Origin: a virus
Strand: one strand, 5' to 3'
DNA length: 32,917 bases
IMG/VR virus record: IMGVR_UViG_3300026549_000035
Span: 1 to 32,917 of that record
Each line of letters starts with the position of its first letter. Position 1 is the stretch's first letter. The position numbers were made by a program, and so were the translations under genes. This document shows, in pieces, positions 1 through 32,917 of this stretch. Under the pieces are notes generated by a model. It had not been told where the DNA came from and made no database searches. It worked only from the letters and a program-made list of their open reading frames with translations.

Positions 1-88
<88 letters not shown>

Positions 89-96
89 ATGTATTT

Positions 97-125
97 ATTA
101 TAACACACTTTATTAGAAATGTCAA
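97..125 (-). promoter_or_regulatory. Sigma-A type promoter (TTGACA, 17 bp spacer, TATAAT) firing toward the poly(T) tract
   Basis: Minus strand reads TTGACAtttctaataaagtgtgtTATAAT. Positions 97-140 nearly duplicate the promoter block at 1113-1160. Confidence 0.6.
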
Positions 126-276
126 TAGTTTTCGGGAAAATTTTTTCTCGATTGCGCCCGGGCCAAATCAAAACAAAAAGAGCTAAATGGCTAGCCTCGT
201 GAAAATTCGACCGCATCGCGGTCTGTGTCGGTCACCATTCAGCAGGTGACTTTTCACAAAAGTCTTTTAATGGACA

Positions 277-348
277 CTAATCGCAACCAGTGGCACTGGC
301 GCAAACTTTAGCAATCAATAAAAGGGCTTTTACTAATTCAAGAGTCAT
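277..348 (-). CDS. Possible 23-aa hydrophobic peptide (MTLELVKALLLIAKVCASATGCD), apparently translationally coupled downstream of the AbrB-like gene
   Basis: AGGAG 9 nt upstream of the ATG. TAG stop. Followed by a structured ~150 nt 3' region with hairpins GTCACC..GGTGAC and GACCGC..GCGGTC. Confidence 0.3.
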   Translation of the reverse strand: MTLELVKALLLIAKVCASATGCD

Positions 349-367
349 AACATTTAGCTCCTTTCAA

Positions 368-619
368 TTATTTAGTTTTACTTTCAATAAGTTGTATTAA
401 TTTTTCGAATCGCTCATCAACTTCAAGGTCATCTTGCCAGTCTTGCCGCAATTCGTTTAAAACAGGAATAGTATCATTTTGACGTTTGCGTAAAATCAAT
501 TCACCATTGTCTTTTGGAATGATTTCAATTTCATCGCCACCCATCCAACGCAAAGCGCGTCTTACATCTCTTGGAATAGCGATACGTCCAATATCATCAA
601 TCTTTTTAATTATTACCAT
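368..619 (-). CDS. AbrB/MazE/SpoVT-family swapped-hairpin DNA-binding protein (83 aa)
   Basis: N-terminus MVIIKKIDDIGRIAIPRDVRRAL matches the IDxLGRIVIPxxxR AbrB-N motif. RBS GGATGTG. TAA stop. Own promoter at 646-674. Confidence 0.8.
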   Translation of the reverse strand: MVIIKKIDDIGRIAIPRDVRRALRWMGGDEIEIIPKDNGELILRKRQNDTIPVLNELRQDWQDDLEVDERFEKLIQLIESKTK

Positions 620-645
620 TTTATCACATCCTTTATTATAATAAA

Positions 646-674
646 ATTATAACAAATTTTTTCAAAAAAGTCAA
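646..674 (-). promoter_or_regulatory. Sigma-A type promoter TTGACT-17-TATAAT for the AbrB-like gene
   Basis: Minus strand reads TTGACTtttttgaaaaaatttgtTATAAT, followed by the RBS and the ATG. Confidence 0.7.
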
Positions 675-684
675 AAAAATCGGT

Positions 685-722
685 AAAAAACCCTAAAAAA
701 TCGTTATTTTTAGGGTTTTTTC
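685..722. terminator. Intrinsic terminator hairpin AACCCTAAAAA..TTTTTAGGGTT flanked by A and T runs, possibly bidirectional
   Basis: Inverted repeat with a T-tract on both strands, directly after the stop codon of gene 723..1091. Confidence 0.7.
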
Positions 723-1091
723 TTACTTTTTAGGTGGTCTATGCTTAATTAATGTGATAGAATAGTCATTTGAGCCAACAATTAGCGAAATTTCACGCTC
801 TTTTTTGATAATTGATACATCAAAACCGTCTTTTTCACTCAAAAAATCAGCAATTTCTTCAATAATTTGTCTTTTTTCAAGGTCAGGTTTACGTTCTCTT
901 TTAGTGAAATTATACGCTGTTTGTTTGCGTTCAGCCTGTCTATACTTACGGGTGCTTTTTTCTTGCTCAGGAGTTAAGTCAAATTCTGTCTTTTTTCCTT
1001 TGTCAACATCTTCATCATAGGCAAGAATTTCTCTGGCTTCTGCTTCTGAGATATCTAATTTTTTCATTAAAGATTGAATTTTTTCATTCAT
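723..1091 (-). CDS. Hypothetical protein (122 aa), paralog A1 of gene 3049..3417; both end KLIKHRPPKK
   Basis: Start chosen at MNEK, 7 nt after GGGGA. Promoter at 1122-1150. Clear sequence similarity to the 3049..3417 product. Confidence 0.7.
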   Translation of the reverse strand: MNEKIQSLMKKLDISEAEAREILAYDEDVDKGKKTEFDLTPEQEKSTRKYRQAERKQTAYNFTKRERKPDLEKRQIIEEIADFLSEKDGFDVSIIKKEREISLIVGSNDYSITLIKHRPPKK

Positions 1092-1121
1092 AAGCATTTC
1101 CCCTTTTTATTTGATGTATTT

Positions 1122-1150
1122 ATTATAACACATTTTTATTTAAATGTCAA
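1122..1150 (-). promoter_or_regulatory. Sigma-A type promoter TTGACA-17-TATAAT with CGCCCGGGCG palindrome 10 bp upstream of the -35
   Basis: Minus strand reads cgcccgggcgaaaaaactaTTGACAtttaaataaaaatgtgtTATAAT. Confidence 0.7.
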
Positions 1151-1174
1151 TAGTTTTTTCGCCCGGGCGAATCG

Positions 1175-1209
1175 CCCCCCTAAGGGGGCTGAGGGGTTAA
1201 CCCTCAGCC
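1175..1209 (-). other. Tandem GC-rich hairpins (CCCCCCTAAGGGGG and GGCTGAGGGGTTAACCCTCAGCC) at the 3' end of gene 1197..1565
   Basis: The stop codon of the gene lies inside the second hairpin. A near-identical hairpin recurs at 11893-11915. Confidence 0.5.
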
Positions 1210-1565
1210 ACGATACGGAAGTAGGTTCTCCGCTTCTCGGAGTACTTCTCAACCTTGCCTGCTTCAATAAGCTGGCGCATGAGAGCGGAAACGTGCTGAT
1301 TACTGTCGCCTTCAAGCTCAGCGATAGCCTTAAGCAAATCGGAAACAGTGAATCCAGTGTCCGCATTATCAGCAAGGAAATCAACGATAACTTCTTTCAG
1401 TTCCTCGTTTTTAACCTGCTGAGCGGTCAGCTTCTTGGGAGAAGCATTTTTCTTGTCAAGCTGTTCGACCATCTTGGTCAGCTTAGCAATAACTTCAGCA
1501 GGAGCGTCAGTTAGATGGTCGATGGCGTAGGTCAGAGCCTTGCGATTAGTCATCTTGTCGTTCAT
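1197..1565 (-). CDS. Hypothetical winged-helix-like protein (122 aa), paralog B1 of gene 4127..4492
   Basis: Both paralogs share KLTKMVEQLDKKNASPKKLTAQQVKNEELKEVIVDFLADN. RBS AGGAT. Tandem promoters at ~1600-1650 and ~1745-1790 with a conserved TATTACAGTCAAGGG leader. Confidence 0.7.
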   Translation of the reverse strand: MNDKMTNRKALTYAIDHLTDAPAEVIAKLTKMVEQLDKKNASPKKLTAQQVKNEELKEVIVDFLADNADTGFTVSDLLKAIAELEGDSNQHVSALMRQLIEAGKVEKYSEKRRTYFRIVAEG

Positions 1566-1954
1566 AGTATCAAATCCTTTCTGGTTTATTGGGTTTTCCT
1601 TCCCTTACTGTAGTTTTATTATAGCACATTCAGCGCTGATTGTCAAGGGTTTTTTCAAACTTTTTTTATTTTTTATTTTGAACGCCTACTCGTCAGTAGT
1701 TCGGGCAAGGACTAAGTCGTGCTCGCTCTCCGTTCCCTTGACTGTAATACTATTATAACACATTTATAAAAAAATACAAGTGGTAAAATCTACAGAGTTC
1801 GTCTAAATTTTTAACACTTTTTCATGCAAAATGCCAGAACCCCCGGGCGCCATAGGCTTTGAAAGTTTTTCATTTTTTTCTATTATTATTATATAATATT
1901 TTTTTATAAAAATCAATTGGTTCCCCGCTCTTTTCAGAATGGGGAACCTCATGA

Positions 1955-2527
1955 TTAGGCAACAGCGGAAACACCGCTATCCAAATAACTTTTTACGATT
2001 TTGTTAAATGTCAGCGTAGGAATGTCAACACCGAAAAATCGGTCGTTTTTCTTGAAAGCGTCAGGGAATCTGTGAATAAAAGCGGCTCTTGTGACCGATT
2101 CTGCACCCTCGGCAGGATAAGCACCGCAGTCAATTACAGAACAAATATCGGCTGATTCAACAGGAATACCACGCTTTTTATAATACTTGATTTCTTCTTT
2201 CAGTCTTTGCTCAGGTAATCGAGTAGTTGTACCGACCTTTGAGCAAATCAGCTCGCCGTTACTGTCATAGAACTTGTATAAATACACAAGCTGTTTACCG
2301 CCCCTTAAAACCTTTTTAGCTTTCAGGGTAATGTGATAAAATGTCTTGCAGGCTTTTTCTAAAAGTCCAGCAAACTTTTTCACATAACGCTTAATCGTTG
2401 ATTCTGCGTAACCAGTCCATTTCTTGATTTCTTCGGGGGTAAATCCATGACTGTCAAGATAAACCACCTGTAAATGTTTCTTGTCTGTATCCTCAAAACT
2501 TTGGAACACCTCAATTTTCTTTGCCAT
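1955..2527 (-). CDS. Hypothetical protein (190 aa) with a possible N-terminal HTH
   Basis: Start at ATG (MAKKIEV), 10 nt after AAAGGA. The GTG chosen by the ORF caller lies upstream. Promoter TTGACAactggcacagaatgtgcTATAAT at ~2555-2585. Hairpin terminator GGTTCCCC..GGGGAACC at ~1925-1955. Confidence 0.65.
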   Translation of the reverse strand: MAKKIEVFQSFEDTDKKHLQVVYLDSHGFTPEEIKKWTGYAESTIKRYVKKFAGLLEKACKTFYHITLKAKKVLRGGKQLVYLYKFYDSNGELICSKVGTTTRLPEQRLKEEIKYYKKRGIPVESADICSVIDCGAYPAEGAESVTRAAFIHRFPDAFKKNDRFFGVDIPTLTFNKIVKSYLDSGVSAVA

Positions 2528-2589
2528 TTTAACCACGTCCTTTTCTTTAGTGTTTTAATTATAGCACATTCTGTGCCAGTTGTCAAGCG

Positions 2590-2763
2590 TTATCTGTCAA
2601 AAATTGCAATAATAATTGCACAAAGAATGACAATAGCCAGAGGAATCCAGAAGGGGGCAAGAACCCACCACCAAGACCAAGTAATTACGCCGACAAGCTT
2701 CAAGATGATAAAGACAATTCCAAGAACGTCACATACGCCTAAGCCTACAACTTTAGTGTCCAT
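2590..2763 (-). CDS. Small membrane protein (57 aa, two predicted TM segments; the sequence includes a WSWWW motif)
   Basis: Not in the ORF track because it is <60 aa. Promoter TTGACAttctacaacaagtatgcTATAAT and RBS GAAAGGAGAG precede the ATG. Confidence 0.5.
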   Translation of the reverse strand: MDTKVVGLGVCDVLGIVFIILKLVGVITWSWWWVLAPFWIPLAIVILCAIIIAIFDR

Positions 2764-2832
2764 CTTTTTCTCTCCTTTCTCTCTTGATTACAATGTTATT
2801 ATAGCATACTTGTTGTAGAATGTCAATAGTTA

Positions 2833-3036
2833 TTACAAAATTGTAACCGCGCCCGGGCGAAAAAAGGGCGGGGAACGCCCACTTGGAAAAGGCGTTCCCT
2901 CGTTAATAATAAGTGTGATTATTTTCGGTTGCGGGCGAGGAAGTTTAGGAGCTTCTTGCCTTTTCTCGAACTCCTCAACCTCAAGAATAAAAGAGTCAAA
3001 AAAATCCAGAAAATCAGAATAACTTGTGTAATACAT
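2833..3036 (-). CDS. Hypothetical protein (67 aa), translationally coupled to gene 3049..3417
   Basis: Strong RBS GGAGGtttagaATG. The C-terminal part of the ORF runs through a terminator-like hairpin, so its extent is uncertain. Confidence 0.4.
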   Translation of the reverse strand: MYYTSYSDFLDFFDSFILEVEEFEKRQEAPKLPRPQPKIITLIINEGTPFPSGRSPPFFRPGAVTIL

Positions 3037-3048
3037 TCTAAACCTCCA

Positions 3049-3417
3049 TTACTTTTTAGGCGGGCGATGTTTAATCAGCTTCACCGAATAGCTATCACCT
3101 TTGAAAGTGAAATGTAAATCAGTTTCATTTTTCAAGGGTTCTGTGATTGCGCCCATGCCTTCCAAAAGAACACGAATACAGTTAATAATTTCTTTCTTGA
3201 TTTTATCAACTTTTCGCTCTCTTTTTACAGGGGTGCGTTTTTTCGAGCCTACCTTAGAAGCAGATTTTATCGCTTTTTTCTGCTCTGCCGTTAAATCAGA
3301 CTGAGCTTCTTTTACCGACATTTTGTCGATTTCTTCATCTTCTTCAAGAAGTTGAATAGCTTCTTCTCTGGAACATTCAAGCGTTTTCATCAGCTTTTGG
3401 ATTCGTTCTTCATTCAT
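3049..3417 (-). CDS. Hypothetical protein (122 aa), paralog A2 of gene 723..1091
   Basis: Start MNEER after AGAGGTG. Promoter TTGACAttttaatcaaaacgtgtTATAAT at ~3445-3480. Confidence 0.7.
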   Translation of the reverse strand: MNEERIQKLMKTLECSREEAIQLLEEDEEIDKMSVKEAQSDLTAEQKKAIKSASKVGSKKRTPVKRERKVDKIKKEIINCIRVLLEGMGAITEPLKNETDLHFTFKGDSYSVKLIKHRPPKK

Positions 3418-3479
3418 TATTAGCACCTCTCTTTCAGTGTCTTTATTATAACACGTTTTGATTAAAATGTCAATACTTT

Positions 3480-3850
3480 TTTAACAAAAAAAAATCAAAA
3501 TGTGGAGCTTTCATTATGGGGGCGGATCTGTGGATGTTATGGTTACCCTCACCGCCCAATGCTATGTTTTTTGAGTTTTCCTCTCAAAACTCCTAGCTAA
3601 AAACATAGAAAAGACTGGAAAAAGCCACCCCGCTTTTTTTAGTTGTTTTTTAGGTAAAAACATAGAAATGGGAGGTTGAAAACTAAAAAACTGAGCACTT
3701 TCTTTAAATATTTTTTCTTCTTGAAAAATTTTTGCCGCACTCATAGCCGTATTCTAATAAGTCACCAACACATCCATTATTTATTACTCATAGGGTCTTG
3801 ATGTTGGGTATCCCTCGTATAGTCCTAAAGATGAGGTACCTATCTCCTTA
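3480..3850 (-). ncRNA. Candidate non-coding or leader transcript driven by a duplicated ~90-bp promoter cassette (TTGACT-17-TATACT) at ~3855-3935
   Basis: No ATG-initiated ORF with an RBS. The only ORF (3562..3744, 60 aa) is low-complexity with no SD. Internal direct repeats TAAAAACATAGAAA. Ends in a GGGCGG..CCGCCC hairpin plus a U9 tract. Confidence 0.35.
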
Positions 3851-4000
3851 GAACACTTATAGTATAACACATAAAAGGTAAAAAGTCAATAGTTTTTTGA
3901 AAATTTTTTTCGTTATTTTTTTTAACAGGCACCCGGGCGCAAAGCCTGCGGAAATCCGCAGGCTAAGCACAGAAAGGAGGACTCAAAAATGAGGAGTTAT

Positions 4001-4075
4001 TGGTGCGTATAGTGGGAGTCGAACCCACCTAAACACGATTAAAAGTCGTGTGCATAGCCGCTTTGCTACATACGC
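4001..4075 (-). tRNA. tRNA-Lys, anticodon UUU, with an encoded CCA
   Basis: Acceptor stem GCGTATG/TATACGC (six Watson-Crick pairs plus one G-U). D-loop contains GG. Anticodon stem CACGA/TCGTG with loop CTTTTAA. T-arm GTGGG-TTCGACT-CCCAC. Discriminator A then CCA. Co-transcribed downstream of gene 4127..4492. Confidence 0.85.
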
Positions 4076-4126
4076 ATGATAGGGGGTGGGGGGATTTCGC
4101 TCCCCCCACGGAGCGGACTGAGGGAA

Positions 4127-4492
4127 TTAACCCGCAATCTTGAAGTAAGTCCGACGCTTCTCGGAGTATTTCTCGACCTTGTTCGCTTCAACGAGCTGAC
4201 GCATGAGAGCGGAAACGTGCTGATTGCTGTCACCTTCAAGCTCTGTGACAGACTTGATAAGGTCAGTGACCGTGAAGCCCTCATTCTCGTTATCAGCGAG
4301 GAAATCAACAATGACCTCTTTCAGCTCTTCGTTCTTGACCTGCTGAGCGGTCAGCTTCTTGGGAGAAGCGTTCTTCTTCTCCAACTGCTCCACCATCTTC
4401 TGAAGCTTTGCGGTAACTTCGGAATTGCTGTCACCGATAGCGTCGATGGCAAAAAGCAGGGCGGTCTTGTTAGTCATCTTGGTATTACTCAT
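4127..4492 (-). CDS. Hypothetical winged-helix-like protein (121 aa), paralog B2 of gene 1197..1565
   Basis: High sequence identity to 1197..1565. Tandem promoters at ~4545-4580 and ~4715-4760. Confidence 0.7.
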   Translation of the reverse strand: MSNTKMTNKTALLFAIDAIGDSNSEVTAKLQKMVEQLEKKNASPKKLTAQQVKNEELKEVIVDFLADNENEGFTVTDLIKSVTELEGDSNQHVSALMRQLVEANKVEKYSEKRRTYFKIAG

Positions 4493-4834
4493 AGTATCAA
4501 ATCCTTTCTGGTTTATTGGGTTTTCCTTCCCTTACTGTAGTTTTATTATAACACACCTTGCGGTAAAAGTCAAGGGTTTTTTCAAAGTTTTTTGAAAAAA
4601 TTTCTTCAAGTGTTGCAACTGCAATTCGGCTGTGCCTGTCCATTCTCGTAACCCCGTTAGGGATTGGTCATCAAATCACATAGGTCTTGGCTTGCTTGCC
4701 CTTGCCCTTGACTGTAATATTATTATAGCACATTCTCAAAAAAATGCAATAGGCAAAATGCACAAATCGGTCTAAATTTTTAACACTTTTTTGTGCATTT
4801 TGCGGGTGGCGCCCGGGCGCCCAAGGGCAGGCTG

Positions 4835-5332
4835 TTAGCCCACCCATGAGTAAACCTTGACTTTGGGAGTAATAGTCTTTTTAACCTTTTGCCATGTACC
4901 ACCATGTTCACGCCAGTCATATTTCGGATTAGGAATTGTATAGTTATTCCCATCATCATCGTGAACAATCAGCTCACGAGGCGGTGCCTCAGGGTTATCT
5001 ACCCAGTCTTCAACTTCAATAGTGATAGGTTCTCCATCAATTATCTCAGTCTTGATAATACCTTTATCAGAGAGAATTTTCATAACTCTGCCAATAAAGC
5101 TCGACCAGCTCCGAGCTTCTTTAGTACGCCCATAGGAGGTGTAGTCAAGAGAGCTTGAAAACTTACGAATAGCGTGCTTAGAATACTCCTCTCCCATGAT
5201 AGCGATACCAATTTCTTTACAGGTCATAGGCTTTGTTGCAGAGCGCAGAATATCAAGGACGATTTCGGTATTTGAGATTGTTTTCTTAGACTTTCTTGCT
5301 CCTACAAAAATTTCTTCATAACTTAATGACAT
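4835..5332 (-). CDS. Hypothetical protein (165 aa)
   Basis: ORF with promoter TAGACA-17-TATAAT at ~5385-5430. Terminator-like GGGTGG..CCACCC hairpin enclosing GCGCCCGGGCGC at ~4800-4835. Confidence 0.65.
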   Translation of the reverse strand: MSLSYEEIFVGARKSKKTISNTEIVLDILRSATKPMTCKEIGIAIMGEEYSKHAIRKFSSSLDYTSYGRTKEARSWSSFIGRVMKILSDKGIIKTEIIDGEPITIEVEDWVDNPEAPPRELIVHDDDGNNYTIPNPKYDWREHGGTWQKVKKTITPKVKVYSWVG

Positions 5333-5511
5333 TTTAAAATCTCCTTTTATTTATTTGATGGGGCTTGGCTTCCCTTCCCTCATCTGACATACTTATTATA
5401 ACAGATAATTTTCATTTTGTCTATTGGCAAATTGTATAAATATGGGTCTAAATTTTTAATATTTTTATACAGATTGTTAAACATACTGACAAAGCCCGAA
5501 GGGGCTAAGCA

Positions 5512-5703
5512 TTATTTAGAACGCTTAGCCCTACAAGCTTTGCACATCAGCGGTGAAGTTGCAACCGCAACCAACACGCACATGATACAGCCCAAAATGC
5601 GGAAGAAATCAAACTCACCAAGAGTGAATCCAAAAACATACAGACCCGCAAAAAAGGCACAAAGATAAGAAATGACGAACTTTACAATGTTGAGAACTTT
5701 CAT
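5512..5703 (-). CDS. Small membrane protein (63 aa)
   Basis: Hydrophobic ORF. Promoter TTGTTG..TATAAT and RBS AAAGGGG at ~5705-5760. Hairpin terminator GGGCTAAGC..GCTTAGCCC at ~5480-5512. Confidence 0.55.
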   Translation of the reverse strand: MKVLNIVKFVISYLCAFFAGLYVFGFTLGEFDFFRILGCIMCVLVAVATSPLMCKACRAKRSK

Positions 5704-5869
5704 AATTCACAACCCCTTTCTTTGTTGTGTCTTTATTATAGCATACCTTTTGGAAAAAATCAACAACAGGGTTGTCATTTTTCGGTTACAGAATTTTAAC
5801 CAGCCCGGGCGCAAGAGGGCGTTTATGAAAATGAAATGAAAAATGAGAAAATACTTATAAAAATGAAAT

Positions 5870-6162
5870 AAAAAAGGAAATGGATAGGCTATTGCCTACC
5901 CAAATCCTATACGTATTATAAAACAGAAAAAAGAGGAGGAATCTCAAAATCTGCGTAGTATTGGAAAGGAGTTGCCGTCGTCCAGTCCACACTCACTTAC
6001 AACGGCTGTGAGTTGTCTTTGCCTCACTAATTTTTATACCGCAAGGTGGTCTTACCTGACAAGTATCCTGTCTTGTGCGCTAACCCCACGTCGCTTACAC
6101 TTTTGCCACTGCTGGAAGAAGGCTCAATGCTTGCGGTCGAAAGAAGTTCTATCTCTCTTTTA
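5870..6162 (-). ncRNA. Candidate ~290-nt non-coding RNA (unit 2)
   Basis: Promoter TTGACTttttcattaaagtatgtTATAAT at ~6168-6203. The transcribed minus strand contains no AUG. Ends in an 8-bp hairpin GGGUAGGC..GCCUAUCC followed by a U-rich tract at ~5870-5901. Confidence 0.4.
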
Positions 6163-6209
6163 GTGTCTTTATTATAACATACTTTAATGAAAAAGTCAAG
6201 AGATTTTTA

Positions 6210-6565
6210 AAAATTTTTTTCTATCGTGAATGGGGGCAAAAGAGCTGGACTTACATTATCTTCTCAAATGCCGTCGTAATGCCCCCATTGAACGAGAGTT
6301 CCCTCATTGTCGGTCACTCTAAACCCATGCAAGAAGTTCTTTTGCCACTCTAACGCAGGCAAAAAGCTACTCACGTTCAAAAAGCCCCGCGTTGCTACCG
6401 CACTTGTTATTGTTCTTCACTCTTGAAAACAATCCATCTTCCGAGGCAGCGTTGAACACTACTCTGAAAAGTCACCAAGCCCGTTTTTTTTACTACTCAT
6501 GGGAGACTACTGGAACTCCCCTTTGTAGTTCCAAGTTCGTGGCGCCCTCTCCCTTGGAACACTTA
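6210..6565 (-). ncRNA. Candidate ~350-nt structured non-coding RNA (unit 1)
   Basis: Driven by the second copy of the ~90-bp promoter cassette (TTGACT-17-TATACT) at ~6575-6640. Strong stems (GGGAGA..UCUCCC, AAUGGGGGCA..UGCCCCCAUU, CUUUUGCC..GGCAAAAG). Only 13-17 codon AUG ORFs without an RBS. Confidence 0.35.
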
Positions 6566-6663
6566 TAGTATAACACATAAAAGGTAAAAAGTCAATAGTT
6601 TTTTGAAAAATTTTTTTCGTTATTTTTTTAACAAATGCCCGGGCGCGCACTAAGAGTTTTCCC

Positions 6664-7014
6664 TTAGTGCGTAAAATGAATGAACTGTTGAGCAGGTTCC
6701 CATTTCAGGTCATCCCATAGGAAATCTAATAAATTGTATTTTTTAAAGAGCCTATCAAAAGCGAATCTGGTAGGAATATCTAAGAGTTTAGAGCTTGGTA
6801 TTACTGAATTAGAATCTTCATCAAGATAAAAAACAATTCCTAAGAAGTAGCCCTCATCTGTCCAAGTGCTAATAATCGGACAGTATTTTTCATCAAAAAA
6901 TTCTTCAAATTCTTCTTCTGTCATTCCTTGCTCAAGAAACTTATCTAAAAGTTTGTCCCTTGTTTCAGAATCAATAACGATACCATATCCAACAGCATAA
7001 CTATCTTCTATCAT
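6664..7014 (-). CDS. Hypothetical acidic protein (116 aa), second gene of a two-gene operon
   Basis: RBS GGAGGAAtataatcATG directly after the stop of 7017..7271. Its TAA stop lies inside the terminator hairpin GCACTAAG..CTTAGTGC, next to GCGCCCGGGC. Confidence 0.65.
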   Translation of the reverse strand: MIEDSYAVGYGIVIDSETRDKLLDKFLEQGMTEEEFEEFFDEKYCPIISTWTDEGYFLGIVFYLDEDSNSVIPSSKLLDIPTRFAFDRLFKKYNLLDFLWDDLKWEPAQQFIHFTH

Positions 7015-7016
7015 GA

Positions 7017-7271
7017 TTATATTCCTCCATTATACAATAAACATAAAAAATAAATATTTAATACTGCACTTGAAAGGTGCATTACTAATCCACTTACTCT
7101 GCGGTCAGTGGTTAAATCTCGGATTATTCCTACCACAGCGATACCTAAACCAAGCCAAGAAATAGAAAGACCGAAGCACATAATAAGTATTACATTGATT
7201 ACCATAGCAACACAGCGCAGGTCATTCCATTCAAAGATGTAAGGCTCAGTAATATTGAAAAATCTCTTCAT
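7017..7271 (-). CDS. Small membrane protein (84 aa)
   Basis: Start MKRFF after AGAGGAG. Promoter TTGACAaataatttaaaacatgaTATAAT (extended -10 TGaTATAAT) at ~7285-7320. Confidence 0.6.
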   Translation of the reverse strand: MKRFFNITEPYIFEWNDLRCVAMVINVILIMCFGLSISWLGLGIAVVGIIRDLTTDRRVSGLVMHLSSAVLNIYFLCLLYNGGI

Positions 7272-7320
7272 CTTTATCAGCTCCTCTCTTTTTTCTATAT
7301 ATATTATATCATGTTTTAAA

Positions 7321-7446
7321 TTATTTGTCAAGCATTTCTTTATCCCAATCATCAAGAGCTTCCTTGCTCTGGTCGAGCCACGCGCCGAGGCTCGCGTCGC
7401 TCTCCACTTTCGAACTATATAAAAGCCATATAGGGGCTGTTGACAT
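7321..7446 (-). CDS. Small acidic protein (41 aa; MSTAPIWLLYSSKVESDASLGAWLDQSKEALDDWDKEMLDK)
   Basis: Missed by the ORF track because it is <60 aa. Strong RBS GGAAAGGAGAGG. Promoter TTGACAaagtggcacggggtgtgcTATAAT at ~7525-7560. Its last codons (L D K, then stop) are encoded by the -35 TTGACAAATAA of the next promoter. Confidence 0.45.
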   Translation of the reverse strand: MSTAPIWLLYSSKVESDASLGAWLDQSKEALDDWDKEMLDK

Positions 7447-7559
7447 GATTTCCTCTCCTTTCCACTTTCACACTTTACTGCGGTAAAGCCCCTCTCTCCC
7501 CTCGCAGGGGCGGGCTTCCGACACCTTTATTATAGCACACCCCGTGCCACTTTGTCAAG

Positions 7560-7790
7560 TTACAATTTTGTAACCTTTTCGTGCTTTAACGTATTAAAGC
7601 GTAGCGGTTTAACGTTTTAGTGTGCTAAAGTACTTTCGGGATTTACCATGTTAGCACTTTAACGTGTTAAAGCGTAACGATTTATTGCTTTAACGCTTTA
7701 GTGCGTGAAAACGGGTCGCGGCACCCAATCGCGACCCGCCGAATGCATAATTATTCATGGGTATGCTTGCATAAATATGCAAAAAAGGAT
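7560..7790. promoter_or_regulatory. Repeat-rich intergenic regulatory region: TTGTAAC direct repeats, multiple GCTTTAAC/GTTAAAGC palindromes, TTGCATAAATATGCAA, and the GC hairpin GGGTCGCG..CGCGACCC
   Basis: Iteron-like repeats read directly from the sequence. Architecture mirrors 9895-10095. Confidence 0.5.
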
Positions 7791-7848
7791 TGAGGTTAAT
7801 TCTCAACCCTTTATAAGTTTGTGTAGCGGTTTGGATTTTGAGGAAAAG

Positions 7849-8250
7849 CTATTTTAACTTTTCCTCAAGCCATGCTAACATTTTTTTACTTTCATCACGC
7901 AAGCGGATTTTTTCAGCTCCGCCATTTTTTTCGCTCTCTCTGGTAACGTAACCAAAAGCATTTACAAAAGCGATATACTCAGCTTTTTCCATAACGTAGG
8001 CTGTGCCGTTTCTGGTAGCGTAAATGTAAAGGTCAGAAGCGTCAAGGTCAAGGTATCTTTCAAGGTCTGTGCCTTTGCAGATAGAAGCCTTTGCGCTTTT
8101 CACTTGGAAGTTAAGAACATCAGCCCCTTTGTCAAATCTCAGGTTATCAGCCTTTAGGATTTCACCTGTTAAATGAAATCTGATTGACTGCTCTGCGTTT
8201 TGTCCGTGATTGCGGTAGTTGTTAAGATAAGTGAAAGTAAATGCTCTCAT
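7849..8250 (-). CDS. Hypothetical protein (133 aa)
   Basis: Start MRAF after AAAGGA. Promoter TTGACAagCCCGGGCtgatgtgcTATAAT at ~8255-8310. Imperfect hairpin terminator at ~7775-7812. Confidence 0.65.
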   Translation of the reverse strand: MRAFTFTYLNNYRNHGQNAEQSIRFHLTGEILKADNLRFDKGADVLNFQVKSAKASICKGTDLERYLDLDASDLYIYATRNGTAYVMEKAEYIAFVNAFGYVTRESEKNGGAEKIRLRDESKKMLAWLEEKLK

Positions 8251-8319
8251 TTTTCGATCGTCCTTTCGTCTTTCGTTAATACTATTATAGCACATCAGCC
8301 CGGGCTTGTCAAGCCTTTT

Positions 8320-8481
8320 TCAAGAAAAAATATAATTTTTCTTGAAACTGTAAAAGGCTTGTTCAAACTGTAAAAGCTCCGACAGAGTGAAACGGCTTGC
8401 GAAATGCTCAGGCGTTTCATCAAACAGGTAATAGCCATTTTTTACCATTCTTTCCACGACATAAATTTTTGATTCTTTCAT
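8320..8481 (-). CDS. Small protein (53 aa; MKESKIYVVERMVKNGYYLFDETPEHF...)
   Basis: Below 60 aa, so absent from the ORF track. RBS GAGAGGAGAA. Extended -10 promoter (acaTGaTATAAT) paralogous to the promoter at 7285-7320. Confidence 0.45.
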   Translation of the reverse strand: MKESKIYVVERMVKNGYYLFDETPEHFASRFTLSELLQFEQAFYSFKKNYIFS

Positions 8482-8545
8482 TTTAGTTTTCTCCTCTCTC
8501 TTTACTATCTATATTATATCATGTTACGTGTCCTATAAACGGGAC

Positions 8546-8950
8546 TTAGAGAGCTACCGCTTCACCTTTTTCAGCTAAAGTGATTGCTTCATATCCAGCC
8601 TTTGTCCATTGGCGGGTATTCTTGGGGTCATCATCAACCAGAACGCCAACCTCACGGATAAAATCAACTTTGCGACCATAACCAACTATGCAGATAAAAT
8701 TTGCAAGTGCAAATTCGGGAATGTGCTTTGCAAGCCAATCAATTTTTCCCGCCTTGCCTGCTTCGTTGCGGGCTTTGGTCAGAATGTAAACCTTGACGCC
8801 TTCAGCGATAAGTCTGCGGACTGTTGAAACGTTCTCAGTGAATGGTTCAAGATTTGCCATAGCTTCACGGCTTGCGGCAGTGTTTTTGTCAGTAGCATAC
8901 GCTTTGTGGAAGTTGGCGAGAACGCCGTCCATGTCAAAGTAGTAAGTCAT
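8546..8950 (-). CDS. HAD-superfamily 5'(3')-deoxyribonucleotidase-like protein (134 aa)
   Basis: N-terminal motif YFDMDGVLANF (DxDGV, typical of NT5C-type nucleotidases). Start MTYYF after GGAGG. Promoter TTGACAtCCCGGGCtgtttggtgTATAAT. Confidence 0.8.
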   Translation of the reverse strand: MTYYFDMDGVLANFHKAYATDKNTAASREAMANLEPFTENVSTVRRLIAEGVKVYILTKARNEAGKAGKIDWLAKHIPEFALANFICIVGYGRKVDFIREVGVLVDDDPKNTRQWTKAGYEAITLAEKGEAVAL

Positions 8951-9093
8951 TTTTCGATCCTCCGTGTCTTTCATTGTCTTAATTATACACCAAACAGCCC
9001 GGGATGTCAAGCGTTTTTTGAAAAAAAATATTTTTTGTTAAAATGCACAAATTGGGAATATAGAATTTGTGCAACATTTAGCGCATTTTTCTC

Positions 9094-9122
9094 TTGACTT
9101 TTGGTGGGAGGTGTAGTATAAT
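9094..9122 (+). promoter_or_regulatory. Plus-strand sigma-A type promoter TTGACT-17-TATAAT driving a ~65-nt transcript antisense to the 3' end of gene 9181..9363
   Basis: TTGACTtttggtgggaggtgtagTATAAT. The transcript has hairpin GGGGCG..CGCCCC and terminates in the 10-bp stem ATAAGCGGAT..ATCCGCTTAT (9160-9184), shared with the convergent gene. Confidence 0.55.
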
Positions 9123-9180
9123 ATTTCGGGGCGCCACGCCCCTGATCGGTGACAAAAAAATAAGCGGATTTGCGATCCGC

Positions 9181-9363
9181 TTATCTGTGCCAGATTTTGA
9201 GGCTTGAAGCATACCGACCGAGGGGATACGTGCGAACCTCTTGTAGTTCAACATAAGAAACTTTGCCGACTTTTGAATTGAAGTAAGCAAGCGCCTCATC
9301 ATAGTTACGGAAAGCCTCATCTTCTCTAAAATTCCAAGTCACTACATAAAACATTTCTTTCAT
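9181..9363 (-). CDS. Small protein (60 aa), member of a 56-65 aa paralog family (with 12185..12355 and 13783..13980)
   Basis: Promoter TTGACAagCCCGGGCttttgatgTATAAT and RBS AAAGGAAAGAGG. Shares the YFN..V..ELK..IW pattern with 12185..12355. Confidence 0.6.
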   Translation of the reverse strand: MKEMFYVVTWNFREDEAFRNYDEALAYFNSKVGKVSYVELQEVRTYPLGRYASSLKIWHR

Positions 9364-9454
9364 TTTTCTTACCTCTTTCCTTTATCTTATGTATACATTA
9401 TACATCAAAAGCCCGGGCTTGTCAAGCCCTTTTATTGGACTTTGTAAAATTTTT

Positions 9455-9622
9455 TTATTTGCTCCAATCAGGGTTGAAAACCACAAAACCGTTGACATTT
9501 TTTGCGACTTCTTCTGCTTTGTCTGCGTTATCAAACGCACCCCAAAACCAGTCAGCACCGTCGCACTCTCTCGCTACGATGTAGGGAAAATCATCGGCGT
9601 AATCAGGCACATTCTTAATCAT
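9455..9622 (-). CDS. Small acidic protein (55 aa; MIKNVPDYADDFPYIVARECDGADWFWGAFDNADKAEEVAKNVNGFVVFNPDWSK)
   Basis: Missed by the ORF track. RBS AAGAGAGGAG. Promoter TTGACAaactcgatctcttggggTATACT, preceded by GGTTACAA..GTTACAA direct repeats. The overlapping plus-strand ORF 9389..9655 is an artefact. Confidence 0.5.
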   Translation of the reverse strand: MIKNVPDYADDFPYIVARECDGADWFWGAFDNADKAEEVAKNVNGFVVFNPDWSK

Positions 9623-9727
9623 TTTTCAAGCTCCTCTCTTAACTTTCTATACTAAGTATACCCCAAGAGATCGAGTTTGTCAAGCATTTTTTGAGATTGT
9701 AACTAATTTGTAACCTTTTGGATAATA

Positions 9728-9856
9728 AAAAAAATGAGGGCTTGCGCCCTCGGTGCTGACTTGCTCTCAGCTGGAACAGAGCTTTGTTTTAAGTGCGCCC
9801 ACCACTCGTAGTGTCGGCTGGTTTTTAGGTGTGCTCTGTTTCTCCCTTCACCCTAC
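9728..9856 (-). ncRNA. Candidate small RNA (~125 nt): consensus promoter, no AUG anywhere in the transcript, classic intrinsic terminator
   Basis: Promoter TTGACTtttataacataatcgtgTATAAT (-10 at 9863-9868). Terminator GAGGGCgcaaGCCCUC plus U8 at 9727-9752. Internal stem CAGAGC..GCUCUG. Confidence 0.5.
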
Positions 9857-9894
9857 AAGTAGATTATACACGATTATGTTATAAAAGTCAAGCA

Positions 9895-10095
9895 TTTTTT
9901 GAAATTGTAACTATTTTGTAACCTTTGCATACCCATGCATAATTATGCATACTTTCGGGATTTAATACTTTAGTGTGTTAAAGTGCATAATTATGCACTT
10001 TATTGTTGTAGCACTTTAACGCGCTAAAATCGGCGCGGGTCGATCGTAGGCGCGCCGCCGAAACAAAGTCCAATAAAATGGACTGAATAATTATG
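9895..10095. promoter_or_regulatory. Palindrome-rich regulatory region: ATGCATAATTATGCAT (perfect 16-bp), GTTAAAGTGCATAATTATGCACTTTA, GCACTTTAACG, TTGTAAC repeats, GC hairpin GGCGCG..GCGCGCC
   Basis: Read directly from the sequence. Shares TACTTTCGGGATTTA and the motif families with 7560-7790. Confidence 0.45.
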
Positions 10096-10117
10096 CAAAA
10101 AAAAATGCGGTCACCGC

Positions 10118-10375
10118 TCAGGGGAAAATCTGAGCGGTGATGTCAACGACAATCCAGCGAGAGCCGTCCTCAGAGAGGGAGCGTTCCCAGACCAAACCGC
10201 AAGGGAGAAAAATGCGGTTTCTGCGTTCCCAGCCTCGAACTGCCATGTCAATGAACAGCTCGAACATCTGGCTCTGAGTGAGACCTTCGAAAAGGCTTCT
10301 GACGAACCACATCTGACCATCGTCAGGAACAAGGCTCAGCAGAGTGCGGTAGTGGTTAAAATCTTTCTTAGTCAT
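10118..10375 (-). CDS. Hypothetical protein (85 aa)
   Basis: RBS AAAGGAGGAA. Promoter TTGACT-17-TATAAT at ~10400-10440. C-terminal codons and the TGA stop are encoded inside the terminator stem CACCGCTCAG..CTGAGCGGTG followed by a U9 tract. Confidence 0.6.
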   Translation of the reverse strand: MTKKDFNHYRTLLSLVPDDGQMWFVRSLFEGLTQSQMFELFIDMAVRGWERRNRIFLPCGLVWERSLSEDGSRWIVVDITAQIFP

Positions 10376-10528
10376 GTTAGTTCCTCCTTTGGGGGGGTAG
10401 CCCCTCTTTCATTGTCTTTATTATAGCACACTCGGGCAAAAAAGTCAATAGTTTTTTCAAAGAAAGTATTCGTCAAAATATACAAATCGGGAATCTTTTT
10501 TGACTGTGAAGTTTGTGCATTTTGCGAA

Positions 10529-10557
10529 TTGATTTTTGCGGCGGGCTGTGGTATAAT
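10529..10557 (+). promoter_or_regulatory. Plus-strand promoter TTGATT-17-TATAAT driving a short transcript antisense to the 3' end of gene 10603..10911
   Basis: The transcript begins AATTTCCGGC and ends at hairpin GGATTAGC..GCTAATCC (10600-10620). The same architecture recurs at 9094 and 12477. Confidence 0.5.
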
Positions 10558-10602
10558 AATTTCCGGCTCTGGCGCCCGGGCACGGTGACGAAAAGAAAAG
10601 GA

Positions 10603-10911
10603 TTAGCAATACGCTAATCCCATTGTTTTCCAATTCAAAATTGAAATTTGATTGCATTTTCTTCCAATTGTCAGAGCCTCTCTTTTAGTATTAACTCTGT
10701 GACTTTTATCAACATAGTAAATACCATTTGAAAACCATACGCCGCAGTTTCCATTATACGCTTTTACTGCGTTTATTGCTTCTCTTGGGCTTGTCGTTTC
10801 AACGCCTTCCGTTGCAACCTGCCAGCCTGTTTTGTAGGTTGTGGCTTTTCCCTTTTTTAAGGTTAAGCCCTCATTTTCTTTAAGTTTCAGAATTGAACGA
10901 ATGTTAATCAT
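10603..10911 (-). CDS. Hypothetical protein (102 aa)
   Basis: Start MINIRS after AGAGAGGAG. Promoter TTGACTtttcgCTCGGGCtgtgcTATAAT at ~10935-10980. Confidence 0.6.
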   Translation of the reverse strand: MINIRSILKLKENEGLTLKKGKATTYKTGWQVATEGVETTSPREAINAVKAYNGNCGVWFSNGIYYVDKSHRVNTKREALTIGRKCNQISILNWKTMGLAYC

Positions 10912-11002
10912 TTTCTTATCTCCTCTCTTTATTGTGTCTTTATTATAGCACAGCCCGAGCGAAAAGTCAAGTGTTTTTTCAAAAAAAATAAAGGGCGTAT
11001 TT

Positions 11003-11272
11003 TTACGCCCATTGTAATTTTCCATCGACTACATAGATAACACTCTCTGCGCCATCGTATTCATCGACATAGTGGTCGGTGCAATTTTCGGGAAGCTCAA
11101 CAACTTTTAACTCAGCGTGAGTTCCATTTACATCTTCCCCTGCTTCTATTGCTGAGATTAACTCAGCATTATAGCGGAGTTCTTCACTATCATGAGAATC
11201 AATTCCAAGGCGGTCTGCCCATTCCTTAGATACGCTAAATCCACCATAGCAAGCATTGACAATTAATTTCAT
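11003..11272 (-). CDS. Hypothetical acidic protein (89 aa)
   Basis: RBS AAGAGAGGAG. Promoter TTGACTtttggatgcgtctatgcTATAAT at ~11285-11335. Stop overlaps terminator GGGCGTA..TACGCCC plus a T-tract. Confidence 0.65.
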   Translation of the reverse strand: MKLIVNACYGGFSVSKEWADRLGIDSHDSEELRYNAELISAIEAGEDVNGTHAELKVVELPENCTDHYVDEYDGAESVIYVVDGKLQWA

Positions 11273-11397
11273 TTTTTTTTATCTCCTCTCTTTATTGTAT
11301 CTTTATTATAGCATAGACGCATCCAAAAGTCAATAGTTAAATTGCACAAAGATGTGATAAGAATTCTGTGCAGATTGACGAATCCGCCCGGGCGCAA

Positions 11398-11544
11398 TTA
11401 ATAAGGCAGATACGCCTTTTTGTGTTTGCGTTCTGCCTTTCTCAGCTTACCTTTTTTTGTATCTTCTACTTTTGGAGCGAAGCCCACAAAAGTCGGTCCT
11501 CTGTGTTTTCTTTTTTCCTCGGTTTTCTTTGTCCTGTGGCTCAT
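11398..11544 (-). CDS. Small highly basic protein (48 aa; MSHRTKKTEEKRKHRGPTFVGFAPKVEDTKKGKLRKAERKHKKAYLPY), likely nucleic-acid binding
   Basis: Start after GGGGAG. Promoter TTGACAtttgaggggttttgtgcTATAAT. The 79-aa ORF-track version starts upstream of the promoter and is rejected. Confidence 0.5.
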   Translation of the reverse strand: MSHRTKKTEEKRKHRGPTFVGFAPKVEDTKKGKLRKAERKHKKAYLPY

Positions 11545-11587
11545 TTTTATCTCCCCTTTCATTGTCTTTATTATAGCACAAAACCCC

Positions 11588-11881
11588 TCAAATGTCAAGA
11601 GGTTTTTCAGAAAAAAGTTCTTTTTCTTCAATTTCATAGTCTAAGCCATCAAGATGGAAGAAAAAAGCCTTCTTTTTTAATAAAATTTTAAGCCATTCTT
11701 TACCATATAAGTTTTTTAAACTCAACCATTTAGAATAAATTGAATAATAGCTTGTATAATTTTCACTTAATCCCTTGTTATCAATAAGCCATTGGATTGC
11801 GCTTGCATGGCTGTCACAAACCGCTACAACCTCAGTAGTATCATCAAAACCGTAAGTTTCTGTAATTGTAAATACTGTCAT
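11588..11881 (-). CDS. Hypothetical protein (97 aa), co-transcribed after gene 11912..12097
   Basis: RBS AAAAGGAG. Last codons L-D-I then stop are encoded by the next promoter's -35 (cTTGACAtttga). Confidence 0.6.
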   Translation of the reverse strand: MTVFTITETYGFDDTTEVVAVCDSHASAIQWLIDNKGLSENYTSYYSIYSKWLSLKNLYGKEWLKILLKKKAFFFHLDGLDYEIEEKELFSEKPLDI

Positions 11882-11911
11882 TTTTATCGCTCCTTTTGGA
11901 TAGCTGAGGGG

Positions 11912-12097
11912 TTAACTCTCAGCCCACCAGTCAGCAGTTTTCATCTTTGCGATTTCGCCCTCTAAGCGGTCAAGGCTCAGATTGTTGTCGGGATAGCTTT
12001 CGCATTTTCTTGCGAAGTCAATAGTTTCGGGAGCTTCATGTCCGAACATTCTGATTACTTCGGTCAACATTTCTTCTCTTGTTCTTCTTTCTGTCAT
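11912..12097 (-). CDS. Hypothetical protein (61 aa)
   Basis: Promoter TTGACAagcaagggtttttgtgtTATAAT and RBS AAGGAAAGGAAG. Stop inside hairpin GGCTGAGAGTTAACCCCTCAGC. Confidence 0.6.
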   Translation of the reverse strand: MTERRTREEMLTEVIRMFGHEAPETIDFARKCESYPDNNLSLDRLEGEIAKMKTADWWAES

Positions 12098-12184
12098 TTT
12101 GATAACTTCCTTTCCTTTTTTCTGTCTTTATTATAACACAAAAACCCTTGCTTGTCAAGTGTTTTTTAAACAAAATCTGGCGTT

Positions 12185-12355
12185 TTATTTACGCCAGATT
12201 TCAATGCTCTGTGAGTAGTAGCGGTGACCATTGTCATCAACTGCTTTCAGTTCGCAGTAGGTGAAATTTCTCTTTACTCTGTTAAAGTAAGCTCTCGCTT
12301 TTTCCTCAGTGTTAAATTCCTCATAGGTTTTATAAGCAGATACTACAAATGTCAT
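12185..12355 (-). CDS. Small protein (56 aa), paralog of gene 9181..9363
   Basis: Start MTFVV after AAGGAAAGAGAGG. Promoter TTGACTttaaagacttttcatgcTATAAT. The ORF-track N-terminal extension is rejected. Confidence 0.55.
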   Translation of the reverse strand: MTFVVSAYKTYEEFNTEEKARAYFNRVKRNFTYCELKAVDDNGHRYYSQSIEIWRK

Positions 12356-12476
12356 TTTGTTTTCCTCTCTTTCCTTTTTTCTGTCTTTATTATAGCATGA
12401 AAAGTCTTTAAAGTCAATAGGCAAAGTGCACAAATCGGGAGCGCCCGAGCGCATGAAAGTTTGTGCATTTTGCCTA

Positions 12477-12505
12477 TTGATTTTGTGTGGGGATTGTGCT
12501 ATAAT
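12477..12505 (+). promoter_or_regulatory. Plus-strand promoter TTGATT-17-TATAAT, divergent from the promoter of gene 12185..12355. The inverted repeat TGCACAAA..TTTGTGCA (12427-12467) lies between the two -35 elements
   Basis: Transcript ATTTCCGGCUACGCC... ends at hairpin GGGCTGA..TCAGCCC (12542-12559), which is also the terminator of the convergent gene 12553..12903. Confidence 0.5.
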
Positions 12506-12552
12506 ATTTCCGGCTACGCCGATCGTCCTCGAAAATTAAAAGGGCTGATTGC

Positions 12553-12903
12553 TCAGCCCCAAAGTGAATTAACTGCTATTGAAAGAGACCCTTCTCGAAC
12601 ACCAGTTTCACTGTAACCATAGTATTTGCTATAATCTGTTTGATTTTTTTCTCCTCTTGCTTTAATCTCTGCTTGGATTCTACGCCAACCAATTTCAAAG
12701 CAATAATCTATAAACCATTCAGAATATCTATATTTTTCTCTTCTTGCTTTACTATAGGTCATAACAGCAATTTGATCATTAGGGTATTCTCTTTTTAACT
12801 GTTGCTTTAATGCTTGTAATTCCTCAATGTTAGTGGAGTGTTGGATAATTTTACAACCATCGTGAGAAGGTTTTTCGTTTACTTTAATTACTGCATACTC
12901 CAT
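12553..12903 (-). CDS. Hypothetical protein (116 aa)
   Basis: Promoter TTGACAagCCCGGGCtaatatgcTATAAT. RBS AAAGAGAGAGG. Confidence 0.65.
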   Translation of the reverse strand: MEYAVIKVNEKPSHDGCKIIQHSTNIEELQALKQQLKREYPNDQIAVMTYSKARREKYRYSEWFIDYCFEIGWRRIQAEIKARGEKNQTDYSKYYGYSETGVREGSLSIAVNSLWG

Positions 12904-13009
12904 GATTATTTTCCTCTCTCTTTACTGTGTTTTTATTATAGCATATTAGCCCGGGCTTGTCAAGCGTTTTTTGAAAAAAAATAAAAAAAATAAGACTGAT
13001 TGCTCAGTC

Positions 13010-13324
13010 TTATAAATCTTCATCCATAGCATCTTCATAACACTTTGAACAATAGATTTTATTATTAATTAAATCTTCAAGGCTATCACCGAGTCTTAGT
13101 TCCAAATCTAAGGCGGAAACTGTCTCGCCGCAATCAGGACAAATAAAGATTTTTTGCTCTCTCAGGAAAGTATCTATTCTTTTACCTTCGGCGCTAAGTC
13201 TTGATTTTTCTCTCTGGCGAATTTCTCCACGATATTTATAAACCTTAACATACTTTTCGTGATACTTTGTGTAATAATTATTGGCATAGTCTAGTGCGAG
13301 TTCAGCAATTTCTTTTCTTGTCAT
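13010..13324 (-). CDS. Hypothetical zinc-ribbon protein (104 aa; CPDCGETV...CSKCYED)
   Basis: Start MTRKEIAEL after AAGGAAAGAGAGG. Promoter TTGACAttttgCTCGGGCtatgcTATAAT. Terminator AAGACTGA..TCAGTCTT with a T-run at ~12975-13010. Confidence 0.6.
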   Translation of the reverse strand: MTRKEIAELALDYANNYYTKYHEKYVKVYKYRGEIRQREKSRLSAEGKRIDTFLREQKIFICPDCGETVSALDLELRLGDSLEDLINNKIYCSKCYEDAMDEDL

Positions 13325-13440
13325 TTTTATTTTCCTCTCTTTCCTTTTTTCTGTATTTATTATAGCATAGCCCGAGCAAAATGTCAAGTGTTTTTTGAAA
13401 ATTTTTTTTGTTAATTTTTTAACAATCCATTTCCATAAAT

Positions 13441-13465
13441 AAAAACCGCCGTAGCGGTTTTTATT
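13441..13465 (-). terminator. Intrinsic terminator AAAACCGC-CGTA-GCGGTTTT. A second copy lies at 13764-13786
   Basis: Stem ACCGC/GCGGT with a CGTA loop flanked by A and T runs. Shares the CCGTAGCGG core with repeats in 14150-15310. Confidence 0.6.
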
Positions 13466-13489
13466 TAATTAATCACAGTACATCCAAGT

Positions 13490-13642
13490 TTCAAGTTCTT
13501 TCAAAGATACACCAAGATACTTTGACGCTGACTTCCAGCTTTCATCCAGTTTATCAAAAAAGATATCGTTCTGTTCATCTGTTAAACTATTGATTTTGGC
13601 TTCTACCTTATTGTATGTTTTTGTTAATTTTTTGACTGTCAT
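13490..13642 (-). CDS. Small protein (about 50 aa; MTVKKLTKTYNKVEAKINSLTDEQNDIFFDKLDESWKSASKYLGVSLKRT)
   Basis: RBS AAGAGAGGAG. Promoter TTGACAttttaCTCGGGCtatgtTATAAT. A +1 frame would extend it to 13468 across an A4/T5 run, so the 3' end is uncertain. Confidence 0.4.
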
Positions 13643-13782
13643 TTTTATTATCTCCTCTCTTTATCTTGATTACATTATAACATAGCCCGAGTAAAATGTC
13701 AAGTGTTTTTTTGAAAAAAATAAAAATTTTTTTTGTTAAATTTTTAACAATTTTTCCCAAAATTAAAACCGCCGTAGCGGTT

Positions 13783-13980
13783 TTAATCCATGTGTTCTTG
13801 GCGAACTACAAAGAACTTGTCGACCTTAGTCCAGTCAACCTTGTCACCGTTCCAGAGTCTTGCGGGTTTGGTAGCGTTCAGAGTGTTTACCTCAGCCTCG
13901 GCTCTTTCCACGGTCTTGTAGGTTTCGTATGCGAGATAGCTCTCACCAGTCTTGGTAGTGTAACAGATAGCAGTTGTCAT
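13783..13980 (-). CDS. Small protein (65 aa)
   Basis: Promoter TTGACAtttcctgtaattcatgtTATAAT. RBS AAGGAAAGGAAG. Followed by the CCGTAGCGG terminator. Confidence 0.55.
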   Translation of the reverse strand: MTTAICYTTKTGESYLAYETYKTVERAEAEVNTLNATKPARLWNGDKVDWTKVDKFFVVRQEHMD

Positions 13981-14204
13981 TTTAATACTTCCTTTCCTTT
14001 TTTCTGTCTAAATTATAACATGAATTACAGGAAATGTCAATAGTCAAATTGCACAAAGATAATCGCTAAAAAAAGGTTGGTTTTGTGCATAGTGCCCAAT
14101 TAGGGCTGTGCCGACCGTTGACGTAGATTGTTAATTATTTAACAATCTATCCCCAACCTGTGTCTAACTGATAGATGTTGACACCGTAGCGGTTTACATC
14201 ATTG

Positions 14205-14365
14205 TGTGTATAACACTGTTGTTCTGTGTGTGATACTCTCTCTTTGTCTTTGTGTGTGTTGTGCTTCTCTCTCTCTCTCTTTGCTTCTCTTTGTGTGTAT
14301 GCTTCTCTCTCTCTCTCTCTTTGCTTCTCTCTTACTCTCTTTGAGTGTGTCACACACACAAACGC
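14205..14365. repeat. Low-complexity CT/GT-rich tract with ~38-bp tandem units (GCTTCTCTCTCTCTCTCTTTGCTTCTCTTTGTGTGTAT-like)
   Basis: Read directly from the sequence. Lies 3' of gene 14374..14703. The overlapping ORFs in both strands here are low-complexity artefacts. Confidence 0.7.
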
Positions 14366-14373
14366 CTTGCCCC

Positions 14374-14703
14374 TTAGTCAGCAAAAGGGTCAAGGCGCAC
14401 ACTCAAGATTTCATCATCATAGATGGTTGAAGTTCCCTGATTATCCATGAGTACAATAACAGAGTTATCTTTTTGAAAATTTTCTGTTCCAAAGAACTCC
14501 CAAATCTCTCCATGAGAATCTTCTATTTGAACAGTGTCCGAGGCTGTATCTACATCTACTACTTTAGCCTGCATGGTGTAATTAGTATCATTAGTCGTGG
14601 GTGAACTTGCGCGATAAATAAGACATACTACAAAAATGGTAACTATTACCAAATGTGTTACTACGCAGATGTTAATGATTGCATAGAATGTTTTGTTTTC
14701 CAT
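14374..14703 (-). CDS. Membrane-anchored protein (109 aa; N-terminal TM helix, beta-rich C-terminal domain)
   Basis: Promoter TTGACAagaagccaagagtatgcTATAAT, preceded by the TGCACAAA..TTTGTGCA inverted repeat. RBS AAAGAGAGAGAGG. Confidence 0.65.
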   Translation of the reverse strand: MENKTFYAIINICVVTHLVIVTIFVVCLIYRASSPTTNDTNYTMQAKVVDVDTASDTVQIEDSHGEIWEFFGTENFQKDNSVIVLMDNQGTSTIYDDEILSVRLDPFAD

Positions 14704-14995
14704 GGGTGATTGTCCTCTCTCTCTTTATTGTATCTTTATTATAGCATACTCTTGGCTTCTTGTCAATAGTCAAATTGCACAAAGATAGTATTAGTCTTTT
14801 GTGCATTTTGCCAATAGCACAAACGTTCGAACGCTCCCCCAATCTTGGCACTACGCTGATGGGAGCGTGTGCCGTAGCGGTTACTGGGGCTGTAGGTTGG
14901 TTAGCCAATGCTAACTTAATAGGGAGATTACCCTAATTAGTAAAATAGGGGTTAGGTATTGCTAACTCAATTCAAACAAAAGTTCGAACAAACGT

Positions 14996-15036
14996 CCAGC
15001 CTGTGCGTTGGCTGATAGGAGCCAGCACCGTAGCGG
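14996..15036. repeat. 41-bp direct repeat, copy 2 (CCAGCCTGTGCGTTGGCTGATAGGAGCCAGCACCGTAGCGG). Copy 3 is at 15267-15307 and a diverged copy 1 at 14154-14193
   Basis: 37 bp are identical between copies 2 and 3. All copies end in the CACCGTAGCGG motif. Confidence 0.8.
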
Positions 15037-15625
15037 CATAGCAAGATGCACAAAGAGCCGCAATAGATTTTGTATAGTTTTACCAATCGTTAGAGATTCA
15101 GCAAGAGGGTCGTGCTTCATGGGGGTTTACACAAAAAATTATCGAAGAGCTTATTACACGCAAACTACGGTCGTTGCGCCCAGTAACGACCGTAGCAAAA
15201 CTAACTATCTCGTTTTAGGCGTGGCTAATCTTCACAGAGTTAGCCTTAGCTAATTGGTCTCATACTCCAACCTGTGCGTTGGCTGATAGGAGCCAGCACC
15301 GTAGCGGTTCATTCATTGGGGGTATTTAACTTACCCCAGGGTGTTTGACAGGGGTGAGATGCGACAGTAGGCCCTAGCATTTTTTCTCAATCAGCAATAC
15401 TTTTTATATATTTTTAATGAGATAAAAATGGAAAGAGGGGGGCACTATTTCGGGAAAAAATTTTTTTTAAAGAGAAAAAATTTTTTTGTCTGACCAAAAC
15501 TATCTTGAAACTAATTTTCATTTTCAATTACGATATCAGGAAAAATATTCTTCCCTCTTCTTTTTTTACCTTTTTCAAAAAAAATATGCCGGCCGCAATT
15601 ATCGCCACCGACATTCGAATTATCA

Positions 15626-15913
15626 TTAAACATTACGCACAAATACATGCCAAACTAATCCATCATCCATTTGAACTGTTCCTATATAATCTCCAATATA
15701 ACCATATTTACATCCCGTTCCCAAAACAGTAATTTCCACGGTTATTTTTTCATTTTCTTTCCGATGTTTTCCACTGTACTTTTCTATATGATTTTCAGCC
15801 CACATTACTAAATTATTGTTTTGTTTTCCAACTGTAAAAATTCCAGTAAACCAACCTTTAATTCTTACACATCCGCCTTCTGGAAGAATATATTTGTACA
15901 TTACTTTTTTCAT
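15626..15913 (-). CDS. Hypothetical protein (95 aa) in the AT-rich block
   Basis: Start MKKVMYK after AAAGGATGA. Promoter TTGATT-17-TATAAT at ~15930-15960, back-to-back with the plus-strand promoter at 15973-16001. Confidence 0.55.
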   Translation of the reverse strand: MKKVMYKYILPEGGCVRIKGWFTGIFTVGKQNNNLVMWAENHIEKYSGKHRKENEKITVEITVLGTGCKYGYIGDYIGTVQMDDGLVWHVFVRNV

Positions 15914-15972
15914 AAAAAAATCATCCTTTTTTTTTATTTTTATTATATAATATTTTTTTAAATTAATCAAAT

Positions 15973-16001
15973 TTGACAGAAGAAAAATTTTTTGTTATAA
16001 T
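15973..16001 (+). promoter_or_regulatory. Sigma-A type promoter TTGACA-17-TATAAT for the first plus-strand gene
   Basis: TTGACAgaagaaaaattttttgtTATAAT, then GGAGG and the ATG at 16031. Confidence 0.65.
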
Positions 16002-16030
16002 TCTATTAGAGACTGGAGGTAAGATAATAA

Positions 16031-17078
16031 ATGATAAAACTTGATTATTCTTTAACTTCTCCAGAAGATAGAAATAAATTAGTAAAAAAAATACTCGAAG
16101 AAAATCCTGACCCAGGAGAAAAATATCTAGAAATTTTGGCTGATTACCTTATCTTCGCCATGGAGAAAGAAGAAAAAAAGAAAAAGAAAATTCTTACTGA
16201 AAATAGGATGACTACCGTAAATAAGAGAGAAACATCTTTTGAAGGTCTTGTCGCTCAATTGGAAAATGGCGAAGATGGTATATATAATTTAATAACAAAC
16301 AATAAACAAGTAATATTTCAACCAAAAGTAACAATAACAAAAAAAGATTTAGCAGACATTCCCCCTCTTCGTGAATTGCGCGAGACTATTAGTAATTGGG
16401 AAACAAAATTAAAAACGGCTGAAGGTAAGGATCGTTTTATTATTAAAAAGGCGCTGATAGAAATGCGCAAAGACCAATACATAATAAAAAATTCTTATCG
16501 ACAACCAATTATCCCAAATAAAATAACAAGGTCTTCTAGTTATATCCATTTAGATGATAACACTAACGCATTTGATGAAGAGGGGTATCCTATTTCTGAA
16601 GGATTTTCCTTAATGAATCCAAAAGTTTGTGAAGCTATTTTATGCAACTATTCTCGATTAAAGCAAGATGCGGAAGGAAAGTTTGAAGGCGATACTTGGT
16701 ATATAATCTATGATTTTGAAAATCTTTGCGAAAAAGCCTTAGAAAAATATCCTTTATATATGCGCTTAGTCGAATATAAAATTGATGGTATGCAAAACAT
16801 TGATATTTAGGTTTAGCTTCAATTAGAGTTTGGAATTAAACATAGCGTAGAATACATCTCAAGTTTATGGCGCAATAAAATTCCTAAATTAATTGCGTCC
16901 GCAGCTGAAGATGAATATTTAGACTGGTATTATTTAAATATTGCTAAAGGAAAATATAAAAAATGTAGTCGATGCAACGAAATTAAACTTGCGCACAATA
17001 AATATTTTAGCAAAAATAAAACCAGTAAAGATGGTTTTTATAGTATATGTAAAAGTTGTCGAAATAAGAAAAAAACTT
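16031..17078 (+). CDS. Hypothetical protein. A 259-codon TAG-free body, then tandem in-frame TAG-GTT-TAG (16808, 16814), then an 88-codon C-terminal zinc-ribbon tail (CSRCNEI...CKSCRNKKK) ending at TGA
   Basis: The frame stays open through both TAGs and encodes a plausible CxxC...CxxC domain. The overlapping ORF 16941..17279 in another frame has no RBS. Readthrough depends on TAG being a sense codon. Confidence 0.55.
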
Positions 17079-17146
17079 GACATTGGGCAAAAATTCCAAA
17101 TTAAGGCTAGTTATTTATTATATTTTAATGAAAAGGAGGAATTTTT

Positions 17147-17908
17147 ATGCCTAGTGATGGCAAACAATATTATTGTGAAAAATGTAATAGAACAATGGCT
17201 GCCGAATAGTTTTATTCTTCAAACAATTTGGAGAAATATCCTAACGACGGCAAATTTCCTATGTGCAAAAAATGTATGACAATGCACGTAGACAATTGGA
17301 ATCCAGATAGTTATATGTGGATTATTCAAGAAGCAGATGTTCCATATATCCCAGAAGAGTGGAATAAATTAATGGCTTCATATGCGAAAGATCGTAATAA
17401 AGTCACTGGTATGACTATAATTGGGCGATATCTTTCTAAAATGAAATTAAAACAATTTAGAGATTATCGATGGAAAGATACCGAATTTTTACAAGAGCTT
17501 GCGAAATCTAAAAGAGAATAGATTATGAAGGAGCAAGGATATGATGCTCAATAGATTGCGCTCGCAAATGAAAGAGCTTCTTTCGAGGTCCCTTAGAATA
17601 TTGCGATTCCTGACCTTGCGGCTGAGCCTGTTAATCCGTTCCTTGCGTCTGGAACAGAAGATTATTTTGCAGATTAGTCGGGCGCAAGTGATGATGATAT
17701 TGATTTAACAGACGAAGATAAACTTTATCTTCGTTTAAAATGGGGAAAAACTTATAAGCCAGAGGAATGGGTAAAACTTGAATAGTTATATAATGATATG
17801 ATGAATTCATATGATATTCAAGGAGCAGGACATGAAGATAATCTTAAACTTTTATGTAAAACATCTCTTAAGGCAAATCAATTAATTGATATTGGGGATA
17901 AATCTTAA
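17147..17908 (+). CDS. Hypothetical zinc-ribbon protein (~253 aa) with five in-frame TAG codons (the first at 17204)
   Basis: RBS AAAGGAGG. CxxC..CxxC motifs (YYCEKCNRT...MCKKCMT). TAA stop at 17906-17908, immediately before the intron-like element. Confidence 0.55.
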
Positions 17909-17914
17909 TCTATG

Positions 17915-19010
17915 TTCCCATAAAACTCTCTTAATTGCTGGAAACTCTTAAAGCATTATAAACTACATAGGAAATCTTTTTTAAGATTAAACTAGAATGT
18001 TTGAAAATTATAATGATATATAGACAATCAGCAGCCAAATTATTTAAAAAAGGAATGATCAAAAATAATGTTTAAACAATATTATAATACACCATACGAT
18101 ATTTATGAAGATGGTAGATGTTTTAGTCATTTATCAAATAAATTTTTAACGCCTAAAATGTCTGCTAAATATCCATCTTATAATTTAACTTTTGAAGGCA
18201 AAAAACGTTAGGTAAAAGTGCATCGGATGGTAGCAGAAACTTTTATTCCAAATCCAGAAAATAAGCCAATTGTAAATCATATGGATGGCGATACACATAA
18301 TTTTCATGTAAATAACTTAGAATGGGTTACTTTTAAAGAAAATAATTAGCATGCTTATAATACTGGATTAAGAAAAAATGGTAATCAAACAATTAATAAA
18401 TATATAAGTAATTTACCTAATGAAGAATGGACTGATATAAAAAATTATCCAAATTATTTAATCTCTTCATATGGACGTATTATGAATAAAAGAACTAAAA
18501 GATTATTAAAGCTTTATATAAATCATAATGGATATTATAATGTAAATTTATGGAAAAATAATAAAGGAAAAACTTTACAAGTTCATCCTTTAATTTATTC
18601 TAATTTTACAAAAGATTATGATTTAAAAAACTATGTTATTAATCATAAAGATGGTAATAAACAAAATAATCAAATTTCTAATTTAGAAAAAATTACTTAT
18701 CAAGAAAACAATTTTCATGCTAGCTATATAATAAAGACACATAAACAAGAAAAACCTGTTTATTAGTTAAATGATTAGTATGAAATTATTACATCATTCC
18801 CTTCCATTGCATCCGCATAGCGTATAACCGGCATCTCAAATATTAGTAGAGCCATAAAAAAACAAGGTAAAGCTGGCGGTTATTATTGGAAATTTAAATA
18901 AAAGGTTCAACGACTATCCTAAATGGAGTAGGATACAAGCGTATCCGAAATGGAGAGTATTTATTTTATAGTTTGTAAATAAATAAAGATATAGTCTGAC
19001 CTTTATTGAA
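17915..19010 (+). mobile_element. Group I intron-like element carrying an HNH homing-endonuclease ORF. It has a 5' motif shared with two other elements and 3' ribozyme core R (GGTTCAACGACTATCC) and S (AAGATATAGTCTGACC)
   Basis: R and S elements at ~18903-19001. 5' element AACTCTCTTAATTGCTGGAAACTCTTAA at 17917. Homologous to the elements at 19775-20213 and 21577-22700. Exon junctions not resolved. Confidence 0.45.
18068..18766 (+). CDS. HNH homing endonuclease (~232 aa) with in-frame TAG at 18209 and 18347
   Basis: Motifs [40 protein letters not shown] and [17 protein letters not shown] are canonical HNH (HNH_3-like). RBS AAGGAA. Confidence 0.8.
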
Positions 19011-19048
19011 AAATAAAGAAAAAGTTTAGCGAACTTTAAAACAAAAAA

Positions 19049-19510
19049 ATGGTAGAAGGTTTCCAAAAGATGTCAAAAGTTTATGATTAGCTTATGAAGT
19101 CAGGCAAATTTACTGCAGCTTAGAATAAAGCTGAATCTGGTGAATATGTTGATTCTGTAGGTGAATTAGTAGCTATTTGTGAAAAAGATGGTTTTATTCC
19201 ACGTTATTATTTAGGAGAACCTAATGATAAAGTAGATTAGACTATTATTGATATGAAACGTTATACTCGTACCTTAATTACTGAAGAAACCAATCTTGGT
19301 AATCTTATTGAAGAAGCTATTAAAAATAACCAAAAAGAAGATGAAGAAGAACGCAATTCTAAGAATACTGATACTGGATTATTAGATGTTGAAGAATTAG
19401 AAGAACAATTGCGTGATGAAGACTTTGAAGAGTATAGTGAATTTTTAGATAATGAAGAGGCTAGTGATGCTGACCTTTTAAATTTCTTAACTGAAAATGG
19501 AGGTTAGTAA
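19049..19510 (+). CDS. Putative small terminase subunit (~153 aa, acidic C-terminus) with four in-frame TAG codons
   Basis: Immediately upstream of the large terminase, whose RBS is embedded in its end. The weak RBS of this gene suggests coupling or a splicing relationship with the upstream intron-like element. Confidence 0.4.
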
Positions 19511-19512
19511 TT

Positions 19513-19774
19513 ATGGCTTTACAAGATTTATTAGATATTAATACTAAACGATAGAAAATAGGTTTATCTGAAGAGCGCATTGAAGCTATAAAACCTGCGC
19601 TCAGGAAGTATATTGCGTTTTGGCGAGAATACCCAGACCTTTTTATTGATTTTTTAGTAAGAGGTCCTCGAACAGAAGTAAAAGAAGGAGAATTTCATTT
19701 CTATTTTTATTAGAGAGTTTTTCTTCGTTGTGTTATGCGACATTAGTATGTATATGCCGTATTCCCTCGTGCGT
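19513..19774 (+). CDS. Large terminase subunit, exon 1 (N-terminal ATPase segment up to the Walker A region ...MRHQYVYAVFPRA)
   Basis: RBS GGAGG. Two in-frame TAG codons. The reading frame closes at 19804. The exon end is approximate. Confidence 0.6.
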
Positions 19775-20213
19775 CAAAAAGTGGCGCCAATATTATTTTT
19801 CACTAATTGTGGAAAATTTTGGACAAAACTTCTCTAATTGTGGGAACTCTAAATTCATATGAATTATGAACAAGAGAATCCAGAGTAAATATAAAAGAGG
19901 AGTATGTTTAAATATAAAATTAGATAGTAGTAGTATTACAAAATGCTGCAAAGGGAAATTAAAAACTATAGGTGGTTTTATATTTAAATATGCTTAATTT
20001 TTATAAATCTTTAACGACTATCCTGAAAAAGTCTCCGAGGGATAATAAGTAGAGGCAATAGGAGTAGGGCGCAAGCAAATGGCGTGGGTGAGAGTCCCTT
20101 AAATCGAAAAGAGAAGATTTATTATATTTTATAATAAATGTGAGATAGTCTATTCTTATAGGAAACTATAAGCAGTTCATAAGAGAACGTAATGGAAGTT
20201 GCGATTCCATTAG
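19775..20213 (+). mobile_element. ORF-less group I intron interrupting the large terminase gene
   Basis: 5' element AACTTCTCTAATTGTGGGAACTCTAAATT (19826). R-like TTTAACGACTATCC (20012) and S-like GAGATAGTCTATTC (~20150), followed by P9-like hairpins CTTATAG..CTATAAG and TAATGGAA..TTCCATTA. Exon 2 resumes in a different frame (...DSKSFLSVMALMVRAILYPRANLFVTSGGKEQ). Boundaries approximate. Confidence 0.55.
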
Positions 20214-21574
20214 AATATTAAGACAGTAAATCATTTTTATCTGTTATGGCATTAATGGTTAGAGCAATTCTTTATCCTAGAGCTAATTTATTTGTTACCT
20301 CAGGAGGAAAAGAATAGGCTGCGGGTATCTTAAAAGATAAAGTAAATGAAATATGCACTTTAATTCCTGCACTCGATAGAGAAATTGACCGAAGAAGAGG
20401 TAAAACCCTTGAAGGTAAAGACTATTGTAAATATGTTTTTAGAAATGGGTCTACTTTAGATAATATTGCGGCGAGAGAAAGTTCTAGAGGTAAACGTCGA
20501 CATGGCGGGCTTGTAGAGGAGTGCGTTGGTGTTGATGATTAGATTTTACGAGAAGTAATTATTCCTGTTATGGCAATTCCTCGTCGTTGTATGGATGGTA
20601 GCACATAGGAAACTGAAACATTAAATAAAAGTTAGGTATTTGTTACTACTGCTGGATATAAAGGAACTTATCCATATGAGCGTTTAATTGGTTTTTTAGT
20701 GCGTATGGTTACCCAGCCAGAACGATGTGTAGTTATAGGTGGAACATGGCGATTACCAGTAGAAGTTGGATTACAAAGTAAAACTTTTATTAAAGACCAA
20801 AAAGATGAAGGAACCTTTAATGAAGCTTCTTTCGAACGTGAATATGAATCACGTTGGACTGGTGATGTAGAAGATGCTTTCTTTAATGCTGATATGTTTA
20901 ATAGAAATCGTATTTTAAAACAACCTGAGTATGAAGCTTCTGGTCGTTCTAGTAAAAATTAGTATTATATTATTTCTGTTGACGTAGGTCGTAAAGGCTG
21001 TGATACTGTATGTTGTATTTTTAAAGTATCTCCTTAGCCACAAGGACCTTCTTTAAAATCATTAGTTAATATTGAAATTATTAGTAATGAACACTTTGGT
21101 GACTAGGCTCTTGAATTAAAGAAATTATATTATAAATATAATGCAAGAAGAATTGTAATAGATGGTAATGGACTTGGAATTGGCTTAATTGATTATATGG
21201 TTAAACCTTCTATAGACCCAGAAACAAATGATGTTTTGCCTGATTTTGGAGTATATGGCGGAACTCAAGATGATGCGGCGGATGAATATAAAAAATATAG
21301 AACATCTGACTGTGAATAGGATGCTATTTATATTATAAAAGCTAATGCTCCAATTAATACAGAAGCACATGCTAATGCTTAGGTAAACTTGTCTTCTGGA
21401 AAAGTAAAAATGTTAATTGACGAACGTGATGCTAAAATAAAATTATTAGGAACTAAAGTCGGTCAAAATATGAAACCTGAAGAAAGGTCAATTTATTTAA
21501 AACCATTTACATTAACTTCCATATTAAAAGAGGAAATAGAATTCATTGTTTCCCTATATAGAAATATATAGTAA
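20214..21574 (+). CDS. Large terminase subunit, exon 2 (rest of the ATPase domain plus the C-terminal RNase H-like nuclease domain), with ~12 in-frame TAG codons
   Basis: Nuclease motifs YYIISVDVGRKGCDTVCCIFKV and RIVIDGNGLGIGLIDYMV. Ends TAG-TAA at 21569-21574, followed by terminator-like hairpin CTCTAAcugcGGGaaaCCCcTTAGAG plus a T5 run. Confidence 0.65.
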
Positions 21575-21576
21575 AA

Positions 21577-22700
21577 AAAACTCTCTAACTGCGGGAAACC
21601 CCTTAGAGTTTTTCATACCGCGGTATTATAGTGATATAATACGCAGCAGATATTATAATAGATATTAGATGGTAAAAATTGAAAAAATTGGGCAATCCGC
21701 AACCAAGATACTATTTTAAATTTTATTTATTATTGAAAGGGGAGTTCTGAATTATGTTTGTACCTTTAATAATAAATAATAAGACAACTCAATATTTAAT
21801 TTCTGATATTGGAGAAATTAAAAATATAAAAACAAATAAAATTTTAAAAGGAACTATTAGAAATGGATATTAGATGGTAAAATTAACAATAAATTCATAG
21901 AAAAAAGATTTTTTAATACATAGATTAGTAGCAACAACTTTCTTAGAAAATCCTTTAAATTTACCATAGGTAAATCATAAAGATAAAAATAAATTAAATA
22001 ACGCAGTATCCAATTTAGAGTGGGTATCTATTTAGGAAAATATGCTTCATCGAAGTAAAAATCTATTTATAGATAAGAAAATAAGAAAAAAGAAAGAGAA
22101 AATTATTCTTAATGAACATTGGCGTCAATATAAAAATAGTAATTATTGGATTAGTGATACTGGGAAATGTTATAATCAACAAACTCAATATTTATTATCA
22201 CCCATTAAATCTGGTAATTATTATAAATATTGTTTTTCTATAAATGGAAAGAAAAAATCTGCGTTAATTCATAAATTAGTTTATAGTTTATTTAAAGATG
22301 ATTATGATGAACAAAAACAAATTAATCATATAGATGGTGATAAATAGAATAATTCATTAGAAAATTTAGAATTAGTTACTAATCAATAGAATGTATTACA
22401 TAGCTATTATATTTTACATAATAATATCCATTAGATAGGGCAATTTGACACATAGAACAATTTAATTACTATTTACGATAGTATGAGTGCGGCCGCTCGC
22501 GCAATTAATGGTTCAGTAAGTGCTATTAGTTAGGTTTGTGCGGGAAAAGCTAAAACTCATAAAGGTTTTATTTGGAAAAAAATAGTATAAGGCTCAACGA
22601 CTATCCGGAAGGAGTAGGCTTTTTGCCGAAATGGGAGTCCCTAAACAGATAATGCTGTAGGTGAAGATATAGTCTGAACATTAGTTGAAAAACTAAGATA
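21577..22700 (+). mobile_element. Group I intron-like element carrying a tandem HNH endonuclease ORF. 5' motif AACTCTCTAACTGCGGGAAACCCCTTAGAG and 3' core R (GGCTCAACGACTATCC) and S (GAAGATATAGTCTGAAC)
   Basis: R and S elements at ~22595-22690. Homologous to the other two elements. Whether it splices an exon or is a degenerate intergenic intron is unresolved. Confidence 0.45.
21754..22590 (+). CDS. Tandem-HNH homing endonuclease (~278 aa) with ~9 in-frame TAG codons
   Basis: Two HNH modules (IHRLVATTFLENP...VNHKDKNKLNNAVSNLEWV and LIHKLVYSLF...INHIDGDKQNNSLENLELV). RBS AAAGGGGAG. TAA stop at 22588-22590. Confidence 0.7.
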
Positions 22701-22907
22701 ACGTTATTTTGGATGAATCTCAGAGAAGAAAATGAAGGCACCAATATTATTCTTAAATAGGCTAATAAAGGTATTAAAAAGGATAAGTTTTCAGCTTTTG
22801 AATATGGTTTATATTATATAAAAGTAGAAGAAGATAATAAAAAGAGAAAAAGAAGATTTAATGCTAAAGATTGGATGATGTTTAATTAATAGAAAAGGAG
22901 AGGTTAA

Positions 22908-23265
22908 ATGCGAGCTTCTAGAGGAGAGATCAAGATAGAGGAGATACTTCGTGATGCAGGATTACCTTTTAAAATGGAATATAGTTTTCCAGAATTAAAA
23001 AGTGAAAATGGCAGACCTCTTCGTTTTGATTTTGTTATATTTGATGATGATGGAAATATTGATTTTATTATAGAATTTTAGGGTAGACAGCATTATGAAG
23101 CAAGTCAAAAGTTTGGTGGAAAAAGGGGCCTTTATCAATAGCAACATAATGATAACCGCAAACGGAGATTTTGTGCATTACATGGGTTTACTTTAATTGA
23201 AATCCCTTATACAGAAGAAAATTTGATTAATTATGATTATATAATGCACAGAGCAGGTTATTAAA
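22908..23265 (+). CDS. Putative endonuclease-like protein (~118 aa; D..D..IEFQG signature), with two in-frame TAG codons
   Basis: RBS AAAAGGAGAGG. Motif FDFVIFDDDGNIDFIIEFQGRQHY resembles a PD-(D/E)XK-type core. Assignment tentative. Confidence 0.4.
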
Positions 23266-23289
23266 TGTTTAAGAAAGGAGGTATATGTT

Positions 23290-24984
23290 TTGGATATGGA
23301 TCATTTATCATCTAATGAAAATCTTTTTTTAAATAGTGAACAACGACAAGCACGTATTTTTAGTAAAGGATTTGATATGCTTTCAAGTAATAGATATATA
23401 GATTATCGAACAGCAGATAATAACTTTAGTAAAATTAAAGTTGGAGTTAAAAATTTAGAAGATGCTGTTTTAGAATTAGGAGAATTAAGAAAAACAATTC
23501 CACAATCTCCTTATTATAATAAAAAAGAATTAATGAAAGCTATCTTAAAAAATGATTATAGAAAACTAAGAGAATTTTCTAGATTTTTTTATAAAATAAA
23601 TGGTATTTATTCAAAACTTTGTCAATATATATCTTTTATGTATCGTTATGATTGGTATATTGTTCCAGAGATATTTGATGACAATGTAAAAGAAGAAAAA
23701 GTTTTAAAAGATTTTTCTAAATTATTAAATTATTTAGATAATAGTTATATTAAAAAGATTTGCGGCGAAATGGCTTTAAAGGTTCTTATAGATGGGTGCT
23801 ATTATGGTTATTTAGTAGAATCAAATGATTCAATTATGATTCAAGAACTCCCCGCAGATTTTTGTAGAACTAGATATTCTGTAAAAGGTATGCCGGCAAT
23901 TGAATTTAATATGGCTTTTTTTGATACTTTTAGAGATCTTAATTATCGAATGAGAGTTTTAAATTTATTTCCAAGTGAATTTAAAAAGGGATATATCTTA
24001 TTTAAACAGGGAAAATTACAACCTGATTATTAGGATTATCCTAGTTAGTTAGGCTTCCAAGAACGTTCTGGAGGTTGGTATTTACTTACTCCTGGTTCTG
24101 CGTTTAAGTTTAATTTAAATAATAATGATATTCCACCCTTTATAAATATTATTCCTTATTTAATTGATTTAGACTCTGCCCAAGACTTAGATAGACGTAA
24201 ATAGATGCAATAGTTATTAAAAATTATTATTCAAAAATTACCACTTGATAAAAATGGAGAATTAATTTTTGATGTAGATGAAGCAAGAGATATTCATAAT
24301 AATGCTGTTGCAATGCTGTAGCGAGCTATTGGAGTAGATGTTTTAACTACTTTTGCAGATGTTGAAAGTATTGATATGTCAGATAAAAATACTACAACTA
24401 CAAGAGATGACTTAGCAAAAGTTGAAAGAACAGTTTATAATGCCGCTGGTATTTCAAAAAATGTTTTTAATACAGAAGGAAATCTTGCTTTAGAGAAATC
24501 TATTTTAGAAGATGAGTCTACAGTTAGAAATTTATTGTTATAGTTTATAGTGTTTTTTGACAGAATAGTTTAGACTAAAAATTCTAATAAAAAGAAATAC
24601 GCTTTTAGATTTTATATGTTAGAAACAACTCAATATAATTATCAGAATTTATCTAAAATGTATAAAGAACAAGCTTAGATGGGACATTCAAAAATTCTCC
24701 CTCAAATTGCTTTAGGTCATTCTTAGAGCTTTATTTTAAATACTGCTTATTTTGAAAATAACGTTTTACACTTAACTGAATTAATGTTACCTAACTTATT
24801 AAGTTCAACAATGAATTTAGCAGATTTATTGGGTAAAAATGAACAAAATAATAATAACAATTAGCAAAAGAAAACAGGAGGACAAAATAAATAGGCTTCT
24901 GATAAACAAGAAGCGGGTCGTCCAGAAAAAGCTGATGATGAAAAAAGCGAAAAAACAATTCAAAATAAAGAGTCTATGAATTAA
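23290..24984 (+). CDS. Putative portal protein (~564 aa) with many in-frame TAG codons
   Basis: Position between terminase and scaffold. Size. RBS AAAGGAGG, with a probable TTG or ATG start at 23290-23296. TAA stop at 24982-24984. Confidence 0.55.
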
Positions 24985-24995
24985 GGAGGGTTATA

Positions 24996-26570
24996 ATGAA
25001 ACATACTAGTGTATTAAAATTAAATTCTCCGATTGAATTTATTGAAAGTTCAAAAATAAGTCCTTTTGTATCAAAAGTGCAAATAAAGGTTTGTTATGTT
25101 GGAGAAGAACCAAATAGAAATCATTGTGTTATTACTAAAGATGTTGCAAAAGAAATGGCTCCTAGTTTACGAGGATGTCCAATTGTAGGATTTTATAATG
25201 AGTCTACTGGAGATTTTGAAGAGCATAACAAGTAGATTACTATTTCAAATGGAGAATGGCGAATTACTGATTCAACTACTCCTTATGGTTTTATTGATTT
25301 AAATGCAAAAATTTGGTTTGCTACCTATATTGATGATAACAAAGTTGAAAGAGAATATCTATGCACTGAAGGATATATTTGGGATCATGCTTATCCAGAA
25401 GCAAAAAGAGTTTTAACAAATGGTAATAATCATTCTATGGAATTTGATGAAGAAACTCTTGATACTACCTGGTCAAAAGATTAGAATAAAAGACCTCAAT
25501 TTTTCATTGTAAATGAGGCACTTTTATCTAAACTTTGTATTTTAGGAGAAGATTATGAACCTTGTTTTGAGGGTTCTCAAATTACAGCTTTTTCTTTAGT
25601 TGTTGATAAATCATTTCAAGAGAAAATGTATTCAATGATGAATGAAATAAAAGAATTATTAACAGAAGGAGGAACGAAAGTGTTTAATACATATGCAGTT
25701 GAAATTGGCGATGCTCTTTGGTCTGCTCTTTATAGATATATTGAAAGCACCTACCCAGATGAACAAAGAGACGGGTGTTCAAAATATATAATTGAGGGCA
25801 TATATGAAGAAGGCGGTCAAAAATTTGCAATTTTAAACGACCATTTAAATACAAAATACTATCGTTTAAACTTTTCTATTACTGAAGGAGAAGGATTTTC
25901 TGCTTAGGGCGATCTTATTGAAGTAACTAAAAGTTACACCCCTGCGGCCGAGGCTCAATTCTCCGCAGCTGAAGTTGAGACATATATAAAAGAATATGTC
26001 AAGAAAAAAAATGAGGACAAAAAAGATGAAAAAGATAAAAAGAATTCTGAAGATTCATCAGAAGATAAAGGAAAATCTGAAGATGAAGATAAAAACAATG
26101 AAGGTTCTTCTGAAGATGATGACGATGAAGATAAGAAAAAGAAAAAGTTTTCTTATAATTCTTTAGAAGAAATTCCTGAATATGTTGAACTTTAGAACAA
26201 CTTTTCTAATCTTAAATCCCAAGTATCTAATCTCAATAGCACTATTGAGAATTTAAATAGCGAACTTGCTACTTTACGTGAATTCAAGCTTAAAGCTGAA
26301 CGTAAGGAAAAAGAAGCCAAGATCGCTGAATTCTATATGTTGTCTGACGAGAGTAAAAAAGATATTCTTGAGAATATTGACAATTATTCTCTTGATGATA
26401 TTGAAGCAAAACTTTCAGTTATTTGTTTCCGTAATAAAGTGAGCTTTAAAAATGATGAAGAAAGTGCAGGAAATCAAACCACTTATTCTTTAAATGGAAA
26501 TGAAGAAGAGGATCTTTCTATTCCAGCTTGGGTAAAAGCCGCTTTAGATACTGCTAAAACTTTAAATTAA
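24996..26570 (+). CDS. Putative scaffolding or prohead-core protein (~524 aa; acidic low-complexity linker plus a C-terminal coiled coil), with in-frame TAG codons
   Basis: RBS AAGGAGG. D/E/K-rich tract (KKNEDKKDEKDKKNSEDSSEDKGKSEDEDKNNEGSSEDDDDEDKKKKK) followed by heptad-like NLKSQVSNLNSTIENLNSELATLREFKLKAERKEKEAK. Confidence 0.5.
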
Positions 26571-26590
26571 TAAAGGAGGATATTTGAACG

Positions 26591-27616
26591 ATGATGTTTA
26601 AAGATTTTTTAAATAGCCGCATTCCTGCTGCATATAAATCTCAAGCAAAGTATGTTGAATTCGGCTATGGACAAGTTGAACCAAATCATCTTTCCGCTCA
26701 AAGAACTGGTCAAATTTATGCTCAGCTCCCTGCTGATCCAGCAATTAAAATGCTTGAACAAGGTCAGTTTGTAAAGTATGATTACGCAGCAGATGTTGCT
26801 GGTCAGAATGGCGTTGGTAATGGTATTGGTTTGGTAAATTTCACCGGAGCAGGTGAATGGATGCTCGTTTATAACGAGATTAAACTTTATCGCGATCATC
26901 CAGATGGAACTAAACAATGGGATTGCGAATTTGTTATGTTAAAAGACGATTATCAAGCTCGTATTTATAGTCCATATGATTATGAAAATGCTGAACTTGA
27001 ATATAAAGATTGGCATAGACTTAATGGAGTTGATGAAAAAGGTAATACTTCTATTACTCTTAATCAATATGTAACTCTTGATGTTGAAGGTCAAACCGTT
27101 ACCATCGGTGGAGATCGTTATGCTGTAACTACTGCAACTATTCCTGCAGAAGGCACTCAAGGTGAAGAAGGTTATAAACCAGCTCATGAAGCAAAAGTAT
27201 TCTCTTATAAGGGAACTCAGTATGAGCTTGACGAGACTGGCACTTCTAAACTTCAAGTTCCTGTTGAATACCCTTATGATGATGTAACTAAGGATGTTGA
27301 AGATATCTATGAGTGGGGCTTCACTAATGATCCTTGGAGACGTCTTGGTATTTATCATGAAAAGAAAATGCCTGCAGGTACCGCTATGGTTCCTCGTGTC
27401 TTTAAGACAAATGTAGGAGATTTATTTACAACTAACACTGTTGATGAAACAACACTTGCTGTTGGAGATATTTTAATGCCAAGAACTACTGATGGTATTC
27501 TTGTAAAAAATAACACTACTGGTGCAGATACCGCATCTGGTATGAAATGGCAAGTTGTAAAAGTATATACAATGCCTGATAATCAAAAAGGCGTAAAAGT
27601 AATGCGTATCGCTTAA
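26591..27616 (+). CDS. Abundant structural protein (341 aa), possibly a major head or decoration protein. No in-frame TAG. GC-richer codon usage
   Basis: RBS AAAGGAGG. Uninterrupted in the standard code. Composition distinct from neighbouring late genes. Confidence 0.45.
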   Translation: MMFKDFLNSRIPAAYKSQAKYVEFGYGQVEPNHLSAQRTGQIYAQLPADPAIKMLEQGQFVKYDYAADVAGQNGVGNGIGLVNFTGAGEWMLVYNEIKLYRDHPDGTKQWDCEFVMLKDDYQARIYSPYDYENAELEYKDWHRLNGVDEKGNTSITLNQYVTLDVEGQTVTIGGDRYAVTTATIPAEGTQGEEGYKPAHEAKVFSYKGTQYELDETGTSKLQVPVEYPYDDVTKDVEDIYEWGFTNDPWRRLGIYHEKKMPAGTAMVPRVFKTNVGDLFTTNTVDETTLAVGDILMPRTTDGILVKNNTTGADTASGMKWQVVKVYTMPDNQKGVKVMRIA

Positions 27617-27634
27617 TGAAAGGAGAGAAGAGTA

Positions 27635-28741
27635 ATGTTAGATAAAAATAATCTTATTGCTTTAATGAAGCAAGTTGCTAAAGCTGACCCTTCTGCTCCT
27701 GTTGCTTACTCTTGGGAAGGAGAACAACTTTCTTACGAGGCGCTTAATACTACACTTCGTAATGAGCTTAATGAGTTAGCTGGCACATATAGCCAATATC
27801 GTGAAAATAAGAACCTTATTTTCTCTATGATGGAACAAACTCTTGATGAGATTTTACCTAAAAAGGTAGCTCAAAGATATGATCAATTCGCTGAAGTAAA
27901 GAGCTTTGCTCAAGGCGACAAGGCAGTATTCCGTCGTCCATTGAACAATCGTGCTCGTGCAAAACAATTCATCACTCGCGTTGGACTTGCAGGTATTTAT
28001 GAAGTATTCAAGCTTGGACCAGCAGAGAAAGAAAGCTTCGAAGTTCGCACCAGTGCTATCGGTGGAGCTGCTCAAATTGGATTTGAAGAGTTCCTCGATG
28101 GACGTGTTGATTTCTCAGAAGTAACCCGTATTATCATGGAGGGTATGGACGAGCTTATCTATAAAGAGGTTGCGGCTGCCCTTAAAGCTTCTATCAATCA
28201 ACTTCCACCTGCTAACCGTGTTGCTGCAGTTGGTTTTGATGAAGGTGCTATGGATCGTTTAATTCAAATTGCTGCCGCTTATGGAACTCCAACTATTTAT
28301 TGTACTTATGAATTTGCAGTAAAAATGATTCCAAATGAAGCTTGGCGTTATACCGAAGACATGAAACGTGAACTTTGGGAGACTGGTCGTCTTGCTAGTT
28401 ACAAAGGAACTAAAGTTGTTATTTTAGAGCAAGGTTTTGAAGATGAAACTAATACTCGTAAAGTAATTGATCCTGGTTATGCTTGGGTTATTCCTACTGG
28501 AGCAGATGGTAAGCCAGTAAAGATTGCTTTTGAGGGTAATACAATCGTTGATGAATTCAATAACAAAGATCGCTCTCGCGAGATTCAGGTTTATAAAAAG
28601 GTTGGCGTAACTGCTATTCTTGCTAATAATATTTGTTGCTATGTTGATACCGCTCTTCTTGGTCAAATGATCAATTGGAACCTTAATGGTGTAGACGGTA
28701 ATGTAGCTACTTATGATGGTCGTGCAAGCGGCAATATCTAA
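27635..28741 (+). CDS. Putative major capsid protein (368 aa). No in-frame TAG. Followed by a strong intrinsic terminator
   Basis: RBS AAAGGAGAG. Size and position (after portal, scaffold and head protein). Optimised codon usage. Terminator at 28757-28794. Confidence 0.5.
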   Translation: MLDKNNLIALMKQVAKADPSAPVAYSWEGEQLSYEALNTTLRNELNELAGTYSQYRENKNLIFSMMEQTLDEILPKKVAQRYDQFAEVKSFAQGDKAVFRRPLNNRARAKQFITRVGLAGIYEVFKLGPAEKESFEVRTSAIGGAAQIGFEEFLDGRVDFSEVTRIIMEGMDELIYKEVAAALKASINQLPPANRVAAVGFDEGAMDRLIQIAAAYGTPTIYCTYEFAVKMIPNEAWRYTEDMKRELWETGRLASYKGTKVVILEQGFEDETNTRKVIDPGYAWVIPTGADGKPVKIAFEGNTIVDEFNNKDRSREIQVYKKVGVTAILANNICCYVDTALLGQMINWNLNGVDGNVATYDGRASGNI

Positions 28742-28756
28742 TAAAATATAACGGTA

Positions 28757-28794
28757 AGGGGGAGCTGGGGATATTCCCCTCTCTCCCTTTTTTC
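28757..28794 (+). terminator. Intrinsic terminator after the capsid gene
   Basis: Hairpin GGGGGAGCTGGGGAtattCCCCTCTCTCCC followed by TTTTTT. Confidence 0.6.
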
Positions 28795-28824
28795 ATTTTA
28801 ATAAAGAGATAAAGGAGAAAAAAC

Positions 28825-29406
28825 ATGATTACTGAAAATACTACCTATAATGTAAAAAATAGAAGTTCGAGCGTTGTTGTTTACAGAATTCCAGAAAGCA
28901 ATTTACGTCGTGAATTTGCGCCCGGAGAAACTAAGAAAATTCCTTTTGGAGAATTGGAAAAACTTACTTATCAGCAAGGCGGAAGAGAGCTGCTTGAACA
29001 GTTTTTGCAAATTGTTGATGAAGCTGTAACTCAAGATTTAAATATCCATAGAGAAGTAGAATATGATATGTCTGAAAATCAAGTTAAAGAGTTGTTATTA
29101 ACAGGCTCTATAGATGCATTTTTAGATGCTTTAGATTTTGCTCCAATGGGAGTCATTGATCTTATTAAAACCTTATCTGTTTCATTACCTTTAACAGATT
29201 TTAATAAAAGAAAAATCTTAAAAGAAAAAACTGGTTTTGATGTTGATAAAGCTCTTGCTCATATTGAAGAAGAAAAAGAAGAAGACGGAGGGCATATTCA
29301 ACCAATTTCTCATTAGCGCAGAGTACAGCCAGCTACTTCAAATGGTCGTCGAACTACTACAAATTATAAAGTGGTAAACAGAGAAGCTATAAGTCCAAAA
29401 GAATGA
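28825..29406 (+). CDS. Hypothetical structural protein (~193 aa). One in-frame TAG at 29314, then a TGA stop
   Basis: RBS AAAGGAG. The ORF track stops at the TAG. The frame continues 30 codons to TGA. Confidence 0.45.
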
Positions 29407-29423
29407 TTAAGGAGGCGTAAATA

Positions 29424-30032
29424 GTGAATACACAATTTAAGACTATTTACGACCGCTTTCTCGGAAAAATAACTGATGATATGTATGTAGAATTAACTCC
29501 AGAAGACACTTTAAGAGATTTGCAAACTTTATTAATAGATTCTTTACCTGGTTTTGAATTCCCTCGAATTCCTCTAGATGATTATACTCTTTAGACGATT
29601 GTTAAACCTTCAAATGAAGTAACTGATGAAGATTTTGTTCGTGGTCCAGTATGGCATGAGTTAGCTTCAGAGGAAGAAGAGAGTGAAGAAGTATATGTAG
29701 ATCAATCTACTTTTAACTTTGAATTAACTTCAGAAGAAATTAATATTATTGCTATCTTAATGATGTGCGGCTGGGTCCAACGATAGGTTACTTCAATCGA
29801 GAACACTCGCATGAAATATTCTGGCAGTGATTTTAAAATGACCTCTTAGGCAAATCATTTATAGAAATTAATGAGTTTACTCTCAGAGTGTCAAAAACAA
29901 TCTCTCCATATGCAAAGACTTTATAAGCGTAGACGTTTAATTTAGAATGAGAATAGTCCATACAATGGTTTTTATCGTTCTAATTGGGATACGCTGGGAA
30001 GGGGAGTATATTATGATCGATATGACAACTAA
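29424..30032 (+). CDS. Hypothetical protein (~202 aa, GTG start) with five in-frame TAG codons
   Basis: AAGGAGG 8 nt upstream of the GTG. The frame stays open only if TAG is sense. Overlaps the next gene by 20 nt. Confidence 0.4.
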
Positions 30033-30321
30033 TTATGGATTTGATATTACAACCGAAGAAGCCTTTGATAAAAATATTTCTAGATTAACAAATCAAATGT
30101 GGAAATTAATTCCCATGAGAGAAAATGAGGAAGATTGGAAAAAACAACTTAATACAGTTATTTTAGAAATTGCGGGTCTTAATGAAATTTTTATTGAGAA
30201 TCCGCAATTTTTATAGTTACTTTCTAAACTTGAAGGAATAAAAACTAAAGAACCTGATTTTAGTATTTATAGAAAGACTGTATTTGAATCAATTGGACTC
30301 TTACGGGGGTTATGTAAATGA
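30013..30321 (+). CDS. Hypothetical protein (~102 aa) with one in-frame TAG
   Basis: RBS GGGAAGGGGAG. ATG at 30013. TGA stop overlapping the next start (ATGA). Confidence 0.5.
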
Positions 30322-31391
30322 AACGAAAAGAAAAGTTTTTTACTGACGGATTAAGAAATCTCGGAGGAAGATTAGGTTATTTATCTTCTCCCGAATACTC
30401 TGGAAGTTCAGTCCAAGGAGTTTCTTAGATGGCTAATCGTCTTTAGTAGATGGGTGGTCGCACATAGCAAGAACGTATGATTCGAGATAAGCGTCGAAGT
30501 TTAGATAAAGCTTTGCTTTATTCTTATTAGGGTGCTTTTGTTAAAAAAGTGCAAAAATTAGTTAATGAGTCTTCTCCAGAAGACAATTAGCCTCCAGTTC
30601 GTGCTTTAATCAATCCTGATAAAGTAAAATAGGATTATGATGATAAAATTATTTCAATTGGATTTGAGCATGATTATAAAGCAGGAGACGTTTTTGAATG
30701 GGTAAATACTAATTCTTATTGGTTAATTTATTTATAGGATAAAACTGAACTAGCTTATTTCCGAGGGGAAATCCGCAGATGCAGACATACTATTAAGTTT
30801 AAAGATGAAAATGGTAATGAATGTATTACATATGCGGCCGTGCGCGGACCAGTTGAAACAAAAATAGACTATATTCAAAAAAATGGAATATCTGTTGATA
30901 GACCTAATTATTCTTTGCATATACTATTACCTGCAAATGAAGATAATTTAAATTATTTTAATAGATATTCTAAATTTTATCTATTGGAAGATAATAAGAA
31001 AATTTGTTGGCGAGTAGAAGCTACTGATTGGATTTCAACTCCTGGTATATTAGAAATTAGTGCTGTTGAGTATTATGTTAATGAATTTGAAGACGACGTT
31101 GAAAATGGCGTAGTCGGTGGCTTAATAGTAAAAGAAGAAAATCCTAACAATACAGAAGTTGAAAATCTTATTTAGGGAGAATCTTTCATTAAACCTAAGG
31201 GAGCTTATGAATATACTTTTACAGGAGAAGAGCCTGCGGTTTGGTCAATAGATAAAAATAAATACCCAATAGAATATAAAGAGATTAATGATAAAACGAT
31301 TCGATTACGATGGAATTCTAGTTATAGTGGACAATTTGATATCATTTGTAATAATATAACTAAAACTGTTGTTGTTGAGTCTTTATTTTGA
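30318..31391 (+). CDS. Hypothetical structural protein (~357 aa) with ~12 in-frame TAG codons
   Basis: Long open frame under TAG=sense, incorporating ORF 30840..31175. TGA stop. Confidence 0.5.
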
Positions 31392-31405
31392 GATAAAGGA
31401 GTTTA

Positions 31406-32014
31406 ATGCTTATGAAAGTTGTAAATTATTCTTTTCCAAAGTCAAGCTTTTTGGCAGTTGAAAAAGATATGAATCTTTTAATTAATCTATTCTTAAAAAA
31501 TGATAGATTAAAGAAGTTGCTTTATTATGATATTCCAAGCGCATTAGATTAGCCTAATGTGCCACAAGATAAAGCTCTTGAAATGTTTGGAAAACAAATT
31601 AAAATTGTTCCAAAACTAAAAGTTGATTAGCCAGATTTTTGTTATATTATTATCAGTTTTGATAATTTTACTGAAAATATGACTAATCCTGAATTTAGAG
31701 ATAATATAATTTCTTTTGATATTATATGTCATTTTGATCAATGGCAATTAAAAGATACTTAGCTTAGACCTTATAAGATTGCGGCTGAGATTGACAGTAT
31801 GTTAAATGACAAAAGACTTACTGGAATTGGCACAGTGCAATTTTTAGGTGCTAATTAGATTGTATTATCTGATGAATTTGCGGGATTAACTTTAATGTAT
31901 CAAACAATTCATGGATATGATGGAGAGGATTCAAAATATGCATAGAAACCAGGAGAGCAAGAAAGTATAAATGCTAATTGGAATAGGATTTATAATTAGC
32001 CTGATGAATTATGA
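31406..32014 (+). CDS. Hypothetical structural protein (~202 aa) with in-frame TAG codons
   Basis: RBS AAAGGAG. TGA stop overlapping the next ATG. Confidence 0.45.
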
Positions 32015-32732
32015 TATTCGTTTAGCATTAATGTGTGGCTCAGATATTCCAATTCCAGAATGTGGAGTCATATTTCATTAGCCTAGTATAAAAGAAATTG
32101 CTCTTATTGGCGAAAATGATTTTTTTATAGGTGTATAGACTCTATGTATTAATAAAAATATGATTATGTAGGGCGAAACTCTTTTATCAAATACAAGTAA
32201 TTTTTAGATATTTATGACAATAATGCAAGAAAAAGAAACTGCTGATAAAAAAGATGCTATTAAATCACTATTTTCTTTAATTTTTCCTAATCAGAAATTA
32301 ATAATAACTCCAAGAGGTATGGTTCTTAGCGAAGGAGAAAATAGTGCTACTATTGATGAAACAAATTTTGATTTTTTATAGCAAGTTTCTTTTTAGGCGT
32401 TTTGTATTAATACAGGTCCTATGGATGCTCAAACATTTAACCCTGCTAATGAAAAAGCTAAAGAAATAGCAGATAAATTAATGCGCGCTCGACAAAGAGT
32501 AGCCGAGCAAAAGGGTGGAAATGGAAGTATTTTTTCTTAGTATATTTCTACTTTAACGGTTGGATTAAATTCAATGAGTATAGAAAACTGTTGTAATTTA
32601 ACTATGTATTAGCTTTTTGATTTAGTAGAAAGATATATGCTTTGGGTTAATTGGGATCTTGATGTAAAATCACGCTTAGCAGGTGGAAAACCTGATAAGC
32701 AACCAGACAATTGGATGAAAAATATCCATTAA
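32004..32732 (+). CDS. Hypothetical structural protein (~242 aa) with ~12 in-frame TAG codons
   Basis: Frame open from ATG 32004 to TAA 32730-32732 under TAG=sense. Confidence 0.45.
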
Positions 32733-32754
32733 TAAAAAAAGGAGGAAAATACCC

Positions 32755-32917
32755 ATGAAATTTGGTGTTCGTGAAATTTGCGATGTTGTTCTTAGAGCAA
32801 AAGCTGCCCAAAAAGTCGGTAATAAAGTTTTTTATAAGAATGAACCAGTTATTTATTTTGATAGTTTAAAAACTTCTACTTTAGAAGGCGCAGCTACTAC
32901 TGTATATGCTCAAGGTG
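32755..32917 (+). CDS. Putative tail or structural protein, 5' fragment (runs off the window). No TAG in the first 54 codons
   Basis: Strong RBS AAAGGAGGAAAAT. Sequence MKFGVREICDVVLRAKAAQKVGNKVFYKNEPVIYFDSLKTSTLEGAATTVYAQG. Confidence 0.5.
   Translation, partial: MKFGVREICDVVLRAKAAQKVGNKVFYKNEPVIYFDSLKTSTLEGAATTVYAQG

What the first reader, a model, noticed from the sequence alone, without database searches (positions are those of the whole stretch)
90..14770. Early module built from ~35 stereotyped promoter-leader-gene-terminator cassettes with duplicated genes
Almost every small gene has its own perfect TTGACA-17-TATAAT promoter. The leader AAAGACA...AAAGAGAGGAG follows the -10 and is conserved between cassettes. 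Each gene has a hairpin terminator. Gene ends are frequently encoded by the terminator stem, or by the -35 TTGACA of the next promoter (genes at 7321, 11588, 10118, 10603 and 6664). Paralog pairs and families were identified by eye from the translated sequences: 723/3049 (shared KLIKHRPPKK end), 1197/4127 (shared KLTKMVEQLDKKNASPKK... block), 9181/12185/13783, and the promoter pairs 7290/8510 and 3855/6575. These indicate expansion by cassette duplication. The architecture resembles host-takeover modules of large virulent Firmicutes phages, but the gene content (AbrB-like regulator, HAD nucleotidase, basic 48-aa peptide, membrane miniproteins) does not match anything I can name.
Basis: partly seen in the sequence, partly recalled or inferred. 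Interest (0 to 1): 0.7.

Follow-up and report, generated by a model that had tools for sequence, protein, structure and literature searches.

The report
Shuffling early-gene cassettes, recoded gut phage
This is the early-gene region of a large uncultured phage: about 35 tiny self-contained units (strong host-type promoter, short leader, one small gene, often a terminator) that are gained, lost, swapped and reordered between closely related strains exactly at the shared promoter sequences. This design is known from phages SPO1 and T4, here seen in an unusually dense form in a phage group that reads the TAG stop codon as an amino acid.

Summary
The strict pattern TTGACA-N17-TATAAT (at most 1 mismatch) occurs 29 times against 0.55 expected. 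Of these, 27 lie on the minus strand between 97 and 14766. Most are followed by a purine-rich leader, a strong ribosome-binding site and an ATG 24-34 nt after the -10.

The window is the end of a 177.5-kb contig from a phage distantly related to phAss-1. Its plus-strand late genes use TAG as a sense codon; the early module uses the standard code.

The same architecture is present in 80 related viral contigs, in phAss-1 and in the cultured Enterococcus phage VRE9_2, but gene content turns over quickly. Close strains differ from the window by whole-cassette insertions, deletions, coding-sequence swaps and one permutation. All 21 breakpoints fall in promoter-leader or stop/terminator zones, which make up 36% of the compared sequence.

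Most small ORFs are under purifying selection (dN/dS 0.03-0.2). Two of the three claimed paralog families hold in full; gene 13783 does not belong to the third. Not every gene has a terminator, and at least six promoters have no ORF.

[quoted passage not shown] I rate it a new variant of a known kind, interest about 0.5. Early timing and host-takeover function are inferred, not shown.

The parts
15626..15970 (-). Cassette 1, next to the module boundary. Promoter TTGATT-17-TATAAT with -35 at 15970; gene 15626-15913 (95 aa, DUF7352).
   Evidence: It sits back to back with the perfect plus-strand promoter at 15973.
15973..16001 (+). Perfect TTGACA-17-TATAAT promoter that marks the boundary. It drives the first plus-strand gene, 16031-17077, whose only functional label is the PHROG family 'sigma factor'. 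That gene has 2 in-frame TAG codons.
   Evidence: The same divergent promoter pair sits at this boundary in most of the 80 related loci.
14374..14766 (-). Cassette: perfect promoter (-35 at 14766) and gene 14374-14703 (109 aa, N-terminal membrane helix). The hairpin spans the stop codon.
13766..14040 (-). Cassette: perfect promoter, gene 13783-13980 (65 aa), terminator AAACCGCTACGGCGGTTTT.
   Evidence: dN/dS is 0.50. It is not a paralog of 9181/12185.
13443..13702 (-). Cassette: perfect promoter, gene 13469-13642 (57 aa), terminator.
   Evidence: In strain L101 its order relative to the next cassette is reversed.
12990..13387 (-). Cassette: perfect promoter, gene 13010-13324 (104 aa, CxxC...CxxC), terminator 12990-13013.
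   Evidence: dN/dS is 0.14.
12541..12963 (-). Cassette: perfect promoter with GCCCGGGC in the spacer, gene 12553-12903 (116 aa), terminator 12541-12560.
   Evidence: In six strain contigs, homology to the window begins exactly at the -35 (12963), with other cassettes upstream.
12171..12417 (-). Cassette: promoter TTGACT-17-TATAAT, gene 12185-12355 (56 aa, paralog of 9181-9363), hairpin spanning the stop.
11588..12158 (-). Bicistronic cassette: perfect promoter, genes 11912-12097 (61 aa) and 11588-11881 (97 aa). The second gene ends inside the -35 of the next promoter.
11398..11598 (-). Cassette: perfect promoter whose -35 lies in the loop of a hairpin; gene 11398-11544 (48 aa, very basic peptide).
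10993..11333 (-). Cassette: promoter (11/12 match), gene 11003-11272 (89 aa, phrog_16527), terminator 10993-11010.
10599..10970 (-). Cassette: promoter (11/12 match), gene 10603-10911 (102 aa), terminator 10599-10621 containing the stop codon.
   Evidence: Homologs at up to 78% identity in 11 related loci.
10111..10448 (-). Cassette: promoter (11/12 match), gene 10118-10375 (85 aa), terminator 10111-10140 containing the stop codon.
   Evidence: dN/dS is 0.16. L095 has an extra cassette inserted exactly at this -35.
9736..9891 (-). ORF-less cassette: promoter (11/12 match), a transcript of about 125 nt, and its own terminator 9736-9751.
   Evidence: Fold z-score is -2.7. It is flanked by 95%-identical direct repeats (9887-9926 and 9679-9718) and is absent from strain L095. 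No Rfam match.
9455..9683 (-). Cassette: promoter TTGACA-17-TATACT, gene 9455-9622 (55 aa).
   Evidence: dN/dS is 0.09.
9158..9425 (-). Cassette: perfect promoter (GGGC-TTGACAA-GCCC hairpin followed by GCCCGGGC), gene 9181-9363 (60 aa), terminator 9158-9186.
   Evidence: In L095 the coding sequence alone is replaced, between positions 9346 and 9184, inside a conserved promoter and terminator.
8546..9010 (-). Cassette: perfect promoter, gene 8546-8950 (134 aa, NT5C-type 5'(3')-deoxyribonucleotidase).
   Evidence: dN/dS is 0.06.
8320..8531 (-). Cassette with an extended -10 (TGATATAAT) but a poor -35; gene 8320-8481 (53 aa).
   Evidence: 82% identical to the 7331 promoter-leader. The whole cassette is absent from L095.
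7849..8312 (-). Cassette: perfect promoter with GCCCGGGC in the spacer; gene 7849-8250 (133 aa). This is the only early gene that ends in TAG.
7321..7558 (-). Cassette: perfect promoter with an 18-nt spacer, an 82-nt GC-rich leader, and gene 7321-7446 (41 aa) that ends in the next -35.
6664..7331 (-). Bicistronic cassette: perfect promoter, genes 7017-7271 (84 aa, membrane) and 6664-7014 (116 aa). A hairpin spans the stop.
   Evidence: dN/dS is 0.14 and 0.15.
6200..6595 (-). ORF-less unit: promoter TTGACT-17-TATACT. The promoter region is 88-93% identical to that at 3889.
   Evidence: Fold z-score is -0.8. 79% identical to L095.
5881..6199 (-). ORF-less unit: promoter (11/12 match), a standard leader without a start codon, a transcript of about 290 nt, and terminator 5881-5902.
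   Evidence: Fold z-score is -2.7. It is 96.7% identical to L095, but the high identity covers the whole stretch 6230-5700.
5512..5763 (-). Cassette: promoter TTGATT-17-TATAAT, gene 5512-5703 (63 aa, membrane).
   Evidence: dN/dS is 0.09.
4835..5423 (-). Cassette: promoter TAGACA-17-TATAAT, gene 4835-5332 (165 aa).
   Evidence: The cassette is absent from L095, with breakpoints at the -35 (5423) and at GCCCGGGC (4818), and is flanked by roughly 70-nt direct repeats.
4574..4749 (-). Upstream tandem promoter TTGCAT-16-TGnTATAAT with an ORF-less leader of about 130 nt. It is duplicated at about 1779.
   Evidence: (repeat families D12, D18).
4001..4573 (-). Cassette: promoter (11/12 match), gene 4127-4492 (121 aa, winged-helix-like, paralog of 1197-1565), followed by tRNA-Lys(UUU) at 4001-4075.
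3474..3889 (-). ORF-less unit: promoter TTGACT-17-TATACT, a duplicate of the 6595 promoter.
2833..3473 (-). Cassette: perfect promoter, gene 3049-3417 (122 aa, paralog of 723-1097), probable gene 2833-3036 (67 aa), and terminator 2866-2880.
   Evidence: dN/dS is 0.03 and 0.45.
2590..2826 (-). Cassette: perfect promoter, gene 2590-2763 (57 aa, membrane; phrog_1374).
   Evidence: L095 has an extra 145-aa cassette here, flanked by repeats of this promoter region.
1955..2586 (-). Cassette: perfect promoter, gene 1955-2527 (190 aa; weak T5orf172 match).
   Evidence: dN/dS is 0.04.
1647..1916 (-). Two weak promoters (TTGATT-17-TATAAT at 1916; TTGTAT-16-TGnTATAAT at about 1779) with no ORF. This is the duplicate of 4700-4820.
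1197..1646 (-). Cassette: perfect promoter, gene 1197-1565 (122 aa, winged-helix-like).
   Evidence: The family has at least 575 members in metagenomes, some named as transcriptional regulators by their source.
685..1150 (-). Cassette: perfect promoter, gene 723-1097 (122-124 aa, with invariant KRERK and a ...KHRPPKK end), terminator 685-721.
   Evidence: The family has at least 324 members. The model found no fold match in the PDB. L095 has an extra 103-aa cassette flanked by repeats of this promoter-leader.
232..674 (-). Cassette: promoter (11/12 match), gene 368-619 (83 aa, AbrB/MazE fold), then a 38-codon ORF at 232-348 with an in-frame TAG.
1..125 (-). Perfect promoter at 97-125 whose transcript runs into a homopolymer tract of about 90 nt at the contig end. 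In close strains the same promoter drives an HD-domain gene or another gene.
156..12956 (.). Eleven copies of the palindrome GCCCGGGC (starts 156, 1161, 2851, 4811, 5803, 6637, 8298, 9411, 10574, 11386, 12949), all within the early module. Most lie between an upstream hairpin and the A/T-rich stretch upstream of the next promoter; three sit directly after TTGACAA in the promoter spacer.
   Evidence: (CCCGGGC: 25 strand-hits against 0.6 expected). The placement is the same in related loci L005, L008, L016 and L045; L044 also carries four copies in its early region.
9094..12505 (+). Three antisense-oriented plus-strand promoters (9094-9122, 10529-10557, 12477-12505). At least 12477 and 10529 sit back to back with a minus-strand promoter. 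Each is followed by ATTTC(C)GG and a short GC hairpin.
   Evidence: (repeat family D13).

Best explanation
The region is the standard-code early module of a phage of about 177 kb from the wider group that contains phAss-1. Its late genes read TAG as glutamine.

**Proposed mechanism.**
- On infection, the host's primary-sigma RNA polymerase recognises some 35 near-consensus promoters. Each has an A/T-rich upstream element, TTGACA, a 17-bp spacer and TGnTATAAT.
- Each promoter makes a short transcript with a leader of about 25 nt that is purine-rich and unstructured, a strong ribosome-binding site and usually one small gene. About a third of the transcripts end at an intrinsic terminator that often overlaps the stop codon.
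- This gives immediate, parallel, high-level expression of many small proteins: a deoxyribonucleotidase, an AbrB-fold protein, two winged-helix-like proteins, membrane mini-proteins and many ORFans. A few ORF-less RNAs and a tRNA-Lys are expressed the same way.
- The products presumably redirect or disarm the host.

**How the module evolves.** The junction (hairpin, often GCCCGGGC, A/T-rich stretch, promoter, leader) is repeated about 35 times. It therefore also serves as a substrate for homologous recombination. Cassettes are duplicated, deleted, inserted, swapped and permuted between co-circulating strains without loss of expression signals. Gene content turns over fast while the regulatory frame persists.

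**Hand-over to later genes.** A back-to-back promoter pair at 15970/15973 separates the module from the TAG-recoded block. The first gene of that block is labelled 'sigma factor' in PHROGs and itself contains in-frame TAGs.

**Shown versus inferred.** Shown: sequence architecture, its conservation, purifying selection on the ORFs, and breakpoint positions. Inferred: early timing, use of host sigma-A, host-takeover or anti-defence roles, and recombination as the mechanism.
For: - **Promoter excess and strand bias:** 29 hits against 0.55 expected.
- **Stereotyped leader and -10-to-ATG spacing:**
- **Terminator-like sites:** 38 against 13.4 expected; hairpins at stop codons.
- **Code split:** coding density of the plus-strand block rises from 42% to 95% when TAG is read as sense. 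There are 82 in-frame TAGs in 4,932 late codons. Early genes end in TAA 26 times, TGA 4 times and TAG once.
- **Relatedness:** the capsid protein is 50% identical to that of phAss-1, a published code-15 phage.
- **Conservation of the architecture:**
  - phAss-1 has 37 such minus-strand promoters in its last 46 kb.
  - The 80 IMG/VR loci typically have 7-21 in the 10 kb upstream of the same boundary gene, essentially all on that strand and side.
  - 588 distinct promoters give the same consensus and the same ATG spacing.
  - Cultured Enterococcus phage VRE9_2 has about 19.
- **Gene turnover:** about half of the window's early proteins have no tblastn hit in those loci; the rest match at 30-78% identity in shuffled positions.
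- **The ORFs are real genes:** dN/dS is 0.03-0.2 for most; identical proteins recur in several samples.
- **The cassette is the unit of change:**
  - Against L095 (about 92% nucleotide identity) there are 8 events: insertion, deletion or replacement of single cassettes.
  - Six contigs with an identical 116-aa gene carry different upstream cassettes, including a reversed order.
  - 21 of 21 breakpoints lie in junction zones covering 36% of the compared sequence, and 17 of 21 in promoter-leader zones covering 31%.
  - Among more distant pairs, 46% of breakpoints lie within 60 nt of a -35, against 22% at random.
Against: - There are no transcription data, so timing, start sites and termination efficiency are unknown.
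- The host is unknown.
- Only about 12 junctions have a canonical T-run terminator, so many units may be read through as longer transcripts.
- Breakpoints were taken from BLAST segment ends, and similarity between non-orthologous promoters biases these towards promoter edges. The events are also not all independent.
- Some strain evidence comes from short-read contigs of 1-3 kb.
- The 'sigma factor' label rests on one PHROG family. Pfam, a PDB profile search and a fold search gave nothing.
- No early protein has a demonstrated host target.
Confidence: 0.72

Rival explanations
1. Cassettes move by a dedicated, site-specific mechanism rather than by general homologous recombination. In this reading the GCCCGGGC palindrome (or the hairpin next to it) is cut or bound by a phage- or host-encoded enzyme, as attC sites are in integrons or target sites are for homing endonucleases.
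For: - GCCCGGGC occurs 11 times in the early module and never in the late region, against about 0.6 expected for the 7-mer core.
- It occupies the same place between hairpin and promoter in relatives L005, L008, L016 and L045.
- Six of the breakpoints lie within 15 nt of a copy.
- HNH endonuclease genes are present in the genome.
Against: - Only 11 of about 35 junctions carry the motif, and most relatives have none.
- Breakpoints at promoters with the motif are about as frequent as expected from the share of promoters that carry it (6 of about 14, against 32% of promoters).
- Many breakpoints lie in the leader or the first codons, far from any copy.
- There is no integrase or recombinase in the module.
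- The HNH genes sit in apparent group I introns of late genes.
Confidence: 0.1
2. The repeated junctions are purely regulatory: strong, insulated expression signals, with GCCCGGGC and the TTTGTGCA inverted repeats acting as operators for shut-off by a phage repressor. In this reading the apparent cassette shuffling is an artefact of short-read assembly across repeats.
For: - The junction repeats (60-100 nt at 75-95% identity) are the kind of sequence that can confuse assemblers.
- Several variant contigs are only 1-3 kb.
- The window's own contig breaks right after promoter 125, where strains differ.
- The palindromic motifs look like operators, and the most widely conserved early proteins in the related loci include DNA-binding-like folds (winged helix, AbrB).
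Against: - The 49-aa/116-aa junction was recovered in six different samples, and L099 reproduces the window exactly over 2,917 nt.
- L095 and L096, from two assemblies, share the same eight differences.
- The promoter copies share few long exact words.
- Cassette-level differences also separate long IMG/VR contigs of 100-200 kb.
- A regulatory role for the motifs is compatible with the best explanation rather than opposed to it.
Confidence: 0.08
3. The promoters are not used by the unmodified host polymerase at time zero. Instead they are middle promoters, or promoters used throughout infection, read by a phage-modified polymerase or phage sigma. In this reading the module is not 'early'.
For: - No timing data exist.
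- A putative phage sigma gene lies next to the module.
- There are at least two promoter classes with different upstream elements: an A-tract class and a TTTGTGCAATTTG class. phAss-1 likewise has two visibly different promoter series.
Against: - The sites match the primary-sigma consensus perfectly, including the extended -10 typical of Firmicutes.
- The putative sigma gene itself has the same promoter type.
- The module avoids in-frame TAG, so it can be translated before any suppressor tRNA is made. Late genes cannot.
- By established knowledge, SPO1, T4 and T5 all use such promoters for their earliest genes.
Confidence: 0.08

Closest known systems
SPO1 host-takeover module (Bacillus phage SPO1, genes 37-60)
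   Same: - A 12-13 kb cluster of about 26 mostly small early genes.
[quoted passage not shown]
- Read by host sigma-A before a phage sigma takes over (PMC6873191; PMC13401047 abstract).
   Different: - No sequence homology to SPO1 proteins was detected.
- Promoter density here is roughly two to three times higher, at about one per 470 bp and mostly one gene per promoter. The SPO1 count of about 12 promoters is from my own recollection of Stewart et al. 1998.
- Location in a terminal redundancy could not be tested.
- The phage belongs to another lineage and is TAG-recoded.
- No toxicity or shut-off data exist.
PeSLs (promoter-early stem-loops) of T4-like phages
   Same: - Composite terminator/early-promoter motifs that flank small ORFan genes in hyperplastic regions.
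- They mark the ends of insertions, deletions and replacements between close relatives (PMC2839356, PMC4122927).
- Here the equivalent junction marks 21 of 21 breakpoints.
   Different: - The phage lineage and host type are unrelated (Firmicutes-type promoters with an extended -10).
- The shared element extends through a conserved purine-rich leader and the ribosome-binding site.
- An extra GCCCGGGC palindrome is present at a third of the junctions.
- The array is contiguous over at least 16 kb rather than scattered between core genes.
- Circular intermediates were not tested.
phAss-1 / proposed Phassvirus (code-15 human-gut phages)
   Same: - TAG is used as a sense codon in late genes.
- The capsid protein is 50% identical.
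- My scan of the phAss-1 genome shows a comparable minus-strand promoter array.
   Different: - There is no nucleotide-level similarity; the window's phage is a distant relative.
- The published description does not mention promoters, early genes or cassettes.
- No suppressor tRNA lies within this window.
T5 pre-early/early region
   Same: From my own knowledge: very strong sigma-70-type promoters drive the first genes to enter the cell, and these include a 5'-deoxyribonucleotidase (dmp). The window has an NT5C deoxyribonucleotidase, and close strains add HD-domain, second NT5C and deoxyribosyltransferase genes.
   Different: - No homology to T5 was tested.
- No evidence of two-step DNA injection.
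- Different host group.
Integron gene cassettes
   Same: Arrays of single small genes that are gained, lost and reordered as units, with a recurring palindromic element at their boundaries.
   Different: - No integrase and no attC-like imperfect inverted repeats.
- Every cassette carries its own promoter.

Membership tests
SPO1-type host-takeover module | Cluster of many small genes with strong primary-sigma promoters and strong ribosome-binding sites | tested here: met
   34-36 promoters and 31 genes in 15.9 kb; consensus leader and ribosome-binding site.
SPO1-type host-takeover module | Lies in the terminal redundancy of the genome | not testable with these tools
   The window starts at a contig end. 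No read data are available to find the genome ends.
SPO1-type host-takeover module | Products shut off host DNA, RNA or cell division, or are toxic when expressed | not testable with these tools
   Only the sequence is available. Named folds are NT5C, AbrB/MazE and winged-helix-like.
SPO1-type host-takeover module | Homology to SPO1 gp37-gp60 | tested here: not met
   None of the families matched in Pfam or PHROGs carries a named SPO1 host-takeover function; most proteins match nothing.
PeSL-type mobile regulatory cassettes (T4-like phages) | Conserved composite motif of stem-loop/terminator plus early promoter, repeated many times | tested here: met
   Repeat families D1-D7 of 11-18 copies covering promoter and leader; hairpins at stop codons.
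PeSL-type mobile regulatory cassettes (T4-like phages) | Flanks small, poorly conserved ORFs in a hyperplastic region | tested here: met
   About half of the early ORFs have no homolog in 80 related loci even though the adjacent boundary gene is 54-79% identical.
PeSL-type mobile regulatory cassettes (T4-like phages) | Insertion, deletion and replacement end points between close relatives fall in the motif | tested here: met
   21 of 21 breakpoints in junction zones covering 36% of the compared sequence; twofold enrichment among other pairs. Caveat: BLAST-end bias and non-independent events.
PeSL-type mobile regulatory cassettes (T4-like phages) | Occurs in T4-like myoviruses of Gram-negative hosts, between core gene blocks | tested here: not met
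   Capsid, portal and boundary genes relate to phAss-1 and to 134-142 kb Enterococcus phages. This is an analogue, not a member.
PeSL-type mobile regulatory cassettes (T4-like phages) | Excised circular cassette intermediates | not testable with these tools
   Needs PCR on infected cells.
Code-15 (TAG to Gln) recoded phages related to phAss-1 | Essential late genes are interrupted by in-frame TAG and become continuous when TAG is read as sense | tested here: met
   Coding density rises from 42% to 95%; 82 TAG in 16 ORFs.
Code-15 (TAG to Gln) recoded phages related to phAss-1 | TAG positions align with glutamine in homologs | tested here: met
   In the boundary gene, TAG and Q alternate at the same alignment columns across relatives.
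Code-15 (TAG to Gln) recoded phages related to phAss-1 | Suppressor tRNA with anticodon CUA encoded by the phage | not testable with these tools
   The only tRNA in the window is tRNA-Lys(UUU). The remaining 145 kb of the contig was not available.
Phage-encoded sigma factor (for the boundary gene 16031-17077) | Recognisable sigma-70 regions 2 and 4, or a sigma fold | tested here: inconclusive
   PHROG 5767 'sigma factor' at E 2e-27, and the homolog in VRE9_2 carries that annotation. There is no Pfam hit, no PDB sequence hit, the model has mean pLDDT 66 and no fold match.
Integron cassette array | Integrase plus attC recombination sites; cassettes without promoters | tested here: not met
   No recombinase in the module; every cassette has its own promoter.

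The most novel reading that the evidence does not exclude
The junction is more than a promoter. In this reading the hairpin, GCCCGGGC, upstream element, promoter and leader together form a dedicated exchange-and-control module.
- GCCCGGGC and the TTTGTGCA inverted repeats would be operators or cleavage sites for the conserved winged-helix, KRERK-motif or AbrB-like early proteins.
- The conserved antisense promoters, each followed by a GC hairpin, would impose a programmed shut-off.
- The hand-over to late genes would be timed by TAG codons inside the putative sigma gene.

Taken together this would be a phage 'gene-cassette platform', functionally comparable to an integron but self-expressing, coupled to a genetic-code switch.
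Probability: 0.15. Interest if true: 0.8.

Novelty: new variant of a known kind. Interest (0 to 1): 0.5.

Why it matters
- **Scope of the mechanism.** Promoter/terminator-mediated modular shuffling has so far been documented only for T4-like phages of Gram-negative hosts. This finding suggests it also shapes the early-gene arsenal of a very abundant group of phages that appear to infect Firmicutes and are mostly uncultured. The boundary gene alone has more than 4,800 homologs in metagenomes.
- **Link to the code switch.** The finding ties this architecture to stop-codon recoding. The standard-code part of the genome is precisely the cassette array that the naive host can express.
- **Practical value.**
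  - The promoters and leaders are a ready-made set of strong, compact expression signals for Gram-positive hosts.
  - The small conserved ORFs are candidates for host-takeover or anti-defence proteins.
  - Enterococcus phages VRE9 and EF1 are a cultured system in which the predictions can be tested.

Tried and rejected
- **Nucleotide search against 50,697 phage records.** Nothing found for the early module.
- **Viral-contig scan with the 190-aa protein.** No relatives found.
- **Rfam at E up to 1.** Only the tRNA; no family for any ORF-less transcript.
- **ORF-less units.**
  - No nucleotide or translated similarity in 80 related loci.
  - Fold z-scores are modest (-2.7, -2.7, -0.8).
  - The 96.7% identity of 6170-5870 to L095 looked like selection on an RNA, but the high identity extends over the whole stretch 6230-5700. 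It may be a recent exchange.
- **Gene 13783 as a third paralog of 9181/12185.** Rejected.
- **Composite design with the -35 in a hairpin loop.** Common in VRE9_2, but found at only 2 of 27 window promoters and in 8% of relatives' promoters, against 3% in a shuffled control.
- **GCCCGGGC as the specific recombination point.** Not enriched at breakpoints beyond its association with promoters.
- **RNAalifold on the plus-strand transcripts.** It found no structure. A manually specified hairpin on relatives only gave 80% paired cells, against 33-49% in slid controls.
- **Structure prediction and PDB fold search.**
  - The conserved 122-aa protein gave no match.
  - The putative sigma gave no match.
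  - The PDB profile search gave none.
- **The ACCGCTACGG repeat.** Absent from all related loci searched.
- **Prophage or lysogeny module, and integron.** No integrase, recombinase or repressor module in the region.

Full report

Yes.

- The strict pattern TTGACA-N17-TATAAT with at most one mismatch occurs 29 times in the window, against 0.55 +/- 0.77 in dinucleotide-preserving shuffles.
- Of these, 27 are on the minus strand between 97 and 14766. One perfect copy on the plus strand at 15973 points away from the module. None lies in 16002-32917.
- The looser scan gives 85 promoter-like sites against 36.6 +/- 6.2, and 38 terminator-like sites against 13.4 +/- 3.2.
- Adding sites with two mismatches and extended -10 sites gives 34-36 minus-strand promoters in 15.9 kb.
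- The consensus across copies is an A/T-rich upstream element, TTGACA, a spacer, TG-n-TATAAT, AAAGACA, and then a purine-only leader with a strong ribosome-binding site.
- 24 of 28 promoters have the TGn extension.
- In 22 of 33 promoters an ATG follows 24-34 nt after the -10.
- The five named cases of gene ends lying in the next -35 or in a terminator stem are all correct. At least 13 genes have the 5' arm of a hairpin inside the coding sequence.

**2. Corrections to the description.**

- Terminators are not universal. About 20 of 31 genes have a stable hairpin at the stop, about 12 have a T-run, and about 8 have none.
- Four units are bicistronic.
- At least six promoters (9891, 6595, 6199, 3889, 4749, 1916/1779) have no ORF behind them. 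A seventh (125) runs into the contig end.
- Paralogy holds for 1197/4127 (79% identity), 723/3049 (41%) and 9181/12185 (32%, E 2e-6). It does not hold for 13783.
- The promoter pairs 7290/8510 and 3855/6575 are real.
- Pfam and PHROGs confirm the NT5C nucleotidase and the AbrB/MazE-fold protein. Apart from a few unnamed, weak or DUF matches (phrog_16527, phrog_1374, Tmemb_185A, T5orf172, HTH_27, DUF7352), they find nothing else.

**3. What the window is.**

- It is the first 32.9 kb of a 177,555-bp ENA contig.
- The plus-strand half encodes portal, capsid and other late proteins.
- Its coding density is 42% under the standard code and 95% if TAG is read as sense. There are 82 in-frame TAGs in 4,932 codons.
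- The capsid protein is 50% identical to that of phAss-1, a published code-15 human-gut phage, and 40% identical to 134-142 kb Enterococcus phages.
- The early module uses the standard code. Its genes end in TAA (26), TGA (4) and TAG (1).
- The module is also richer in G+C (0.31-0.46 against 0.25-0.39).
- A back-to-back promoter pair at 15970/15973 separates the two halves. The first plus-strand gene matches PHROG 5767 'sigma factor'.

**4. The architecture is a property of the whole group; the genes are not.**

- Using the boundary gene as an anchor, 80 IMG/VR loci were fetched.
- Where 10 kb of upstream sequence is available they typically carry 7-21 strict promoters, all on the corresponding strand, and the same divergent pair at the boundary.
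- 588 distinct promoters give the same consensus and the same -10-to-ATG distance.
- phAss-1 has 37 such minus-strand promoters in its last 46 kb. Its description never mentions promoters.
- The cultured, non-recoded Enterococcus phage VRE9_2 has about 19.
- By contrast, about half of the window's early proteins have no tblastn match in these loci. The others match at 30-78% identity in different positions.
- Among the most widely shared genes are the adjacent pair duplicated in the window. One is a winged-helix-like protein (family of at least 575 members). The other is a basic protein with an invariant KRERK motif (at least 324 members).

**5. The small ORFs are real genes.**

Against strain contigs at 81-99% nucleotide identity, dN/dS is 0.03-0.2 for most genes. 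The signal is weaker for 13783-13980, 7321-7446, 2833-3036 and 2590-2763. Identical proteins recur in independent samples.

**6. The cassette is the unit of change.**

Compared with L095 and L096 (about 92% identity over aligned blocks), the window differs by eight events:

- An extra 63-aa cassette in L095, inserted at the -35 of P10448.
- A 238-nt insertion in L095 just after the terminator at 10111-10140.
- The ORF-less 9891 cassette, which L095 lacks; in the window it is flanked by 95%-identical repeats.
- Replacement of the coding sequence only, between 9346 and 9184, within a conserved promoter and terminator.
- The 53-aa cassette (8545-8320), which L095 lacks.
- The 165-aa cassette, which L095 lacks. 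It is bounded by the -35 at 5423 and GCCCGGGC at 4818, with 70-nt flanking repeats.
- Two extra cassettes in L095, each flanked by duplicated promoter or promoter-leader sequence (2865-2796 and 1157-1097).

Further evidence:

- Seven short contigs carry the identical 116-aa protein. One (L099) reproduces the window exactly. The other six carry different upstream neighbours, with homology starting exactly at 12963, the first base of the -35. In L101 the 57-aa and 104-aa cassettes are in the opposite order.
- All 21 distinct breakpoints lie in junction zones that make up 36% of the compared sequence. 17 lie in promoter-leader zones (31%). Only one falls inside a coding region, and that ORF (2833-3036) is doubtful.
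- Among 16 other related pairs, 46% of 118 breakpoints lie within 60 nt of a -35, against 22% at random.
- Caveats: BLAST ends are pulled towards shared promoter sequence, events are shared between pairs, and some contigs are short.

**7. Mechanism proposed.**

- The host's primary-sigma polymerase fires all cassettes at once on infection.
- The short unstructured purine leader and strong ribosome-binding site give immediate translation.
- Terminators that overlap stop codons partly insulate the units.
- The repeated junction also acts as portable homology, which lets recombination add, delete, swap and reorder cassettes without disturbing expression.
- Standard-code usage lets the naive cell translate the module, whereas late genes need TAG suppression.
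- All of this is inference from sequence and from the behaviour of SPO1, T4 and T5.

**8. Comparison with known systems.**

- It works like the SPO1 host-takeover module (PMC6873191) and like the PeSLs of T4-like phages (PMC2839356, PMC4122927).
- It is not a member of either. There is no protein homology to SPO1, and the phage lineage and host type differ from T4-likes.
- It differs in density, in the conserved leader, in the GCCCGGGC element and in the link to recoding.
- It is not an integron.

**9. Things that remain unexplained.**

- GCCCGGGC occurs 11 times in the early module and never in the late region. It sits between hairpin and promoter, or just after TTGACAA, and is placed the same way in several relatives.
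- TTTGTGCANTTTGNC occurs 10 times against 0.14 expected, in inverted pairs just upstream of a subset of promoters.
- Three antisense plus-strand promoters belong to a class conserved across the group. Their transcripts begin GGAATTTCGG followed by a GC hairpin with compensatory changes. In some relatives and in phAss-1 they face a minus-strand promoter about 30-50 bp away.
- Four copies of a 45-nt element, ACCGCTACGG-hairpin-AGGTTGG, have compensatory stem changes and are specific to this lineage.
- The ORF-less transcripts have no known counterpart.

**10. Verdict.**

- It is a new variant of a known kind, of moderate interest (0.5).
- A 15% chance remains that the junction motifs and antisense promoters amount to a dedicated cassette-exchange and timing system.

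Noticed in passing
window 16031-32917 (+): The late, plus-strand half is TAG-recoded. ORFs of at least 100 aa cover 42% under the standard code and 95% with TAG read as sense. There are 82 in-frame TAGs in 16 ORFs. The two capsid-region genes, 26588-27613 and 27620-28738, contain none.
   Followed up: yes
window 16031-17077 (+): The boundary gene (PHROG label 'sigma factor') has two in-frame TAGs at codons 260 and 262. The 87 residues after them are homologous to the C-terminus of the 339-aa VRE9_2 protein. Relatives carry 0-7 TAGs that align with Q. The full-length regulator would therefore need suppression. Its identity as a sigma factor could not be confirmed by Pfam, PDB or fold search.
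   Followed up: partly
window ~17905-19040, ~19803-20222, ~21571-22908 (+): Three probable group I introns in late genes, with sequences resembling the classical P/Q/R/S elements (for example ...AATTGCGGGAAAC..., ...TCAACGACTATCC..., ...AAGATATAGTC...). Two of them carry HNH/NUMOD endonuclease ORFs (18059-18898 and 21751-22587). Rfam did not report them.
   Followed up: partly
window 1-90: A homopolymer tract of about 90 nt (T on the plus strand) sits at the contig end, directly after promoter 125. Close strains continue here with an HD-domain gene (L086, L088, L095) or another gene (L087). The tract is probably an assembly artefact at a strain-variable junction. The module continues at least 9 kb further, with about 20 more small genes in L086.
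   Followed up: yes
window 156-12956: The palindrome GCCCGGGC occurs 11 times, only in the early module. It lies at cassette junctions or directly after TTGACAA. The placement is the same in related loci L005, L008, L016 and L045; L044 also carries four copies in its early region. Its function is unknown; it could be an operator, a processing site or a recombination site.
   Followed up: partly
window 9094-9122, 10529-10557, 12477-12505 (+); L005, L010-L012, L015, L017, L027, L030, L033, L068, L070; phAss-1 130714, 132917, 134921: A conserved class of antisense-oriented promoters lies inside early modules.
- Each transcript starts (G)GAATTTCGG followed by a GC-rich hairpin whose stem varies with compensatory changes.
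- In some relatives and in phAss-1 the promoter faces a minus-strand promoter 30-50 bp away.
- In the window, at least two of the three sit back to back with a minus-strand promoter and point into the 3' end of the upstream cassette.
   Followed up: partly
window 4752-4804, 9037-9051, 10512-10526, 11336-11350, 12420-12474, 14043-14057, 14769-14812: The motif TTTGTGCA(N)TTTG(N)C occurs 10 times against 0.14 expected, mostly as inverted pairs 14-25 bp apart. It sits immediately upstream of the -35 of a subset of promoters. This defines a second promoter class and looks like an operator.
   Followed up: partly
window 15262-15310, 14991-15039, 14835-14883, 14151-14199 (-): Four copies of an element of about 45 nt: ACCGCTACGG, a two-part hairpin with a C(C/T)(T/C)ATC loop, then AGGTTGG. 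The stems differ by compensatory changes. All four lie in the two large ORF-less gaps near the module boundary. The element is absent from all related loci searched.
   Followed up: partly
window 15316-15533 (-): A non-coding stretch between cassette 1 and cassette 2 is conserved at 68-78% nucleotide identity in relatives such as L005-L008 and L042; shorter matches within the 14767-15625 gap reach 18 loci. It matches in several reading frames, so it is not coding. Its role is unknown.
   Followed up: partly
window 14210-14370 (-): A low-complexity purine-rich tract, (AG)n and (CA)n, lies between gene 14374-14703 and the next promoter. It is unexplained.
   Followed up: no
window 7560-7848 and 9940-10040 (-): Clusters of short palindromes of the type CTTTAAC-N2-GTTAAAG, together with shared 36-nt repeats, lie upstream of promoters 7558 and 9891. 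They are partly conserved in L005, L008 and L038. They may be binding sites for a regulator.
   Followed up: no
window 232-348 (-): A 38-codon ORF downstream of the AbrB-like gene has a good ribosome-binding site and an in-frame TAG (…CASATGCD-TAG-CPLKDFC…, four cysteines). It is identical in eight strain contigs. It would be the only recoded gene in the early module.
   Followed up: partly
window 4001-4075 (-): tRNA-Lys(UUU) is embedded in an early cassette, directly after gene 4127-4492 and before a hairpin. It is presumably co-transcribed from promoter 4573.
   Followed up: no
window 1-16000 versus 16001-32917: G+C is 0.31-0.46 in the early module and 0.25-0.39 in the late block. GC skew flips sign at the boundary.
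   Followed up: no
L106 (Enterococcus phage VRE9_2, PP680568, 123.8-131.3 kb): A cultured, non-recoded relative has about 19 near-consensus promoters in 7.5 kb. Many have the -35 in the loop of a terminator-like hairpin (…AAGGG-TTGACAA-ACCCTT…). This makes it a practical model for experiments.
   Followed up: partly

Follow-up and report, generated by a model that had tools for sequence, protein, structure and literature searches.

CCCGGG palindromes between early gene cassettes of an SPbeta-like gut phage co-occur with a small protein of predicted nuclease fold

The early region of a TAG-recoded, SPbeta-like gut phage is studded with a short CCCGGG palindrome that, over about a hundred fragments of related phages, strictly co-occurs with one small phage protein, p133; the two are probably a new pair of protein and DNA site, with a likely role in regulating or reshuffling early genes. 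The DNA analysed here (32,917 nt; "the window") is the start of a genome of ~177 kb, whose host is a Gram-positive gut bacterium. Structural genes of the YonB, YonD and YomU type are common to this phage and the SPbeta group. The minus strand carries the early genes with their promoters, arranged in many small gene cassettes with a promoter each. The early region combines ~33 strong promoters in the window with hairpins and small ORFs that turn over fast between close relatives.

CCCGGG occurs 14 times in the window, exclusively between genes and within positions 157-12955. All fourteen positions listed in an earlier, sequence-only reading were confirmed, each to within 10 nt. The suspicion of a non-random excess also held, as dinucleotide-preserving shuffles of the window averaged 1.07 occurrences and never exceeded 5. 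The core octamer GCCCGGGC was found 11 times, compared to 0.12 expected. The consensus reads Y-G-CCCGGG-C-G and is palindromic over 8-12 bp; CCCGGG is constant in close relatives although the adjoining bases vary. The estimate of about 15 perfect palindromes was too high, as the full decamer CGCCCGGGCG is present only four times (1160, 2850, 4810 and 11385), while the five one-mismatch variants are real (CTCGGG on the plus strand at 10431; CCCGAG at 10954, 12444, 13371 and 13686). As proposed, the late half is devoid of CCCGGG: the last site of the window ends at 12955, and a near-identical contig (L007) shows none in the next ~6 kb. Likewise, no site falls within any gene backed by a promoter and a ribosome-binding site; we consider the mechanical ORFs overlapping several sites to be spurious. 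The sites and variants are as follows.

157-162: CCCGGG (GGCCCGGGCG on the minus strand), after a hairpin and T-run; starts 37 nt upstream of the -35 at 125
1162-1167: CCCGGG in a perfect CGCCCGGGCG, after two GC hairpins closing the 1197-1565 gene unit; starts 17 nt upstream of the -35 at 1150
1842-1847: CCCGGG in CGCCCGGGGG, ahead of a TGCA-box promoter region that has a paralog at 4812
2852-2857: CCCGGG in a perfect CGCCCGGGCG, after a hairpin and T6; starts 31 nt upstream of the -35 at 2826
3932-3937: CCCGGG, 5 nt past a hairpin without U-tract (AGCCTGCGGA..CCGCAGGCT); starts 48 nt upstream of the -35 at 3889
4812-4817: CCCGGG in a perfect CGCCCGGGCG; the cassette bearing a 165-aa gene is missing from relative L004, and the mosaic joint falls exactly here
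5804-5809: CCCGGG; starts 46 nt upstream of the -35 at 5763
6638-6643: CCCGGG, 2 nt past the hairpin CGCACTAAG..CTTAGTGCG; mosaic joint with L005, which has a different gene upstream
8299-8304: CCCGGG in TTGACAagCCCGGGctgatgtgcTATAAT, -35/-10 spacer of the p133 promoter
8998-9003: CCCGGG, promoter spacer of the NT5C-like nucleotidase gene 8950-8546
9412-9417: CCCGGG, promoter spacer of the 60-aa gene 9363-9181
10575-10580: CCCGGG in TGCCCGGGCG, after the terminator of gene 10911-10603 and just downstream of a plus-strand promoter (10529-10557); L003 homology breakpoint 5 nt away
11387-11392: CCCGGG in a perfect CGCCCGGGCG, after a hairpin; starts 59 nt upstream of the -35 at 11333
12950-12955: CCCGGG, promoter spacer of the 116-aa gene 12903-12553; homology with L021-L028 starts here
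10431-10436: variant, CCCGAG on the minus strand (one mismatch), promoter spacer
10954-10959: variant, GCTCGGGC on the minus strand (one mismatch), promoter spacer; 3 nt further from the -35 than the exact spacer sites
12444-12449: variant, CGCTCGGGCG, flanked by inverted TGCACAAA boxes; starts 32 nt upstream of the -35 at 12417
13371-13376: variant, GCTCGGGC, promoter spacer
13686-13691: variant, ACTCGGGC, promoter spacer

The TTGACA..TATAAT promoters described earlier are present when read on the minus strand. Four sites (8299, 8998, 9412 and 12950) indeed lie in a 17-nt -35/-10 spacer, but the remainder are not uniformly 10-45 bp from the -35: seven start 17-59 nt upstream of a strong -35, and three (1842, 4812 and 10575) are further from any strong promoter. 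In the minus-strand reading, 10 of the 14 sites are located behind the hairpin of one small gene unit and ahead of the next sigma-A promoter, in the order hairpin, motif, A/T-rich stretch, -35 and -10, and the same order recurs at unrelated junctions of distant relatives. Several of the adjoining hairpins lack a U-tract. Across 506 sites, a co-oriented strong promoter follows within 400 nt downstream in 81%, and spacer-located sites are a minority (~5% overall). Because sites keep a tight spacing to the upstream hairpin (mode 2-7 nt) and a broad one to the -35 (~30-80 nt), we regard the motif rather as marking the boundary from one gene cassette to the next. A role as promoter element is not its primary one, since ~19 of the ~33 strong early promoters of the window carry neither motif nor variant and motif-less relatives are equally rich in promoters. 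A direct effect of occupancy on RNA polymerase would be confined to the spacer sites.

The motif tracks p133 across related phages. Among 80 relatives fetched through an unrelated marker gene, only five are CCCGGG-rich (L029, L032, L040, L068 and L069; 6-11 sites per 10 kb and none in their late flank). These belong to two clades of the marker tree, and a tblastn search with E-values up to 10 found p133 homologs in exactly the same five. As an independent test, loci were picked solely for encoding a p133 homolog (34-94% identity), which yielded 15 CCCGGG sites versus 1.5 expected and 13 versus 1.3; 73 metagenome p133 loci contained 451 versus 40.7 expected. Exact GCCCGGGC occurs 400 times in 591 kb of p133 loci (1.9 expected) and 6 times in 534 kb of p133-less early regions, whereas its single-mismatch variants are enriched only 0.5-14-fold, with at most 40 copies of any one. 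In a protein-cluster comparison, p133 was present in 29 of 29 p133-positive and 0 of 49 negative loci; no other cluster tracked the motif, the next positive-only cluster being present in 9 of the 29. The co-occurrence extends down to 34% p133 identity and over several lineages. Moreover, different sites have an exact 8-mer in common but no homology in their flanks, and thus descent alone cannot maintain the motif. The core of the earlier proposal, a selected binding site for a phage-encoded factor, is strongly supported by related loci, but not its promoter role or its named binders. Those binders, the AbrB-like protein (368-619) and the wHTH paralogs (1197-1565 and 4127-4492), do not track the motif: 8-12 relatives poor in CCCGGG encode homologs of them, and the other CCCGGG-rich relatives encode none. 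Another co-occurring factor may reside elsewhere in the genome, as our view spans ~33 of ~177 kb.

p133 represents a hitherto undescribed family: its members are stand-alone proteins, ~130-160 aa long, whose predicted fold is PD-(D/E)XK, restriction-endonuclease-like, and they often occur in 2-3 paralogs per genome. The small, methyl-directed enzyme NhoI is among its best structural matches and I-Ssp6803I is the third-best, while no similarity was found to known CCCGGG enzymes or to Pfam restriction-enzyme families. D44 and K51 are the only invariant residues and match the Asp and Lys expected in a nuclease active site; E20 and Q49 are kept among closer homologs. The p133 promoter of the window holds the motif in its spacer, as do those of the close relatives L003-L005; L109, L114 and L029 show this arrangement independently, and other p133 copies carry one-mismatch versions at their own promoter.

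7849-8250, minus strand: p133 gene, 133-aa early protein with stop codon TAG; candidate motif-recognising protein
8284-8312, minus strand: p133 promoter, consensus sigma-A-type with 12/12 hexamer matches and an extended -10; motif within the spacer

From this correlation between p133 and the motif we infer recognition, catalysis and two downstream consequences, a reading to which we assign about an even chance: the palindromes would be p133 targets at cassette borders, through which p133 would regulate itself (sites in spacers) and breaks would stimulate cassette exchange (sites at borders). A p133 dimer would recognise the 8-10-bp palindrome. At spacers, its occupancy would block RNA polymerase, so that p133 would control its own expression and dampen a small number of very strong early promoters. 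At borders, p133 may nick or cleave the DNA, as the invariant Asp/Lys pair suggests, and the resulting ends could stimulate recombination, so that co-infecting colinear relatives would swap cassettes exactly at the motif. Homology starts or stops 0-8 nt from the motif in at least seven pairs of relatives. HSP ends fall within 6 nt of it 3.7-7 times as often as at random positions (2.5-3 times for -35 hexamers), and ~85-90% of homology breakpoints are located away from it; a conserved island amid unrelated spacers would draw crossovers regardless of function. Inverted cassettes, which blind cutting and joining at a palindrome would be expected to generate, are essentially absent. A self-targeting nuclease would also need protection or restraint, which counts against a cleaving p133. 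Within long ORFs the motif is about as frequent as chance predicts (9 observed, 7.7 expected) and thus shows no sign of self-avoidance. We found no methyltransferase in the window, nor near p133 in 28 of 29 long loci; in L183, two C5-methyltransferase genes adjoin p133.

A purely transcriptional role is possible, though we regard it as rather unlikely. Here, a dimeric regulator (p133 as a DNA-binding protein only, or another phage or host factor) would repress at spacers and insulate or shut off tandem strong early promoters elsewhere, with neither cleavage nor recombination. The palindromic 8-12-bp consensus, the spacer position in four promoters of the window and recurrently in p133's own, the co-oriented promoters downstream of most sites and the lack of avoidance in coding DNA all agree with an operator, for which SPBRE, the repeated operator bound by MrpR in SPbeta, sets a precedent in this phage group (PMC10516654). 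However, a broad -35 distance alongside a tight hairpin distance is unlike a fixed-position activator or repressor site, and the motif is absent from over half of the strong early promoters. The preference for the exact octamer over every one-mismatch variant is restriction-like in its sharpness, and only nuclease-type residues of p133 are invariant. Judging from published RNA polymerase footprints, a roadblock 2-7 nt past a hairpin would also be expected to stall the enzyme before the hairpin is complete. It is far less probable that the motif is an RNA element, i.e., part of a terminator stem or another structure of early transcripts. It does adjoin hairpins, several of them without a U-tract, but folds of 14/14 junctions put a strong hairpin upstream and leave the motif unpaired or weakly and inconsistently paired. 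A gapless 8-bp palindrome cannot form a hairpin alone, and the motif is also found within promoter spacers; being symmetric, it is more likely to be read as double-stranded DNA.

We likewise consider it improbable that the motif is a passive part of mobile promoter/terminator cassettes that spread by homologous or microhomology recombination, as in T4-type phages, with p133 as a hitch-hiking gene of unrelated function. The crowded early layout resembles theirs (PMC2839356, PMC4122927), cassette orientation is retained, and some rearrangements use promoter/5'UTR homology instead of the motif (e.g., L022 versus window positions 13318-13368). Yet the exact 8-mer amid unrelated flanks, the constancy of CCCGGG beside varying bases, the p133-less relatives that share the promoter/hairpin layout without such a motif, and the co-occurrence at low p133 identity in several lineages all argue against it. 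Similarly doubtful is a restriction-modification role, in which p133 would be a CCCGGG-specific or methyl-dependent endonuclease directed at host or competitor-phage DNA, the sites of the p133-encoding phage itself being protected by cytosine methylation or reading it out as epigenetic switches. The predicted fold and sharp specificity, the methyl-directed NhoI among the structural matches, the methyltransferase genes of L183 and the multispecific cytosine methyltransferases of SPbeta-group phages (PMC8270828) fit such a role; it leaves unexplained the ~200-fold site enrichment and the precise placement at cassette borders, and is at odds with the scarcity of methyltransferase genes and with the lack of similarity between p133 and known CCCGGG enzymes or any Pfam restriction-enzyme family.

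Proposed as a p133 target at cassette borders, the motif resembles several known systems in part. Small or monomeric PD-(D/E)XK enzymes (HhaI, HinP1I, MspI and NhoI) share the predicted core with p133, which carries a D..(Q/S)xK motif resembling the D..QxK of HinP1I and is small like NhoI and PvuII. The type IIP enzymes SmaI, XmaI/Cfr9I and SrfI recognise the same or an overlapping sequence (CCCGGG or GCCCGGGC) with sharp specificity. In contrast to these enzymes, to none of which it shows sequence similarity, p133 is an early phage gene without an adjacent methyltransferase, often has paralogs, and its own genome is enriched, not depleted, in the site. Free-standing homing endonucleases (T4 Seg/Mob; the PD-(D/E)XK enzyme I-Ssp6803I) are likewise small stand-alone nuclease genes with their own promoter and several paralogs per genome, associated with mosaic joints between related phages. 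However, their targets are 14-40 bp long, usually unique and missing from the carrier genome, whereas the putative p133 target is short, palindromic and present in many copies in its carrier. The PeSL (promoter-early stem-loop) elements are regulatory cassettes of T4-type phages (Arbiol et al. 2010, PMC2839356; Comeau et al. 2014, PMC4122927). There too, a hyperplastic early region holds small non-essential ORFs, each between a strong sigma-70-type promoter and a stem-loop, and indel or replacement joints between close relatives fall in these intergenic elements. PeSLs, however, work through homology over the whole promoter/terminator repeat and without a dedicated protein, whereas here, in an SPbeta-like phage of a Gram-positive gut host, a strictly conserved 8-10-bp GC palindrome lies between hairpin and promoter in unrelated surroundings and is tied to an encoded protein of predicted nuclease fold. 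SPBRE, an element repeated in Bacillus phage SPbeta and bound by the master repressor MrpR (YopR) (PMC10516654), belongs to the same broad phage group. In both cases, a short element occupies about ten early intergenic or promoter regions and is recognised, putatively so for p133, by one phage protein with a fold from a DNA-cutting enzyme family. The folds differ, that of MrpR coming from the tyrosine recombinases, and p133 has kept a nuclease-like Asp/Lys pair. SPBRE is a 15-bp lysogeny operator at promoters, compared to an 8-10-bp GC palindrome that mostly marks borders behind terminators; the inverted TGCACAAA boxes of the window would be a closer analogue of SPBRE than CCCGGG is.

Strand analysis (GC skew, ORFs and promoter scans) divides the window into an early region, transcribed from the minus strand between 1 and ~16000, and a remainder transcribed from the plus strand. 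The 16-kb early region carries ~33 near-consensus sigma-A-type promoters on the minus strand, many with 12/12 hexamer matches and an extended -10, usually with one small gene apiece and with hairpins 3' of the genes. By exact-protein look-ups, the window corresponds to the beginning of an ENA contig of 177,555 bp (identity 99.99-100%, offset 37 nt), whose late genes match the SPbeta-specific Pfam families YonB, YonD_N, YonG_N, YomU, YomV and YomW. In the late half, long ORFs appear solely when TAG is read as sense: 76 in-frame TAGs fall within 14 ORFs, and the summed long-ORF length of the late genes (16031-32917, plus strand) rises from 1403 to 4814 aa. The 26 early-gene stops (1-16000, minus strand) are standard, with 23 TAA, 2 TGA and 1 TAG, and no suppressor tRNA was found in the window. 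The phage is TAG-recoded and SPbeta-like, and a near-identity DNA search found no DNA-level relative among cultured phages.

The window (32,917 bp) contains 14 copies of the hexamer CCCGGG, every one of them lying between 157 and 12955. The sequence-only reading had considered such an enrichment unlikely to be due to chance, and the shuffled-sequence null bears this out: dinucleotide-preserving shuffles of the window contained 1.07 copies on average and never more than five. The octamer GCCCGGGC was observed 11 times vs 0.12 expected. The full decamer CGCCCGGGCG is found at just four sites, so that the ~15 perfect copies claimed earlier were too many; the site coordinates were right within 10 nt. 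Confinement to the early half was likewise confirmed, as CCCGGG is absent from the other 20 kb of the window and from ~6 kb beyond it in the near-identical contig. Five one-mismatch variants (CTCGGG or CCCGAG) are located at 10431, 10954, 12444, 13371 and 13686.

Four of the sites (8299, 8998, 9412 and 12950) reside within a 17-nt promoter spacer, straight after the -35 hexamer, in an arrangement like TTGACAagCCCGGGc...TATAAT. In the remaining ten, the preceding gene unit closes with a GC-rich hairpin, the site adjoins this hairpin on its 3' side, and the A/T-rich/-35 region of the next promoter follows. The distance to the next strong -35 hexamer downstream is 17-240 nt; seven sites begin 17-59 nt before it and three are further off. 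Four of the five variants are also found in spacers, with the register moved by 3-4 nt, and ~19 of the ~33 strong promoters in the window carry neither motif nor variant. The proximity to hairpins would be compatible with an RNA element acting in the transcript, for instance as a terminator stem. However, folding of all 14 junctions placed a stable hairpin upstream and left the motif unpaired or inconsistently paired, which argues against a terminator stem and renders an RNA element less likely.

With the first gene of the late strand (16031-16807) serving as neutral marker, we retrieved 80 viral contigs with 54-79% identity, each with at most 10 kb of early region. Only five of these (L029, L032, L040, L068 and L069) are rich in CCCGGG; their early flank has 6-11 sites and their late flank is free of them. 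Their layout is that of the window, i.e., stop, hairpin, yGCCCGGGCg, A/T-rich stretch, -35 and -10, and the flanks are unrelated. No counterpart motif was found in the other 75 relatives, despite equally many strong promoters. GCGCGC, CCGCGG and CATATG, considered as replacement palindromes in the CCCGGG-poor relatives, turned out to be coding or hairpin-stem sequence and not junction motifs. When all early proteins of the window were profiled against the 80 contigs, one stood out: p133, a 133-aa early protein (gene 8250..7849, minus strand), has homologs in each of the five CCCGGG-rich loci, and the other 75 yielded none, even at E = 10. The p133-positive loci form two separate clades in the marker tree. 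The AbrB-like and wHTH proteins, proposed earlier as binders, were dropped since their phylogenetic profile is opposite to that of the motif. Among viral contigs, the exact spacer-type site CTTGACAAGCCCGGGCT had a sole match, a GC-rich chance hit in L001. In the p133-less relatives L092, L094 and L100, CCTGG (ACCTGGCG) is frequent within or close to the spacers of early promoters, and the hairpin stems 3' of genes are built from pairs of GCGCGC; this clade may possess a separate motif system.

For an independent test, loci were selected solely by the presence of a p133 homolog. An NCBI MAG contig binned as Acutalibacteraceae contained 15 sites in 17 kb vs 1.5 expected, and an ENA contig 13 sites vs 1.3 expected, while smaller p133 contigs, including rabbit-gut MAG contigs, again displayed the order hairpin, motif, promoter. 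JGI metagenomes, scanned with the family alignment, yielded 73 p133 loci (34-94% identity, 488 kb in total) with 451 CCCGGG vs 40.7 expected, and each locus reaching into the early region was enriched. The weakly enriched loci L172, L174 and L187 use CCCGGG once their early region begins, and relatives have 13-22 sites per 20 kb. Pooling all p133 loci gave 400 exact GCCCGGGC in 591 kb, with 1.9 expected (~200-fold enrichment), as compared to 6 in 534 kb of p133-less early regions, with 1.15 expected. One-mismatch variants were enriched only 0.5-14x, the four central and sub-terminal positions being least tolerant to change, and 511 distinct sites delivered the consensus g-Y-G-CCCGGG-C-G-c. p133 was present in 29 of 29 neighbourhoods, the next positive-only protein cluster in 9 of 29, and no other protein cluster in the p133-locus neighbourhoods tracks the motif.

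The position of 506 distinct sites was then inspected. A strong co-oriented promoter follows within 400 nt downstream at 81% of them; the distance from site to -35 is broad, mostly 30-80 nt, and 5.5% are placed inside a spacer. A perfect upstream hairpin, present at 46% of the sites, ends at a tight distance from the site, with a mode of 2-7 nt. Long ORFs contain 9 motifs vs 7.7 expected, i.e., chance level, and no avoidance of the site in coding DNA was found. Judging from the tight hairpin distance, the broad -35 distance and the chance-level occurrence in ORFs, the motif is a border mark between transcription units and not a promoter element of fixed position.

Close relatives of the window (92-97% identical short contigs from other samples) retain CCCGGG and vary in the adjacent spacer bases. 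One of them, L004, lacks the cassette of a 165-aa gene, the right edge of which is exactly at CCCGGG 4812, and in L005 the gene upstream of CCCGGG 6638 is another one. The divergence of L003 sets in 5 nt from CCCGGG 10575, and the related loci L021-L028 split from the window at the promoter holding CCCGGG 12950. Homology that is present on one side of the motif and missing on the other was seen in at least seven pairs of related loci, the switch occurring 0-8 nt from CCCGGG. Across a set of 291 distinct HSP ends, the share with a motif within 6 nt was 10.8% for left ends and 5.6% for right ends vs 1.5% for random positions; for -35 hexamers, the values are 6.1% and 4.9% vs 2.0%. Most breakpoints lie away from the motif, and some rearrangements run through promoter homology. 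Inverted cassettes, as expected of an orientation-blind cut-and-paste process, were essentially not found. Two paralogous early gene pairs (723-1097/3049-3426 and 1197-1565/4127-4492, the second with 77% DNA identity over 300 nt) stem from the duplication of a two-gene block at a distance of ~2.9 kb; the edges of the two copies bear CCCGGG (1162/1842 and 3932/4812). Taken together, our analysis reveals a sharp palindrome at early-cassette borders, which is restricted to p133-encoding phages of several lineages and occurs preferentially at mosaic joints.

A profile search of 1.84 billion representative proteins showed that the p133 family comprises 281 clusters, nearly all stand-alone proteins of ~130-160 aa. 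p133 itself has no match in Pfam, PHROG, NCBIfam or PDB sequences, ten remote members have none in Pfam, and a protein search found no match in cultured phages. Foldseek against PDB and viral structures gave nothing informative save one uncharacterised homolog. Only D44 and K51 are invariant among 53 members with 25-58% identity. They belong to a D-x(5-9)-[Q/S]-[I/V]-K motif in a predicted beta-hairpin and, as judged from alignment and structure prediction, would correspond to the pattern expected of a PD-(D/E)XK active site; the motif resembles the D..QxK motif of HinP1I. A spacer site is present in the promoter of p133 itself, both in the window with its close relatives L003-L005 and, as independent cases, in L109, L114 and L029; other copies have one-mismatch versions of the site there. 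Many genomes encode 2-3 p133 paralogs, and a further site is often located directly 3' of the gene. The TAG stop of p133 (7849-7851) is the sole one among the early genes of the window; readthrough would add 53 codons, and the ENA gene call has 186 aa. A recoding switch at this stop was rejected, because TAG ends only 11 of 88 homologs and is thus not a family trait. A motif scan of ORFs of at least 180 aa detected no methyltransferase in the window and C5-methyltransferases in only one of the p133 loci, L183. There, two tandem C5-cytosine methyltransferase genes (2655-5011) are found immediately upstream of the p133 homolog, the lone methyltransferase instance near p133 in ~90 loci.

The early region holds further elements in addition to the palindrome:

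Further elements of the early region of the window
1-90, extended poly-T tract (minus strand, poly-A), immediately downstream of the last early promoter (125..97)
3846-3940 and 6552-6646, ~95-nt repeat, each copy with one of the two TTGACT..TATACT modules
3861-3889 and 6567-6595, minus strand, 88%-identical promoter modules (TTGACT..TATACT), then a conserved hairpin-forming leader
4001-4075, minus strand, tRNA-Lys(UUU) gene amid early cassettes (ARAGORN; Rfam, 58.6 bits)
9094-9122, 10529-10557 and 12477-12505, plus strand, three near-consensus promoters, each facing a bidirectional hairpin 30-60 nt away
4742-4803, 9027-9070, 10462-10530, 11326-11354, 12410-12470, 14033-14061 and 14762-14811, GCAAAATGCACAAA / TTTGTGCATTTTGC boxes

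The boxes constitute a second repeat family, in which inverted pairs that flank or overlap promoters are common; they resemble operators and may be the counterpart of the SPBRE/MrpR sites in SPbeta. In other p133 phages, box families of their own stand directly 3' of CCCGGG (e.g., TTTGAG-N6-CTCAAA in L069 and ATTGTCAGACAAT in L172). The three plus-strand promoters may be the source of short transcripts that converge with minus-strand genes, or are antisense to them, at their 3' ends. Downstream of 6567, ~350 nt are devoid of a protein gene and had no match in Rfam; this stretch may be a non-coding RNA. The poly-T tract, with which both window and contig begin, is an artefact of the assembly end or else a terminus of the genome.

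The co-occurrence across genomes suggests that p133 probably recognises the palindrome. We envision that a p133 dimer would recognise the site, that its occupancy at spacer sites would confer autoregulation, and that nicking or cleavage at border sites would stimulate cassette exchange between colinear co-infecting genomes; for this mechanism as a whole, we consider the balance to be even. A further-reaching reading, less likely than not yet realistic, is that p133 and GCCCGGGC make up a self-contained system of a new kind, in which a nuclease drives the exchange of cassettes. A restriction-like phage endonuclease would then cut or nick its own genome at sites bracketing accessory early cassettes, host-takeover and anti-defence genes would be swapped between co-infecting phages at defined joints, and the target site in the promoter of the nuclease would make the process self-limited; in function, such a system would be an analogue of integron cassettes that runs on a nuclease. 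Foremost among the alternatives is a role as operator or insulator only, in which p133 or another factor would bind the site without any exchange of cassettes. The spacer sites are consistent with this role, and the mosaic joints at the motif and the putative active site with exchange.

If p133 indeed recognises the palindrome, one 133-aa protein and one 8-bp site would represent a new and experimentally simple pair, spread across a large group of uncultivated, stop-codon-recoded gut phages. This link would explain how banks of tiny early genes, which likely serve host takeover and anti-defence, are set apart from each other, regulated and exchanged, and might provide a very small sequence-specific nuclease or DNA binder of SrfI/SmaI-like specificity. 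In genomes of these phages, the density of GCCCGGGC also serves as a practical marker from which the early region and its cassette borders can be predicted.

Literature searches turned up no description of CCCGGG/GCCCGGGC in phage intergenic regions or of the p133 family. In sequence specificity, enzymes of the SmaI, XmaI and SrfI type come closest, and a restriction-modification or epigenetic logic would be in line with a putative nuclease. In contrast to type II restriction-modification systems, however, p133 matches no known restriction-enzyme family in sequence, no adjacent methyltransferase gene accompanies it in the scanned loci except L183, and the carrier genome is enriched for the site instead of being depleted or neutral, which leaves this explanation less likely. 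Homing endonucleases differ in that their target is long, near-unique and absent from the carrier, whereas the present one has 8-10 bp and 14 copies in the window. Unlike an intrinsic terminator, the motif is not a GC-rich stem ahead of a U-tract in the 14 junction folds. Within the same phage group, the closest system is SPBRE/MrpR of SPbeta (PMC10516654). SPBRE is a repressor operator of early promoters; here, 4 of 14 sites (~5% overall) are in promoter spacers. The predicted fold of p133 differs from the tyrosine-recombinase fold of MrpR/YopR, as does the placement of the sites from that of SPBRE, and no candidate for such a repressor gene emerged among the window ORFs inspected. In function, the closest known system is PeSL of T4-type phages (PMC2839356, PMC4122927), with which the early region shares a strong early promoter and a stem-loop around small ORFs in a plastic region, as well as joints at the motif or promoter (in L003, L004, L005, L021-L028 and other pairs), most breakpoints lying elsewhere. 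PeSLs offer whole promoter/terminator homology without a dedicated protein, whereas here the flanks are unrelated and the motif depends on the presence of p133, and passive boundaries of this kind appear less likely. We regard the motif as an element that recurs in phage early regions and has a border or regulatory role.

What the first reader, a model, noticed from the sequence alone, without database searches (positions are those of the whole stretch)
3480..6640. Duplicated ~90-bp promoter cassette drives two long ORF-poor structured transcripts
Near-identical blocks at 3850-3935 and 6555-6640 (CTTAGAACACTTATAGTATAACACATAAAAGGTAAAAAGTCAATAGTTTTTTGAAAA...) provide TTGACT-17-TATACT promoters. 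One transcript covers 3480-3850. The other covers 6210-6565, followed by a second promoter-driven unit at 5870-6162. The second unit has no AUG in ~290 nt and ends in a clean terminator. These transcripts contain long-range stems and only tiny RBS-less ORFs. Together they make ~1.1 kb of apparently non-coding, strongly promoted early RNA.
Basis: seen in the sequence. Interest (0 to 1): 0.6.

Follow-up and report, generated by a model that had tools for sequence, protein, structure and literature searches.

The report
Uncatalogued structured RNA genes in phage
The two promoter-headed, ORF-free stretches are sister copies of a conserved structured RNA gene found in a small group of large phages and absent from Rfam; it probably pairs with itself through a palindromic loop, and its function is unknown.

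Summary
Two 88%-identical blocks carry TTGACT-17-TATACT promoters. They head ORF-poor units A (3856-3485) and B (6562-6205). A third promoter-driven unit, C (6165-5870), has no ATG and ends in a clean terminator.

The duplication is not just a promoter cassette. A and B are paralogues of one RNA gene, alignable about 180 nt past the start. I found 17 distinct versions of its 5' domain in other phage and metagenome contigs, always directly behind a sigma-70-type promoter and next to unrelated genes. No ORF is conserved. Rfam 15 has no match.

Comparative analysis supports these elements:
- a 5' hairpin P1
- an H-type pseudoknot
- hairpin P5
- a long-range 3' stem P7

The apical loop of P1 always holds a GC-rich palindrome whose sequence changes between members (GGCGCC, UGGCCA, GGGCCC, GGGGCCCC, AGGUACCU). 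Published work on OLE and GOLLD RNAs reads that signature as a symmetric intermolecular kissing loop.

Single-sequence folding energies are not better than shuffles, expression is unproven, and function is unknown. My best reading is a trans-acting, self-dimerising early RNA carried as a swappable cassette. The host phage is about 177 kb and reads TAG as a sense codon in its late genes.

The parts
3861..3889 (-). Promoter of unit A: TTGACT, 17 nt, TATACT, with TG extension
   Evidence: 10 of 12 consensus matches, TG present. The same -10 context, TATACTATAAnTGTTCC, precedes nearly every family member.
3485..3856 (-). Unit A: paralogue 1 of the RNA family (about 372 nt). It has no canonical terminator and runs up to the promoter of the 125-aa gene.
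   Evidence: Model R1 scores 77.7 bits, E about 1e-15, at 3856-3759. Variant copies occur in L174, L179, L180 and L182.
3822..3854 (-). A: hairpin P1 (GUUCUAAGG / CUUUAGGAC) with the palindrome AGGUACCU in its apical loop (3841-3834)
   Evidence: Coordinates, pair counts, palindrome table.
3761..3816 (-). A: H-type pseudoknot. S1 is GAGGG/ACCCU, S2 is CCAACAUC/GAUGUGUUGG, with conserved loop L3 GAGUAAUAAAUAAUG and then UGGUGAC.
3710..3729 (-). A: hairpin P5 (AUUUUU-CAAGAAG-AAAAAAU)
3520..3557 (-). A: 3' stem P7 (GGGCGG ... CCGCCC). In L174 it is GGGCGA ... UCGCCC.
6567..6595 (-). Promoter of unit B: TTGACT, 17 nt, TATACT, with TG extension
6205..6562 (-). Unit B: paralogue 2 of the RNA family (about 358 nt). 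No terminator separates it from the promoter of unit C.
   Evidence: R1 scores 76.8 bits at 6562-6469. B-type copies occur in L166, L174 and L179.
6528..6560 (-). B: hairpin P1 (GUUCCAAG / CUUGGAAC) with the palindrome GGCGCC in its loop (6546-6541)
6471..6521 (-). B: pseudoknot region. S1 is GGGGAG/CUCCC. S2 is weaker (CCAG/CUUGG). L3 is GAGUAGUAAAAAAAAC, followed by UGGUGAC.
6409..6433 (-). B: hairpin P5 (AUUGUUUUC-AAGAGU-GAAGAACAAU)
6230..6288 (-). B: 3' stem P7 (AUGGGGGCA ... UGCCCCCAU). In L179 it is ACAAGGGCA ... UGCCCUUG, which amounts to three compensatory pairs.
6171..6199 (-). Promoter of unit C: TTGACT, 17 nt, TATAAT, with TG. The promoter plus leader is 82% identical to that of the 125-aa gene at 3427-3487.
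   Evidence: (family D1).
5870..6165 (-). Unit C: a separate ATG-free non-coding unit. Its conserved core is 6038-5974, its polypyrimidine tract 5941-5923, and its terminator 5902-5881.
   Evidence: No ATG. MFE z -2.95. The core is conserved in L136, L166 and L174, with three compensatory pairs in one helix. Terminator.
4001..4075 (-). tRNA-Lys(UUU), about 145 nt upstream of unit A's start. Its 3' trailer (about 3995-3925) has the same build as the trailer behind unit C and behind most family members.
   Evidence: tRNA-Lys(UUU) is also present in L132, L165, L166 and L174.

Best explanation
Units A and B are two paralogous genes for a conserved, structured, non-coding RNA of about 320-560 nt that is absent from Rfam 15. 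The family occurs in a small group of large phages. The phage of this window is about 177 kb and uses TAG as a sense codon in its late genes.

Shown: each copy starts directly at a strong host-type (sigma-70-like) promoter. It carries a conserved 5' domain made of hairpin P1, an H-type pseudoknot with an A-rich conserved loop, hairpin P4, the motif GCGGACAAA, and hairpin P5 with a CAAGAGG loop. A variable middle follows, then a closing 3' stem, P7.

Inferred: the RNA is made immediately on infection by host RNA polymerase and acts in trans. Two molecules join through the GC-rich palindrome in the P1 apical loop (a symmetric kissing loop), giving a homodimer or larger RNA-only assembly. The conserved single-stranded elements of that assembly bind an unknown host or phage partner. 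It would be a scaffold or decoy in host takeover, comparable in kind to the ROOL, GOLLD and OLE RNAs.

Unit C is a separate, less widely conserved non-coding unit with its own promoter, and it supplies the terminator for the B-C pair.
For: Family and independence from context:
- One DNA-pattern scan of metagenomes gave 11 true homologues. nhmmer and protein-anchored fetches, which did not use that pattern, gave L132, L179, L180 and L182.
- There are 19 hits with R1 scores of 57-100 bits, 17 of them distinct.
- Flanking genes differ between members.
- In L166 the slot of unit A holds a 74-aa protein cassette instead. The RNA therefore behaves as a swappable early cassette.

Not coding:
- No ORF is conserved, and the AUG of the recurring mini-ORF is GCG in six members.

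Structure:
- In the 5' domain 89.4% of cells are paired, against 46.7% or less when partners are slid. The covariation score is 0.197 against 0.139 in shuffles (0 of 500 reach it).
- Pair 40-72 is AU in 11 and GC in 6 sequences. Pair 59-92 is AU in 14 and UA in 2. Pair 7-33 is CG in 14 and UA in 3. All.
- Many G-U pairs (for example 39-73, UG in all 17) fit only the promoter strand, so the structure is RNA-level.
- P5 forms in 14 of 15 single-sequence folds. With hand registration, 65 of 65 pairs form in 13 distinct stems, against 48.7 on shuffling.
- P7 shows compensatory changes between close relatives.

Dimerisation:
- The central 6 nt of the P1 loop are self-complementary in all members, with five different sequences.
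- L132 and L165 are nearly identical downstream, yet carry UGGCCA and GGGCCC respectively.
- PMC12286853 uses exactly this palindrome covariation as evidence for symmetric intermolecular kissing loops in OLE and GOLLD.

No known family matches.
Against: - Single-sequence folding energies are no better than shuffled controls: A z -0.78, B z -0.92, and the 5' halves of nine members between -0.73 and +2.04. MFE structures also differ between members.
- The 5' domain is so conserved in sequence that true covariation rests on a few pairs. The sequences are related, which inflates shuffle statistics.
- The registers for P5 and P7 were chosen by hand.
- Eleven members were retrieved with a pattern containing L3 and UUGGUGAC, so conservation of those two elements in them is by construction.
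- A 6-nt palindrome occurs by chance in about 20% of shuffled 20-nt loops. The argument rests on its fixed position and its changing sequence.
- Some contexts argue against a purely free-standing RNA. In L179 the B-type copy runs straight into an RBS and a 73-aa ORF. A and B have no terminator of their own. The L180 copy lacks P7.
- No expression data, no partner, and no host are known.
- The family is sparse. R1 found no further member in about 2 Mb of related early regions.
Confidence: 0.55

Rival explanations
1. The element acts in cis as a leader or processive-antitermination RNA. The 5' domain folds on the nascent transcript right after the early promoter. It then modifies the transcribing RNA polymerase, or controls downstream expression, so that transcripts read through the terminators of the following cassettes. 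Phage HK022 putL and putR work this way, as two copies each just downstream of an early promoter.
For: The RNA always begins at the transcription start of a strong promoter. The window has two copies. A and B have no terminator of their own. A abuts the 125-aa gene, and the L179 B-type copy continues into an RBS and ORF. The early arm is a chain of promoter-gene-terminator cassettes all pointing the same way.
Against: Most members are followed by a strong intrinsic terminator and then by a new promoter for the next gene. Downstream genes are unrelated between members. At 320-560 nt with a variable middle and a closing 3' stem, the RNA is far larger than the roughly 70-nt put RNAs (size recalled from my own knowledge). 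A self-complementary loop that keeps changing sequence has no role in a cis model. The put comparison rests on memory and was not tested.
Confidence: 0.15
2. The conserved 5' domain is a protein-binding decoy or sponge, and the palindrome is irrelevant or serves another purpose. The RNA would titrate a host factor as a monomer, for example an RNA-binding regulator, a nuclease or a defence sensor.
For: It sits in an early accessory region among ORFan cassettes and next to tRNA-Lys(UUU). Conserved unpaired motifs are present: L3, the P4 loop UUAGACGAUA, GCGGACAAA and the CAAGAGG loop. The RNA behaves as a swappable cassette, like the small early proteins.
Against: No partner has been identified, and there is no repeated binding motif of the kind seen in known sponges. 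The changing-but-always-palindromic loop is left unexplained. This rival overlaps with the best explanation and differs only on oligomeric state.
Confidence: 0.15
3. The units are decayed genes or recombination debris behind duplicated promoters, with no function of their own.
For: The early arm is full of segmental duplications and shuffled cassettes (D8 and D9). The promoter and leader of unit C are copied from a protein gene but lack a start codon (D1). A, B and C share short words in permuted order. Middle regions carry 100-nt insertions and deletions. MFE z-scores are unremarkable.
Against: The 5' domain is kept at 57-100 bits in contigs whose flanking genes share no similarity. Compensatory changes are present. 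The palindrome is maintained through sequence change. No reading frame is recoverable under any code.
Confidence: 0.05
4. The units encode small proteins or peptides, such as MSIK/MSNK, the 13-aa ORF in B, or the 60-aa ORF in A.
For: Short ATG ORFs exist. A 44-aa ORF in L174A overlaps the 60-aa ORF of A in sequence.
Against: The start codon is absent in six members and lengths differ (4, 13 or 0 aa). No Shine-Dalgarno sequence is present. A 1-nt indel breaks the 60-aa frame in L174. Unit C has no ATG, and an indel shifts its longest open frame in L174.
Confidence: 0.03
5. The conservation reflects a DNA-level element, such as an operator for a dimeric regulator at +15 to +22 (the palindrome), an origin, or a packaging site.
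For: The palindromes resemble protein-binding or restriction sites (GGCGCC, TGGCCA, GGGCCC, GGTACC). Another palindrome, GCCCGGGC, is scattered through promoters and terminators of this region (D5).
Against: Conservation extends over 140 nt or more, plus a distal stem. Pairs include many G-U, which would be A-C mismatches on the other strand. Helices covary. An operator would not be expected to switch sequence between near-identical relatives such as L132 and L165.
Confidence: 0.04

Closest known systems
ROOL, GOLLD and OLE: large 'ornate' bacterial and phage RNAs that form RNA-only homo-oligomers (Kretsch et al., Nature 2025, PMC12286853)
   Same: It is encoded in phages and lies near tRNA genes. 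It is several hundred nucleotides long, with pseudoknots and a poorly conserved internal linker, and no protein partner or function is known. A loop palindrome changes sequence while staying self-complementary, which that paper reads as a symmetric intermolecular kissing loop.
   Different: No sequence or structure match to the Rfam models of ROOL, GOLLD, OLE or raiA, even at E up to 5-10. It is shorter (320-560 nt). The conserved part is the 5' domain directly at the promoter. Oligomerisation is only inferred here. The family is much rarer, with 17 distinct sequences found.
Phage phi29 pRNA (packaging RNA)
   Same: A phage RNA made from an early promoter near a genome end, which works as an oligomer through intermolecular loop-loop pairing that covaries between relatives (established knowledge, not tested here).
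   Different: Here there is a single self-complementary loop, which implies a symmetric dimer contact. This phage has a classical large terminase and portal. There is no Rfam pRNA hit.
Retroviral dimerisation initiation site (HIV-1 DIS kissing loop)
   Same: A 6-nt GC-rich palindrome flanked by unpaired purines in the apical loop of a 5'-terminal hairpin. Different palindromes define compatibility groups (established knowledge).
   Different: The biology is entirely different (genome dimerisation for packaging), and there is no homology.
HK022 put RNAs (cis-acting antiterminator RNAs)
   Same: Two copies per phage, each just downstream of an early promoter, active as folded nascent RNA without protein factors (established knowledge).
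   Different: put RNAs are about 70 nt and consist of two hairpins. Here the RNA is larger, has a pseudoknot, is usually followed by its own terminator, and has a palindromic loop. No test was possible.
Theta (minimal HDV-like) ribozymes of recoded gut phages (PMC10879173)
   Same: Structured RNA elements with nested pseudoknots, found in TAG-recoded gut-type phages and associated with phage tRNAs.
   Different: Theta ribozymes are about 56 nt and lie within +/-5 nt of a tRNA 3' end. Unit A starts about 145 nt after tRNA-Lys, behind a terminator and its own promoter. No HDV-type Rfam hit was found.

Membership tests
ROOL RNA (Rfam) | Match to the ROOL covariance model (sequence plus secondary structure) | tested here: not met
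   No hit at the gathering threshold in the window or 13 loci. No hit at E up to 10 in 3400-6700 or E up to 5 in six member contigs.
GOLLD RNA (Rfam) | Match to the GOLLD covariance model, including its conserved 3' domain | tested here: not met
   Same searches, no hit.
ROOL/GOLLD-like 'ornate' phage RNAs (functional kind, not homology) | Phage-encoded, with a tRNA gene nearby | tested here: met
   The window has portal, terminase and TAG recoding. tRNA-Lys(UUU) is in the same early region in the window, L132, L165, L166 and L174.
ROOL/GOLLD-like 'ornate' phage RNAs (functional kind, not homology) | Forms RNA-only homo-oligomers | not testable with these tools
   Only the palindrome-covariation signature is available. 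Native gels, SEC-MALS or cryo-EM are needed.
Symmetric kissing-loop RNAs | A self-complementary loop sequence that changes between homologues while staying self-complementary | tested here: met
   The central 6 nt are self-complementary in all members. Position 4-5 is GC in 6, CG in 5 and UA in 1. Position 2-7 is GC in 8 and UA in 4. Five different palindromes occur.
phi29-type pRNA (Rfam) | Match to the pRNA model; two mutually complementary, non-self-complementary loops | tested here: not met
   No Rfam hit. The loop here is self-complementary.
Theta / HDV-like ribozyme | Cleavage site within +/-5 nt of a tRNA 3' end; about 56-nt double pseudoknot with a catalytic C | tested here: not met
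   Unit A begins about 145 nt after the tRNA, behind a terminator and promoter. No HDV-family hit. Definition taken.
tRNA / tmRNA | Cloverleaf or tmRNA architecture detectable by ARAGORN or the Rfam tRNA model | tested here: not met
   The only call in the window is tRNA-Lys at 4001-4075.
Small protein gene | Start codon, RBS and reading frame conserved across homologues | tested here: not met
HK022 put-type antiterminator RNA | Makes RNA polymerase terminator-resistant in cis | not testable with these tools
   There is only positional resemblance, in that the RNA starts at the promoter. No model was available to me.
Sigma-70-type early promoter | -35 TTGACA-like, 17-nt spacer, -10 TATAAT-like, TG extension | tested here: met
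   This is a consensus match only, and activity was not tested.

The most novel reading that the evidence does not exclude
A and B belong to a new class of phage-encoded structured RNA that assembles into RNA-only homodimers or higher-order complexes through a rapidly diversifying kissing loop. Different palindromes (GGCGCC in B, AGGUACCU in A) would act as specificity codes that keep the two paralogues, or the RNAs of co-infecting phages, from mixing. The RNA would be made at the first moment of infection of a TAG-recoded phage, possibly to capture a component of the host translation or defence machinery. It would be a further natural RNA quaternary assembly after OLE, ROOL and GOLLD, and a shorter one (about 320-560 nt).
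Probability: 0.3. Interest if true: 0.8.

Novelty: new variant of a known kind. Interest (0 to 1): 0.62.

Why it matters
Large structured RNAs of unknown function are rare, and few are known from phages. Each new class has opened new biology. ROOL, GOLLD and OLE were recently shown to be RNA-only multimers, and what they do is still an open question.

This family is smaller and has a sharply defined 5' end at a promoter. It exists as two diverged paralogues in one genome. It also carries a clear, testable signature of self-association whose specificity changes between near-identical relatives.

That makes the self-association question directly testable. Transcribe the RNA in vitro, check for dimers, and swap the palindromes. 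The finding also adds a non-protein player to the early, host-takeover arm of stop-codon-recoded phages. Annotation pipelines currently leave that region blank.

Tried and rejected
**Known RNA families.** Rfam was run at the gathering threshold and at permissive E-values on the window and on member contigs. Nothing turned up but tRNA and noise.

**GenBank phages.** blastn 'distant' against GenBank phage records found only short promoter-like matches.

**Protein-anchored searches.**
- A search with the 165-aa neighbour found no relatives in IMG/VR.
- A first p121 alignment was too diverse to search with.
- The early neighbours are ORFans in Pfam and PHROGs.

**DNA pattern scans of IMG/VR.**
- The first pattern found nothing.
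- Two further patterns found only L036 and one chance hit in an RNA-virus polymerase gene.
- The genome-contig scan gave only chance hits in coding regions, so there is no bacterial or host homologue under that pattern.

**More family members.** Model R1 over about 2 Mb of related early regions found no more members.

**Recoded translation.** TAG, TGA or TAA read as sense does not open any frame in A, B or C.

**Thermodynamic support.** Not significant for A, B or nine 5' halves.

**Ideas considered by eye and dropped.**
- The P1 palindrome pairing intramolecularly with the S1b region (GGCC): it is not consistent across members.
- An HDV-like fold for the tRNA trailer or for the 5' domain: there is no G-rich P1/P3 and no CM hit.
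- A CsrA-type sponge (GGA motifs) and an antisense target for L3: I have no host sequence to test against, and the motifs are too short or too AT-rich to be informative.

**Assembly ends.** The ends of contig L002 fall near transcript ends, but they lie inside repeated blocks. They are assembly breaks, not expression evidence.


Full report
**Where the window comes from**

The window is the left end of a phage contig of about 177.5 kb (ENA ERZ27252065 k141_7166, 99.99% identical over 15.3 kb).

- Positions 1-16,000 are an early arm read on the minus strand. It is a chain of about 25 cassettes, each with a TTGACA-17-TATAAT promoter, a purine-rich leader, a small ORFan gene and often a terminator.
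- From 16,000 on, the plus strand carries structural genes that only make sense if TAG is read as an amino acid. Summed ORF length rises from 2,377 to 5,404 aa.
- With TAG read as Gln, a full-length portal (E 2.4e-71, 11 in-frame TAG) and a large terminase (10 TAG) appear.

The finding therefore lies in the standard-code early arm of a stop-codon-recoded phage.

**Checking the observation**

All features are on the minus strand.

- Blocks 3846-3940 and 6552-6646 are 88% identical (D10).
- The scan finds TTGACT-17-TATACT with a TG extension at 3889->3861 and 6595->6567, TTGACT-17-TATAAT at 6199->6171, and the next gene's promoter at 3473->3445. That is 19 promoter-like sites against 6.8 +/- 2.3 in shuffles.
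- Unit A runs 3856->3485, unit B 6562->6205, and unit C 6165->5870.
- C has no ATG in 306 nt and ends in a 9-bp hairpin plus T-run at 5902->5881.
- No frame of A, B or C is open under the standard code or with any single stop recoded.

First, the A/B similarity continues about 180 nt beyond the promoter. Second, the claimed long-range stems are not supported by folding energy for A (z -0.78) or B (z -0.92). Only C stands out, at z -2.95.

**What A and B are**

The A/B alignment already shows compensatory changes in a 5' hairpin. Rfam 15 gives nothing for the region, at the gathering threshold or at E up to 10. GenBank phages hold no relative.

I found relatives in four steps:

1. A scan of IMG/VR for the phage's promoter-leader word pulled in early regions of related phages. 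One of them, L036 (a 150-kb contig), holds a homologue behind a different TTGACA/TATAAT promoter and in front of an unrelated gene.
2. A protein anchor, the multi-copy 121-aa family, brought in 58 more early regions. nhmmer on these found a further homologue in L132, a 172-kb contig.
3. A degenerate pattern built from the four sequences was run over JGI metagenomes. It returned 13 stretches: 11 homologues, of which two (L167, L173) are the L036 and L132 contigs themselves, plus one further copy in L174 and one chance hit. The same pattern in 185,579 bacterial and archaeal genomes gave only chance hits in coding sequence.
4. Exact-protein look-ups of the gene next to A gave three more variant copies, independent of any RNA pattern (L179, L180, L182).

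A covariance model of the 5' domain (R1) scores all 19 copies at 57-100 bits. It finds nothing else in about 2 Mb of related early regions. The family is real but sparse.

**Not coding, not context-bound**

No ORF is shared. The 4-codon MSIK/MSNK mini-ORF loses its AUG (it becomes GCG) in six members. A's 60-aa ORF has no Shine-Dalgarno sequence and is broken by an indel in L174.

Every member starts within a few nucleotides of a -10 element with a TG extension. The promoter type differs between members, however. L163 and L169 use a TTGCAT -35 with a different upstream element.

The flanking genes are unrelated. In L166, a close relative at about 86-95% identity, the slot of unit A holds a promoter plus a 74-aa protein gene instead. 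The RNA gene thus behaves like the small early protein cassettes around it.

**Anatomy**

From the alignments and sequence inspection, the RNA has these parts:

- **P1**, GUUCCAAG/CUUGGAAC, begins at about +3. In some members it carries an internal A-A / A-G loop.
- **The P1 apical loop** has 13-19 nt.
- **An H-type pseudoknot.** S1 is GGG/CCC, extended by CU[R]U/[R][Y]G. S2 is CCAACAUC/GAUGUUGG. The conserved A-rich loop L3 is GAGUAYCAAAUAAUG.
- **UGAC**, opening **P4** (GAC/GUC with a 13-nt loop, UUAGACGAUA).
- **GCGGACAAA.**
- **P5**, a hairpin with a CAAGAGG-type loop.
- **A variable middle** of about 60-300 nt with large insertions and deletions.
- **P7**, a long-range G-rich/C-rich stem (GGGGGCGG ... 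CCGCCCCC) followed by AAGAUAGGG.

On the model-guided alignment of 17 distinct 5' domains, 89.4% of cells pair, against 46.7% or less when partners are slid by 1-3 columns. The covariation score is 0.197 against 0.139 in shuffles (0 of 500 reach it). Pair 40-72 is AU in 11 and GC in 6. Pair 59-92 is AU in 14 and UA in 2. Pair 7-33 is CG in 14 and UA in 3 (the earlier A5 count is).

Frequent G-U pairs (for example 39-73, UG in all 17) are only possible on the promoter strand. This argues for RNA and against a DNA element.

P5 is predicted in 14 of 15 single-sequence folds. With my hand-chosen registers, all 65 pairs form in 13 different stems, against 48.7 after shuffling partners (0 of 2,000 reach the observed value).

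P7 changes GGGCGG/CCGCCC to GGGCGA/UCGCCC between the window's A and L174. It changes AAUGGGGGCA/UGCCCCCAUU to AACAAGGGCA/UGCCCUUGCUU between the window's B and L179.

**Caveats on structure**

- The 5' domain is highly conserved, so few pairs can covary.
- The sequences are related.
- The registers for P5 and P7 were chosen by eye.
- L3 and UUGGUGAC were part of the retrieval pattern for eleven members.
- Minimum-free-energy z-scores for nine 5' halves lie between -0.73 and +2.04, and the MFE folds disagree with each other.

The structural case is comparative, not thermodynamic. The pseudoknot cannot be seen by the folding tools used.

**The palindrome**

In every member the P1 apical loop holds a GC-rich self-complementary stretch at the same place, flanked by purines on the 5' side and A-rich sequence on the 3' side. 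Five versions occur: GGCGCC, UGGCCA, GGGCCC, GGGGCCCC and AGGUACCU.

Six adjacent self-complementary bases cannot pair within one loop. A single 20-nt loop has about a 20% chance of containing some 6-nt palindrome. The weight therefore lies in the fixed position and the symmetric double substitutions. The central pair is GC in 6, CG in 5 and UA in 1. The next-but-one pair is GC in 8 and UA in 4.

L132 and L165 are almost identical from the pseudoknot onward, yet carry UGGCCA and GGGCCC. In the window, A has AGGUACCU and B has GGCGCC. In L174 both copies have GGCGCC.

Kretsch et al. (PMC12286853) use exactly this signature, loop palindromes switching among GGCC, GAUC and AGCU, as evidence for symmetric intermolecular kissing loops in OLE and GOLLD. 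They note that ROOL and GOLLD are phage or prophage RNAs often found near tRNAs. I therefore infer that this RNA self-associates through P1. That is an inference from sequence and was not shown.

**Unit C**

C has a perfect promoter, and its -10 and leader are copied from a protein-gene cassette (82% to 3427-3487, D1). It has no start codon. An indel shifts the longest open frame in L174.

L166 and L174 have C behind their B-type copy. A 65-nt core (6038-5974) recurs in an otherwise different non-coding unit of L136, with three compensatory pairs in one helix: GCCGUUG/CGACGGC against AGCCUUG/CGAGGCU. L179 has no C at all.

C is thus a second, independently conserved non-coding element, with thinner evidence.

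**The 3' trailers**

Most family members end in a common trailer. It consists of a small hairpin, a polypyrimidine tract (CUCCUUUCUUUCU) that resembles the 16S rRNA 3' end as I recall it, then CUGUG, a terminator hairpin and GCGCCCGGGCG.

In the window this trailer follows tRNA-Lys (about 3995-3925) and unit C (5941-5870). It does not follow protein genes. I have no explanation for it.

**How it probably works**

- Shown: a conserved, non-coding, promoter-proximal element with conserved helices and a variable but always palindromic loop, which moves as a cassette.
- Inferred: immediate-early transcription by host polymerase, action in trans, homodimer or larger assembly through P1, and binding of an unknown partner by the conserved unpaired motifs.

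I give this reading a confidence of 0.55. The rivals:

| Rival | Confidence | Comment |
|---|---|---|
| cis-acting leader / antiterminator | 0.15 | Favoured by the position at +1, the missing terminators of A and B, and the L179 copy that runs into an ORF. Disfavoured by terminators and new promoters behind most members, and by the palindrome. |
| Monomeric protein decoy | 0.15 | Overlaps the best explanation and leaves the palindrome unexplained. |
| Debris | 0.05 | Disfavoured by conservation and compensatory changes. |
| DNA element | 0.04 | Disfavoured by G-U pairs and covarying helices. |
| Peptide genes | 0.03 | Disfavoured by the lack of any conserved frame. |

**Comparison with known systems**

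It works most like the ROOL, GOLLD and OLE kind: a phage or bacterial RNA, tRNA-linked, with pseudoknots, a variable linker and self-association. It is not a member of any of them, because their models do not match.

phi29 pRNA and the retroviral DIS are mechanistic analogies for loop-loop oligomerisation. HK022 put RNAs are the analogy for the cis rival. Theta ribozymes are the known RNA elements of recoded gut phages, but they are defined by direct adjacency to a tRNA 3' end, and that condition is not met here.

Full-text literature searches found no description of this family.

**Verdict**

Function is unknown, and dimerisation is directly testable. Interest 0.62.

Noticed in passing
window 16000-32917 (+ strand): The late and structural genes are TAG-recoded. 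ORF content more than doubles when TAG is read as sense. The portal (23245-24984, 11 TAG), large terminase (20222-21574, 10 TAG) and an HNH endonuclease (18059-18901, 5 TAG) become full-length. The early arm (1-16000, minus strand) uses the standard code. No suppressor tRNA lies in this window.
   Followed up: partly
window 3925-3995 (-), 5870-5945 (-); L132, L162, L164, L165, L170, L171, L172: A common 3' trailer follows non-coding genes (tRNA-Lys, unit C and most RNA family members) but not protein genes. It consists of a small hairpin, a polypyrimidine tract CCUCCUUUCU that resembles the 16S rRNA 3' end (anti-Shine-Dalgarno; from memory), then CUGUG, a terminator hairpin and GCGCCCGGGCG. 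Its meaning is unknown.
   Followed up: partly
window 8283-8335, 8981-9033, 9396-9448, 12934-12986, and after many terminators (e.g. 3930-3940, 4810-4825, 5805-5815, 6640-6650): The palindrome GCCCGGGC recurs inside promoter spacers and just after terminators throughout the early arm. It may be a regulator binding site or a mini-hairpin.
   Followed up: no
L170, about 30-130 nt downstream of its RNA family member (minus strand of the locus): A promoter is followed by an 87-nt tRNA-like sequence ending in CCA. By eye it appears to have an 8-bp acceptor stem and a 4-bp T stem. ARAGORN does not call it. It may be an unusual 'allo-tRNA'-type gene.
   Followed up: no
window 4711-4790 (-), 5395-5480 (-); L136, L163, L169: There is a second promoter type, with the upstream element TTTGTGCATTTTGCCTATTGCAT (-35 TTGCAT). 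At 4725-4590 it drives a further 130-nt non-coding stretch in tandem with the normal promoter of the 121-aa gene. The element also forms inverted repeats with 12460-12494 and 10512-10537.
   Followed up: no
window 1197-1565 and 4127-4492 (-); many loci: The 121/122-aa protein is duplicated in the window (77% DNA identity) and is present in up to four copies per early region in related 120-200 kb phages. It has a weak DUF5797 / phrog_30233 match and its function is unknown.
   Followed up: partly
window 14235-14350 and 14839-15307: CT-rich tandem-like repeats, and three copies of a 42-nt repeat (TCCAGCCTGTGCGTTGGCTGATAGGAGCCAGCACCGTAGCGG), lie in a gene-poor stretch near the switch between the early and late arms. 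This could be another non-coding or regulatory region.
   Followed up: no
window 6205-6350 (B) and 6060-6150 (C): B and C share two exact 10-nt words (GUGGCAAAAG, AGAACUUCUU). They are adjacent in B but separated and in reverse order in C. This hints at a recombination history between the two units.
   Followed up: no
L179 479-1069: In this relative the B-type RNA is followed directly by an RBS and a 73-aa ORF, with no promoter, unit C or terminator in between. There the RNA would form a roughly 370-nt 5' leader.
   Followed up: partly

What the first reader, a model, noticed from the sequence alone, without database searches (positions are those of the whole stretch)
4001..4075. Phage tRNA-Lys(UUU) embedded in an early operon; it is not a suppressor
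A canonical 75-nt tRNA with anticodon UUU and an encoded CCA sits directly after gene 4127..4492. The two are separated only by a GTGGGGGG..CCCCCCAC hairpin that may serve as a processing site. The late genes are extremely rich in AAA codons, so the tRNA would support their translation. The TAG reassignment demands a CUA-anticodon tRNA, which is absent from this window and so must be encoded elsewhere in the phage or supplied by the host.
Basis: partly seen in the sequence, partly recalled or inferred. Interest (0 to 1): 0.6.

Follow-up and report, generated by a model that had tools for sequence, protein, structure and literature searches.

The report
Early-expressed phage lysine tRNA gene
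This is a genuine lysine tRNA gene carried by a large gut or rumen phage that reads the TAG stop codon as glutamine in its late genes; the tRNA is made early and plays no part in the recoding, so it is an ordinary, well-preserved example of a phage-encoded tRNA.

Summary
ARAGORN and Rfam both find one tRNA in the window: tRNA-Lys(UUU), minus strand 4075→4001, with an encoded CCA. It sits 51 nt after the stop codon of gene 4127..4492, behind a 9-bp G/C hairpin.

The core interpretation holds:
- The tRNA lies in the standard-code arm, which is packed with consensus sigma-70-type promoters, so it is probably early.
- It is not a suppressor. In-frame TAG codons in the late arm align with Gln in relatives, not Lys.
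- No CUA-anticodon tRNA is in the window.

Two sub-claims weaken:
- AAA is the top codon in both arms (70 and 68 per 1000), so it is not late-specific.
- The hairpin goes with the protein gene. A paralogous gene without a tRNA has an equivalent hairpin.

New here: eight syntenic relatives keep this tRNA as the only tRNA in 7–20 kb of early arm each. The tRNA and hairpin are invariant while the flanks diverge. The same tRNA lineage sits in another phage's tRNA array next to a Tpt1/KptA gene. No sequenced bacterium or deposited phage has a close copy.

Whether the benefit is AAA codon supply or replacement of nuclease-cleaved host tRNA-Lys (as for T5 and PARIS) cannot be decided here. It is a new member of a known kind, of modest interest.

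The parts
4545..4573 (-). Promoter of the transcription unit: TTGACT, 17-nt spacer, TGnTATAAT (11 of 12 positions, extended -10), preceded by an A/T-rich tract
   Evidence: The promoter and 5' UTR are nearly identical to those of the paralogous unit at about 1618..1646.
4127..4492 (-). 121-aa early ORFan gene co-transcribed upstream of the tRNA. GC is 49% and it prefers AAG (13 AAG, 2 AAA). It is a paralog of 1197..1565.
   Evidence: No PHROG hit. Only a sub-threshold Pfam DUF5797 hit, E = 0.0075. A winged-helix-like C-terminus is my own reading of the sequence and was not tested.
4086..4109 (-). 9-bp G/C hairpin with a 6-nt loop, no U-tract, -20.1 kcal/mol. It lies 17 nt after the stop codon and 10 nt before the tRNA.
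   Evidence: All 24 positions are invariant in nine syntenic genomes. An analogous hairpin follows the paralog that has no tRNA (1174..1189). The terminator scan does not list it.
4001..4075 (-). tRNA-Lys, anticodon UUU, discriminator A73, encoded CCA, short 7-nt D-loop
   Evidence: It is 75/75 identical in nine syntenic genomes while the flanks vary. Lineage relatives show compensatory changes in the acceptor and D stems.
3965..4000 (-). 3' trailer of the tRNA. It contains an invariant UCCUCCUUUCU (3981..3971) that resembles the anti-Shine-Dalgarno end of 16S rRNA.
   Evidence: 8 of 36 columns vary but this motif does not; the 10-mer occurs twice against 0.07 expected. The meaning is ambiguous (see Noticed in passing).
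3943..3964 (-). Terminator-like hairpin, 9 bp with a 4-nt loop, -22.8 kcal/mol, followed by UUUG. It probably marks the 3' end of the unit.
   Evidence: Two stem pairs change compensatorily in L090/L092 (A-U to G-C, C-G to U-A). It lacks a full U-tract, is not listed by the terminator scan, and L090 has CCUG after it.
3861..3889 (-). Next promoter (TTGACT-17-TATACT, extended -10), which marks the downstream boundary of the tRNA unit
   Evidence: It is conserved in the relatives.
1174..1565 (-). Paralogous unit without a tRNA: gene 1197..1565 (122 aa, about 80% nucleotide identity) plus its own G/C hairpin at 1174..1189. It serves as an internal control.

Best explanation
This is a functional, phage-encoded elongator tRNA-Lys(UUU).

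How it is made (inferred): host RNA polymerase transcribes it early from the consensus promoter at 4573..4545 as the 3' part of a short transcript: 121-aa ORFan gene, G/C hairpin, tRNA, terminator-like hairpin. RNase P cuts at the tRNA 5' end. That leaves the upstream mRNA ending in the stable hairpin, which would protect it from 3' exonucleases. The tRNA 3' end is trimmed back to the encoded CCA.

What it does (inferred): host LysRS charges it, consistent with anticodon UUU and A73. It adds capacity to decode AAA (and AAG). AAA is the most used codon of this AT-rich phage, about 7% of all codons in both early and late genes. It has no role in the TAG-to-Gln recoding of the late genes.

Shown here: the gene, its cloverleaf, its anticodon, its position in the promoter-rich standard-code arm, its strict conservation, the codon counts, and TAG = Gln.

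Not shown: transcription timing, processing steps, charging, and the fitness benefit.
For: tRNA identity and structure.

Transcription unit: one consensus promoter upstream of the gene, no strong site between gene and tRNA, a hairpin 36 nt downstream with compensatory changes.

Early arm against late arm: 19 perfect consensus promoters and 91 sites against 45 expected in 1..17000. There is no site matching 11 or 12 of 12 positions, and 81 found against 81.5 expected, in 17000..32917. The late arm starts with a phage sigma-factor gene (phrog_5767, E = 1.5e-59).

Selection: the tRNA is 75/75 invariant in nine syntenic genomes, while the adjacent coding gene varies at 12.3% of columns, the trailer at 22%, and the region further downstream at over 50%. 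At the coding-gene rate, zero changes in 75 columns has a probability of about 5e-5 (my arithmetic). All eight relatives keep it at the same place as their only tRNA in the 7-20 kb fetched from each, and at least one locus (L183) runs about 10 kb past the window's left edge.

The lineage evolves as a tRNA: compensatory acceptor-stem and D-stem changes in L089 and L091.

Codon demand: AAA is the top codon in both arms, 70.2 and 67.9 per 1000, and AAA/(AAA+AAG) is 0.84 in late genes. In the only candidate-host-type contigs (Oscillospiraceae-like L118/L166), AAA:AAG is about 1:1 and AAA about 31 per 1000. That host lead is weak.

Not involved in recoding: TAG aligns with Gln.
Against: The host is unknown, so the key quantity for codon supply (phage minus host AAA usage, and host tRNA-Lys gene content) could not be computed. 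AAA is not enriched in late over early genes (ratio 1.03). AAT (2.2x) and TTA (2.6x) are, so a purely late-gene compensation logic would favour other tRNAs. The gene co-transcribed with the tRNA prefers AAG 13:2. Lys(UUU) is also the classic target of anticodon nucleases, so the same facts fit the anti-defence rival. If it carries a full tRNA array with another Lys(UUU), simple supply becomes less compelling for this copy.
Confidence: 0.5

Rival explanations
1. Anti-defence replacement tRNA. The host, or a resident prophage or plasmid, carries a nuclease that cleaves host tRNA-Lys(UUU) on infection, like PrrC or PARIS AriB. The phage expresses its own very divergent tRNA-Lys(UUU) from an early consensus promoter. 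The nuclease does not recognise this copy, so translation continues. This is how phage T5's tRNA-Lys works against PARIS.
For: tRNA-Lys(UUU) is the documented target of PrrC (PMC10264068) and of PARIS AriB, which cuts between positions 40 and 41. T5 escapes with its own tRNA-Lys (PMC11464382). Here the tRNA is the only tRNA in at least 26 kb of early arm. It lies among ORFan genes with no PHROG match, which look like takeover genes, behind one of the strong early promoters. It is perfectly conserved. Its body is unlike any bacterial tRNA-Lys found: the best match is 58/72, most of it the anticodon arm I imposed, and the D-arm GCAA-AGCGGCU-AUGC differs from the usual AGCUCAGUUGGUAGAGC. In another phage the same lineage sits next to a Tpt1/KptA RNA 2'-phosphotransferase, an RNA-repair-type enzyme.
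Against: There is no evidence for any nuclease, because the host is unknown. The anticodon loop is the canonical CUUUUAA. The whole anticodon arm is identical to that of a genuine host-type tRNA-Lys in an Oscillospiraceae MAG (Congzhengia, L118, in a 12-tRNA operon). If the host resembles that MAG, a T5-style anticodon-stem escape is not what is happening. Divergent tRNA bodies are common in phage tRNAs whatever their role. Relatives in this phage family carry 28-36 tRNAs scattered among small ORFs, so a tRNA among small early-type genes is not unusual in itself.
Confidence: 0.3
2. RNA-processing punctuation. The tRNA is kept mainly as an RNase P cleavage site that, with the upstream hairpin, defines and stabilises the 3' end of the gene 4127..4492 mRNA. 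Decoding is secondary.
For: Hairpin and tRNA are both invariant and only 10 nt apart. RNase P cleavage would leave the mRNA ending in a -20 kcal/mol hairpin.
Against: The paralogous gene 1197..1565 manages with a hairpin alone. The same tRNA lineage is kept in another phage inside a tRNA array with no such gene. Every decoding feature is intact and under selection: anticodon loop, A73, CCA, tertiary nucleotides.
Confidence: 0.05
3. Near-cognate read-through helper. An over-expressed tRNA-Lys(UUU) occasionally reads UAG or UAA (first-position mismatch) and so contributes to read-through of in-frame TAG.
For: From my own knowledge, not checked here: tRNA-Lys is among the near-cognate tRNAs reported to read UAA/UAG in yeast read-through studies. 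Lys is the fourth most common residue (after Q, TAG and E) opposite our TAG codons in relatives (297 of about 4,370 aligned positions).
Against: The residue profile opposite TAG equals that opposite ordinary Gln codons, so the K counts are normal Q/K substitutions. CAG depletion with TAG gain points to Gln. Relatives use dedicated Sup-CUA(Gln) tRNAs (PMC10607447). With 86 in-frame TAG codons, up to 11 per gene, efficient cognate suppression is needed.
Confidence: 0.03
4. Phage attachment site or remnant. The tRNA gene is an attP-type integration target or a passively carried piece of host DNA.
For: Many temperate phages integrate into tRNA genes (established knowledge).
Against: The tRNA is full length. 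No sequenced genome holds a close copy: 58/72 at best among tRNAs sharing its anticodon arm. All ORFs in the arm are 190 aa or shorter, too short for an integrase. The 20 largest gave no integrase match. Strict conservation with compensatory evolution argues for function.
Confidence: 0.02

Closest known systems
Phage T5 tRNA-Lys, the suppressor of the PARIS (AriA/AriB) defence system (PMC11464382)
   Same: A phage-encoded tRNA-Lys(UUU) that can stand in for the host isoacceptor. Its sequence differs from host-type tRNA-Lys. It belongs to a large lytic phage.
   Different: T5's copy is one of 23 clustered tRNAs, and its resistance maps to an anticodon-stem base-pair swap next to the 40/41 cleavage site. 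Here the tRNA is alone in an early arm. Its anticodon arm equals that of at least one plausible host-type tRNA-Lys. No nuclease or host is known. Nothing functional was tested.
tRNA complements of phAss-1 / proposed Phassvirus, TAG-to-Gln recoded gut phages (PMC10607447; OQ749652)
   Same: The same broad phage group: capsid-like protein 50% identical. TAG is read as Gln in structural genes. tRNAs lie on the arm of small non-recoded genes, scattered among small ORFs.
   Different: phAss-1 has 36 tRNAs, including three Sup-CUA, one Lys(UUU) and one Lys(CUU). Its Lys tRNAs are unrelated in sequence to ours. In our clade only this one tRNA is seen in the 26 kb or more of early arm that could be read. 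Where its Sup-CUA lies is unknown.
Codon-compensating phage tRNAs (classic view; discussed in PMC10264068)
   Same: The tRNA reads the phage's most frequent codon, and the phage is AT-rich.
   Different: The defining comparison with host codon usage and host tRNA supply could not be made. AAA is not enriched in late relative to early genes.
SPO1-type host-takeover modules of large Firmicutes myoviruses (my own knowledge, not checked here)
   Same: A long run of very small ORFan genes, nearly each with its own strong host-type promoter, next to a divergent switch into phage-sigma-dependent genes. Distant capsid relatives are Enterococcus and Bacillus phages.
   Different: To my knowledge the SPO1 module is not described as containing a tRNA. 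Here the module coincides with the standard-code half of a genome that switches genetic code.

Membership tests
Canonical tRNA (Rfam RF00005) | Covariance-model score above the curated gathering score | tested here: met
   58.6 bits against 29, E = 2e-10, full model 1-71. ARAGORN agrees.
Canonical tRNA (Rfam RF00005) | Four-arm cloverleaf maintained by compensatory change | tested here: met
   97.1% of cells paired, 15 of 21 pairs with changes on both sides, 0 of 500 shuffles as good, slid registers 28-49% paired. Within the lineage, acceptor UA/UA changes to CG/CG in L089 and a D-stem A-U changes to C-G in L091.
Canonical tRNA (Rfam RF00005) | Conserved tertiary-interaction nucleotides (U8, A14, G18G19, U33, T-loop UUCRANU) | tested here: met
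   Read from the cmscan alignment. One oddity: positions 15 and 48 are G and G rather than a purine-pyrimidine pair.
tRNA-Lys(UUU) isoacceptor | Anticodon UUU at positions 34-36 in a CUUUUAA loop | tested here: met
tRNA-Lys(UUU) isoacceptor | Discriminator base A73, a secondary LysRS identity element alongside the anticodon (established knowledge) | tested here: met
   The sequence ends ...UAUACGC-A-CCA.
tRNA-Lys(UUU) isoacceptor | Aminoacylation with lysine by LysRS | not testable with these tools
   Needs biochemistry or tRNA-seq of the charged fraction.
Suppressor tRNA that serves the TAG reassignment | Anticodon CUA | tested here: not met
   The anticodon is UUU, and there is no other tRNA in the window.
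Suppressor tRNA that serves the TAG reassignment | The amino acid at recoded TAG positions equals the tRNA's amino acid | tested here: not met
   TAG aligns with Gln (Q 1433, K 297), the same profile as ordinary Gln codons. CAG is depleted in late genes.
Nuclease-evading phage tRNA (T5 tRNA-Lys / PARIS type) | Same isoacceptor as a known nuclease target | tested here: met
   Lys(UUU) is the PrrC and AriB target (PMC10264068, PMC11464382).
Nuclease-evading phage tRNA (T5 tRNA-Lys / PARIS type) | Differs from the host tRNA at the nuclease's recognition or cleavage site | tested here: inconclusive
   The host is unknown. The anticodon arm is identical to that of an Oscillospiraceae host-type tRNA-Lys (L118). 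The D-arm, variable loop and T-arm differ from every bacterial tRNA-Lys retrieved.
Nuclease-evading phage tRNA (T5 tRNA-Lys / PARIS type) | The host carries a tRNA-Lys-cleaving system, and the tRNA rescues infection | not testable with these tools
   There is no host genome and no experiment.
Codon-compensating phage tRNA | The cognate codon is heavily used by the phage | tested here: met
   AAA is the most frequent codon in both arms, 70.2 and 67.9 per 1000.
Codon-compensating phage tRNA | The cognate codon is used more by the phage than by the host, or the host tRNA is scarce | tested here: inconclusive
   There is only a weak host lead. L118/L166 show AAA:AAG of about 1:1 and about 31 AAA per 1000. 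The late/early ratio within the phage is 1.03.
tRNA-gene attachment site (attP) | An adjacent integrase, and identity to a host tRNA 3' half | tested here: not met
   No ORF over 190 aa in the arm. No integrase family hit among the 20 proteins scanned. No close bacterial copy among tRNAs sharing its anticodon arm.

The most novel reading that the evidence does not exclude
The solitary, invariant, early-promoter-driven tRNA-Lys(UUU) belongs to a phage-only lineage with a non-bacterial D-arm. It may be an anti-defence gene: a nuclease-insensitive replacement for host tRNA-Lys(UUU) in rumen or gut Clostridia. That would extend the T5/PARIS principle to genetic-code-switching phages of Firmicutes. 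Its neighbour in another phage, a Tpt1/KptA gene, would then hint at a linked RNA-repair countermeasure.
Probability: 0.3. Interest if true: 0.5.

Novelty: new member of a known kind. Interest (0 to 1): 0.28.

Why it matters
Phage-encoded tRNAs are common, and a Lys(UUU) tRNA adds nothing new in kind. Its value is as a clean test case. It is a single tRNA, perfectly conserved across a clade, placed in the host-polymerase-dependent, standard-code half of a phage whose late half reads TAG as Gln.

It shows that the code switch and this tRNA are separate matters. It also offers a simple one-gene system for asking whether lone phage tRNAs serve codon supply or defence evasion in gut Firmicutes, where almost nothing is known about tRNA-targeting immunity.

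The surrounding architecture is arguably more interesting than the tRNA itself. About 30 consensus promoters drive tiny ORFan genes, followed by a divergent switch into a TAG-containing sigma-factor gene.

Tried and rejected
1. TAG = Lys, which would have linked the tRNA to the recoding. Rejected: TAG aligns with Gln.

2. The hairpin as a tRNA-specific processing signal. Rejected as the main role, because the paralog without a tRNA has an equivalent hairpin.

3. Finding the window in deposited phages. Megablast of 1..12000 found nothing. Blastn of the tRNA plus hairpin found nothing.

4. Relatives of the upstream gene in IMG/VR found none. It is not on record by exact protein look-up either.

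5. tRNAs near the capsid gene in 60 relatives: none. Seven loci sharing an early NT5C-like gene held only one unrelated tRNA-Asn.

6. Locating the clade's Sup-CUA tRNA.
   - Anchoring on phAss-1 nrdD reached only near-identical phAss-1 relatives.
   - A Sup-CUA core pattern hit 69 IMG/VR contigs, none on the list of capsid relatives.
   - This stays unresolved. The rest of the 177,555-bp source-like contig could not be fetched.

7. A recent bacterial origin for the tRNA. The genome scan for its anticodon arm gave mostly Cetobacterium and Alphaproteobacteria tRNA-Lys, with at most 58/72 identity. The scan required an identical anticodon arm, so tRNAs with other arms were not examined.

8. A structured or known RNA in the roughly 400-nt promoter-driven stretch downstream (3855..3480). 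There is no Rfam match, and the fold z-score is -0.36.

9. A + strand mini-ORF antisense to the tRNA behind a perfect RBS. Its ATG is lost in L090/L092.

Full report
**1. Observation**

ARAGORN finds one tRNA in the 32,917-base window: tRNA-Lys, anticodon UUU, at 4001..4075 on the minus strand. Rfam's tRNA model scores 58.6 bits against a gathering score of 29, E = 2e-10, over 4075..4004, and the next three bases are CCA.

The RNA reads GCGUAUG-UA-GCAA-AGCGGCU-AUGC-A-CACGA-CUUUUAA-UCGUG-UUUAG-GUGGG-UUCGACU-CCCAC-UAUACGC-A-CCA. The anticodon loop is canonical. The discriminator is A73. The D-loop is short at 7 nt.

On an alignment of ten tRNA-Lys sequences the cloverleaf is 97.1% paired. Fifteen of 21 pairs change on both sides, and no shuffle or slid register comes close.

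Gene 4127..4492 (121 aa) is on the same strand. Its stop codon is followed after 17 nt by a 9-bp G/C hairpin (4109..4086, -20.1 kcal/mol), then 10 nt, then the tRNA.

**2. Genomic setting**

The window is a divergent junction in a large phage genome.

*The + strand arm (16031..32917).* This arm only makes sense if TAG is read through. The summed length of stop-to-stop frames of 100 aa or more across the window rises from 6,236 to 11,239 aa, and the new long frames lie almost entirely on this arm, where ORFs become contiguous. Sixteen of 18 gene models carry 1-11 in-frame TAG codons, and all end in TAA or TGA. The arm encodes:
- a phage sigma factor (phrog_5767);
- a large terminase interrupted by HNH endonuclease genes;
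- a portal protein;
- a capsid-like protein.

*The minus strand arm (1..16000).* This arm holds about 37 small ORFs in the standard code. Twenty of the largest were scanned: only four matched a Pfam family above its curated score (NT5C, MazE-type, DUF7352) or a PHROG of unknown function, and the rest matched nothing above threshold.

*Promoters.* In 1..17000 the scan finds 91 sigma-70-type sites against 45 expected. Nineteen are perfect TTGACA-17-TATAAT, mostly with an extended -10, and nearly all are on the minus strand. The recoded arm has no site matching 11 or 12 of 12 positions and no enrichment (81 found, 81.5 expected).

So the tRNA arm is read by host polymerase and is early. The other arm probably depends on the phage sigma factor, whose own gene has a host-type promoter and two TAG codons.

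**3. The transcription unit**

The unit runs in this order:
- promoter 4573..4545 (TTGACT-17-TGnTATAAT);
- the 121-aa gene;
- the G/C hairpin;
- the tRNA;
- a 36-nt trailer;
- a second hairpin (3964..3943, -22.8 kcal/mol) followed by UUUG;
- an A-tract and the next promoter (3889..3861).

The scan lists no strong promoter between the gene and the tRNA. Neither hairpin has the U-tract of a textbook intrinsic terminator. The second one shows two compensatory pair changes in relatives, which supports a real structure.

**4. An internal control for the hairpin**

The window holds a paralogous unit. Gene 1197..1565 is about 80% identical in DNA to gene 4127..4492, with an almost identical promoter and 5' UTR. 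Genes 723..1097 and 3049..3417 are also paralogs.

The paralog is followed by its own G/C hairpin (1189..1174) but no tRNA, and its next promoter follows directly. So the hairpin belongs to the protein gene. It is best read as a 3' stabiliser or weak terminator of that mRNA, not as a tRNA processing signal.

The tRNA cassette occupies the space between that hairpin and the shared GCCCGGG/A-tract/promoter segment.

**5. TAG is Gln, so the tRNA is not part of the recoding**

I compared our late proteins with 80 related loci. The residues opposite our in-frame TAG codons are Q 1433, TAG 713, E 373, K 297. This profile matches the one opposite ordinary CAA/CAG codons.

CAG has nearly disappeared from late genes (13 CAG, 86 TAG), while early genes use it normally. 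The closest published relative, phAss-1, was also assigned TAG = Gln and carries three Sup-CUA genes (PMC10607447). I confirmed those genes in its record, far from its structural genes.

**6. Codon usage**

| Measure | Late genes | Early genes |
|---|---|---|
| AAA per 1000 codons | 70.2 | 67.9 |
| AAA/(AAA+AAG) | 0.84 | 0.66 |

AAA is the most frequent codon in both arms. AAT and TTA are the codons enriched in late genes. The gene co-transcribed with the tRNA prefers AAG 13:2.

**7. Relatives**

The capsid-like protein has 122 confirmed relatives in IMG/VR, mostly on contigs of 100-200 kb. The 80 best are 76-99% identical. In GenBank it matches phAss-1 at 50% and Enterococcus, Bacillus and other Firmicutes phages at 26-40%.

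The tRNA itself was traced as follows:
- Two metagenome contigs (L090, L092) are syntenic with our early arm at 82-95% nucleotide identity.
- Six more contigs (L183-L188) came from an exact-protein look-up.
- L188 lies on a 177,555-bp contig and is 100% identical to the window over 1.3 kb. It is effectively the source genome.

All eight carry the tRNA at the same place, as the only tRNA in the 7-20 kb fetched from each. At least one of them (L183) runs about 10 kb beyond the window's left edge.

Variation across the nine copies:

| Segment | Variable columns |
|---|---|
| tRNA | 0 of 75 |
| G/C hairpin | 0 of 24 |
| Coding gene 4127..4492 | 12.3% |
| Spacer | 18% |
| Trailer | 22% |
| Further downstream | over 50% |

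**8. The tRNA lineage**

The same tRNA, with a compensatory UA/UA to CG/CG change in the acceptor stem, sits in an otherwise unrelated 66-kb phage contig (L001/L089). There it lies inside a nine-tRNA array, directly upstream of a Tpt1/KptA RNA 2'-phosphotransferase gene (PF01885, E = 8e-50).

More distant members with the same short D-loop occur in L091, L135 and a 28-tRNA array in L164. phAss-1's own Lys tRNAs are unrelated. No deposited phage genome matches the tRNA.

I scanned 185,579 species genomes for its anticodon arm. The hits were mostly Cetobacterium and Alphaproteobacteria tRNA-Lys, with at most 58/72 identity overall.

One hit is a host lead. A host-type tRNA-Lys in a 12-tRNA operon of an Oscillospiraceae MAG (Congzhengia, L118) has an identical anticodon arm and a near-identical acceptor stem (GCGGAUG against GCGUAUG). 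That family was also proposed as the host group for phAss-1 (PMC10607447). The lead is weak.

**9. Mechanism and rivals**

What is well supported: this is a functional elongator tRNA-Lys(UUU), expressed early with an ORFan gene, kept under strong purifying selection, and unrelated to TAG decoding.

Why the phage keeps it is not settled.

*Codon supply* fits AAA being the top codon. If the Oscillospiraceae lead is right, it also fits a host with about half the phage's AAA frequency.

*Anti-defence* fits several facts:
- Lys(UUU) is the known target of PrrC and PARIS.
- T5 provides a direct precedent (PMC11464382, PMC10264068).
- The gene is solitary and lies in an early, takeover-like region.
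- The tRNA body is unlike bacterial tRNA-Lys.
- The lineage neighbours Tpt1/KptA in another phage.

The anticodon arm matches a plausible host-type tRNA, so a T5-style stem escape is not indicated.

My probabilities are about 0.5 for supply, 0.3 for anti-defence, and small values for processing punctuation, near-cognate read-through and an attP remnant.

**10. Verdict**

The finding is real and its core interpretation is right. It is a new member of a known kind, a phage-encoded tRNA, with good comparative support and an open but testable question about its benefit. Interest is modest.

Noticed in passing
window 1..16000, minus strand: There is an extraordinary density of consensus promoters: 19 perfect TTGACA-17-TATAAT sites, most with an extended -10 TG, and about 30 matching at least 11 of 12 positions. 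Nearly every small ORFan gene has its own, often preceded by A-tracts. The layout looks like an SPO1-style host-takeover module and coincides exactly with the standard-code half of the genome.
   Followed up: partly
window 15942..17080: This is the divergent switch region. A perfect host-type promoter at 15973..16001 (+) drives a phage sigma-factor gene (16031..17080, phrog_5767) that contains two in-frame TAG codons. Full-length sigma factor, and hence late transcription, would therefore depend on TAG suppression.
   Followed up: partly
window 3971..3981 (minus-strand RNA); also 23272..23281: The tRNA 3' trailer contains an invariant UCCUCCUUUCU, like the anti-Shine-Dalgarno 3' end of 16S rRNA. 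The 10-mer occurs twice against 0.07 expected. Read on the + strand it is a late-type RBS (AGAAAGGAGG) 8 nt before an ATG at 3990, opening a mini-ORF antisense to the tRNA. That ATG is ATA in L090/L092. The meaning is unclear.
   Followed up: partly
window 723..1565 and 3049..4492: A two-gene module is duplicated: 121/122-aa genes at about 80% DNA identity with near-identical promoter and 5' UTR, and 122/124-aa genes both ending ...IKHRPPKK. Only one copy contains the tRNA cassette, plus an extra promoter-driven stretch of about 400 nt (3855..3480) with no convincing ORF, no Rfam match and no unusual fold.
   Followed up: yes
window 18068..22590: The large terminase appears split into fragments at 19513..19806 and 20246..21574. 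Two HNH homing-endonuclease-like genes (18068..18901 and 21754..22590) lie in and around it, and these also carry in-frame TAG codons.
   Followed up: no
L001/L089 285..357 (minus strand): The unrelated 66-kb phage contig that shares this tRNA-Lys lineage also encodes a tRNA with anticodon UUA, which would read the TAA stop codon. It sits in a nine-tRNA array that also holds a Tpt1/KptA RNA 2'-phosphotransferase gene at L001 1213..671. Whether that phage recodes TAA was not examined.
   Followed up: no
L164 1236..6113: A 21.8-kb contig binned as a Lachnospiraceae MAG carries 28 tRNA genes in 5 kb, including a Lys(UUU) of the same short-D-loop lineage. It is probably a phage contig mis-binned into a MAG.
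   Followed up: no
L124 1525..1600: ARAGORN reports a tRNA with a four-base anticodon (caga) in a tRNA cluster of Clostridium sp. OF03-18AA. It may be a frameshift-suppressor-like tRNA or an artefact.
   Followed up: no
window 26591..28741: The two most highly expressed-looking structural genes (341 aa and 368 aa, the latter capsid-like) contain no in-frame TAG at all and have higher GC than their neighbours. The surrounding late genes carry up to 11 TAG codons.
   Followed up: no

What the first reader, a model, noticed from the sequence alone, without database searches (positions are those of the whole stretch)
7560..10095. Two homologous iteron and palindrome arrays flanking a small-RNA gene
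Regions 7560-7790 and 9895-10095 share several elements: TTGTAAC-N-TTGTAACC direct repeats, the block TACTTTCGGGATTTA, multiple GCTTTAAC/GTTAAAGC and GCACTTTAACG palindromes, ATGCATAATTATGCAT and TTGCATAAATATGCAA palindromes, and a terminal GC-rich hairpin. Neither region encodes a protein. The arrays could be an origin of replication, a partition site, or a multi-operator region for a repressor.
Basis: seen in the sequence. Interest (0 to 1): 0.6.

Follow-up and report, generated by a model that had tools for sequence, protein, structure and literature searches.

The report
Duplicated operator arrays before early promoters
Two copies of a conserved, non-coding stack of short DNA palindromes sit between a terminator and a strong early promoter in an uncultured gut phage; they are most likely docking sites for gene-regulating proteins, though a role as replication origins is not excluded.

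Summary
Regions 7529-7815 (A) and 9863-10140 (B) are collinear homologues on the minus strand. Each runs: terminator, AT-rich palindromes TGCATAATTATGCA (P1), a GC hairpin, 20-bp palindromes CRCTTTA-N6-TAAAGYG (P2), the block TAAATCCCGAAAGT, GTTACAA repeats (P3), then a consensus TTGACA-17-TATAAT promoter. All five P1 copies in the 33-kb window lie in these two regions (0.3 expected).

The window comes from a gut phage related to phAss-1, in which late genes read TAG as an amino acid. Syntenic relatives keep both arrays. The arrays are 91-94% identical where synonymous sites of the adjacent gene are 71-78% identical. Indels among relatives are whole repeat units. Distant relatives (neighbouring protein 32-39% identical) carry the same architecture, with P2 and the core kept and P1 replaced by lineage-specific palindromes.

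P2 half-sites vary independently of each other, which fits double-stranded protein-binding sites rather than RNA stems. Only the GC hairpin covaries.

Best reading: a multi-operator regulatory module for a subset of early promoters (confidence about 0.5). It also acts as a recombination joint: the small-RNA cassette next to array B is bounded by P3/promoter repeats and is missing in relatives. An origin role is possible but lacks origin hallmarks. A partition site is unsupported.

The parts
7781..7809 (-). Intrinsic terminator of the 133-aa gene (hairpin plus T6). This is the upstream boundary of array A.
   Evidence: Read on the minus strand. Conserved in relatives.
7768..7781 (.). P1 palindrome TGCATATTTATGCA (array A).
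7744..7757 (.). P1 palindrome TGAATAATTATGCA (array A). Relatives L008-L011 carry one more 14-bp copy between the two.
7708..7738 (-). GC hairpin A (CGGGTCGCG/CGCGACCCG) followed by TTTT.
   Evidence: The stem sequence differs in 15 lineages, but a hairpin is always kept.
7582..7703 (.). P2 field of array A. It contains 20-bp palindromes at 7655-7674, 7613-7632 and 7582-7601, and tandem half-sites at 7686-7703. P2 centres are 31 and 42 bp apart.
7632..7661 (-). Conserved core TAAAGTGCTAACATGGTAAATCCCGAAAGT.
   Evidence: the core pattern (TAAAGTGCTAAC-N4-TAAATCCC) recurs exactly in distant lineages
7559..7575 (.). P3 palindrome GGTTACAAAATTGTAAC, directly abutting the -35 box.
   Evidence: The same arrangement occurs in L003, at window 2830-2848 and at L066:15004.
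7529..7558 (-). Consensus promoter (TTGACA-18-TATAAT) driven from array A.
7310..7522 (-). Transcript from the array A promoter. It contains a further P2-like palindrome (7471-7490) and a doubtful 41-aa ORF (7321-7446).
   Evidence: The ATG is CTG in L010. L066, L067 and L051 carry homologous, ORF-less sequence here.
7849..8250 (-). 133-aa gene ('gp133'), a small PD-(D/E)xK-like protein. It is syntenic with the module in many lineages.
10098..10140 (-). Intrinsic terminator of the 85-aa gene. This is the upstream boundary of array B.
10084..10097 (.). P1 palindrome TGAATAATTATGCA (array B).
   Evidence: Deleted in L066.
10026..10057 (-). GC hairpin B (CGGCGCG/CGCGCCG) followed by TTTT.
9950..10031 (.). 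P2/P1 field of array B: P2 at 10012-10030, P1 at 9984-9997, P2 at 9966-9985, and TAAATCCCGAAAGT at 9950-9964.
   Evidence: L008 has one extra 46-bp unit here.
9936..9949 (.). P1 palindrome TGCATAATTATGCA (array B).
9905..9923 (-). P3 direct repeat GGTTACAAAATAGTTACAA.
9863..9891 (-). Promoter TTGACT-17-TATAAT driven from array B.
9728..9856 (-). Small-RNA cassette: about 130 nt, no ORF, ending in a GGGCGCAAGCCC hairpin plus T8.
   Evidence: z = -2.55. No Rfam match. Present only in the window and L007; absent in L008, L066, L067 and L051.
9655..9715 (-). Second copy of P3 plus UP element plus promoter (for the 55-aa gene). It forms the direct repeat that bounds the small-RNA cassette.
   Evidence: (family D4, 95% identity)
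2830..2848 (.). Isolated P3 palindrome 5 nt upstream of another early promoter.

Best explanation
Each array is a cis-regulatory DNA module in the phage's early region. It is insulated from upstream transcription by one or two terminators and ends in a strong sigma-A-type promoter.

The module carries at least three classes of dyad-symmetric protein-binding sites:
- **P1:** AT-rich 14-bp palindromes whose sequence is lineage-specific.
- **P2:** 20-bp palindromes CRCTTTA-N6-TAAAGYG, conserved across the whole phage group.
- **P3:** GTTACAA repeats next to the -35 box.

Inferred mechanism: phage-encoded (or host) DNA-binding proteins occupy these sites. They time or shut off the attached early promoter. 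The two arrays lie 2.3 kb apart, so they may also cooperate across the genes between them, which include a 5'-nucleotidase and a PD-(D/E)xK nuclease-like gene.

Because the same promoter-proximal sequence recurs, the modules also serve as joints at which small gene or RNA cassettes are gained and lost.

Shown: the anatomy, the homology, the conservation, the unit-wise indels and the independence of half-sites. Inferred: protein binding, the identity of the binders, and the regulatory outcome.
For: - **Position and orientation.** Both arrays lie between an intrinsic terminator and a 11-12/12 consensus promoter, and both are in the same orientation.
- **Homology.** The two arrays are collinear homologues.
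- **P1 restriction.** P1 palindromes occur only in the arrays: 5 observed against 0.3 expected. The same holds in relatives.
- **Symmetry.** The centres of P1 (AATT) and of many P2 sites (ACGCGT) are themselves symmetric. This fits dimer binding rather than hairpin loops.
- **Independent half-sites.** Across 70 distinct P2 sites, flank positions 2 and 19 give 32 A-T, 10 G-C and 28 hybrid. Independence predicts about 30, 8 and 31. So the half-sites evolve independently.
- **Both orientations.** The asymmetric centre of P2 occurs in both orientations relative to the genes.
- **P3 at other promoters.** P3 abuts or lies 5 nt from the -35 box at additional promoters that lack the rest of the module.
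- **Purifying selection.** Arrays are 91-94% identical to L066, L067 and L051. Third positions of conserved codons in the adjacent gene are 71-78% identical.
- **Unit-wise indels.** Indels among near-identical genomes are whole units: +14 nt is one P1, +46 nt is one P1-P2-core unit, +47 nt is a block of P2-type half-sites.
- **Deep conservation.** Distant lineages (gp133 32-39% identical) keep the architecture and the exact core pattern, but swap P1 for other palindromes: ATGAATATTCAT, GTTAGTTAATTAACTAAC, GTTAATTAAATAAC.
- **Whole-genome distribution.** In the complete phAss-1 genome only 3 strict P2 sites exist, all in the early small-gene region.
- **Candidate binders in the window.** An AbrB/MazE-type protein at 368-619, two winged-helix paralogues, and other small early proteins.
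- **Cassette turnover.** The small-RNA cassette is bounded by a 95%-identical P3/UP/-35 repeat and is absent in relatives.
Against: - No binding protein is identified, and nothing shows occupancy.
- P1 and P2 lie 40-260 bp upstream of the promoter rather than over it, so simple steric repression is not implied.
- Only 2 of more than 20 early promoters in the window carry the full module.
- In four distant lineages a consensus promoter sits 3-5 nt before the GC hairpin, so there the module is transcribed. An RNA-level role therefore cannot be dismissed.
- High conservation among close relatives could partly reflect recent recombination rather than selection.
Confidence: 0.5

Rival explanations
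1. The modules are replication origins. An initiator binds the P2 and P1 repeats, and the adjacent strong promoter activates or primes initiation. Several origins exist per genome, as in T4, T7 or SPP1 (comparison from general knowledge).
For: - Multiple classes of repeats lie next to a strong promoter.
- Related genomes carry two or more copies, 1.7-6 kb apart.
- The modules are deeply conserved and non-coding.
- The GC hairpin keeps its structure through changing sequence, and it could form in single-stranded DNA.
Against: - The repeats are palindromes, not phased direct iterons.
- There is no AT-rich unwinding element: arrays are 60-62% AT, equal to background, and the highest 30-bp window is 0.77.
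- No initiator, helicase or primase gene lies in the 16-kb early region.
- Cumulative GC skew runs straight through the arrays and turns only at about 16 kb, where gene direction flips.
- In phAss-1 the replication genes lie tens of kb away from the P2 sites.
Confidence: 0.15
2. The module acts as RNA: a hairpin-rich leader or non-coding RNA that is bound or processed by a phage factor.
For: - In L012, L014, L064 and L065 a consensus promoter fires directly into the GC hairpin and the module.
- The GC hairpin shows compensatory change in 15 lineages. L056 has a G-T pair that would be G-U on the sense strand only.
- The predicted fold is more stable than shuffled sequence (z = -2.9).
- P2-like hairpins also occur downstream of the array A promoter, with one compensatory change between L066 and L067.
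Against: - In the window lineage the module is preceded by one or two terminators and has no recognisable promoter.
- The opposite strand folds even better (z = -3.6), as expected for palindromes of any function.
- P2 stems show no covariation and occur in both orientations.
- All stems share one sequence, and perfectly symmetric centres would have to sit in hairpin loops.
- There is no Rfam match.
Confidence: 0.12
3. The arrays have no dedicated function of their own. They are terminator-promoter junk that accumulated by slippage and recombination, comparable to the PeSL promoter/stem-loop cassettes that mediate gene shuffling in T4-type phages (PMC2839356, PMC4122927).
For: - Copy number changes in whole units among near-identical genomes.
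- The small-RNA cassette is gained or lost between repeated promoter-proximal sequences.
- The whole early region is a mosaic of promoter-gene-terminator cassettes.
Against: - The arrays change 3-5 times more slowly than neighbouring synonymous sites.
- The core pattern is conserved exactly in lineages whose neighbouring protein is only 32-39% identical.
- Both arrays are kept at syntenic positions in L051, L066 and L067.
Confidence: 0.1
4. The arrays are targets of the syntenic PD-(D/E)xK protein gp133, or another DNA-level signal (site-specific nick or cut, genome-end or injection-pause signal), or a partition site.
For: - gp133 has a restriction-endonuclease-like fold with an intact D...QxK motif.
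- Its gene lies immediately downstream of the module in L001, L014, L003, L052, L054 and L060, and immediately upstream of array A here.
- GC palindromes (GCCCGGGC, 11 copies against 0.12 expected) mark early intergenic regions.
- P2 has the geometry of known dispersed operators or centromere-like sites: KorB OB TTTTAGCGGCTAAAA (PMC11790492) and the NadR box TGTTTA-N6-TAAACA (PMC2330245).
Against: - The synteny may only mean that the module was ancestrally the gp133 promoter region.
- No par genes are present.
- There is no plasmid similarity.
- P2 differs from OB by one central base pair, and from the NadR box by two bases per half-site.
- Nothing links the arrays to genome ends.
Confidence: 0.08

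Closest known systems
Dispersed operator systems of mobile elements: RK2 KorB/KorA (OB and OA sites; PMC11790492) and SPbeta MrpR with its repeated element SPBRE (PMC10516654)
   Same: - Short palindromes recur in several intergenic or promoter regions of one mobile genome.
- A distal class and a promoter-proximal class are both present.
- P2 (TTTA-N6-TAAA) resembles OB (TTTTAGCGGCTAAAA) and OA (TGTTTAGCTAAACA) in its half-site.
- The structural genes of this phage group are SPbeta-like (YonB, YonD and YonG hits).
   Different: - The window contains no ParB/KorB or MrpR-like protein.
- P2 spacing differs from OB by 1 bp.
- The sites are stacked into 200-280-bp composite arrays with a GC hairpin and a conserved core, rather than occurring as single sites.
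- Binding is untested.
PeSL promoter/stem-loop cassettes of T4-type phages (PMC2839356, PMC4122927)
   Same: - A composite terminator-plus-early-promoter motif lies between small early genes.
- Close relatives differ by whole cassettes bounded by the repeated motif. Here this is the small-RNA cassette, 9728-9856.
   Different: - A PeSL is about 50-70 nt and has no extra operator field.
- Here 150-200 nt of conserved palindromes lie between the terminator and the promoter.
- Only two such full modules exist per genome.
Iteron-type or multi-repeat phage origins (lambda ori, SPP1 oriL/oriR, lactococcal phage ori regions; from general knowledge)
   Same: - Non-coding clusters with more than one repeat class.
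- Sometimes duplicated within a genome.
- Sometimes adjacent to a promoter.
   Different: - No direct phased iterons.
- No AT-rich unwinding region.
- No nearby initiator gene.
- No skew signal.

Membership tests
Operator array for transcription factors | Dyad-symmetric sites of 12-20 bp, repeated. | tested here: met
   P1 is a 14-bp palindrome present 5 times. P2 is a 20-bp palindrome. P3 is an inverted or direct repeat.
Operator array for transcription factors | Sites overlap or adjoin core promoter elements. | tested here: inconclusive
   P3 abuts the -35 box at 7559-7575 and lies 5-15 nt from it at 2830, 9697 and 9905. P1 and P2 lie 40-260 bp upstream.
Operator array for transcription factors | Half-sites are read independently, so the two arms do not covary. 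| tested here: met
   Across 70 distinct P2 sites: 32, 10 and 28 observed against about 30, 8 and 31 expected under independence.
Operator array for transcription factors | A cognate DNA-binding protein that occupies the sites. | not testable with these tools
   Only candidates are available: an AbrB/MazE-like protein at 368-619 (PF04014, E = 4e-6) and winged-helix paralogues.
Iteron-type replication origin | Tandem direct repeats in helical phase. | tested here: not met
   The repeats are palindromes with irregular spacing.
Iteron-type replication origin | An adjacent AT-rich unwinding element. | tested here: not met
   Arrays are 59.8% and 61.9% AT against 61.7% for the early region. The highest 30-bp window is 0.73-0.77.
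Iteron-type replication origin | An initiator gene nearby, or a strand-skew inflection. | tested here: not met
   No replication protein was found among about 49 early ORFs. The skew minimum is at about 16 kb.
Iteron-type replication origin | Replication starts there. | not testable with these tools
   This needs marker-frequency analysis or replication-intermediate mapping.
Partition (centromere-like) site | Adjacent parA/parB or parM/parR genes. | tested here: not met
   No such Pfam or PHROG hit in the window. No similarity to plasmids.
Structured non-coding RNA | Its own promoter and terminator bracket the element. | tested here: not met
   In the window, terminators lie upstream and there is no promoter. 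The feature is met only in distant lineages L012, L014, L064 and L065.
Structured non-coding RNA | Compensatory changes in stems. | tested here: inconclusive
   The GC hairpin shows them, in 15 lineages. P2 does not.
Structured non-coding RNA | A match to a curated RNA family. | tested here: not met
   Rfam gathering and E-value searches found nothing relevant.
PeSL-like mobile regulatory cassette | A terminator stem-loop plus early promoter whose repeated sequence bounds cassette indels between close relatives. | tested here: met
   The small-RNA cassette is bounded by a 40-nt repeat, 95% identical (family D4), and is absent in L008, L066, L067 and L051.

The most novel reading that the evidence does not exclude
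The modules are assembly hubs for a phage nucleoprotein complex that is so far undescribed. The conserved P2/core field would load a factor common to the whole clade. The lineage-specific P1 palindromes and the promoter-proximal P3 sites would then lock or direct that factor, giving long-range control of the early region. This would be formally like KorB-KorA silencing on RK2, but in a TAG-recoding gut phage.

Alternatively, the modules are the first replication origins defined for this clade, possibly processed by the syntenic mini restriction-like protein gp133.
Probability: 0.15. Interest if true: 0.7.

Novelty: new variant of a known kind. Interest (0 to 1): 0.45.

Why it matters
The phAss-like phages read TAG as an amino acid in late genes, are uncultured, and have almost no annotated regulation. 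The only genome paper on them that was found (PMC10607447) contains none of the words 'repeat', 'promoter' or 'early'; 'origin' occurs twice, but neither occurrence was among the passages shown, so those were not read.

This module is a conserved, selectable, non-coding landmark of their early region. It offers a concrete entry point, through defined oligonucleotides and a short list of candidate binders, for working out how early transcription is timed before the switch to recoded late genes.

It also documents how small RNA and gene cassettes are exchanged at repeated promoter-proximal sequences.

Tried and rejected
- **Public nucleotide similarity.** megablast and blastn against deposited phages gave no match for the arrays. 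The only hit was a spurious 53-nt match of a ribosome-binding-site/promoter stretch to S. thermophilus phages. Plasmids gave no match.
- **Rfam.** The only match above threshold in the window is tRNA-Lys at 4001-4075; relatives gave none, and the E-value search of 7300-10700 gave only sub-threshold matches.
- **Short-pattern scan.** Scanning IMG/VR with the 15/16-nt pattern TTAAATCCCGAAAGTR returned 33 single hits in contigs that look unrelated, probably chance matches; they were not inspected individually. The 20-base core pattern worked.
- **Strand bias.** G-T versus A-C mismatches in P2 gave no consistent bias (read from the site list), so this did not assign a strand.
- **Folding.** Both strands fold better than shuffled sequence, so folding is uninformative for palindromes.
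- **Promoter in the P1 region.** I looked for a sigma-A promoter hidden in the P1 region, and for sigma-D and sigma-F/G-like spacing. None fits (manual reading).
- **Known operator consensuses.** I compared P1 with remembered host operator consensuses (Fur/PerR 7-1-7, ARG box, LexA, CcpA). Only a loose ARG-box likeness (TGAATAATTATTCA) appeared, and it is untestable without the host.
- **CRISPR-like or RNA anti-CRISPR repeats.** Rejected, because spacing is irregular and too short.
- **tblastn against phAss-1.** tblastn of six early proteins (two of the candidate binders, the AbrB-like protein and one winged-helix paralogue, plus gp133 and three others) found none in phAss-1. No protein could therefore be tied to P2 by co-occurrence.


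Full report
**Context**

The window splits in two.
- Bases 1-16,000 carry small genes on the minus strand. Almost every gene has its own consensus TTGACA-17-TATAAT promoter and an intrinsic terminator.
- Bases 16,000-32,917 carry plus-strand structural genes. Their reading frames are closed only if TAG is read through: for example 579 codons with 11 internal TAG.

The major capsid-region protein is 50% identical to that of phage phAss-1. phAss-1 is a 136-kb human-gut phage filed under the 'code 15 clade' (PMC10607447). In that paper the words 'repeat', 'promoter' and 'early' do not occur; 'origin' occurs twice, in passages I did not read. The cumulative GC skew falls steadily through the finding and turns only at about 16 kb, where gene direction changes.

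- All five copies of TGCATAATTATGCA (each with at most one mismatch) lie in the two regions, against 0.3 expected.
- TACTTTCGGGATTTA occurs exactly twice, at 7631 and 9950.
- Half of all CTTTAAC/GTTAAAG copies fall in about 430 nt.

Read on the minus strand, which is the direction of the genes, each region has the same order:
1. the terminator of the upstream gene;
2. P1 palindrome(s);
3. a GC-rich hairpin followed by TTTT;
4. a field of 20-bp palindromes CRCTTTA-N6-TAAAGYG (P2), plus tandem half-sites;
5. the block TAAATCCCGAAAGT;
6. GTTACAA repeats (P3);
7. an A-rich upstream element and a consensus promoter.

The two regions align end to end. They are therefore duplicated, oriented modules of about 280 nt: 7529-7815 and 9863-10140. 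Between them lie five small protein genes, not just an RNA gene.

**Close relatives**

The 133-aa protein next to array A (gp133) is found on many metagenomic contigs.

Near-identical contigs differ from the window by whole units:
- one extra 14-nt P1;
- a 47-nt block of P2-type half-sites;
- a 46-nt P1-P2-core unit in array B.

None of these lengths is a multiple of three, so neither array is coding.

Syntenic contigs L066, L067 and L051 keep both arrays at the same two positions, and P1 occurs nowhere else in them. Against these contigs:
- the arrays, measured from the GC hairpin to the promoter, are 91-94% identical to the window;
- third positions of conserved codons in gp133 are only 71-78% identical.

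The arrays thus change several-fold more slowly than nearby synonymous sites.

**The small-RNA cassette**

The array B promoter drives about 130 nt with no ORF, ending in a good terminator. No Rfam family matches it.

The cassette is present only in the window and its twin L007. In L008, L066, L067 and L051, array B is fused directly to the promoter of the 55-aa gene. The cassette is bounded by a 95%-identical repeat of P3 plus upstream element plus -35 box (family D4). It was therefore gained or lost by recombination between these promoter-proximal repeats, as described for PeSL cassettes in T4-type phages (PMC2839356, PMC4122927).

Those relatives instead carry a different promoter-driven non-coding insert ahead of array B.

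The 41-aa ORF after array A is doubtful. Its ATG is CTG in L010, and L066, L067 and L051 have homologous but ORF-less sequence there.

**Distant relatives**

I scanned three collections with the core pattern TAAAGTGCTAACNNNNTAAATCCC. This recovered about a dozen further lineages from gut and rumen samples. In the lineages recovered through gp133 (L001, L002 (same contig as L014) and L003), that protein is only 32-39% identical to the window's.

The architecture is kept throughout: terminator, GC hairpin, several P2 sites, the core, more P2, P3, then a promoter. Three things vary.
- **P1 is replaced** by other AT-rich palindromes at the same places: ATGAATATTCAT in L057, GTTAGTTAATTAACTAAC in L001, L014 and L062, and GTTAATTAAATAAC in L013.
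- **The GC hairpin** has a different stem in each of 15 sequences, yet always folds.
- **A promoter precedes the hairpin** by 3-5 nt in four lineages. In those lineages the hairpin is followed by AATTT rather than a T-run.

Several genomes hold two or more copies 1.7-6 kb apart, and some have solitary P2 sites after other early genes. The complete phAss-1 genome has only three strict P2 sites, all in its early small-gene region.

**DNA site or RNA stem?**

Several results point to P1, P2 and P3 being double-stranded protein-binding sites.
- Across 70 distinct P2 sites, the variable flank positions 2 and 19 gave 32 A-T, 10 G-C and 28 hybrid. Independence predicts about 30, 8 and 31. There is no covariation.
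- P2 occurs in both orientations relative to transcription.
- All P2 arms share one sequence.
- The centres of P1 and of many P2 sites are themselves symmetric.
- Both strands fold better than shuffled controls (z = -2.9 and -3.6). This is what palindromes do regardless of function, so folding does not discriminate.

The GC hairpin is different. It is a true base-paired element, most simply a second terminator or a 5'-end hairpin.

P3 supports the operator reading independently. The palindrome GGTTACAA(A/T)TTGTAAC sits at or within 5 nt of the -35 box at other promoters that lack the rest of the module: window 2830, L003:10586 and L066:15004.

**Origin and partition tests**

- The arrays are not AT-rich: 60-62%, equal to background, with no 30-bp window above 0.77.
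- The repeats are not phased direct iterons.
- No replication or partition protein appears among about 49 early ORFs.
- Nothing similar exists in the plasmid collection.

An origin role is not disproved, but none of its sequence hallmarks is present.

**Candidate partners**

The early region encodes:
- an AbrB/MazE-type DNA-binding protein (368-619; PF04014, E = 4e-6);
- two winged-helix paralogues (1197-1565 and 4127-4492);
- other small proteins.

In L014, L001 and L003, solitary P2 sites directly follow the homologous winged-helix gene, or in L003 the p124 gene that follows it.

**Comparison with known systems**

P2 has the geometry of two known sites:
- the NadR box TGTTTA-N6-TAAACA (PMC2330245);
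- half-sites like the RK2 KorB and KorA operators, TTTTAGCGGCTAAAA and TGTTTAGCTAAACA (PMC11790492).

Spacing or bases differ, and no matching protein is present. These are therefore analogies of design, not membership.

The closest functional parallels are dispersed operator systems of mobile elements: KorB/KorA on RK2, and MrpR with its repeated element SPBRE in SPbeta (PMC10516654). For the cassette-exchange behaviour, the closest parallel is PeSL.

**Verdict**

The finding is a real, conserved, duplicated cis-acting module. The best-supported mechanism is a multi-operator regulatory region for a subset of early promoters. It doubles as a recombination joint. Confidence is about 0.5. Rivals are an origin (0.15), an RNA role (0.12), no dedicated function (0.10), and other DNA signals including partition (0.08).

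Noticed in passing
window 16000-32917 (+ strand): Late and structural genes are open only if TAG is read as sense. For example, 23245-24984 is 579 codons with 11 internal TAG. Early genes such as gp133 end in TAG. This fits the 'code 15' label of the relative phAss-1. No suppressor tRNA lies in this window; the only tRNA is tRNA-Lys(UUU) at 4001-4075.
   Followed up: partly
window 156, 1161, 2851, 4811, 5803, 6637, 8298, 9411, 10574, 11386, 12949: The 8-bp palindrome GCCCGGGC occurs 11 times against 0.12 expected. All copies are in the early region. The copies examined are intergenic, lying either inside promoter spacers (8298, 9411, 12949) or between a terminator and a promoter (1161, 2851). 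It is not explained. It may be another protein site, or related to the GC hairpin of the modules.
   Followed up: partly
[not shown]
   Followed up: yes
window 9094-9190 and 10529-10625 (+ strand): Two homologous plus-strand promoters point against the early genes. Each starts a short transcript with a GC hairpin followed by CGGTGAC(A/G)AAAA, then runs into the terminator of the converging gene. They are conserved in L066, L067, L051 and L008, and are likely antisense small RNAs. Inverted TGCACAAAT repeats (9044-9073) lie just upstream of the first.
   Followed up: partly
L008:1025-1375, L066:7936-8345, L067:8090-8310, L051:700-930: Relatives carry a promoter-driven, terminator-ended non-coding insert of about 200-410 nt between the 85-aa gene and array B; the window lacks it. 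A 115-nt internal segment is also found in distant lineages (L065, L060, L070, L049). No Rfam match. This is a candidate new structured RNA.
   Followed up: partly
window 723-1565 versus 3049-4492 (-): There is a segmental duplication of a gene pair: a winged-helix-like protein of 122/121 aa followed by a 124/125-aa protein. The second copy has a tRNA-Lys and a long non-coding stretch inserted between the two genes. Relatives carry up to four copies of the 122-aa gene (L066).
   Followed up: partly
window 8318-8347: An almost perfect 30-bp palindrome, TTTCAAGAAAAAATATAATTTTTCTTGAAA, lies just upstream of the -35 box of the gp133 promoter. A similar A/T palindrome lies at 9016-9043, upstream of the nucleotidase promoter. 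These may be further operators or bent upstream elements.
   Followed up: no
L069:8230-8760: A relative has about 500 nt of simple-sequence repeats (CT-rich runs, GACAA and GATAGG units, CA/CG runs) in the intergenic region at the early/late divergence point.
   Followed up: no
window 1-16000 versus 16001-32917: The early region is markedly more GC-rich than the late region (38% against 31% GC). The adjacent 5'-nucleotidase (8546-8950) is an early gene; NAD-salvage genes occur in the early clusters of relatives (L068, L070).
   Followed up: no

What the first reader, a model, noticed from the sequence alone, without database searches (positions are those of the whole stretch)
9041..12565. Divergent promoter pairs sharing a TGCACAAA..TTTGTGCA operator and producing short cis-antisense transcripts
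At 9041-9122, 10481-10557 and 12427-12505, an inverted repeat TGCACAAA(N14-26)TTTGTGCA sits between a minus-strand gene promoter and a plus-strand TTGAYT-17-TATAAT promoter. Each plus-strand transcript starts with the conserved AAUAUUUCcGGC and contains a GGUGAC-AAAA segment. After 55-70 nt it ends in the hairpin that also terminates the convergent minus-strand gene (9160-9184, 10600-10620, 12542-12559). The same inverted repeat, without a plus-strand promoter, precedes the promoters at 4759, 11345, 14060 and 14785. This looks like a shared operator controlling bidirectional promoters, and the plus transcripts look like antisense RNAs to the 3' ends of genes 9181, 10603 and 12553.
Basis: seen in the sequence. 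Interest (0 to 1): 0.65.

Follow-up and report, generated by a model that had tools for sequence, protein, structure and literature searches.

The report
Phage antisense hairpin promoters with shared repeat
Three back-to-back promoter pairs in the early region of a 177-kb gut or rumen phage share a conserved inverted repeat, and each fires a short hairpin-starting RNA against the end of the neighbouring gene; this undescribed module recurs in hundreds of related uncultured phages, and its repeat also sits at a host small-RNA promoter.

Summary
The sequence features are real and far from chance, with some details corrected. The repeat TGCACAAA-N-TTTGTGCA occurs with only two spacer classes, 14 or 23-26 nt. 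Its promoter-proximal arm lies 9-10, 19-20 or 30-31 nt upstream of the -35 hexamer, so it keeps one helical face and never overlaps the core promoter. That placement suggests an activator-type site rather than a repressor operator.

The same repeat sits at the promoter of a conserved C-rich small RNA next to ftsH in Lachnospiraceae chromosomes.

The three plus-strand promoters belong to a conserved class: a consensus sigma-A promoter, then a GC-rich palindrome about 8 nt after the -10, then the terminator of the convergent gene. About 10% of 1,054 promoters surveyed in related phages belong to it, and 67% of the orientable ones point against the local gene array. In natural strain variants the repeat arms and promoter hexamers are nearly invariant while the spacers vary.

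Termination of the plus transcripts at the shared hairpin is not supported: the T-run is on the minus strand only. The units are shuffled as modules and are not tied to particular genes. The function (insulator, collision device or 3'-end antisense) is inferred, not shown.

The parts
9044..9073 (.). Inverted repeat at site 1: TGCACAAA-N14-TTTGTGCA. The right arm lies 20 nt from the plus -35; the left arm lies 33 nt from the minus -35.
   Evidence: Arms invariant in 7 strain variants.
9094..9122 (+). Plus-strand sigma-A-type promoter TTGACT-17-TATAAT (hairpin-unit promoter 1).
   Evidence: 11/12. Hexamers invariant and spacer variable among strains.
9128..9142 (+). 5' hairpin GGGGCG-CCA-CGCCCC, starting 6 nt after the -10.
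   Evidence: Two C-to-T changes in strains keep G.U pairs on the plus-strand RNA only.
9158..9186 (-). Intrinsic terminator of minus-strand gene 9181-9363. Its stop codon lies in the stem and the T-run is on the minus strand only.
8982..9010 (-). Divergent minus-strand promoter (TTGACA-17-TATAAT) of the 5'-nucleotidase-like gene 8546-8950.
10479..10519 (.). Inverted repeat at site 2: TATACAAA-N25-TTTGTGCA, with a degenerate left arm. The right arm lies 9 nt from the plus -35.
   Evidence: Strain L321 carries canonical TGCACAAA here.
10529..10557 (+). Plus-strand promoter TTGATT-17-(TG)TATAAT (hairpin-unit promoter 2).
   Evidence: The same promoter is paired with a different minus-strand partner in L312-L319.
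10563..10585 (+). GC-rich 5' structure containing the GCCCGGGC palindrome; an irregular hairpin.
   Evidence: z = -2.1 for the whole transcript.
10599..10621 (-). Terminator of minus-strand gene 10603-10911, with a weak T-rich tail also on the plus strand.
10420..10448 (-). Divergent minus-strand promoter of gene 10118-10375, with an A/T-rich upstream stretch.
   Evidence: In strains L312-L319 homology stops just upstream of it.
12427..12467 (.). Inverted repeat at site 3: TGCACAAA-N25-TTTGTGCA. Each arm lies 9 nt from its -35, and the extended arms are about 21 nt long.
   Evidence: Arms conserved and 13 of 25 spacer columns variable in strains.
12477..12505 (+). Plus-strand promoter TTGATT-17-(TG)TATAAT (hairpin-unit promoter 3).
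12511..12521 (+). Short 5' hairpin CGGC-UAC-GCCG. Strain changes fall in the loop.
12541..12560 (-). Terminator of minus-strand gene 12553-12903; T-run on the minus strand only.
12389..12417 (-). Divergent minus-strand promoter of gene 12185-12355.
4759..4797 (.). Inverted repeat (N23). The left arm lies 9 nt from minus promoter 4749. The right arm has no promoter and is joined to the GGCGCCCGGGCGCC palindrome.
11343..11372 (.). Inverted repeat (N14, right arm TCTGTGCA). The left arm lies 9 nt from minus promoter 11333. On the right there is only a decayed TTGACG-17-TTAATA.
14050..14089 (.). Inverted repeat (N24). The left arm lies 9 nt from minus promoter 14040; there is no plus promoter.
14776..14805 (.). 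Inverted repeat (N14). The left arm lies 9 nt from minus promoter 14766; there is no plus promoter.

Best explanation
The TTTGTGCA half-sites are binding sites for a transcription factor. It is most likely a host (Clostridia) factor acting as an activator or RNA-polymerase-contacting protein. It sits on one face of the helix upstream of sigma-A promoters in the early, host-takeover-like arm of this phage.

At the three loci one repeat serves two back-to-back promoters. The minus promoter makes an early mRNA. The plus promoter is a member of a conserved class of 'antisense hairpin units': a strong promoter whose transcript begins at the base of a GC-rich hairpin and runs head-on into the terminator of the upstream early gene.

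I infer that these units work in cis as punctuation. They oppose or absorb read-through from the upstream gene and/or pair with the 3' terminator region of its mRNA, and this keeps the factor-controlled downstream promoter independent. I do not think they are gene-specific trans-acting regulators.

Shown:
- the motif, its spacing and its phasing;
- promoter and arm conservation;
- the class, its orientation bias and its modular shuffling.

Inferred:
- that the promoters fire and that a protein binds;
- the identity of the binder;
- the length of the transcript;
- the cis function.
For: Motif, spacing and phasing:
- The repeat is non-random: 5 exact copies in the window against 0 in shuffles.
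- At least 120 IMG/VR contigs carry it, with spacers of 13-15 nt (97 cases) or 24-26 nt (60 cases).
- In 56 loci fetched by protein homology, independently of the repeat, the 8-mer occurs 157 times against about 10 expected.
- In those loci the spacers are only 14 nt (16 cases) or 23-26 nt (15 cases), and the everted arrangement never occurs.
- In those loci the gaps from arm to -35 are 9-10 (32), 19-20 (10), 30-31 (6) and 40-41 (2) nt.

Strain variants:
- Repeat arms: 2 of 32 columns vary.
- Plus promoter hexamers: 0 of 24 columns vary.
- Repeat spacer, promoter spacer and arm-to-35 segment: 37 of 102 columns vary.

Host site:
- The same repeat plus a further direct half-site 10 bp on is invariant at the promoter of a conserved C-rich small RNA next to ftsH. 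This holds in 12 aligned chromosomal loci named as Lachnospiraceae, Roseburia, Butyrivibrio and Clostridium, and 3 more loci are seen in context. The flanks differ.
- There the arm lies 21 nt from the -10, against 32, 42 and 53 nt in the phages, so the helical face is the same.

The hairpin-unit class:
- Of 1,054 distinct consensus promoters, 111 have a strong structure in the first 52 nt (MFE below -15, GC 0.58, 17% with a ribosome-binding site and start codon). Of these, 51% have TTTGTGCA upstream.
- The 848 leader-type promoters have TTTGTGCA upstream in only 11% of cases.
- The hairpin class points against the local gene array in 59 of 88 cases, against 38 of 794 for leader promoters.
- Up to six units occur in 7 kb, each facing a gene's 3' end.

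Other points:
- Two C-to-T changes in hairpin 1 of site 1 keep pairing only in the plus-strand RNA.
- Modules move between gene contexts.
- The right arm has only one copy of the 8-mer, so the motif is not the promoter of the phage-encoded sigma factor.
Against: - No expression data and no binding data exist for any part of the model.
- The hairpins are near-perfect DNA palindromes with no overall strand bias (37 against 30 G.U pairs; Wilcoxon p = 0.72). A DNA-level role or a minus-strand role is therefore not excluded.
- One strain change at site 2 (G to A in L316) would favour the minus strand if the predicted pair is real.
- The window's own three hairpins are short or irregular compared with the family.
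- Only about half of the hairpin units have the repeat, so the two elements are separable.
- The left arm of site 1 lies 33 nt from its -35, slightly off phase.
- The host-factor inference rests on one recurrent chromosomal locus.
- A phage-encoded AbrB-like protein (368-619) and an abundant possible winged-helix family (1197-1565 and 4127-4492; weak, sub-threshold Pfam match) remain candidate binders.
- Why a promoter rather than a stronger terminator would be used for insulation is unexplained.
Confidence: 0.45

Rival explanations
1. The repeat is an operator for a phage early repressor that switches bidirectional promoters. The roughly 60-nt plus RNAs are specific antisense regulators of genes 9181, 10603 and 12553, like lambda oop.
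For: - Dyad symmetry and promoters on both sides.
- The transcripts would be complementary to the terminator and last codons of those genes.
- Small antisense and intergenic RNAs are reported in the early terminal-repeat region of Staphylococcus phage K (PMC9241854).
Against: - The arms never overlap the core promoter and keep helical phase upstream of the -35.
- The repeat also occurs at a host chromosomal promoter.
- There is no T-run on the plus strand at sites 1 and 3.
- The units are not linked to particular gene families.
Confidence: 0.15
2. A DNA-level role. The plus promoter is there to load a second RNA polymerase next to the shared factor. Through cooperative recruitment, or through negative supercoiling from divergent transcription, it would boost the mRNA promoter. 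The short RNA is a by-product that the GC hairpin and the convergent terminator keep short.
For: - Fixed back-to-back geometry: -35 to -35 distances cluster at about 46, 60 and 70 bp.
- At least 19 of 28 repeat-linked hairpin units have an mRNA-type partner promoter.
- The hairpin sequence is free to vary, and no target complementarity is evident.
Against: - Many hairpin units have no detectable divergent partner (44 of 111 with the strict pattern).
- A hairpin placed at the transcript's 5' end is what one expects for RNA stability, not for stopping polymerase.
- The following sequence is A-rich, not U-rich.
Confidence: 0.15
3. Trans-acting or decoy small RNAs. These would be abundant, 5'-hairpin-stabilised RNAs that titrate a host RNA-binding protein, a nuclease or a defence sensor, or that prime DNA replication as T4 origin transcripts do.
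For: - Strong consensus promoters, often with a GG discriminator.
- A hairpin at the extreme 5' end, and several copies per genome.
Against: - The hairpin sequences differ between copies in one phage, so there is no common target or mimic.
- No Rfam family matches.
- There is no defined 3' end.
- The antisense orientation bias is unexplained by a trans role.
Confidence: 0.1
4. Back-up terminator or recombination scar. The GC palindrome acts on the minus strand as a second terminator, with the reverse complement of the discriminator and -10 as a U-rich tail. It also marks module junctions. The plus promoter is a mirror-image relic of cassette duplication.
For: - The palindrome folds equally well on both strands.
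- On the minus strand it is followed by GAAAUAUUAUA-like sequence.
- Homology between strains ends right after hairpin 1.
- A decayed plus promoter exists at 11375-11403.
- T4-type promoter-stem-loop cassettes are known to mediate modular shuffling (my own knowledge: Arbiol et al. 2010).
Against: - The -35, the 17-nt spacing and the -10 are invariant among strains and conserved across very divergent phages. A U-rich tail would not require this.
- The hairpin keeps a fixed distance from the -10.
- The tail has only 3-5 U in 12 nt.
Confidence: 0.1

Closest known systems
Bacillus phage phi29 early/late switch (protein p4 at the divergent A2b/A2c and A3 promoters). Comparison from my own knowledge.
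   Same: An inverted repeat with about two helical turns between half-sites lies between divergent sigma-A promoters. The position upstream of the -35 allows contact with RNA polymerase.
   Different: - The half-site sequence is unrelated.
- Here there are many copies per genome and two spacing classes one turn apart.
- One partner transcript is a tiny non-coding RNA.
- The same site is present in host chromosomes, and no p4-like gene was identified.
Class I / class II activator sites (the CRP paradigm) and ComK boxes with spacers differing by helical turns. Comparison from my own knowledge.
   Same: - The distance from site to promoter is quantised in steps of about 10 bp: 21, 32, 42 and 53 nt to the -10.
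- Half-site spacing is 14 or 24 nt.
   Different: - The motif TTTGTGCA is not the CRP/FNR, ComK, Rex or ResD consensus. The resemblance to the ResD box TTTGTGAAT is only recalled from memory; one literature search did not confirm it.
- The protein is unknown.
Lambda oop RNA and P22 sar RNA (short phage cis-antisense RNAs). Comparison from my own knowledge.
   Same: A short non-coding transcript from its own constitutive-looking promoter, convergent with and complementary to the end of a neighbouring gene.
   Different: - No canonical terminator on its own strand.
- Multi-copy and modular, and not tied to one target gene.
- The defining feature is a 5' GC hairpin of free sequence.
T4-type PeSL cassettes (early promoter plus stem-loop) and the SPO1 host-takeover module. 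Comparison from my own knowledge.
   Same: - Arrays of very small early genes, each with its own strong sigma-70/A promoter and stem-loop.
- The cassettes are junctions of modular shuffling.
- A phage sigma-factor gene follows the early arm.
   Different: - The hairpin units point against the gene array.
- The hairpin is downstream of the promoter, at the transcript's 5' end, not upstream of it.
- The units are linked to a factor-binding repeat.
Face-to-face promoters with transcriptional interference (coliphage 186 pR/pL) and collision-type bidirectional termination. Comparison from my own knowledge.
   Same: - Convergent transcription over a very short distance.
- In 12 related loci two consensus promoters face each other 36-38 nt apart across one palindrome.
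   Different: - No lysis/lysogeny switch is involved.
- The elements are repeated many times and are non-coding on one side.

Membership tests
Classical phage repressor operator (cI/Cro type) | The site overlaps -35, -10 or +1, so that binding occludes RNA polymerase. | tested here: not met
   The proximal arm ends 9-10, 19-20 or 30-31 nt upstream of the -35.
Classical phage repressor operator (cI/Cro type) | Dyad symmetry with one fixed half-site spacing. | tested here: inconclusive
   The dyad is present, but there are two spacing classes, 14 and 23-26 nt.
Classical phage repressor operator (cI/Cro type) | A cognate DNA-binding protein gene in the element. | tested here: inconclusive
   The only clear DNA-binding domain found is an AbrB/MazE-like protein (368-619). 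A weak, sub-threshold winged-helix match was found for 1197-1565. No link to the repeat was shown.
Upstream activator site (class I/II type) | The distance to the core promoter is quantised by the helical repeat. | tested here: met
   phage promoters; host small-RNA promoter, 21 nt to the -10.
Upstream activator site (class I/II type) | A protein binds and raises transcription. | not testable with these tools
   Needs EMSA, footprinting and reporter assays.
Cis-antisense small RNA (oop/sar-like) | Its own functional promoter. | tested here: met
   Matches of 10-11 out of 12 to the consensus. Hexamers are invariant and spacers variable in 14 strain variants. This is sequence evidence only.
Cis-antisense small RNA (oop/sar-like) | A defined 3' end (terminator on its own strand). 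| tested here: not met
   The T-run is on the minus strand only at sites 1 and 3, with a weak tail at site 2. In the family, 31 of 35 scored hairpins have an A-run upstream, marking an opposite-strand terminator, while only 6 of 35 have a T-run downstream on the unit's own strand.
Cis-antisense small RNA (oop/sar-like) | A stable association with a target gene. | tested here: not met
   Homologues of the 10603 and 8546 genes mostly lack the unit, and strains pair the unit with other genes.
Any Rfam RNA family | A covariance-model match. | tested here: not met
   Only tRNA reached the gathering threshold. At E<=1 the only matches were spurious miRNA hits on the long repeat.
PeSL-type regulatory cassette | A strong early promoter plus stem-loop, repeated between small early genes, lying at recombination junctions. 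| tested here: inconclusive
   Repetition and junction behaviour are met. Orientation and the order of promoter and hairpin differ.
Bidirectional intrinsic terminator | A hairpin flanked by an A-run upstream and a T-run downstream. | tested here: not met

The most novel reading that the evidence does not exclude
A large clade of gut and rumen Clostridia phages, some with TAG-recoded late genes, has wired its host-takeover genes to a host transcription factor. The wiring uses a phased TTTGTGCA repeat that the host itself uses at a C-rich regulatory RNA. The phages intersperse these genes with a new class of antisense 'hairpin promoter' devices. These would be self-contained modules that use convergent initiation plus a 5'-terminal RNA hairpin to punctuate or time early transcription.
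Probability: 0.3. Interest if true: 0.75.

Novelty: new variant of a known kind. Interest (0 to 1): 0.6.

Why it matters
Early gene control in uncultured gut and rumen phages of Firmicutes is essentially unknown.

- **Cis-regulatory code.** A conserved, countable code would let early regulons be read directly from metagenomes. Here that code is a phased factor site plus antisense hairpin promoters.
- **A handle on the host.** The same site at a conserved Lachnospiraceae small-RNA promoter offers a handle on an unidentified host regulator that phages exploit.
- **A possible new device.** The hairpin units are compact (about 100 bp), modular and widespread. If they insulate or time transcription by convergent initiation, that would be a new natural device and a useful synthetic part.

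If the units prove to be silent, the finding reduces to a description of promoter architecture.

Tried and rejected
- **GenBank phages.** blastn of 8500-13000 found only a 53-nt chance-like match in Streptococcus phages, so there is no cultured relative at DNA level.
- **Rfam.** Searches at gathering and E-value thresholds gave nothing relevant. The host small RNA also has no Rfam family.
- **Literature.** A search for the 8-mers returned only unrelated primer sequences. A search to confirm the recalled ResD box did not return a usable source, so that resemblance stays a lead only.
- **Orthologous positions.** Homologues of the 10603 and 8546 genes are 63-81% identical and mostly lack the unit. 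The 12553 protein has no IMG/VR relative.
- **Strand of function from folding energies and G.U counts.** No bias was found.
- **Automatic scoring of second hairpins and ORF orientation.** This was too crude to use. It was replaced by explicit gene and promoter maps and by orientation relative to neighbouring promoters.
- **The repeat in front of host tRNA genes.** None were found.
- **Other genome hits.** The TwoAYGGAY-associated long palindromes, and the Halobacillus/Bacillus palindromes upstream of msmX-like genes, share the 8-mer but are different elements.
- **CRISPR-repeat mimicry (RNA anti-CRISPR).** Rejected by reasoning from the observed hairpin sequences: they differ between copies within one phage.
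- **Phage-sigma promoter element.** Rejected, because the right arm has only one copy of the 8-mer.
- **Pfam and PDB sequence searches of early proteins.** No further DNA-binding candidates were found.

Full report
**Context**

The window is identical to part of ENA assembly ERZ27252065, contig k141_7166 (177,555 bp).

- The left arm (1 to about 15,400) holds about 35 small minus-strand genes or non-coding units. Each has its own near-perfect TTGACA-17-TATAAT promoter and usually its own terminator.
- The right arm starts at 16031 with a homologue of phage sigma factors: 35% identity to proteins annotated 'sigma factor' in Enterococcus phages of about 134-142 kb.
- The right arm is AT-rich and gives long contiguous reading frames only if TAG is read through.
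- The finding therefore lies in a host-polymerase-dependent early arm, comparable in layout to the SPO1 host-takeover module (my own knowledge).

**Observation check**

- The exact repeat TGCACAAA-N-TTTGTGCA occurs five times in the window, against none in 100 shuffles. A one-mismatch copy lies at 11343-11372.
- At site 2 the left arm is TATACAAA (10479-10486).
- The three plus-strand promoters score 11/12, 10/12 and 10/12 against the consensus. Apart from an intragenic 10/12 match at 12607 and the right-arm promoter at 15973, they are the only such plus-strand promoters between 6,000 and 16,000.
- GGTGAC-AAAA is present at sites 1 and 2 only.
- The three downstream hairpins are canonical terminators for the convergent minus-strand genes. 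The stop codons lie in or next to the stems and the T-run is on the minus strand. On the plus strand an A-run precedes each hairpin, and only site 2 has a weak T-rich tail.
- The predicted plus RNAs fold into a 5' hairpin plus the terminator hairpin, with z-scores of -2.1 to -3.0.

**What the repeat is**

Aligning all promoters shows two kinds of upstream region.

- Most minus promoters carry an A/T-rich stretch of the form 'ttttcaaaaaacnc'.
- A second kind carries TTTGTGCAnTTTgmCTA directly (9 nt) before the -35. This kind includes minus promoters 4749, 11333, 12417, 14040 and 14766, and plus promoters 10529 and 12477.
- The 'operator' is therefore two promoter-upstream half-sites placed head to head.

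Spacers were 13-15 nt (97 cases) or 24-26 nt (60 cases), with few others. Very often TTGACA-17-TATAAT promoters lie on both sides.

In 56 loci fetched through protein homology, and so unbiased for the repeat:

- the 8-mer occurs 157 times, against about 10 expected;
- the spacers are only 14 nt or 23-26 nt;
- the opposite (everted) arrangement never occurs;
- the gap between the proximal arm and the -35 is 9-10 nt (32 cases), 19-20 (10), 30-31 (6) or 40-41 (2).

Both the half-site spacing and the distance to the promoter are thus quantised by one helical turn. This is the signature of a protein acting from one face of the DNA, upstream of the polymerase. It is not the signature of an occluding repressor.

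The repeat is also asymmetric. TCCCGA(A/T) precedes the arm next to the mRNA-type promoter in 22 of 114 cases, and never the arm next to a hairpin-unit promoter (0 of 28). The GGGA of this extension is invariant among strains.

**Who reads the repeat**

A scan of one genome per species found the repeat mainly in contigs named as Lachnospiraceae, Roseburia, Ruminococcus, Oscillospiraceae, Butyrivibrio and other Clostridia. Many of these contigs look like phage.

At least 15 hits are one chromosomal locus next to ftsH.

- There TGCACAAA-N13-TTTGTG(A/C)A-N2-TTTGTGCA precedes an extended -10 promoter.
- That promoter drives a conserved C-rich small RNA of about 100 nt plus a terminator, with the motifs CCCCCC, ACCCC and CCUUCUCC.
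- In the 12 loci aligned, the half-sites are invariant while the flanks differ.
- The proximal arm lies 21 nt from the -10, against 32, 42 and 53 nt in the phages, so the helical face is the same.
- The RNA has no Rfam family.

This makes a host factor the most economical reader of the motif, with the phages borrowing it. That is an inference. A phage AbrB/MazE-like protein (368-619) and an abundant possible winged-helix family (1197-1565 and 4127-4492, found in 25 of 121 repeat-bearing loci; the winged-helix assignment rests on a weak, sub-threshold Pfam match) are not excluded.

**What the plus-strand units are**

Other phages show the same unit:

1. a consensus promoter, often with a GG discriminator;
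2. 'GGAAATTT';
3. a GC-rich, nearly perfect palindrome of 8-18 bp, whose sequence differs from copy to copy;
4. '(T)CAAAAA' and the terminator of the convergent gene.

An unbiased census of 1,054 distinct consensus promoters separates two classes.

| Feature | Leader class | Hairpin class |
|---|---|---|
| Number of promoters | 848 | 111 |
| MFE of first 52 nt | above -9 | below -15 |
| GC content | 0.32 | 0.58 |
| Ribosome-binding site and start within 75 nt | 84% | 17% |
| TTTGTGCA upstream | 11% | 51% |

- Hairpin-class promoters point against the local majority of leader promoters in 59 of 88 cases. Leader promoters do so in 38 of 794 cases.
- Gene and promoter maps of four loci show up to six units in 7 kb. 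Each faces the 3' end of a gene and usually stands back to back with an mRNA promoter.
'GGUGAC-AAAA' is the end of the stem region plus the complement of the neighbour's U-tract.
- The window's three hairpins are short or irregular members of the class.
- In 12 loci a second consensus promoter faces the unit only 36-38 nt away, across the palindrome.

**Selection seen in strain variants**

Exact-protein look-ups recovered contigs from other samples that carry the same genes with diverged intergenic DNA.

Across seven distinct variants each of site-1 type and site-3 type:

| Element | Variable columns |
|---|---|
| Repeat arms | 2 of 32 |
| Plus promoter -35 and -10 | 0 of 24 |
| Repeat spacer | 20 of 39 |
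| Promoter spacer | 9 of 34 |
| Arm-to-35 segment | 8 of 29 |

- The only arm change is TGCACAAA to TATACAAA. That is the same variant as the window's site 2, and strain L321 carries the canonical arm at site 2.
- At site 3 all changes in the transcribed part fall in loops.
- At site 1 two different C-to-T transitions in the stem give G.U pairs on the plus-strand RNA and A.C mismatches on the minus strand. The doubly changed variant keeps a 5' hairpin only in the plus sense. This is weak evidence: there are two events, a possible counter-example exists at site 2 in L316, and there is no global strand bias.

The comparisons also show module behaviour.

- In L312-L319 homology to the window stops just upstream of the 10448 promoter. 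The site-2-type plus unit is instead paired with a different minus promoter that drives a purine-rich RNA.
- In L321 homology runs through the repeat, the plus promoter and hairpin 1, and ends there.
- Homologues of the 10603 and 8546 genes in more distant phages mostly lack the unit.

**Mechanism**

What is shown is an architecture under selection.

- My best reading (0.45) is a factor-dependent bidirectional promoter module. Its plus side is a cis-acting antisense hairpin unit. It would oppose read-through from the upstream gene and/or pair with that mRNA's 3' terminator region, keeping the regulated downstream promoter independent.
- The rivals are:
  - a DNA-level recruitment or supercoiling role, with the RNA as by-product (0.15);
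  - trans-acting, decoy or primer RNAs (0.1);
  - a back-up terminator or recombination scar with a relic promoter (0.1).
- None of these can be settled without 5' and 3' end mapping and binding assays.

**Comparison and novelty**

- The closest analogues are the phi29 p4 switch, helically phased activator sites, lambda oop, T4 PeSL cassettes with the SPO1 host-takeover module, and face-to-face promoters of coliphage 186. All of these comparisons come from my own knowledge.
- Small intergenic and antisense RNAs have been reported in the early terminal-repeat region of Staphylococcus phage K, without a known function (PMC9241854).
- The present module combines features of these systems but fails the defining tests of a repressor operator, of an oop-like RNA with its own terminator and fixed target, and of any Rfam family.
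- I therefore file it as a new variant of known kinds of element, widespread but so far undescribed in the sources I could search.

**Caveats**

- Promoters were called by pattern.
- Host names come from record titles of metagenome bins.
- No transcript or binding data were available.

Noticed in passing
window 16031-32732 (+): The right arm gives long contiguous reading frames only if TAG is read through: 27 ORFs of at least 150 aa with TAG recoded, against 13 with the standard code. The left arm uses the standard code. The only tRNA found is tRNA-Lys(UUU) at 4001-4075(-); no suppressor tRNA lies in the window.
   Followed up: partly
window 16031-16810 (+): The first gene of the right arm is a homologue of phage sigma factors (35% identity to 'sigma factor' of Enterococcus phages VRE9_1 to VRE9_4). 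It is driven by a perfect TTGACA-17-TATAAT promoter at 15973-16001.
   Followed up: partly
window 156-13377 (17 sites, e.g. 4811, 8298, 10574, 11386, 12949): The palindrome GCCCGGGC (at most 1 mismatch) occurs 17 times, against 1.7 expected. It lies either inside the 17-nt spacer of minus-strand promoters or between an upstream terminator and the next promoter or repeat. The same junction TTTGTGCAaaatgNcgg(g)cgcccgggc is seen in other phages (L022, L087, L262). It may be a second protein site or a structural element.
   Followed up: partly
loci L173, L183, L184, L193, L198, L201, L206, L207, L233, L236, L237, L249, L251, L271, L274: A conserved C-rich small RNA lies next to ftsH in Lachnospiraceae-type chromosomes (GUAAA-CCCCCCAAUACAUUAUAUAGUUUUUGCUACACCCCAUAAG...CCUUCUCC plus a terminator). 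It has no Rfam family. Its promoter carries the same TGCACAAA/TTTGTGCA half-sites.
   Followed up: partly
window 4600-4722 (-), 1680-1752 (-), 5340-5395 (-); L289, L290, L312: Promoters carrying the repeat often launch purine-rich RNAs or leaders (ACAGUCAAGGGCAAGGGCAAGC..., ACAAGGUAAGGGAAGGG...). They could be 5' stabilisers, or sponges for the C-rich host RNA. Untested.
   Followed up: no
window 3500-3860 (-) and 6230-6570 (-); also 5850-6170 (-): Twin non-coding stretches of about 330 nt lie behind identical promoters (TTGACT-17-TATACT at 3889 and 6595). A third promoter-driven non-coding stretch also exists. None has an Rfam match.
   Followed up: no
window 7560-7790 and 9890-10100: Iteron-like blocks of short repeats (CACTTTAAMG, TTAAAGCG) and GCATAATTATGC palindromes. 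Similar blocks occur in L121, L127, L153, L188 and L197. They are possibly an origin or a protein-binding array.
   Followed up: no
L067:217, L072:2710, L079:3475 and 5248, L100:6475 and 9955, L113:9207: Pairs of consensus promoters face each other with only 32-38 nt between their -10 hexamers, and a single GC palindrome lies between them. Two polymerases could not occupy both at once.
   Followed up: partly
window 1-87; 14200-14360; 13449-15299: The window begins with about 87 nt of poly-T. A CT/GT-rich low-complexity tract lies at 14200-14360. The motif CCGTAGCGG occurs six times between 13449 and 15299.
   Followed up: no
window 723-1565 and 3049-4492 (-): Two paralogous gene pairs (723-1097 with 3049-3417, and 1197-1565 with 4127-4492). 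These families are among the most frequent in repeat-bearing loci of other phages (18 and 25 of 121 loci). The second family has a weak, sub-threshold winged-helix match.
   Followed up: partly
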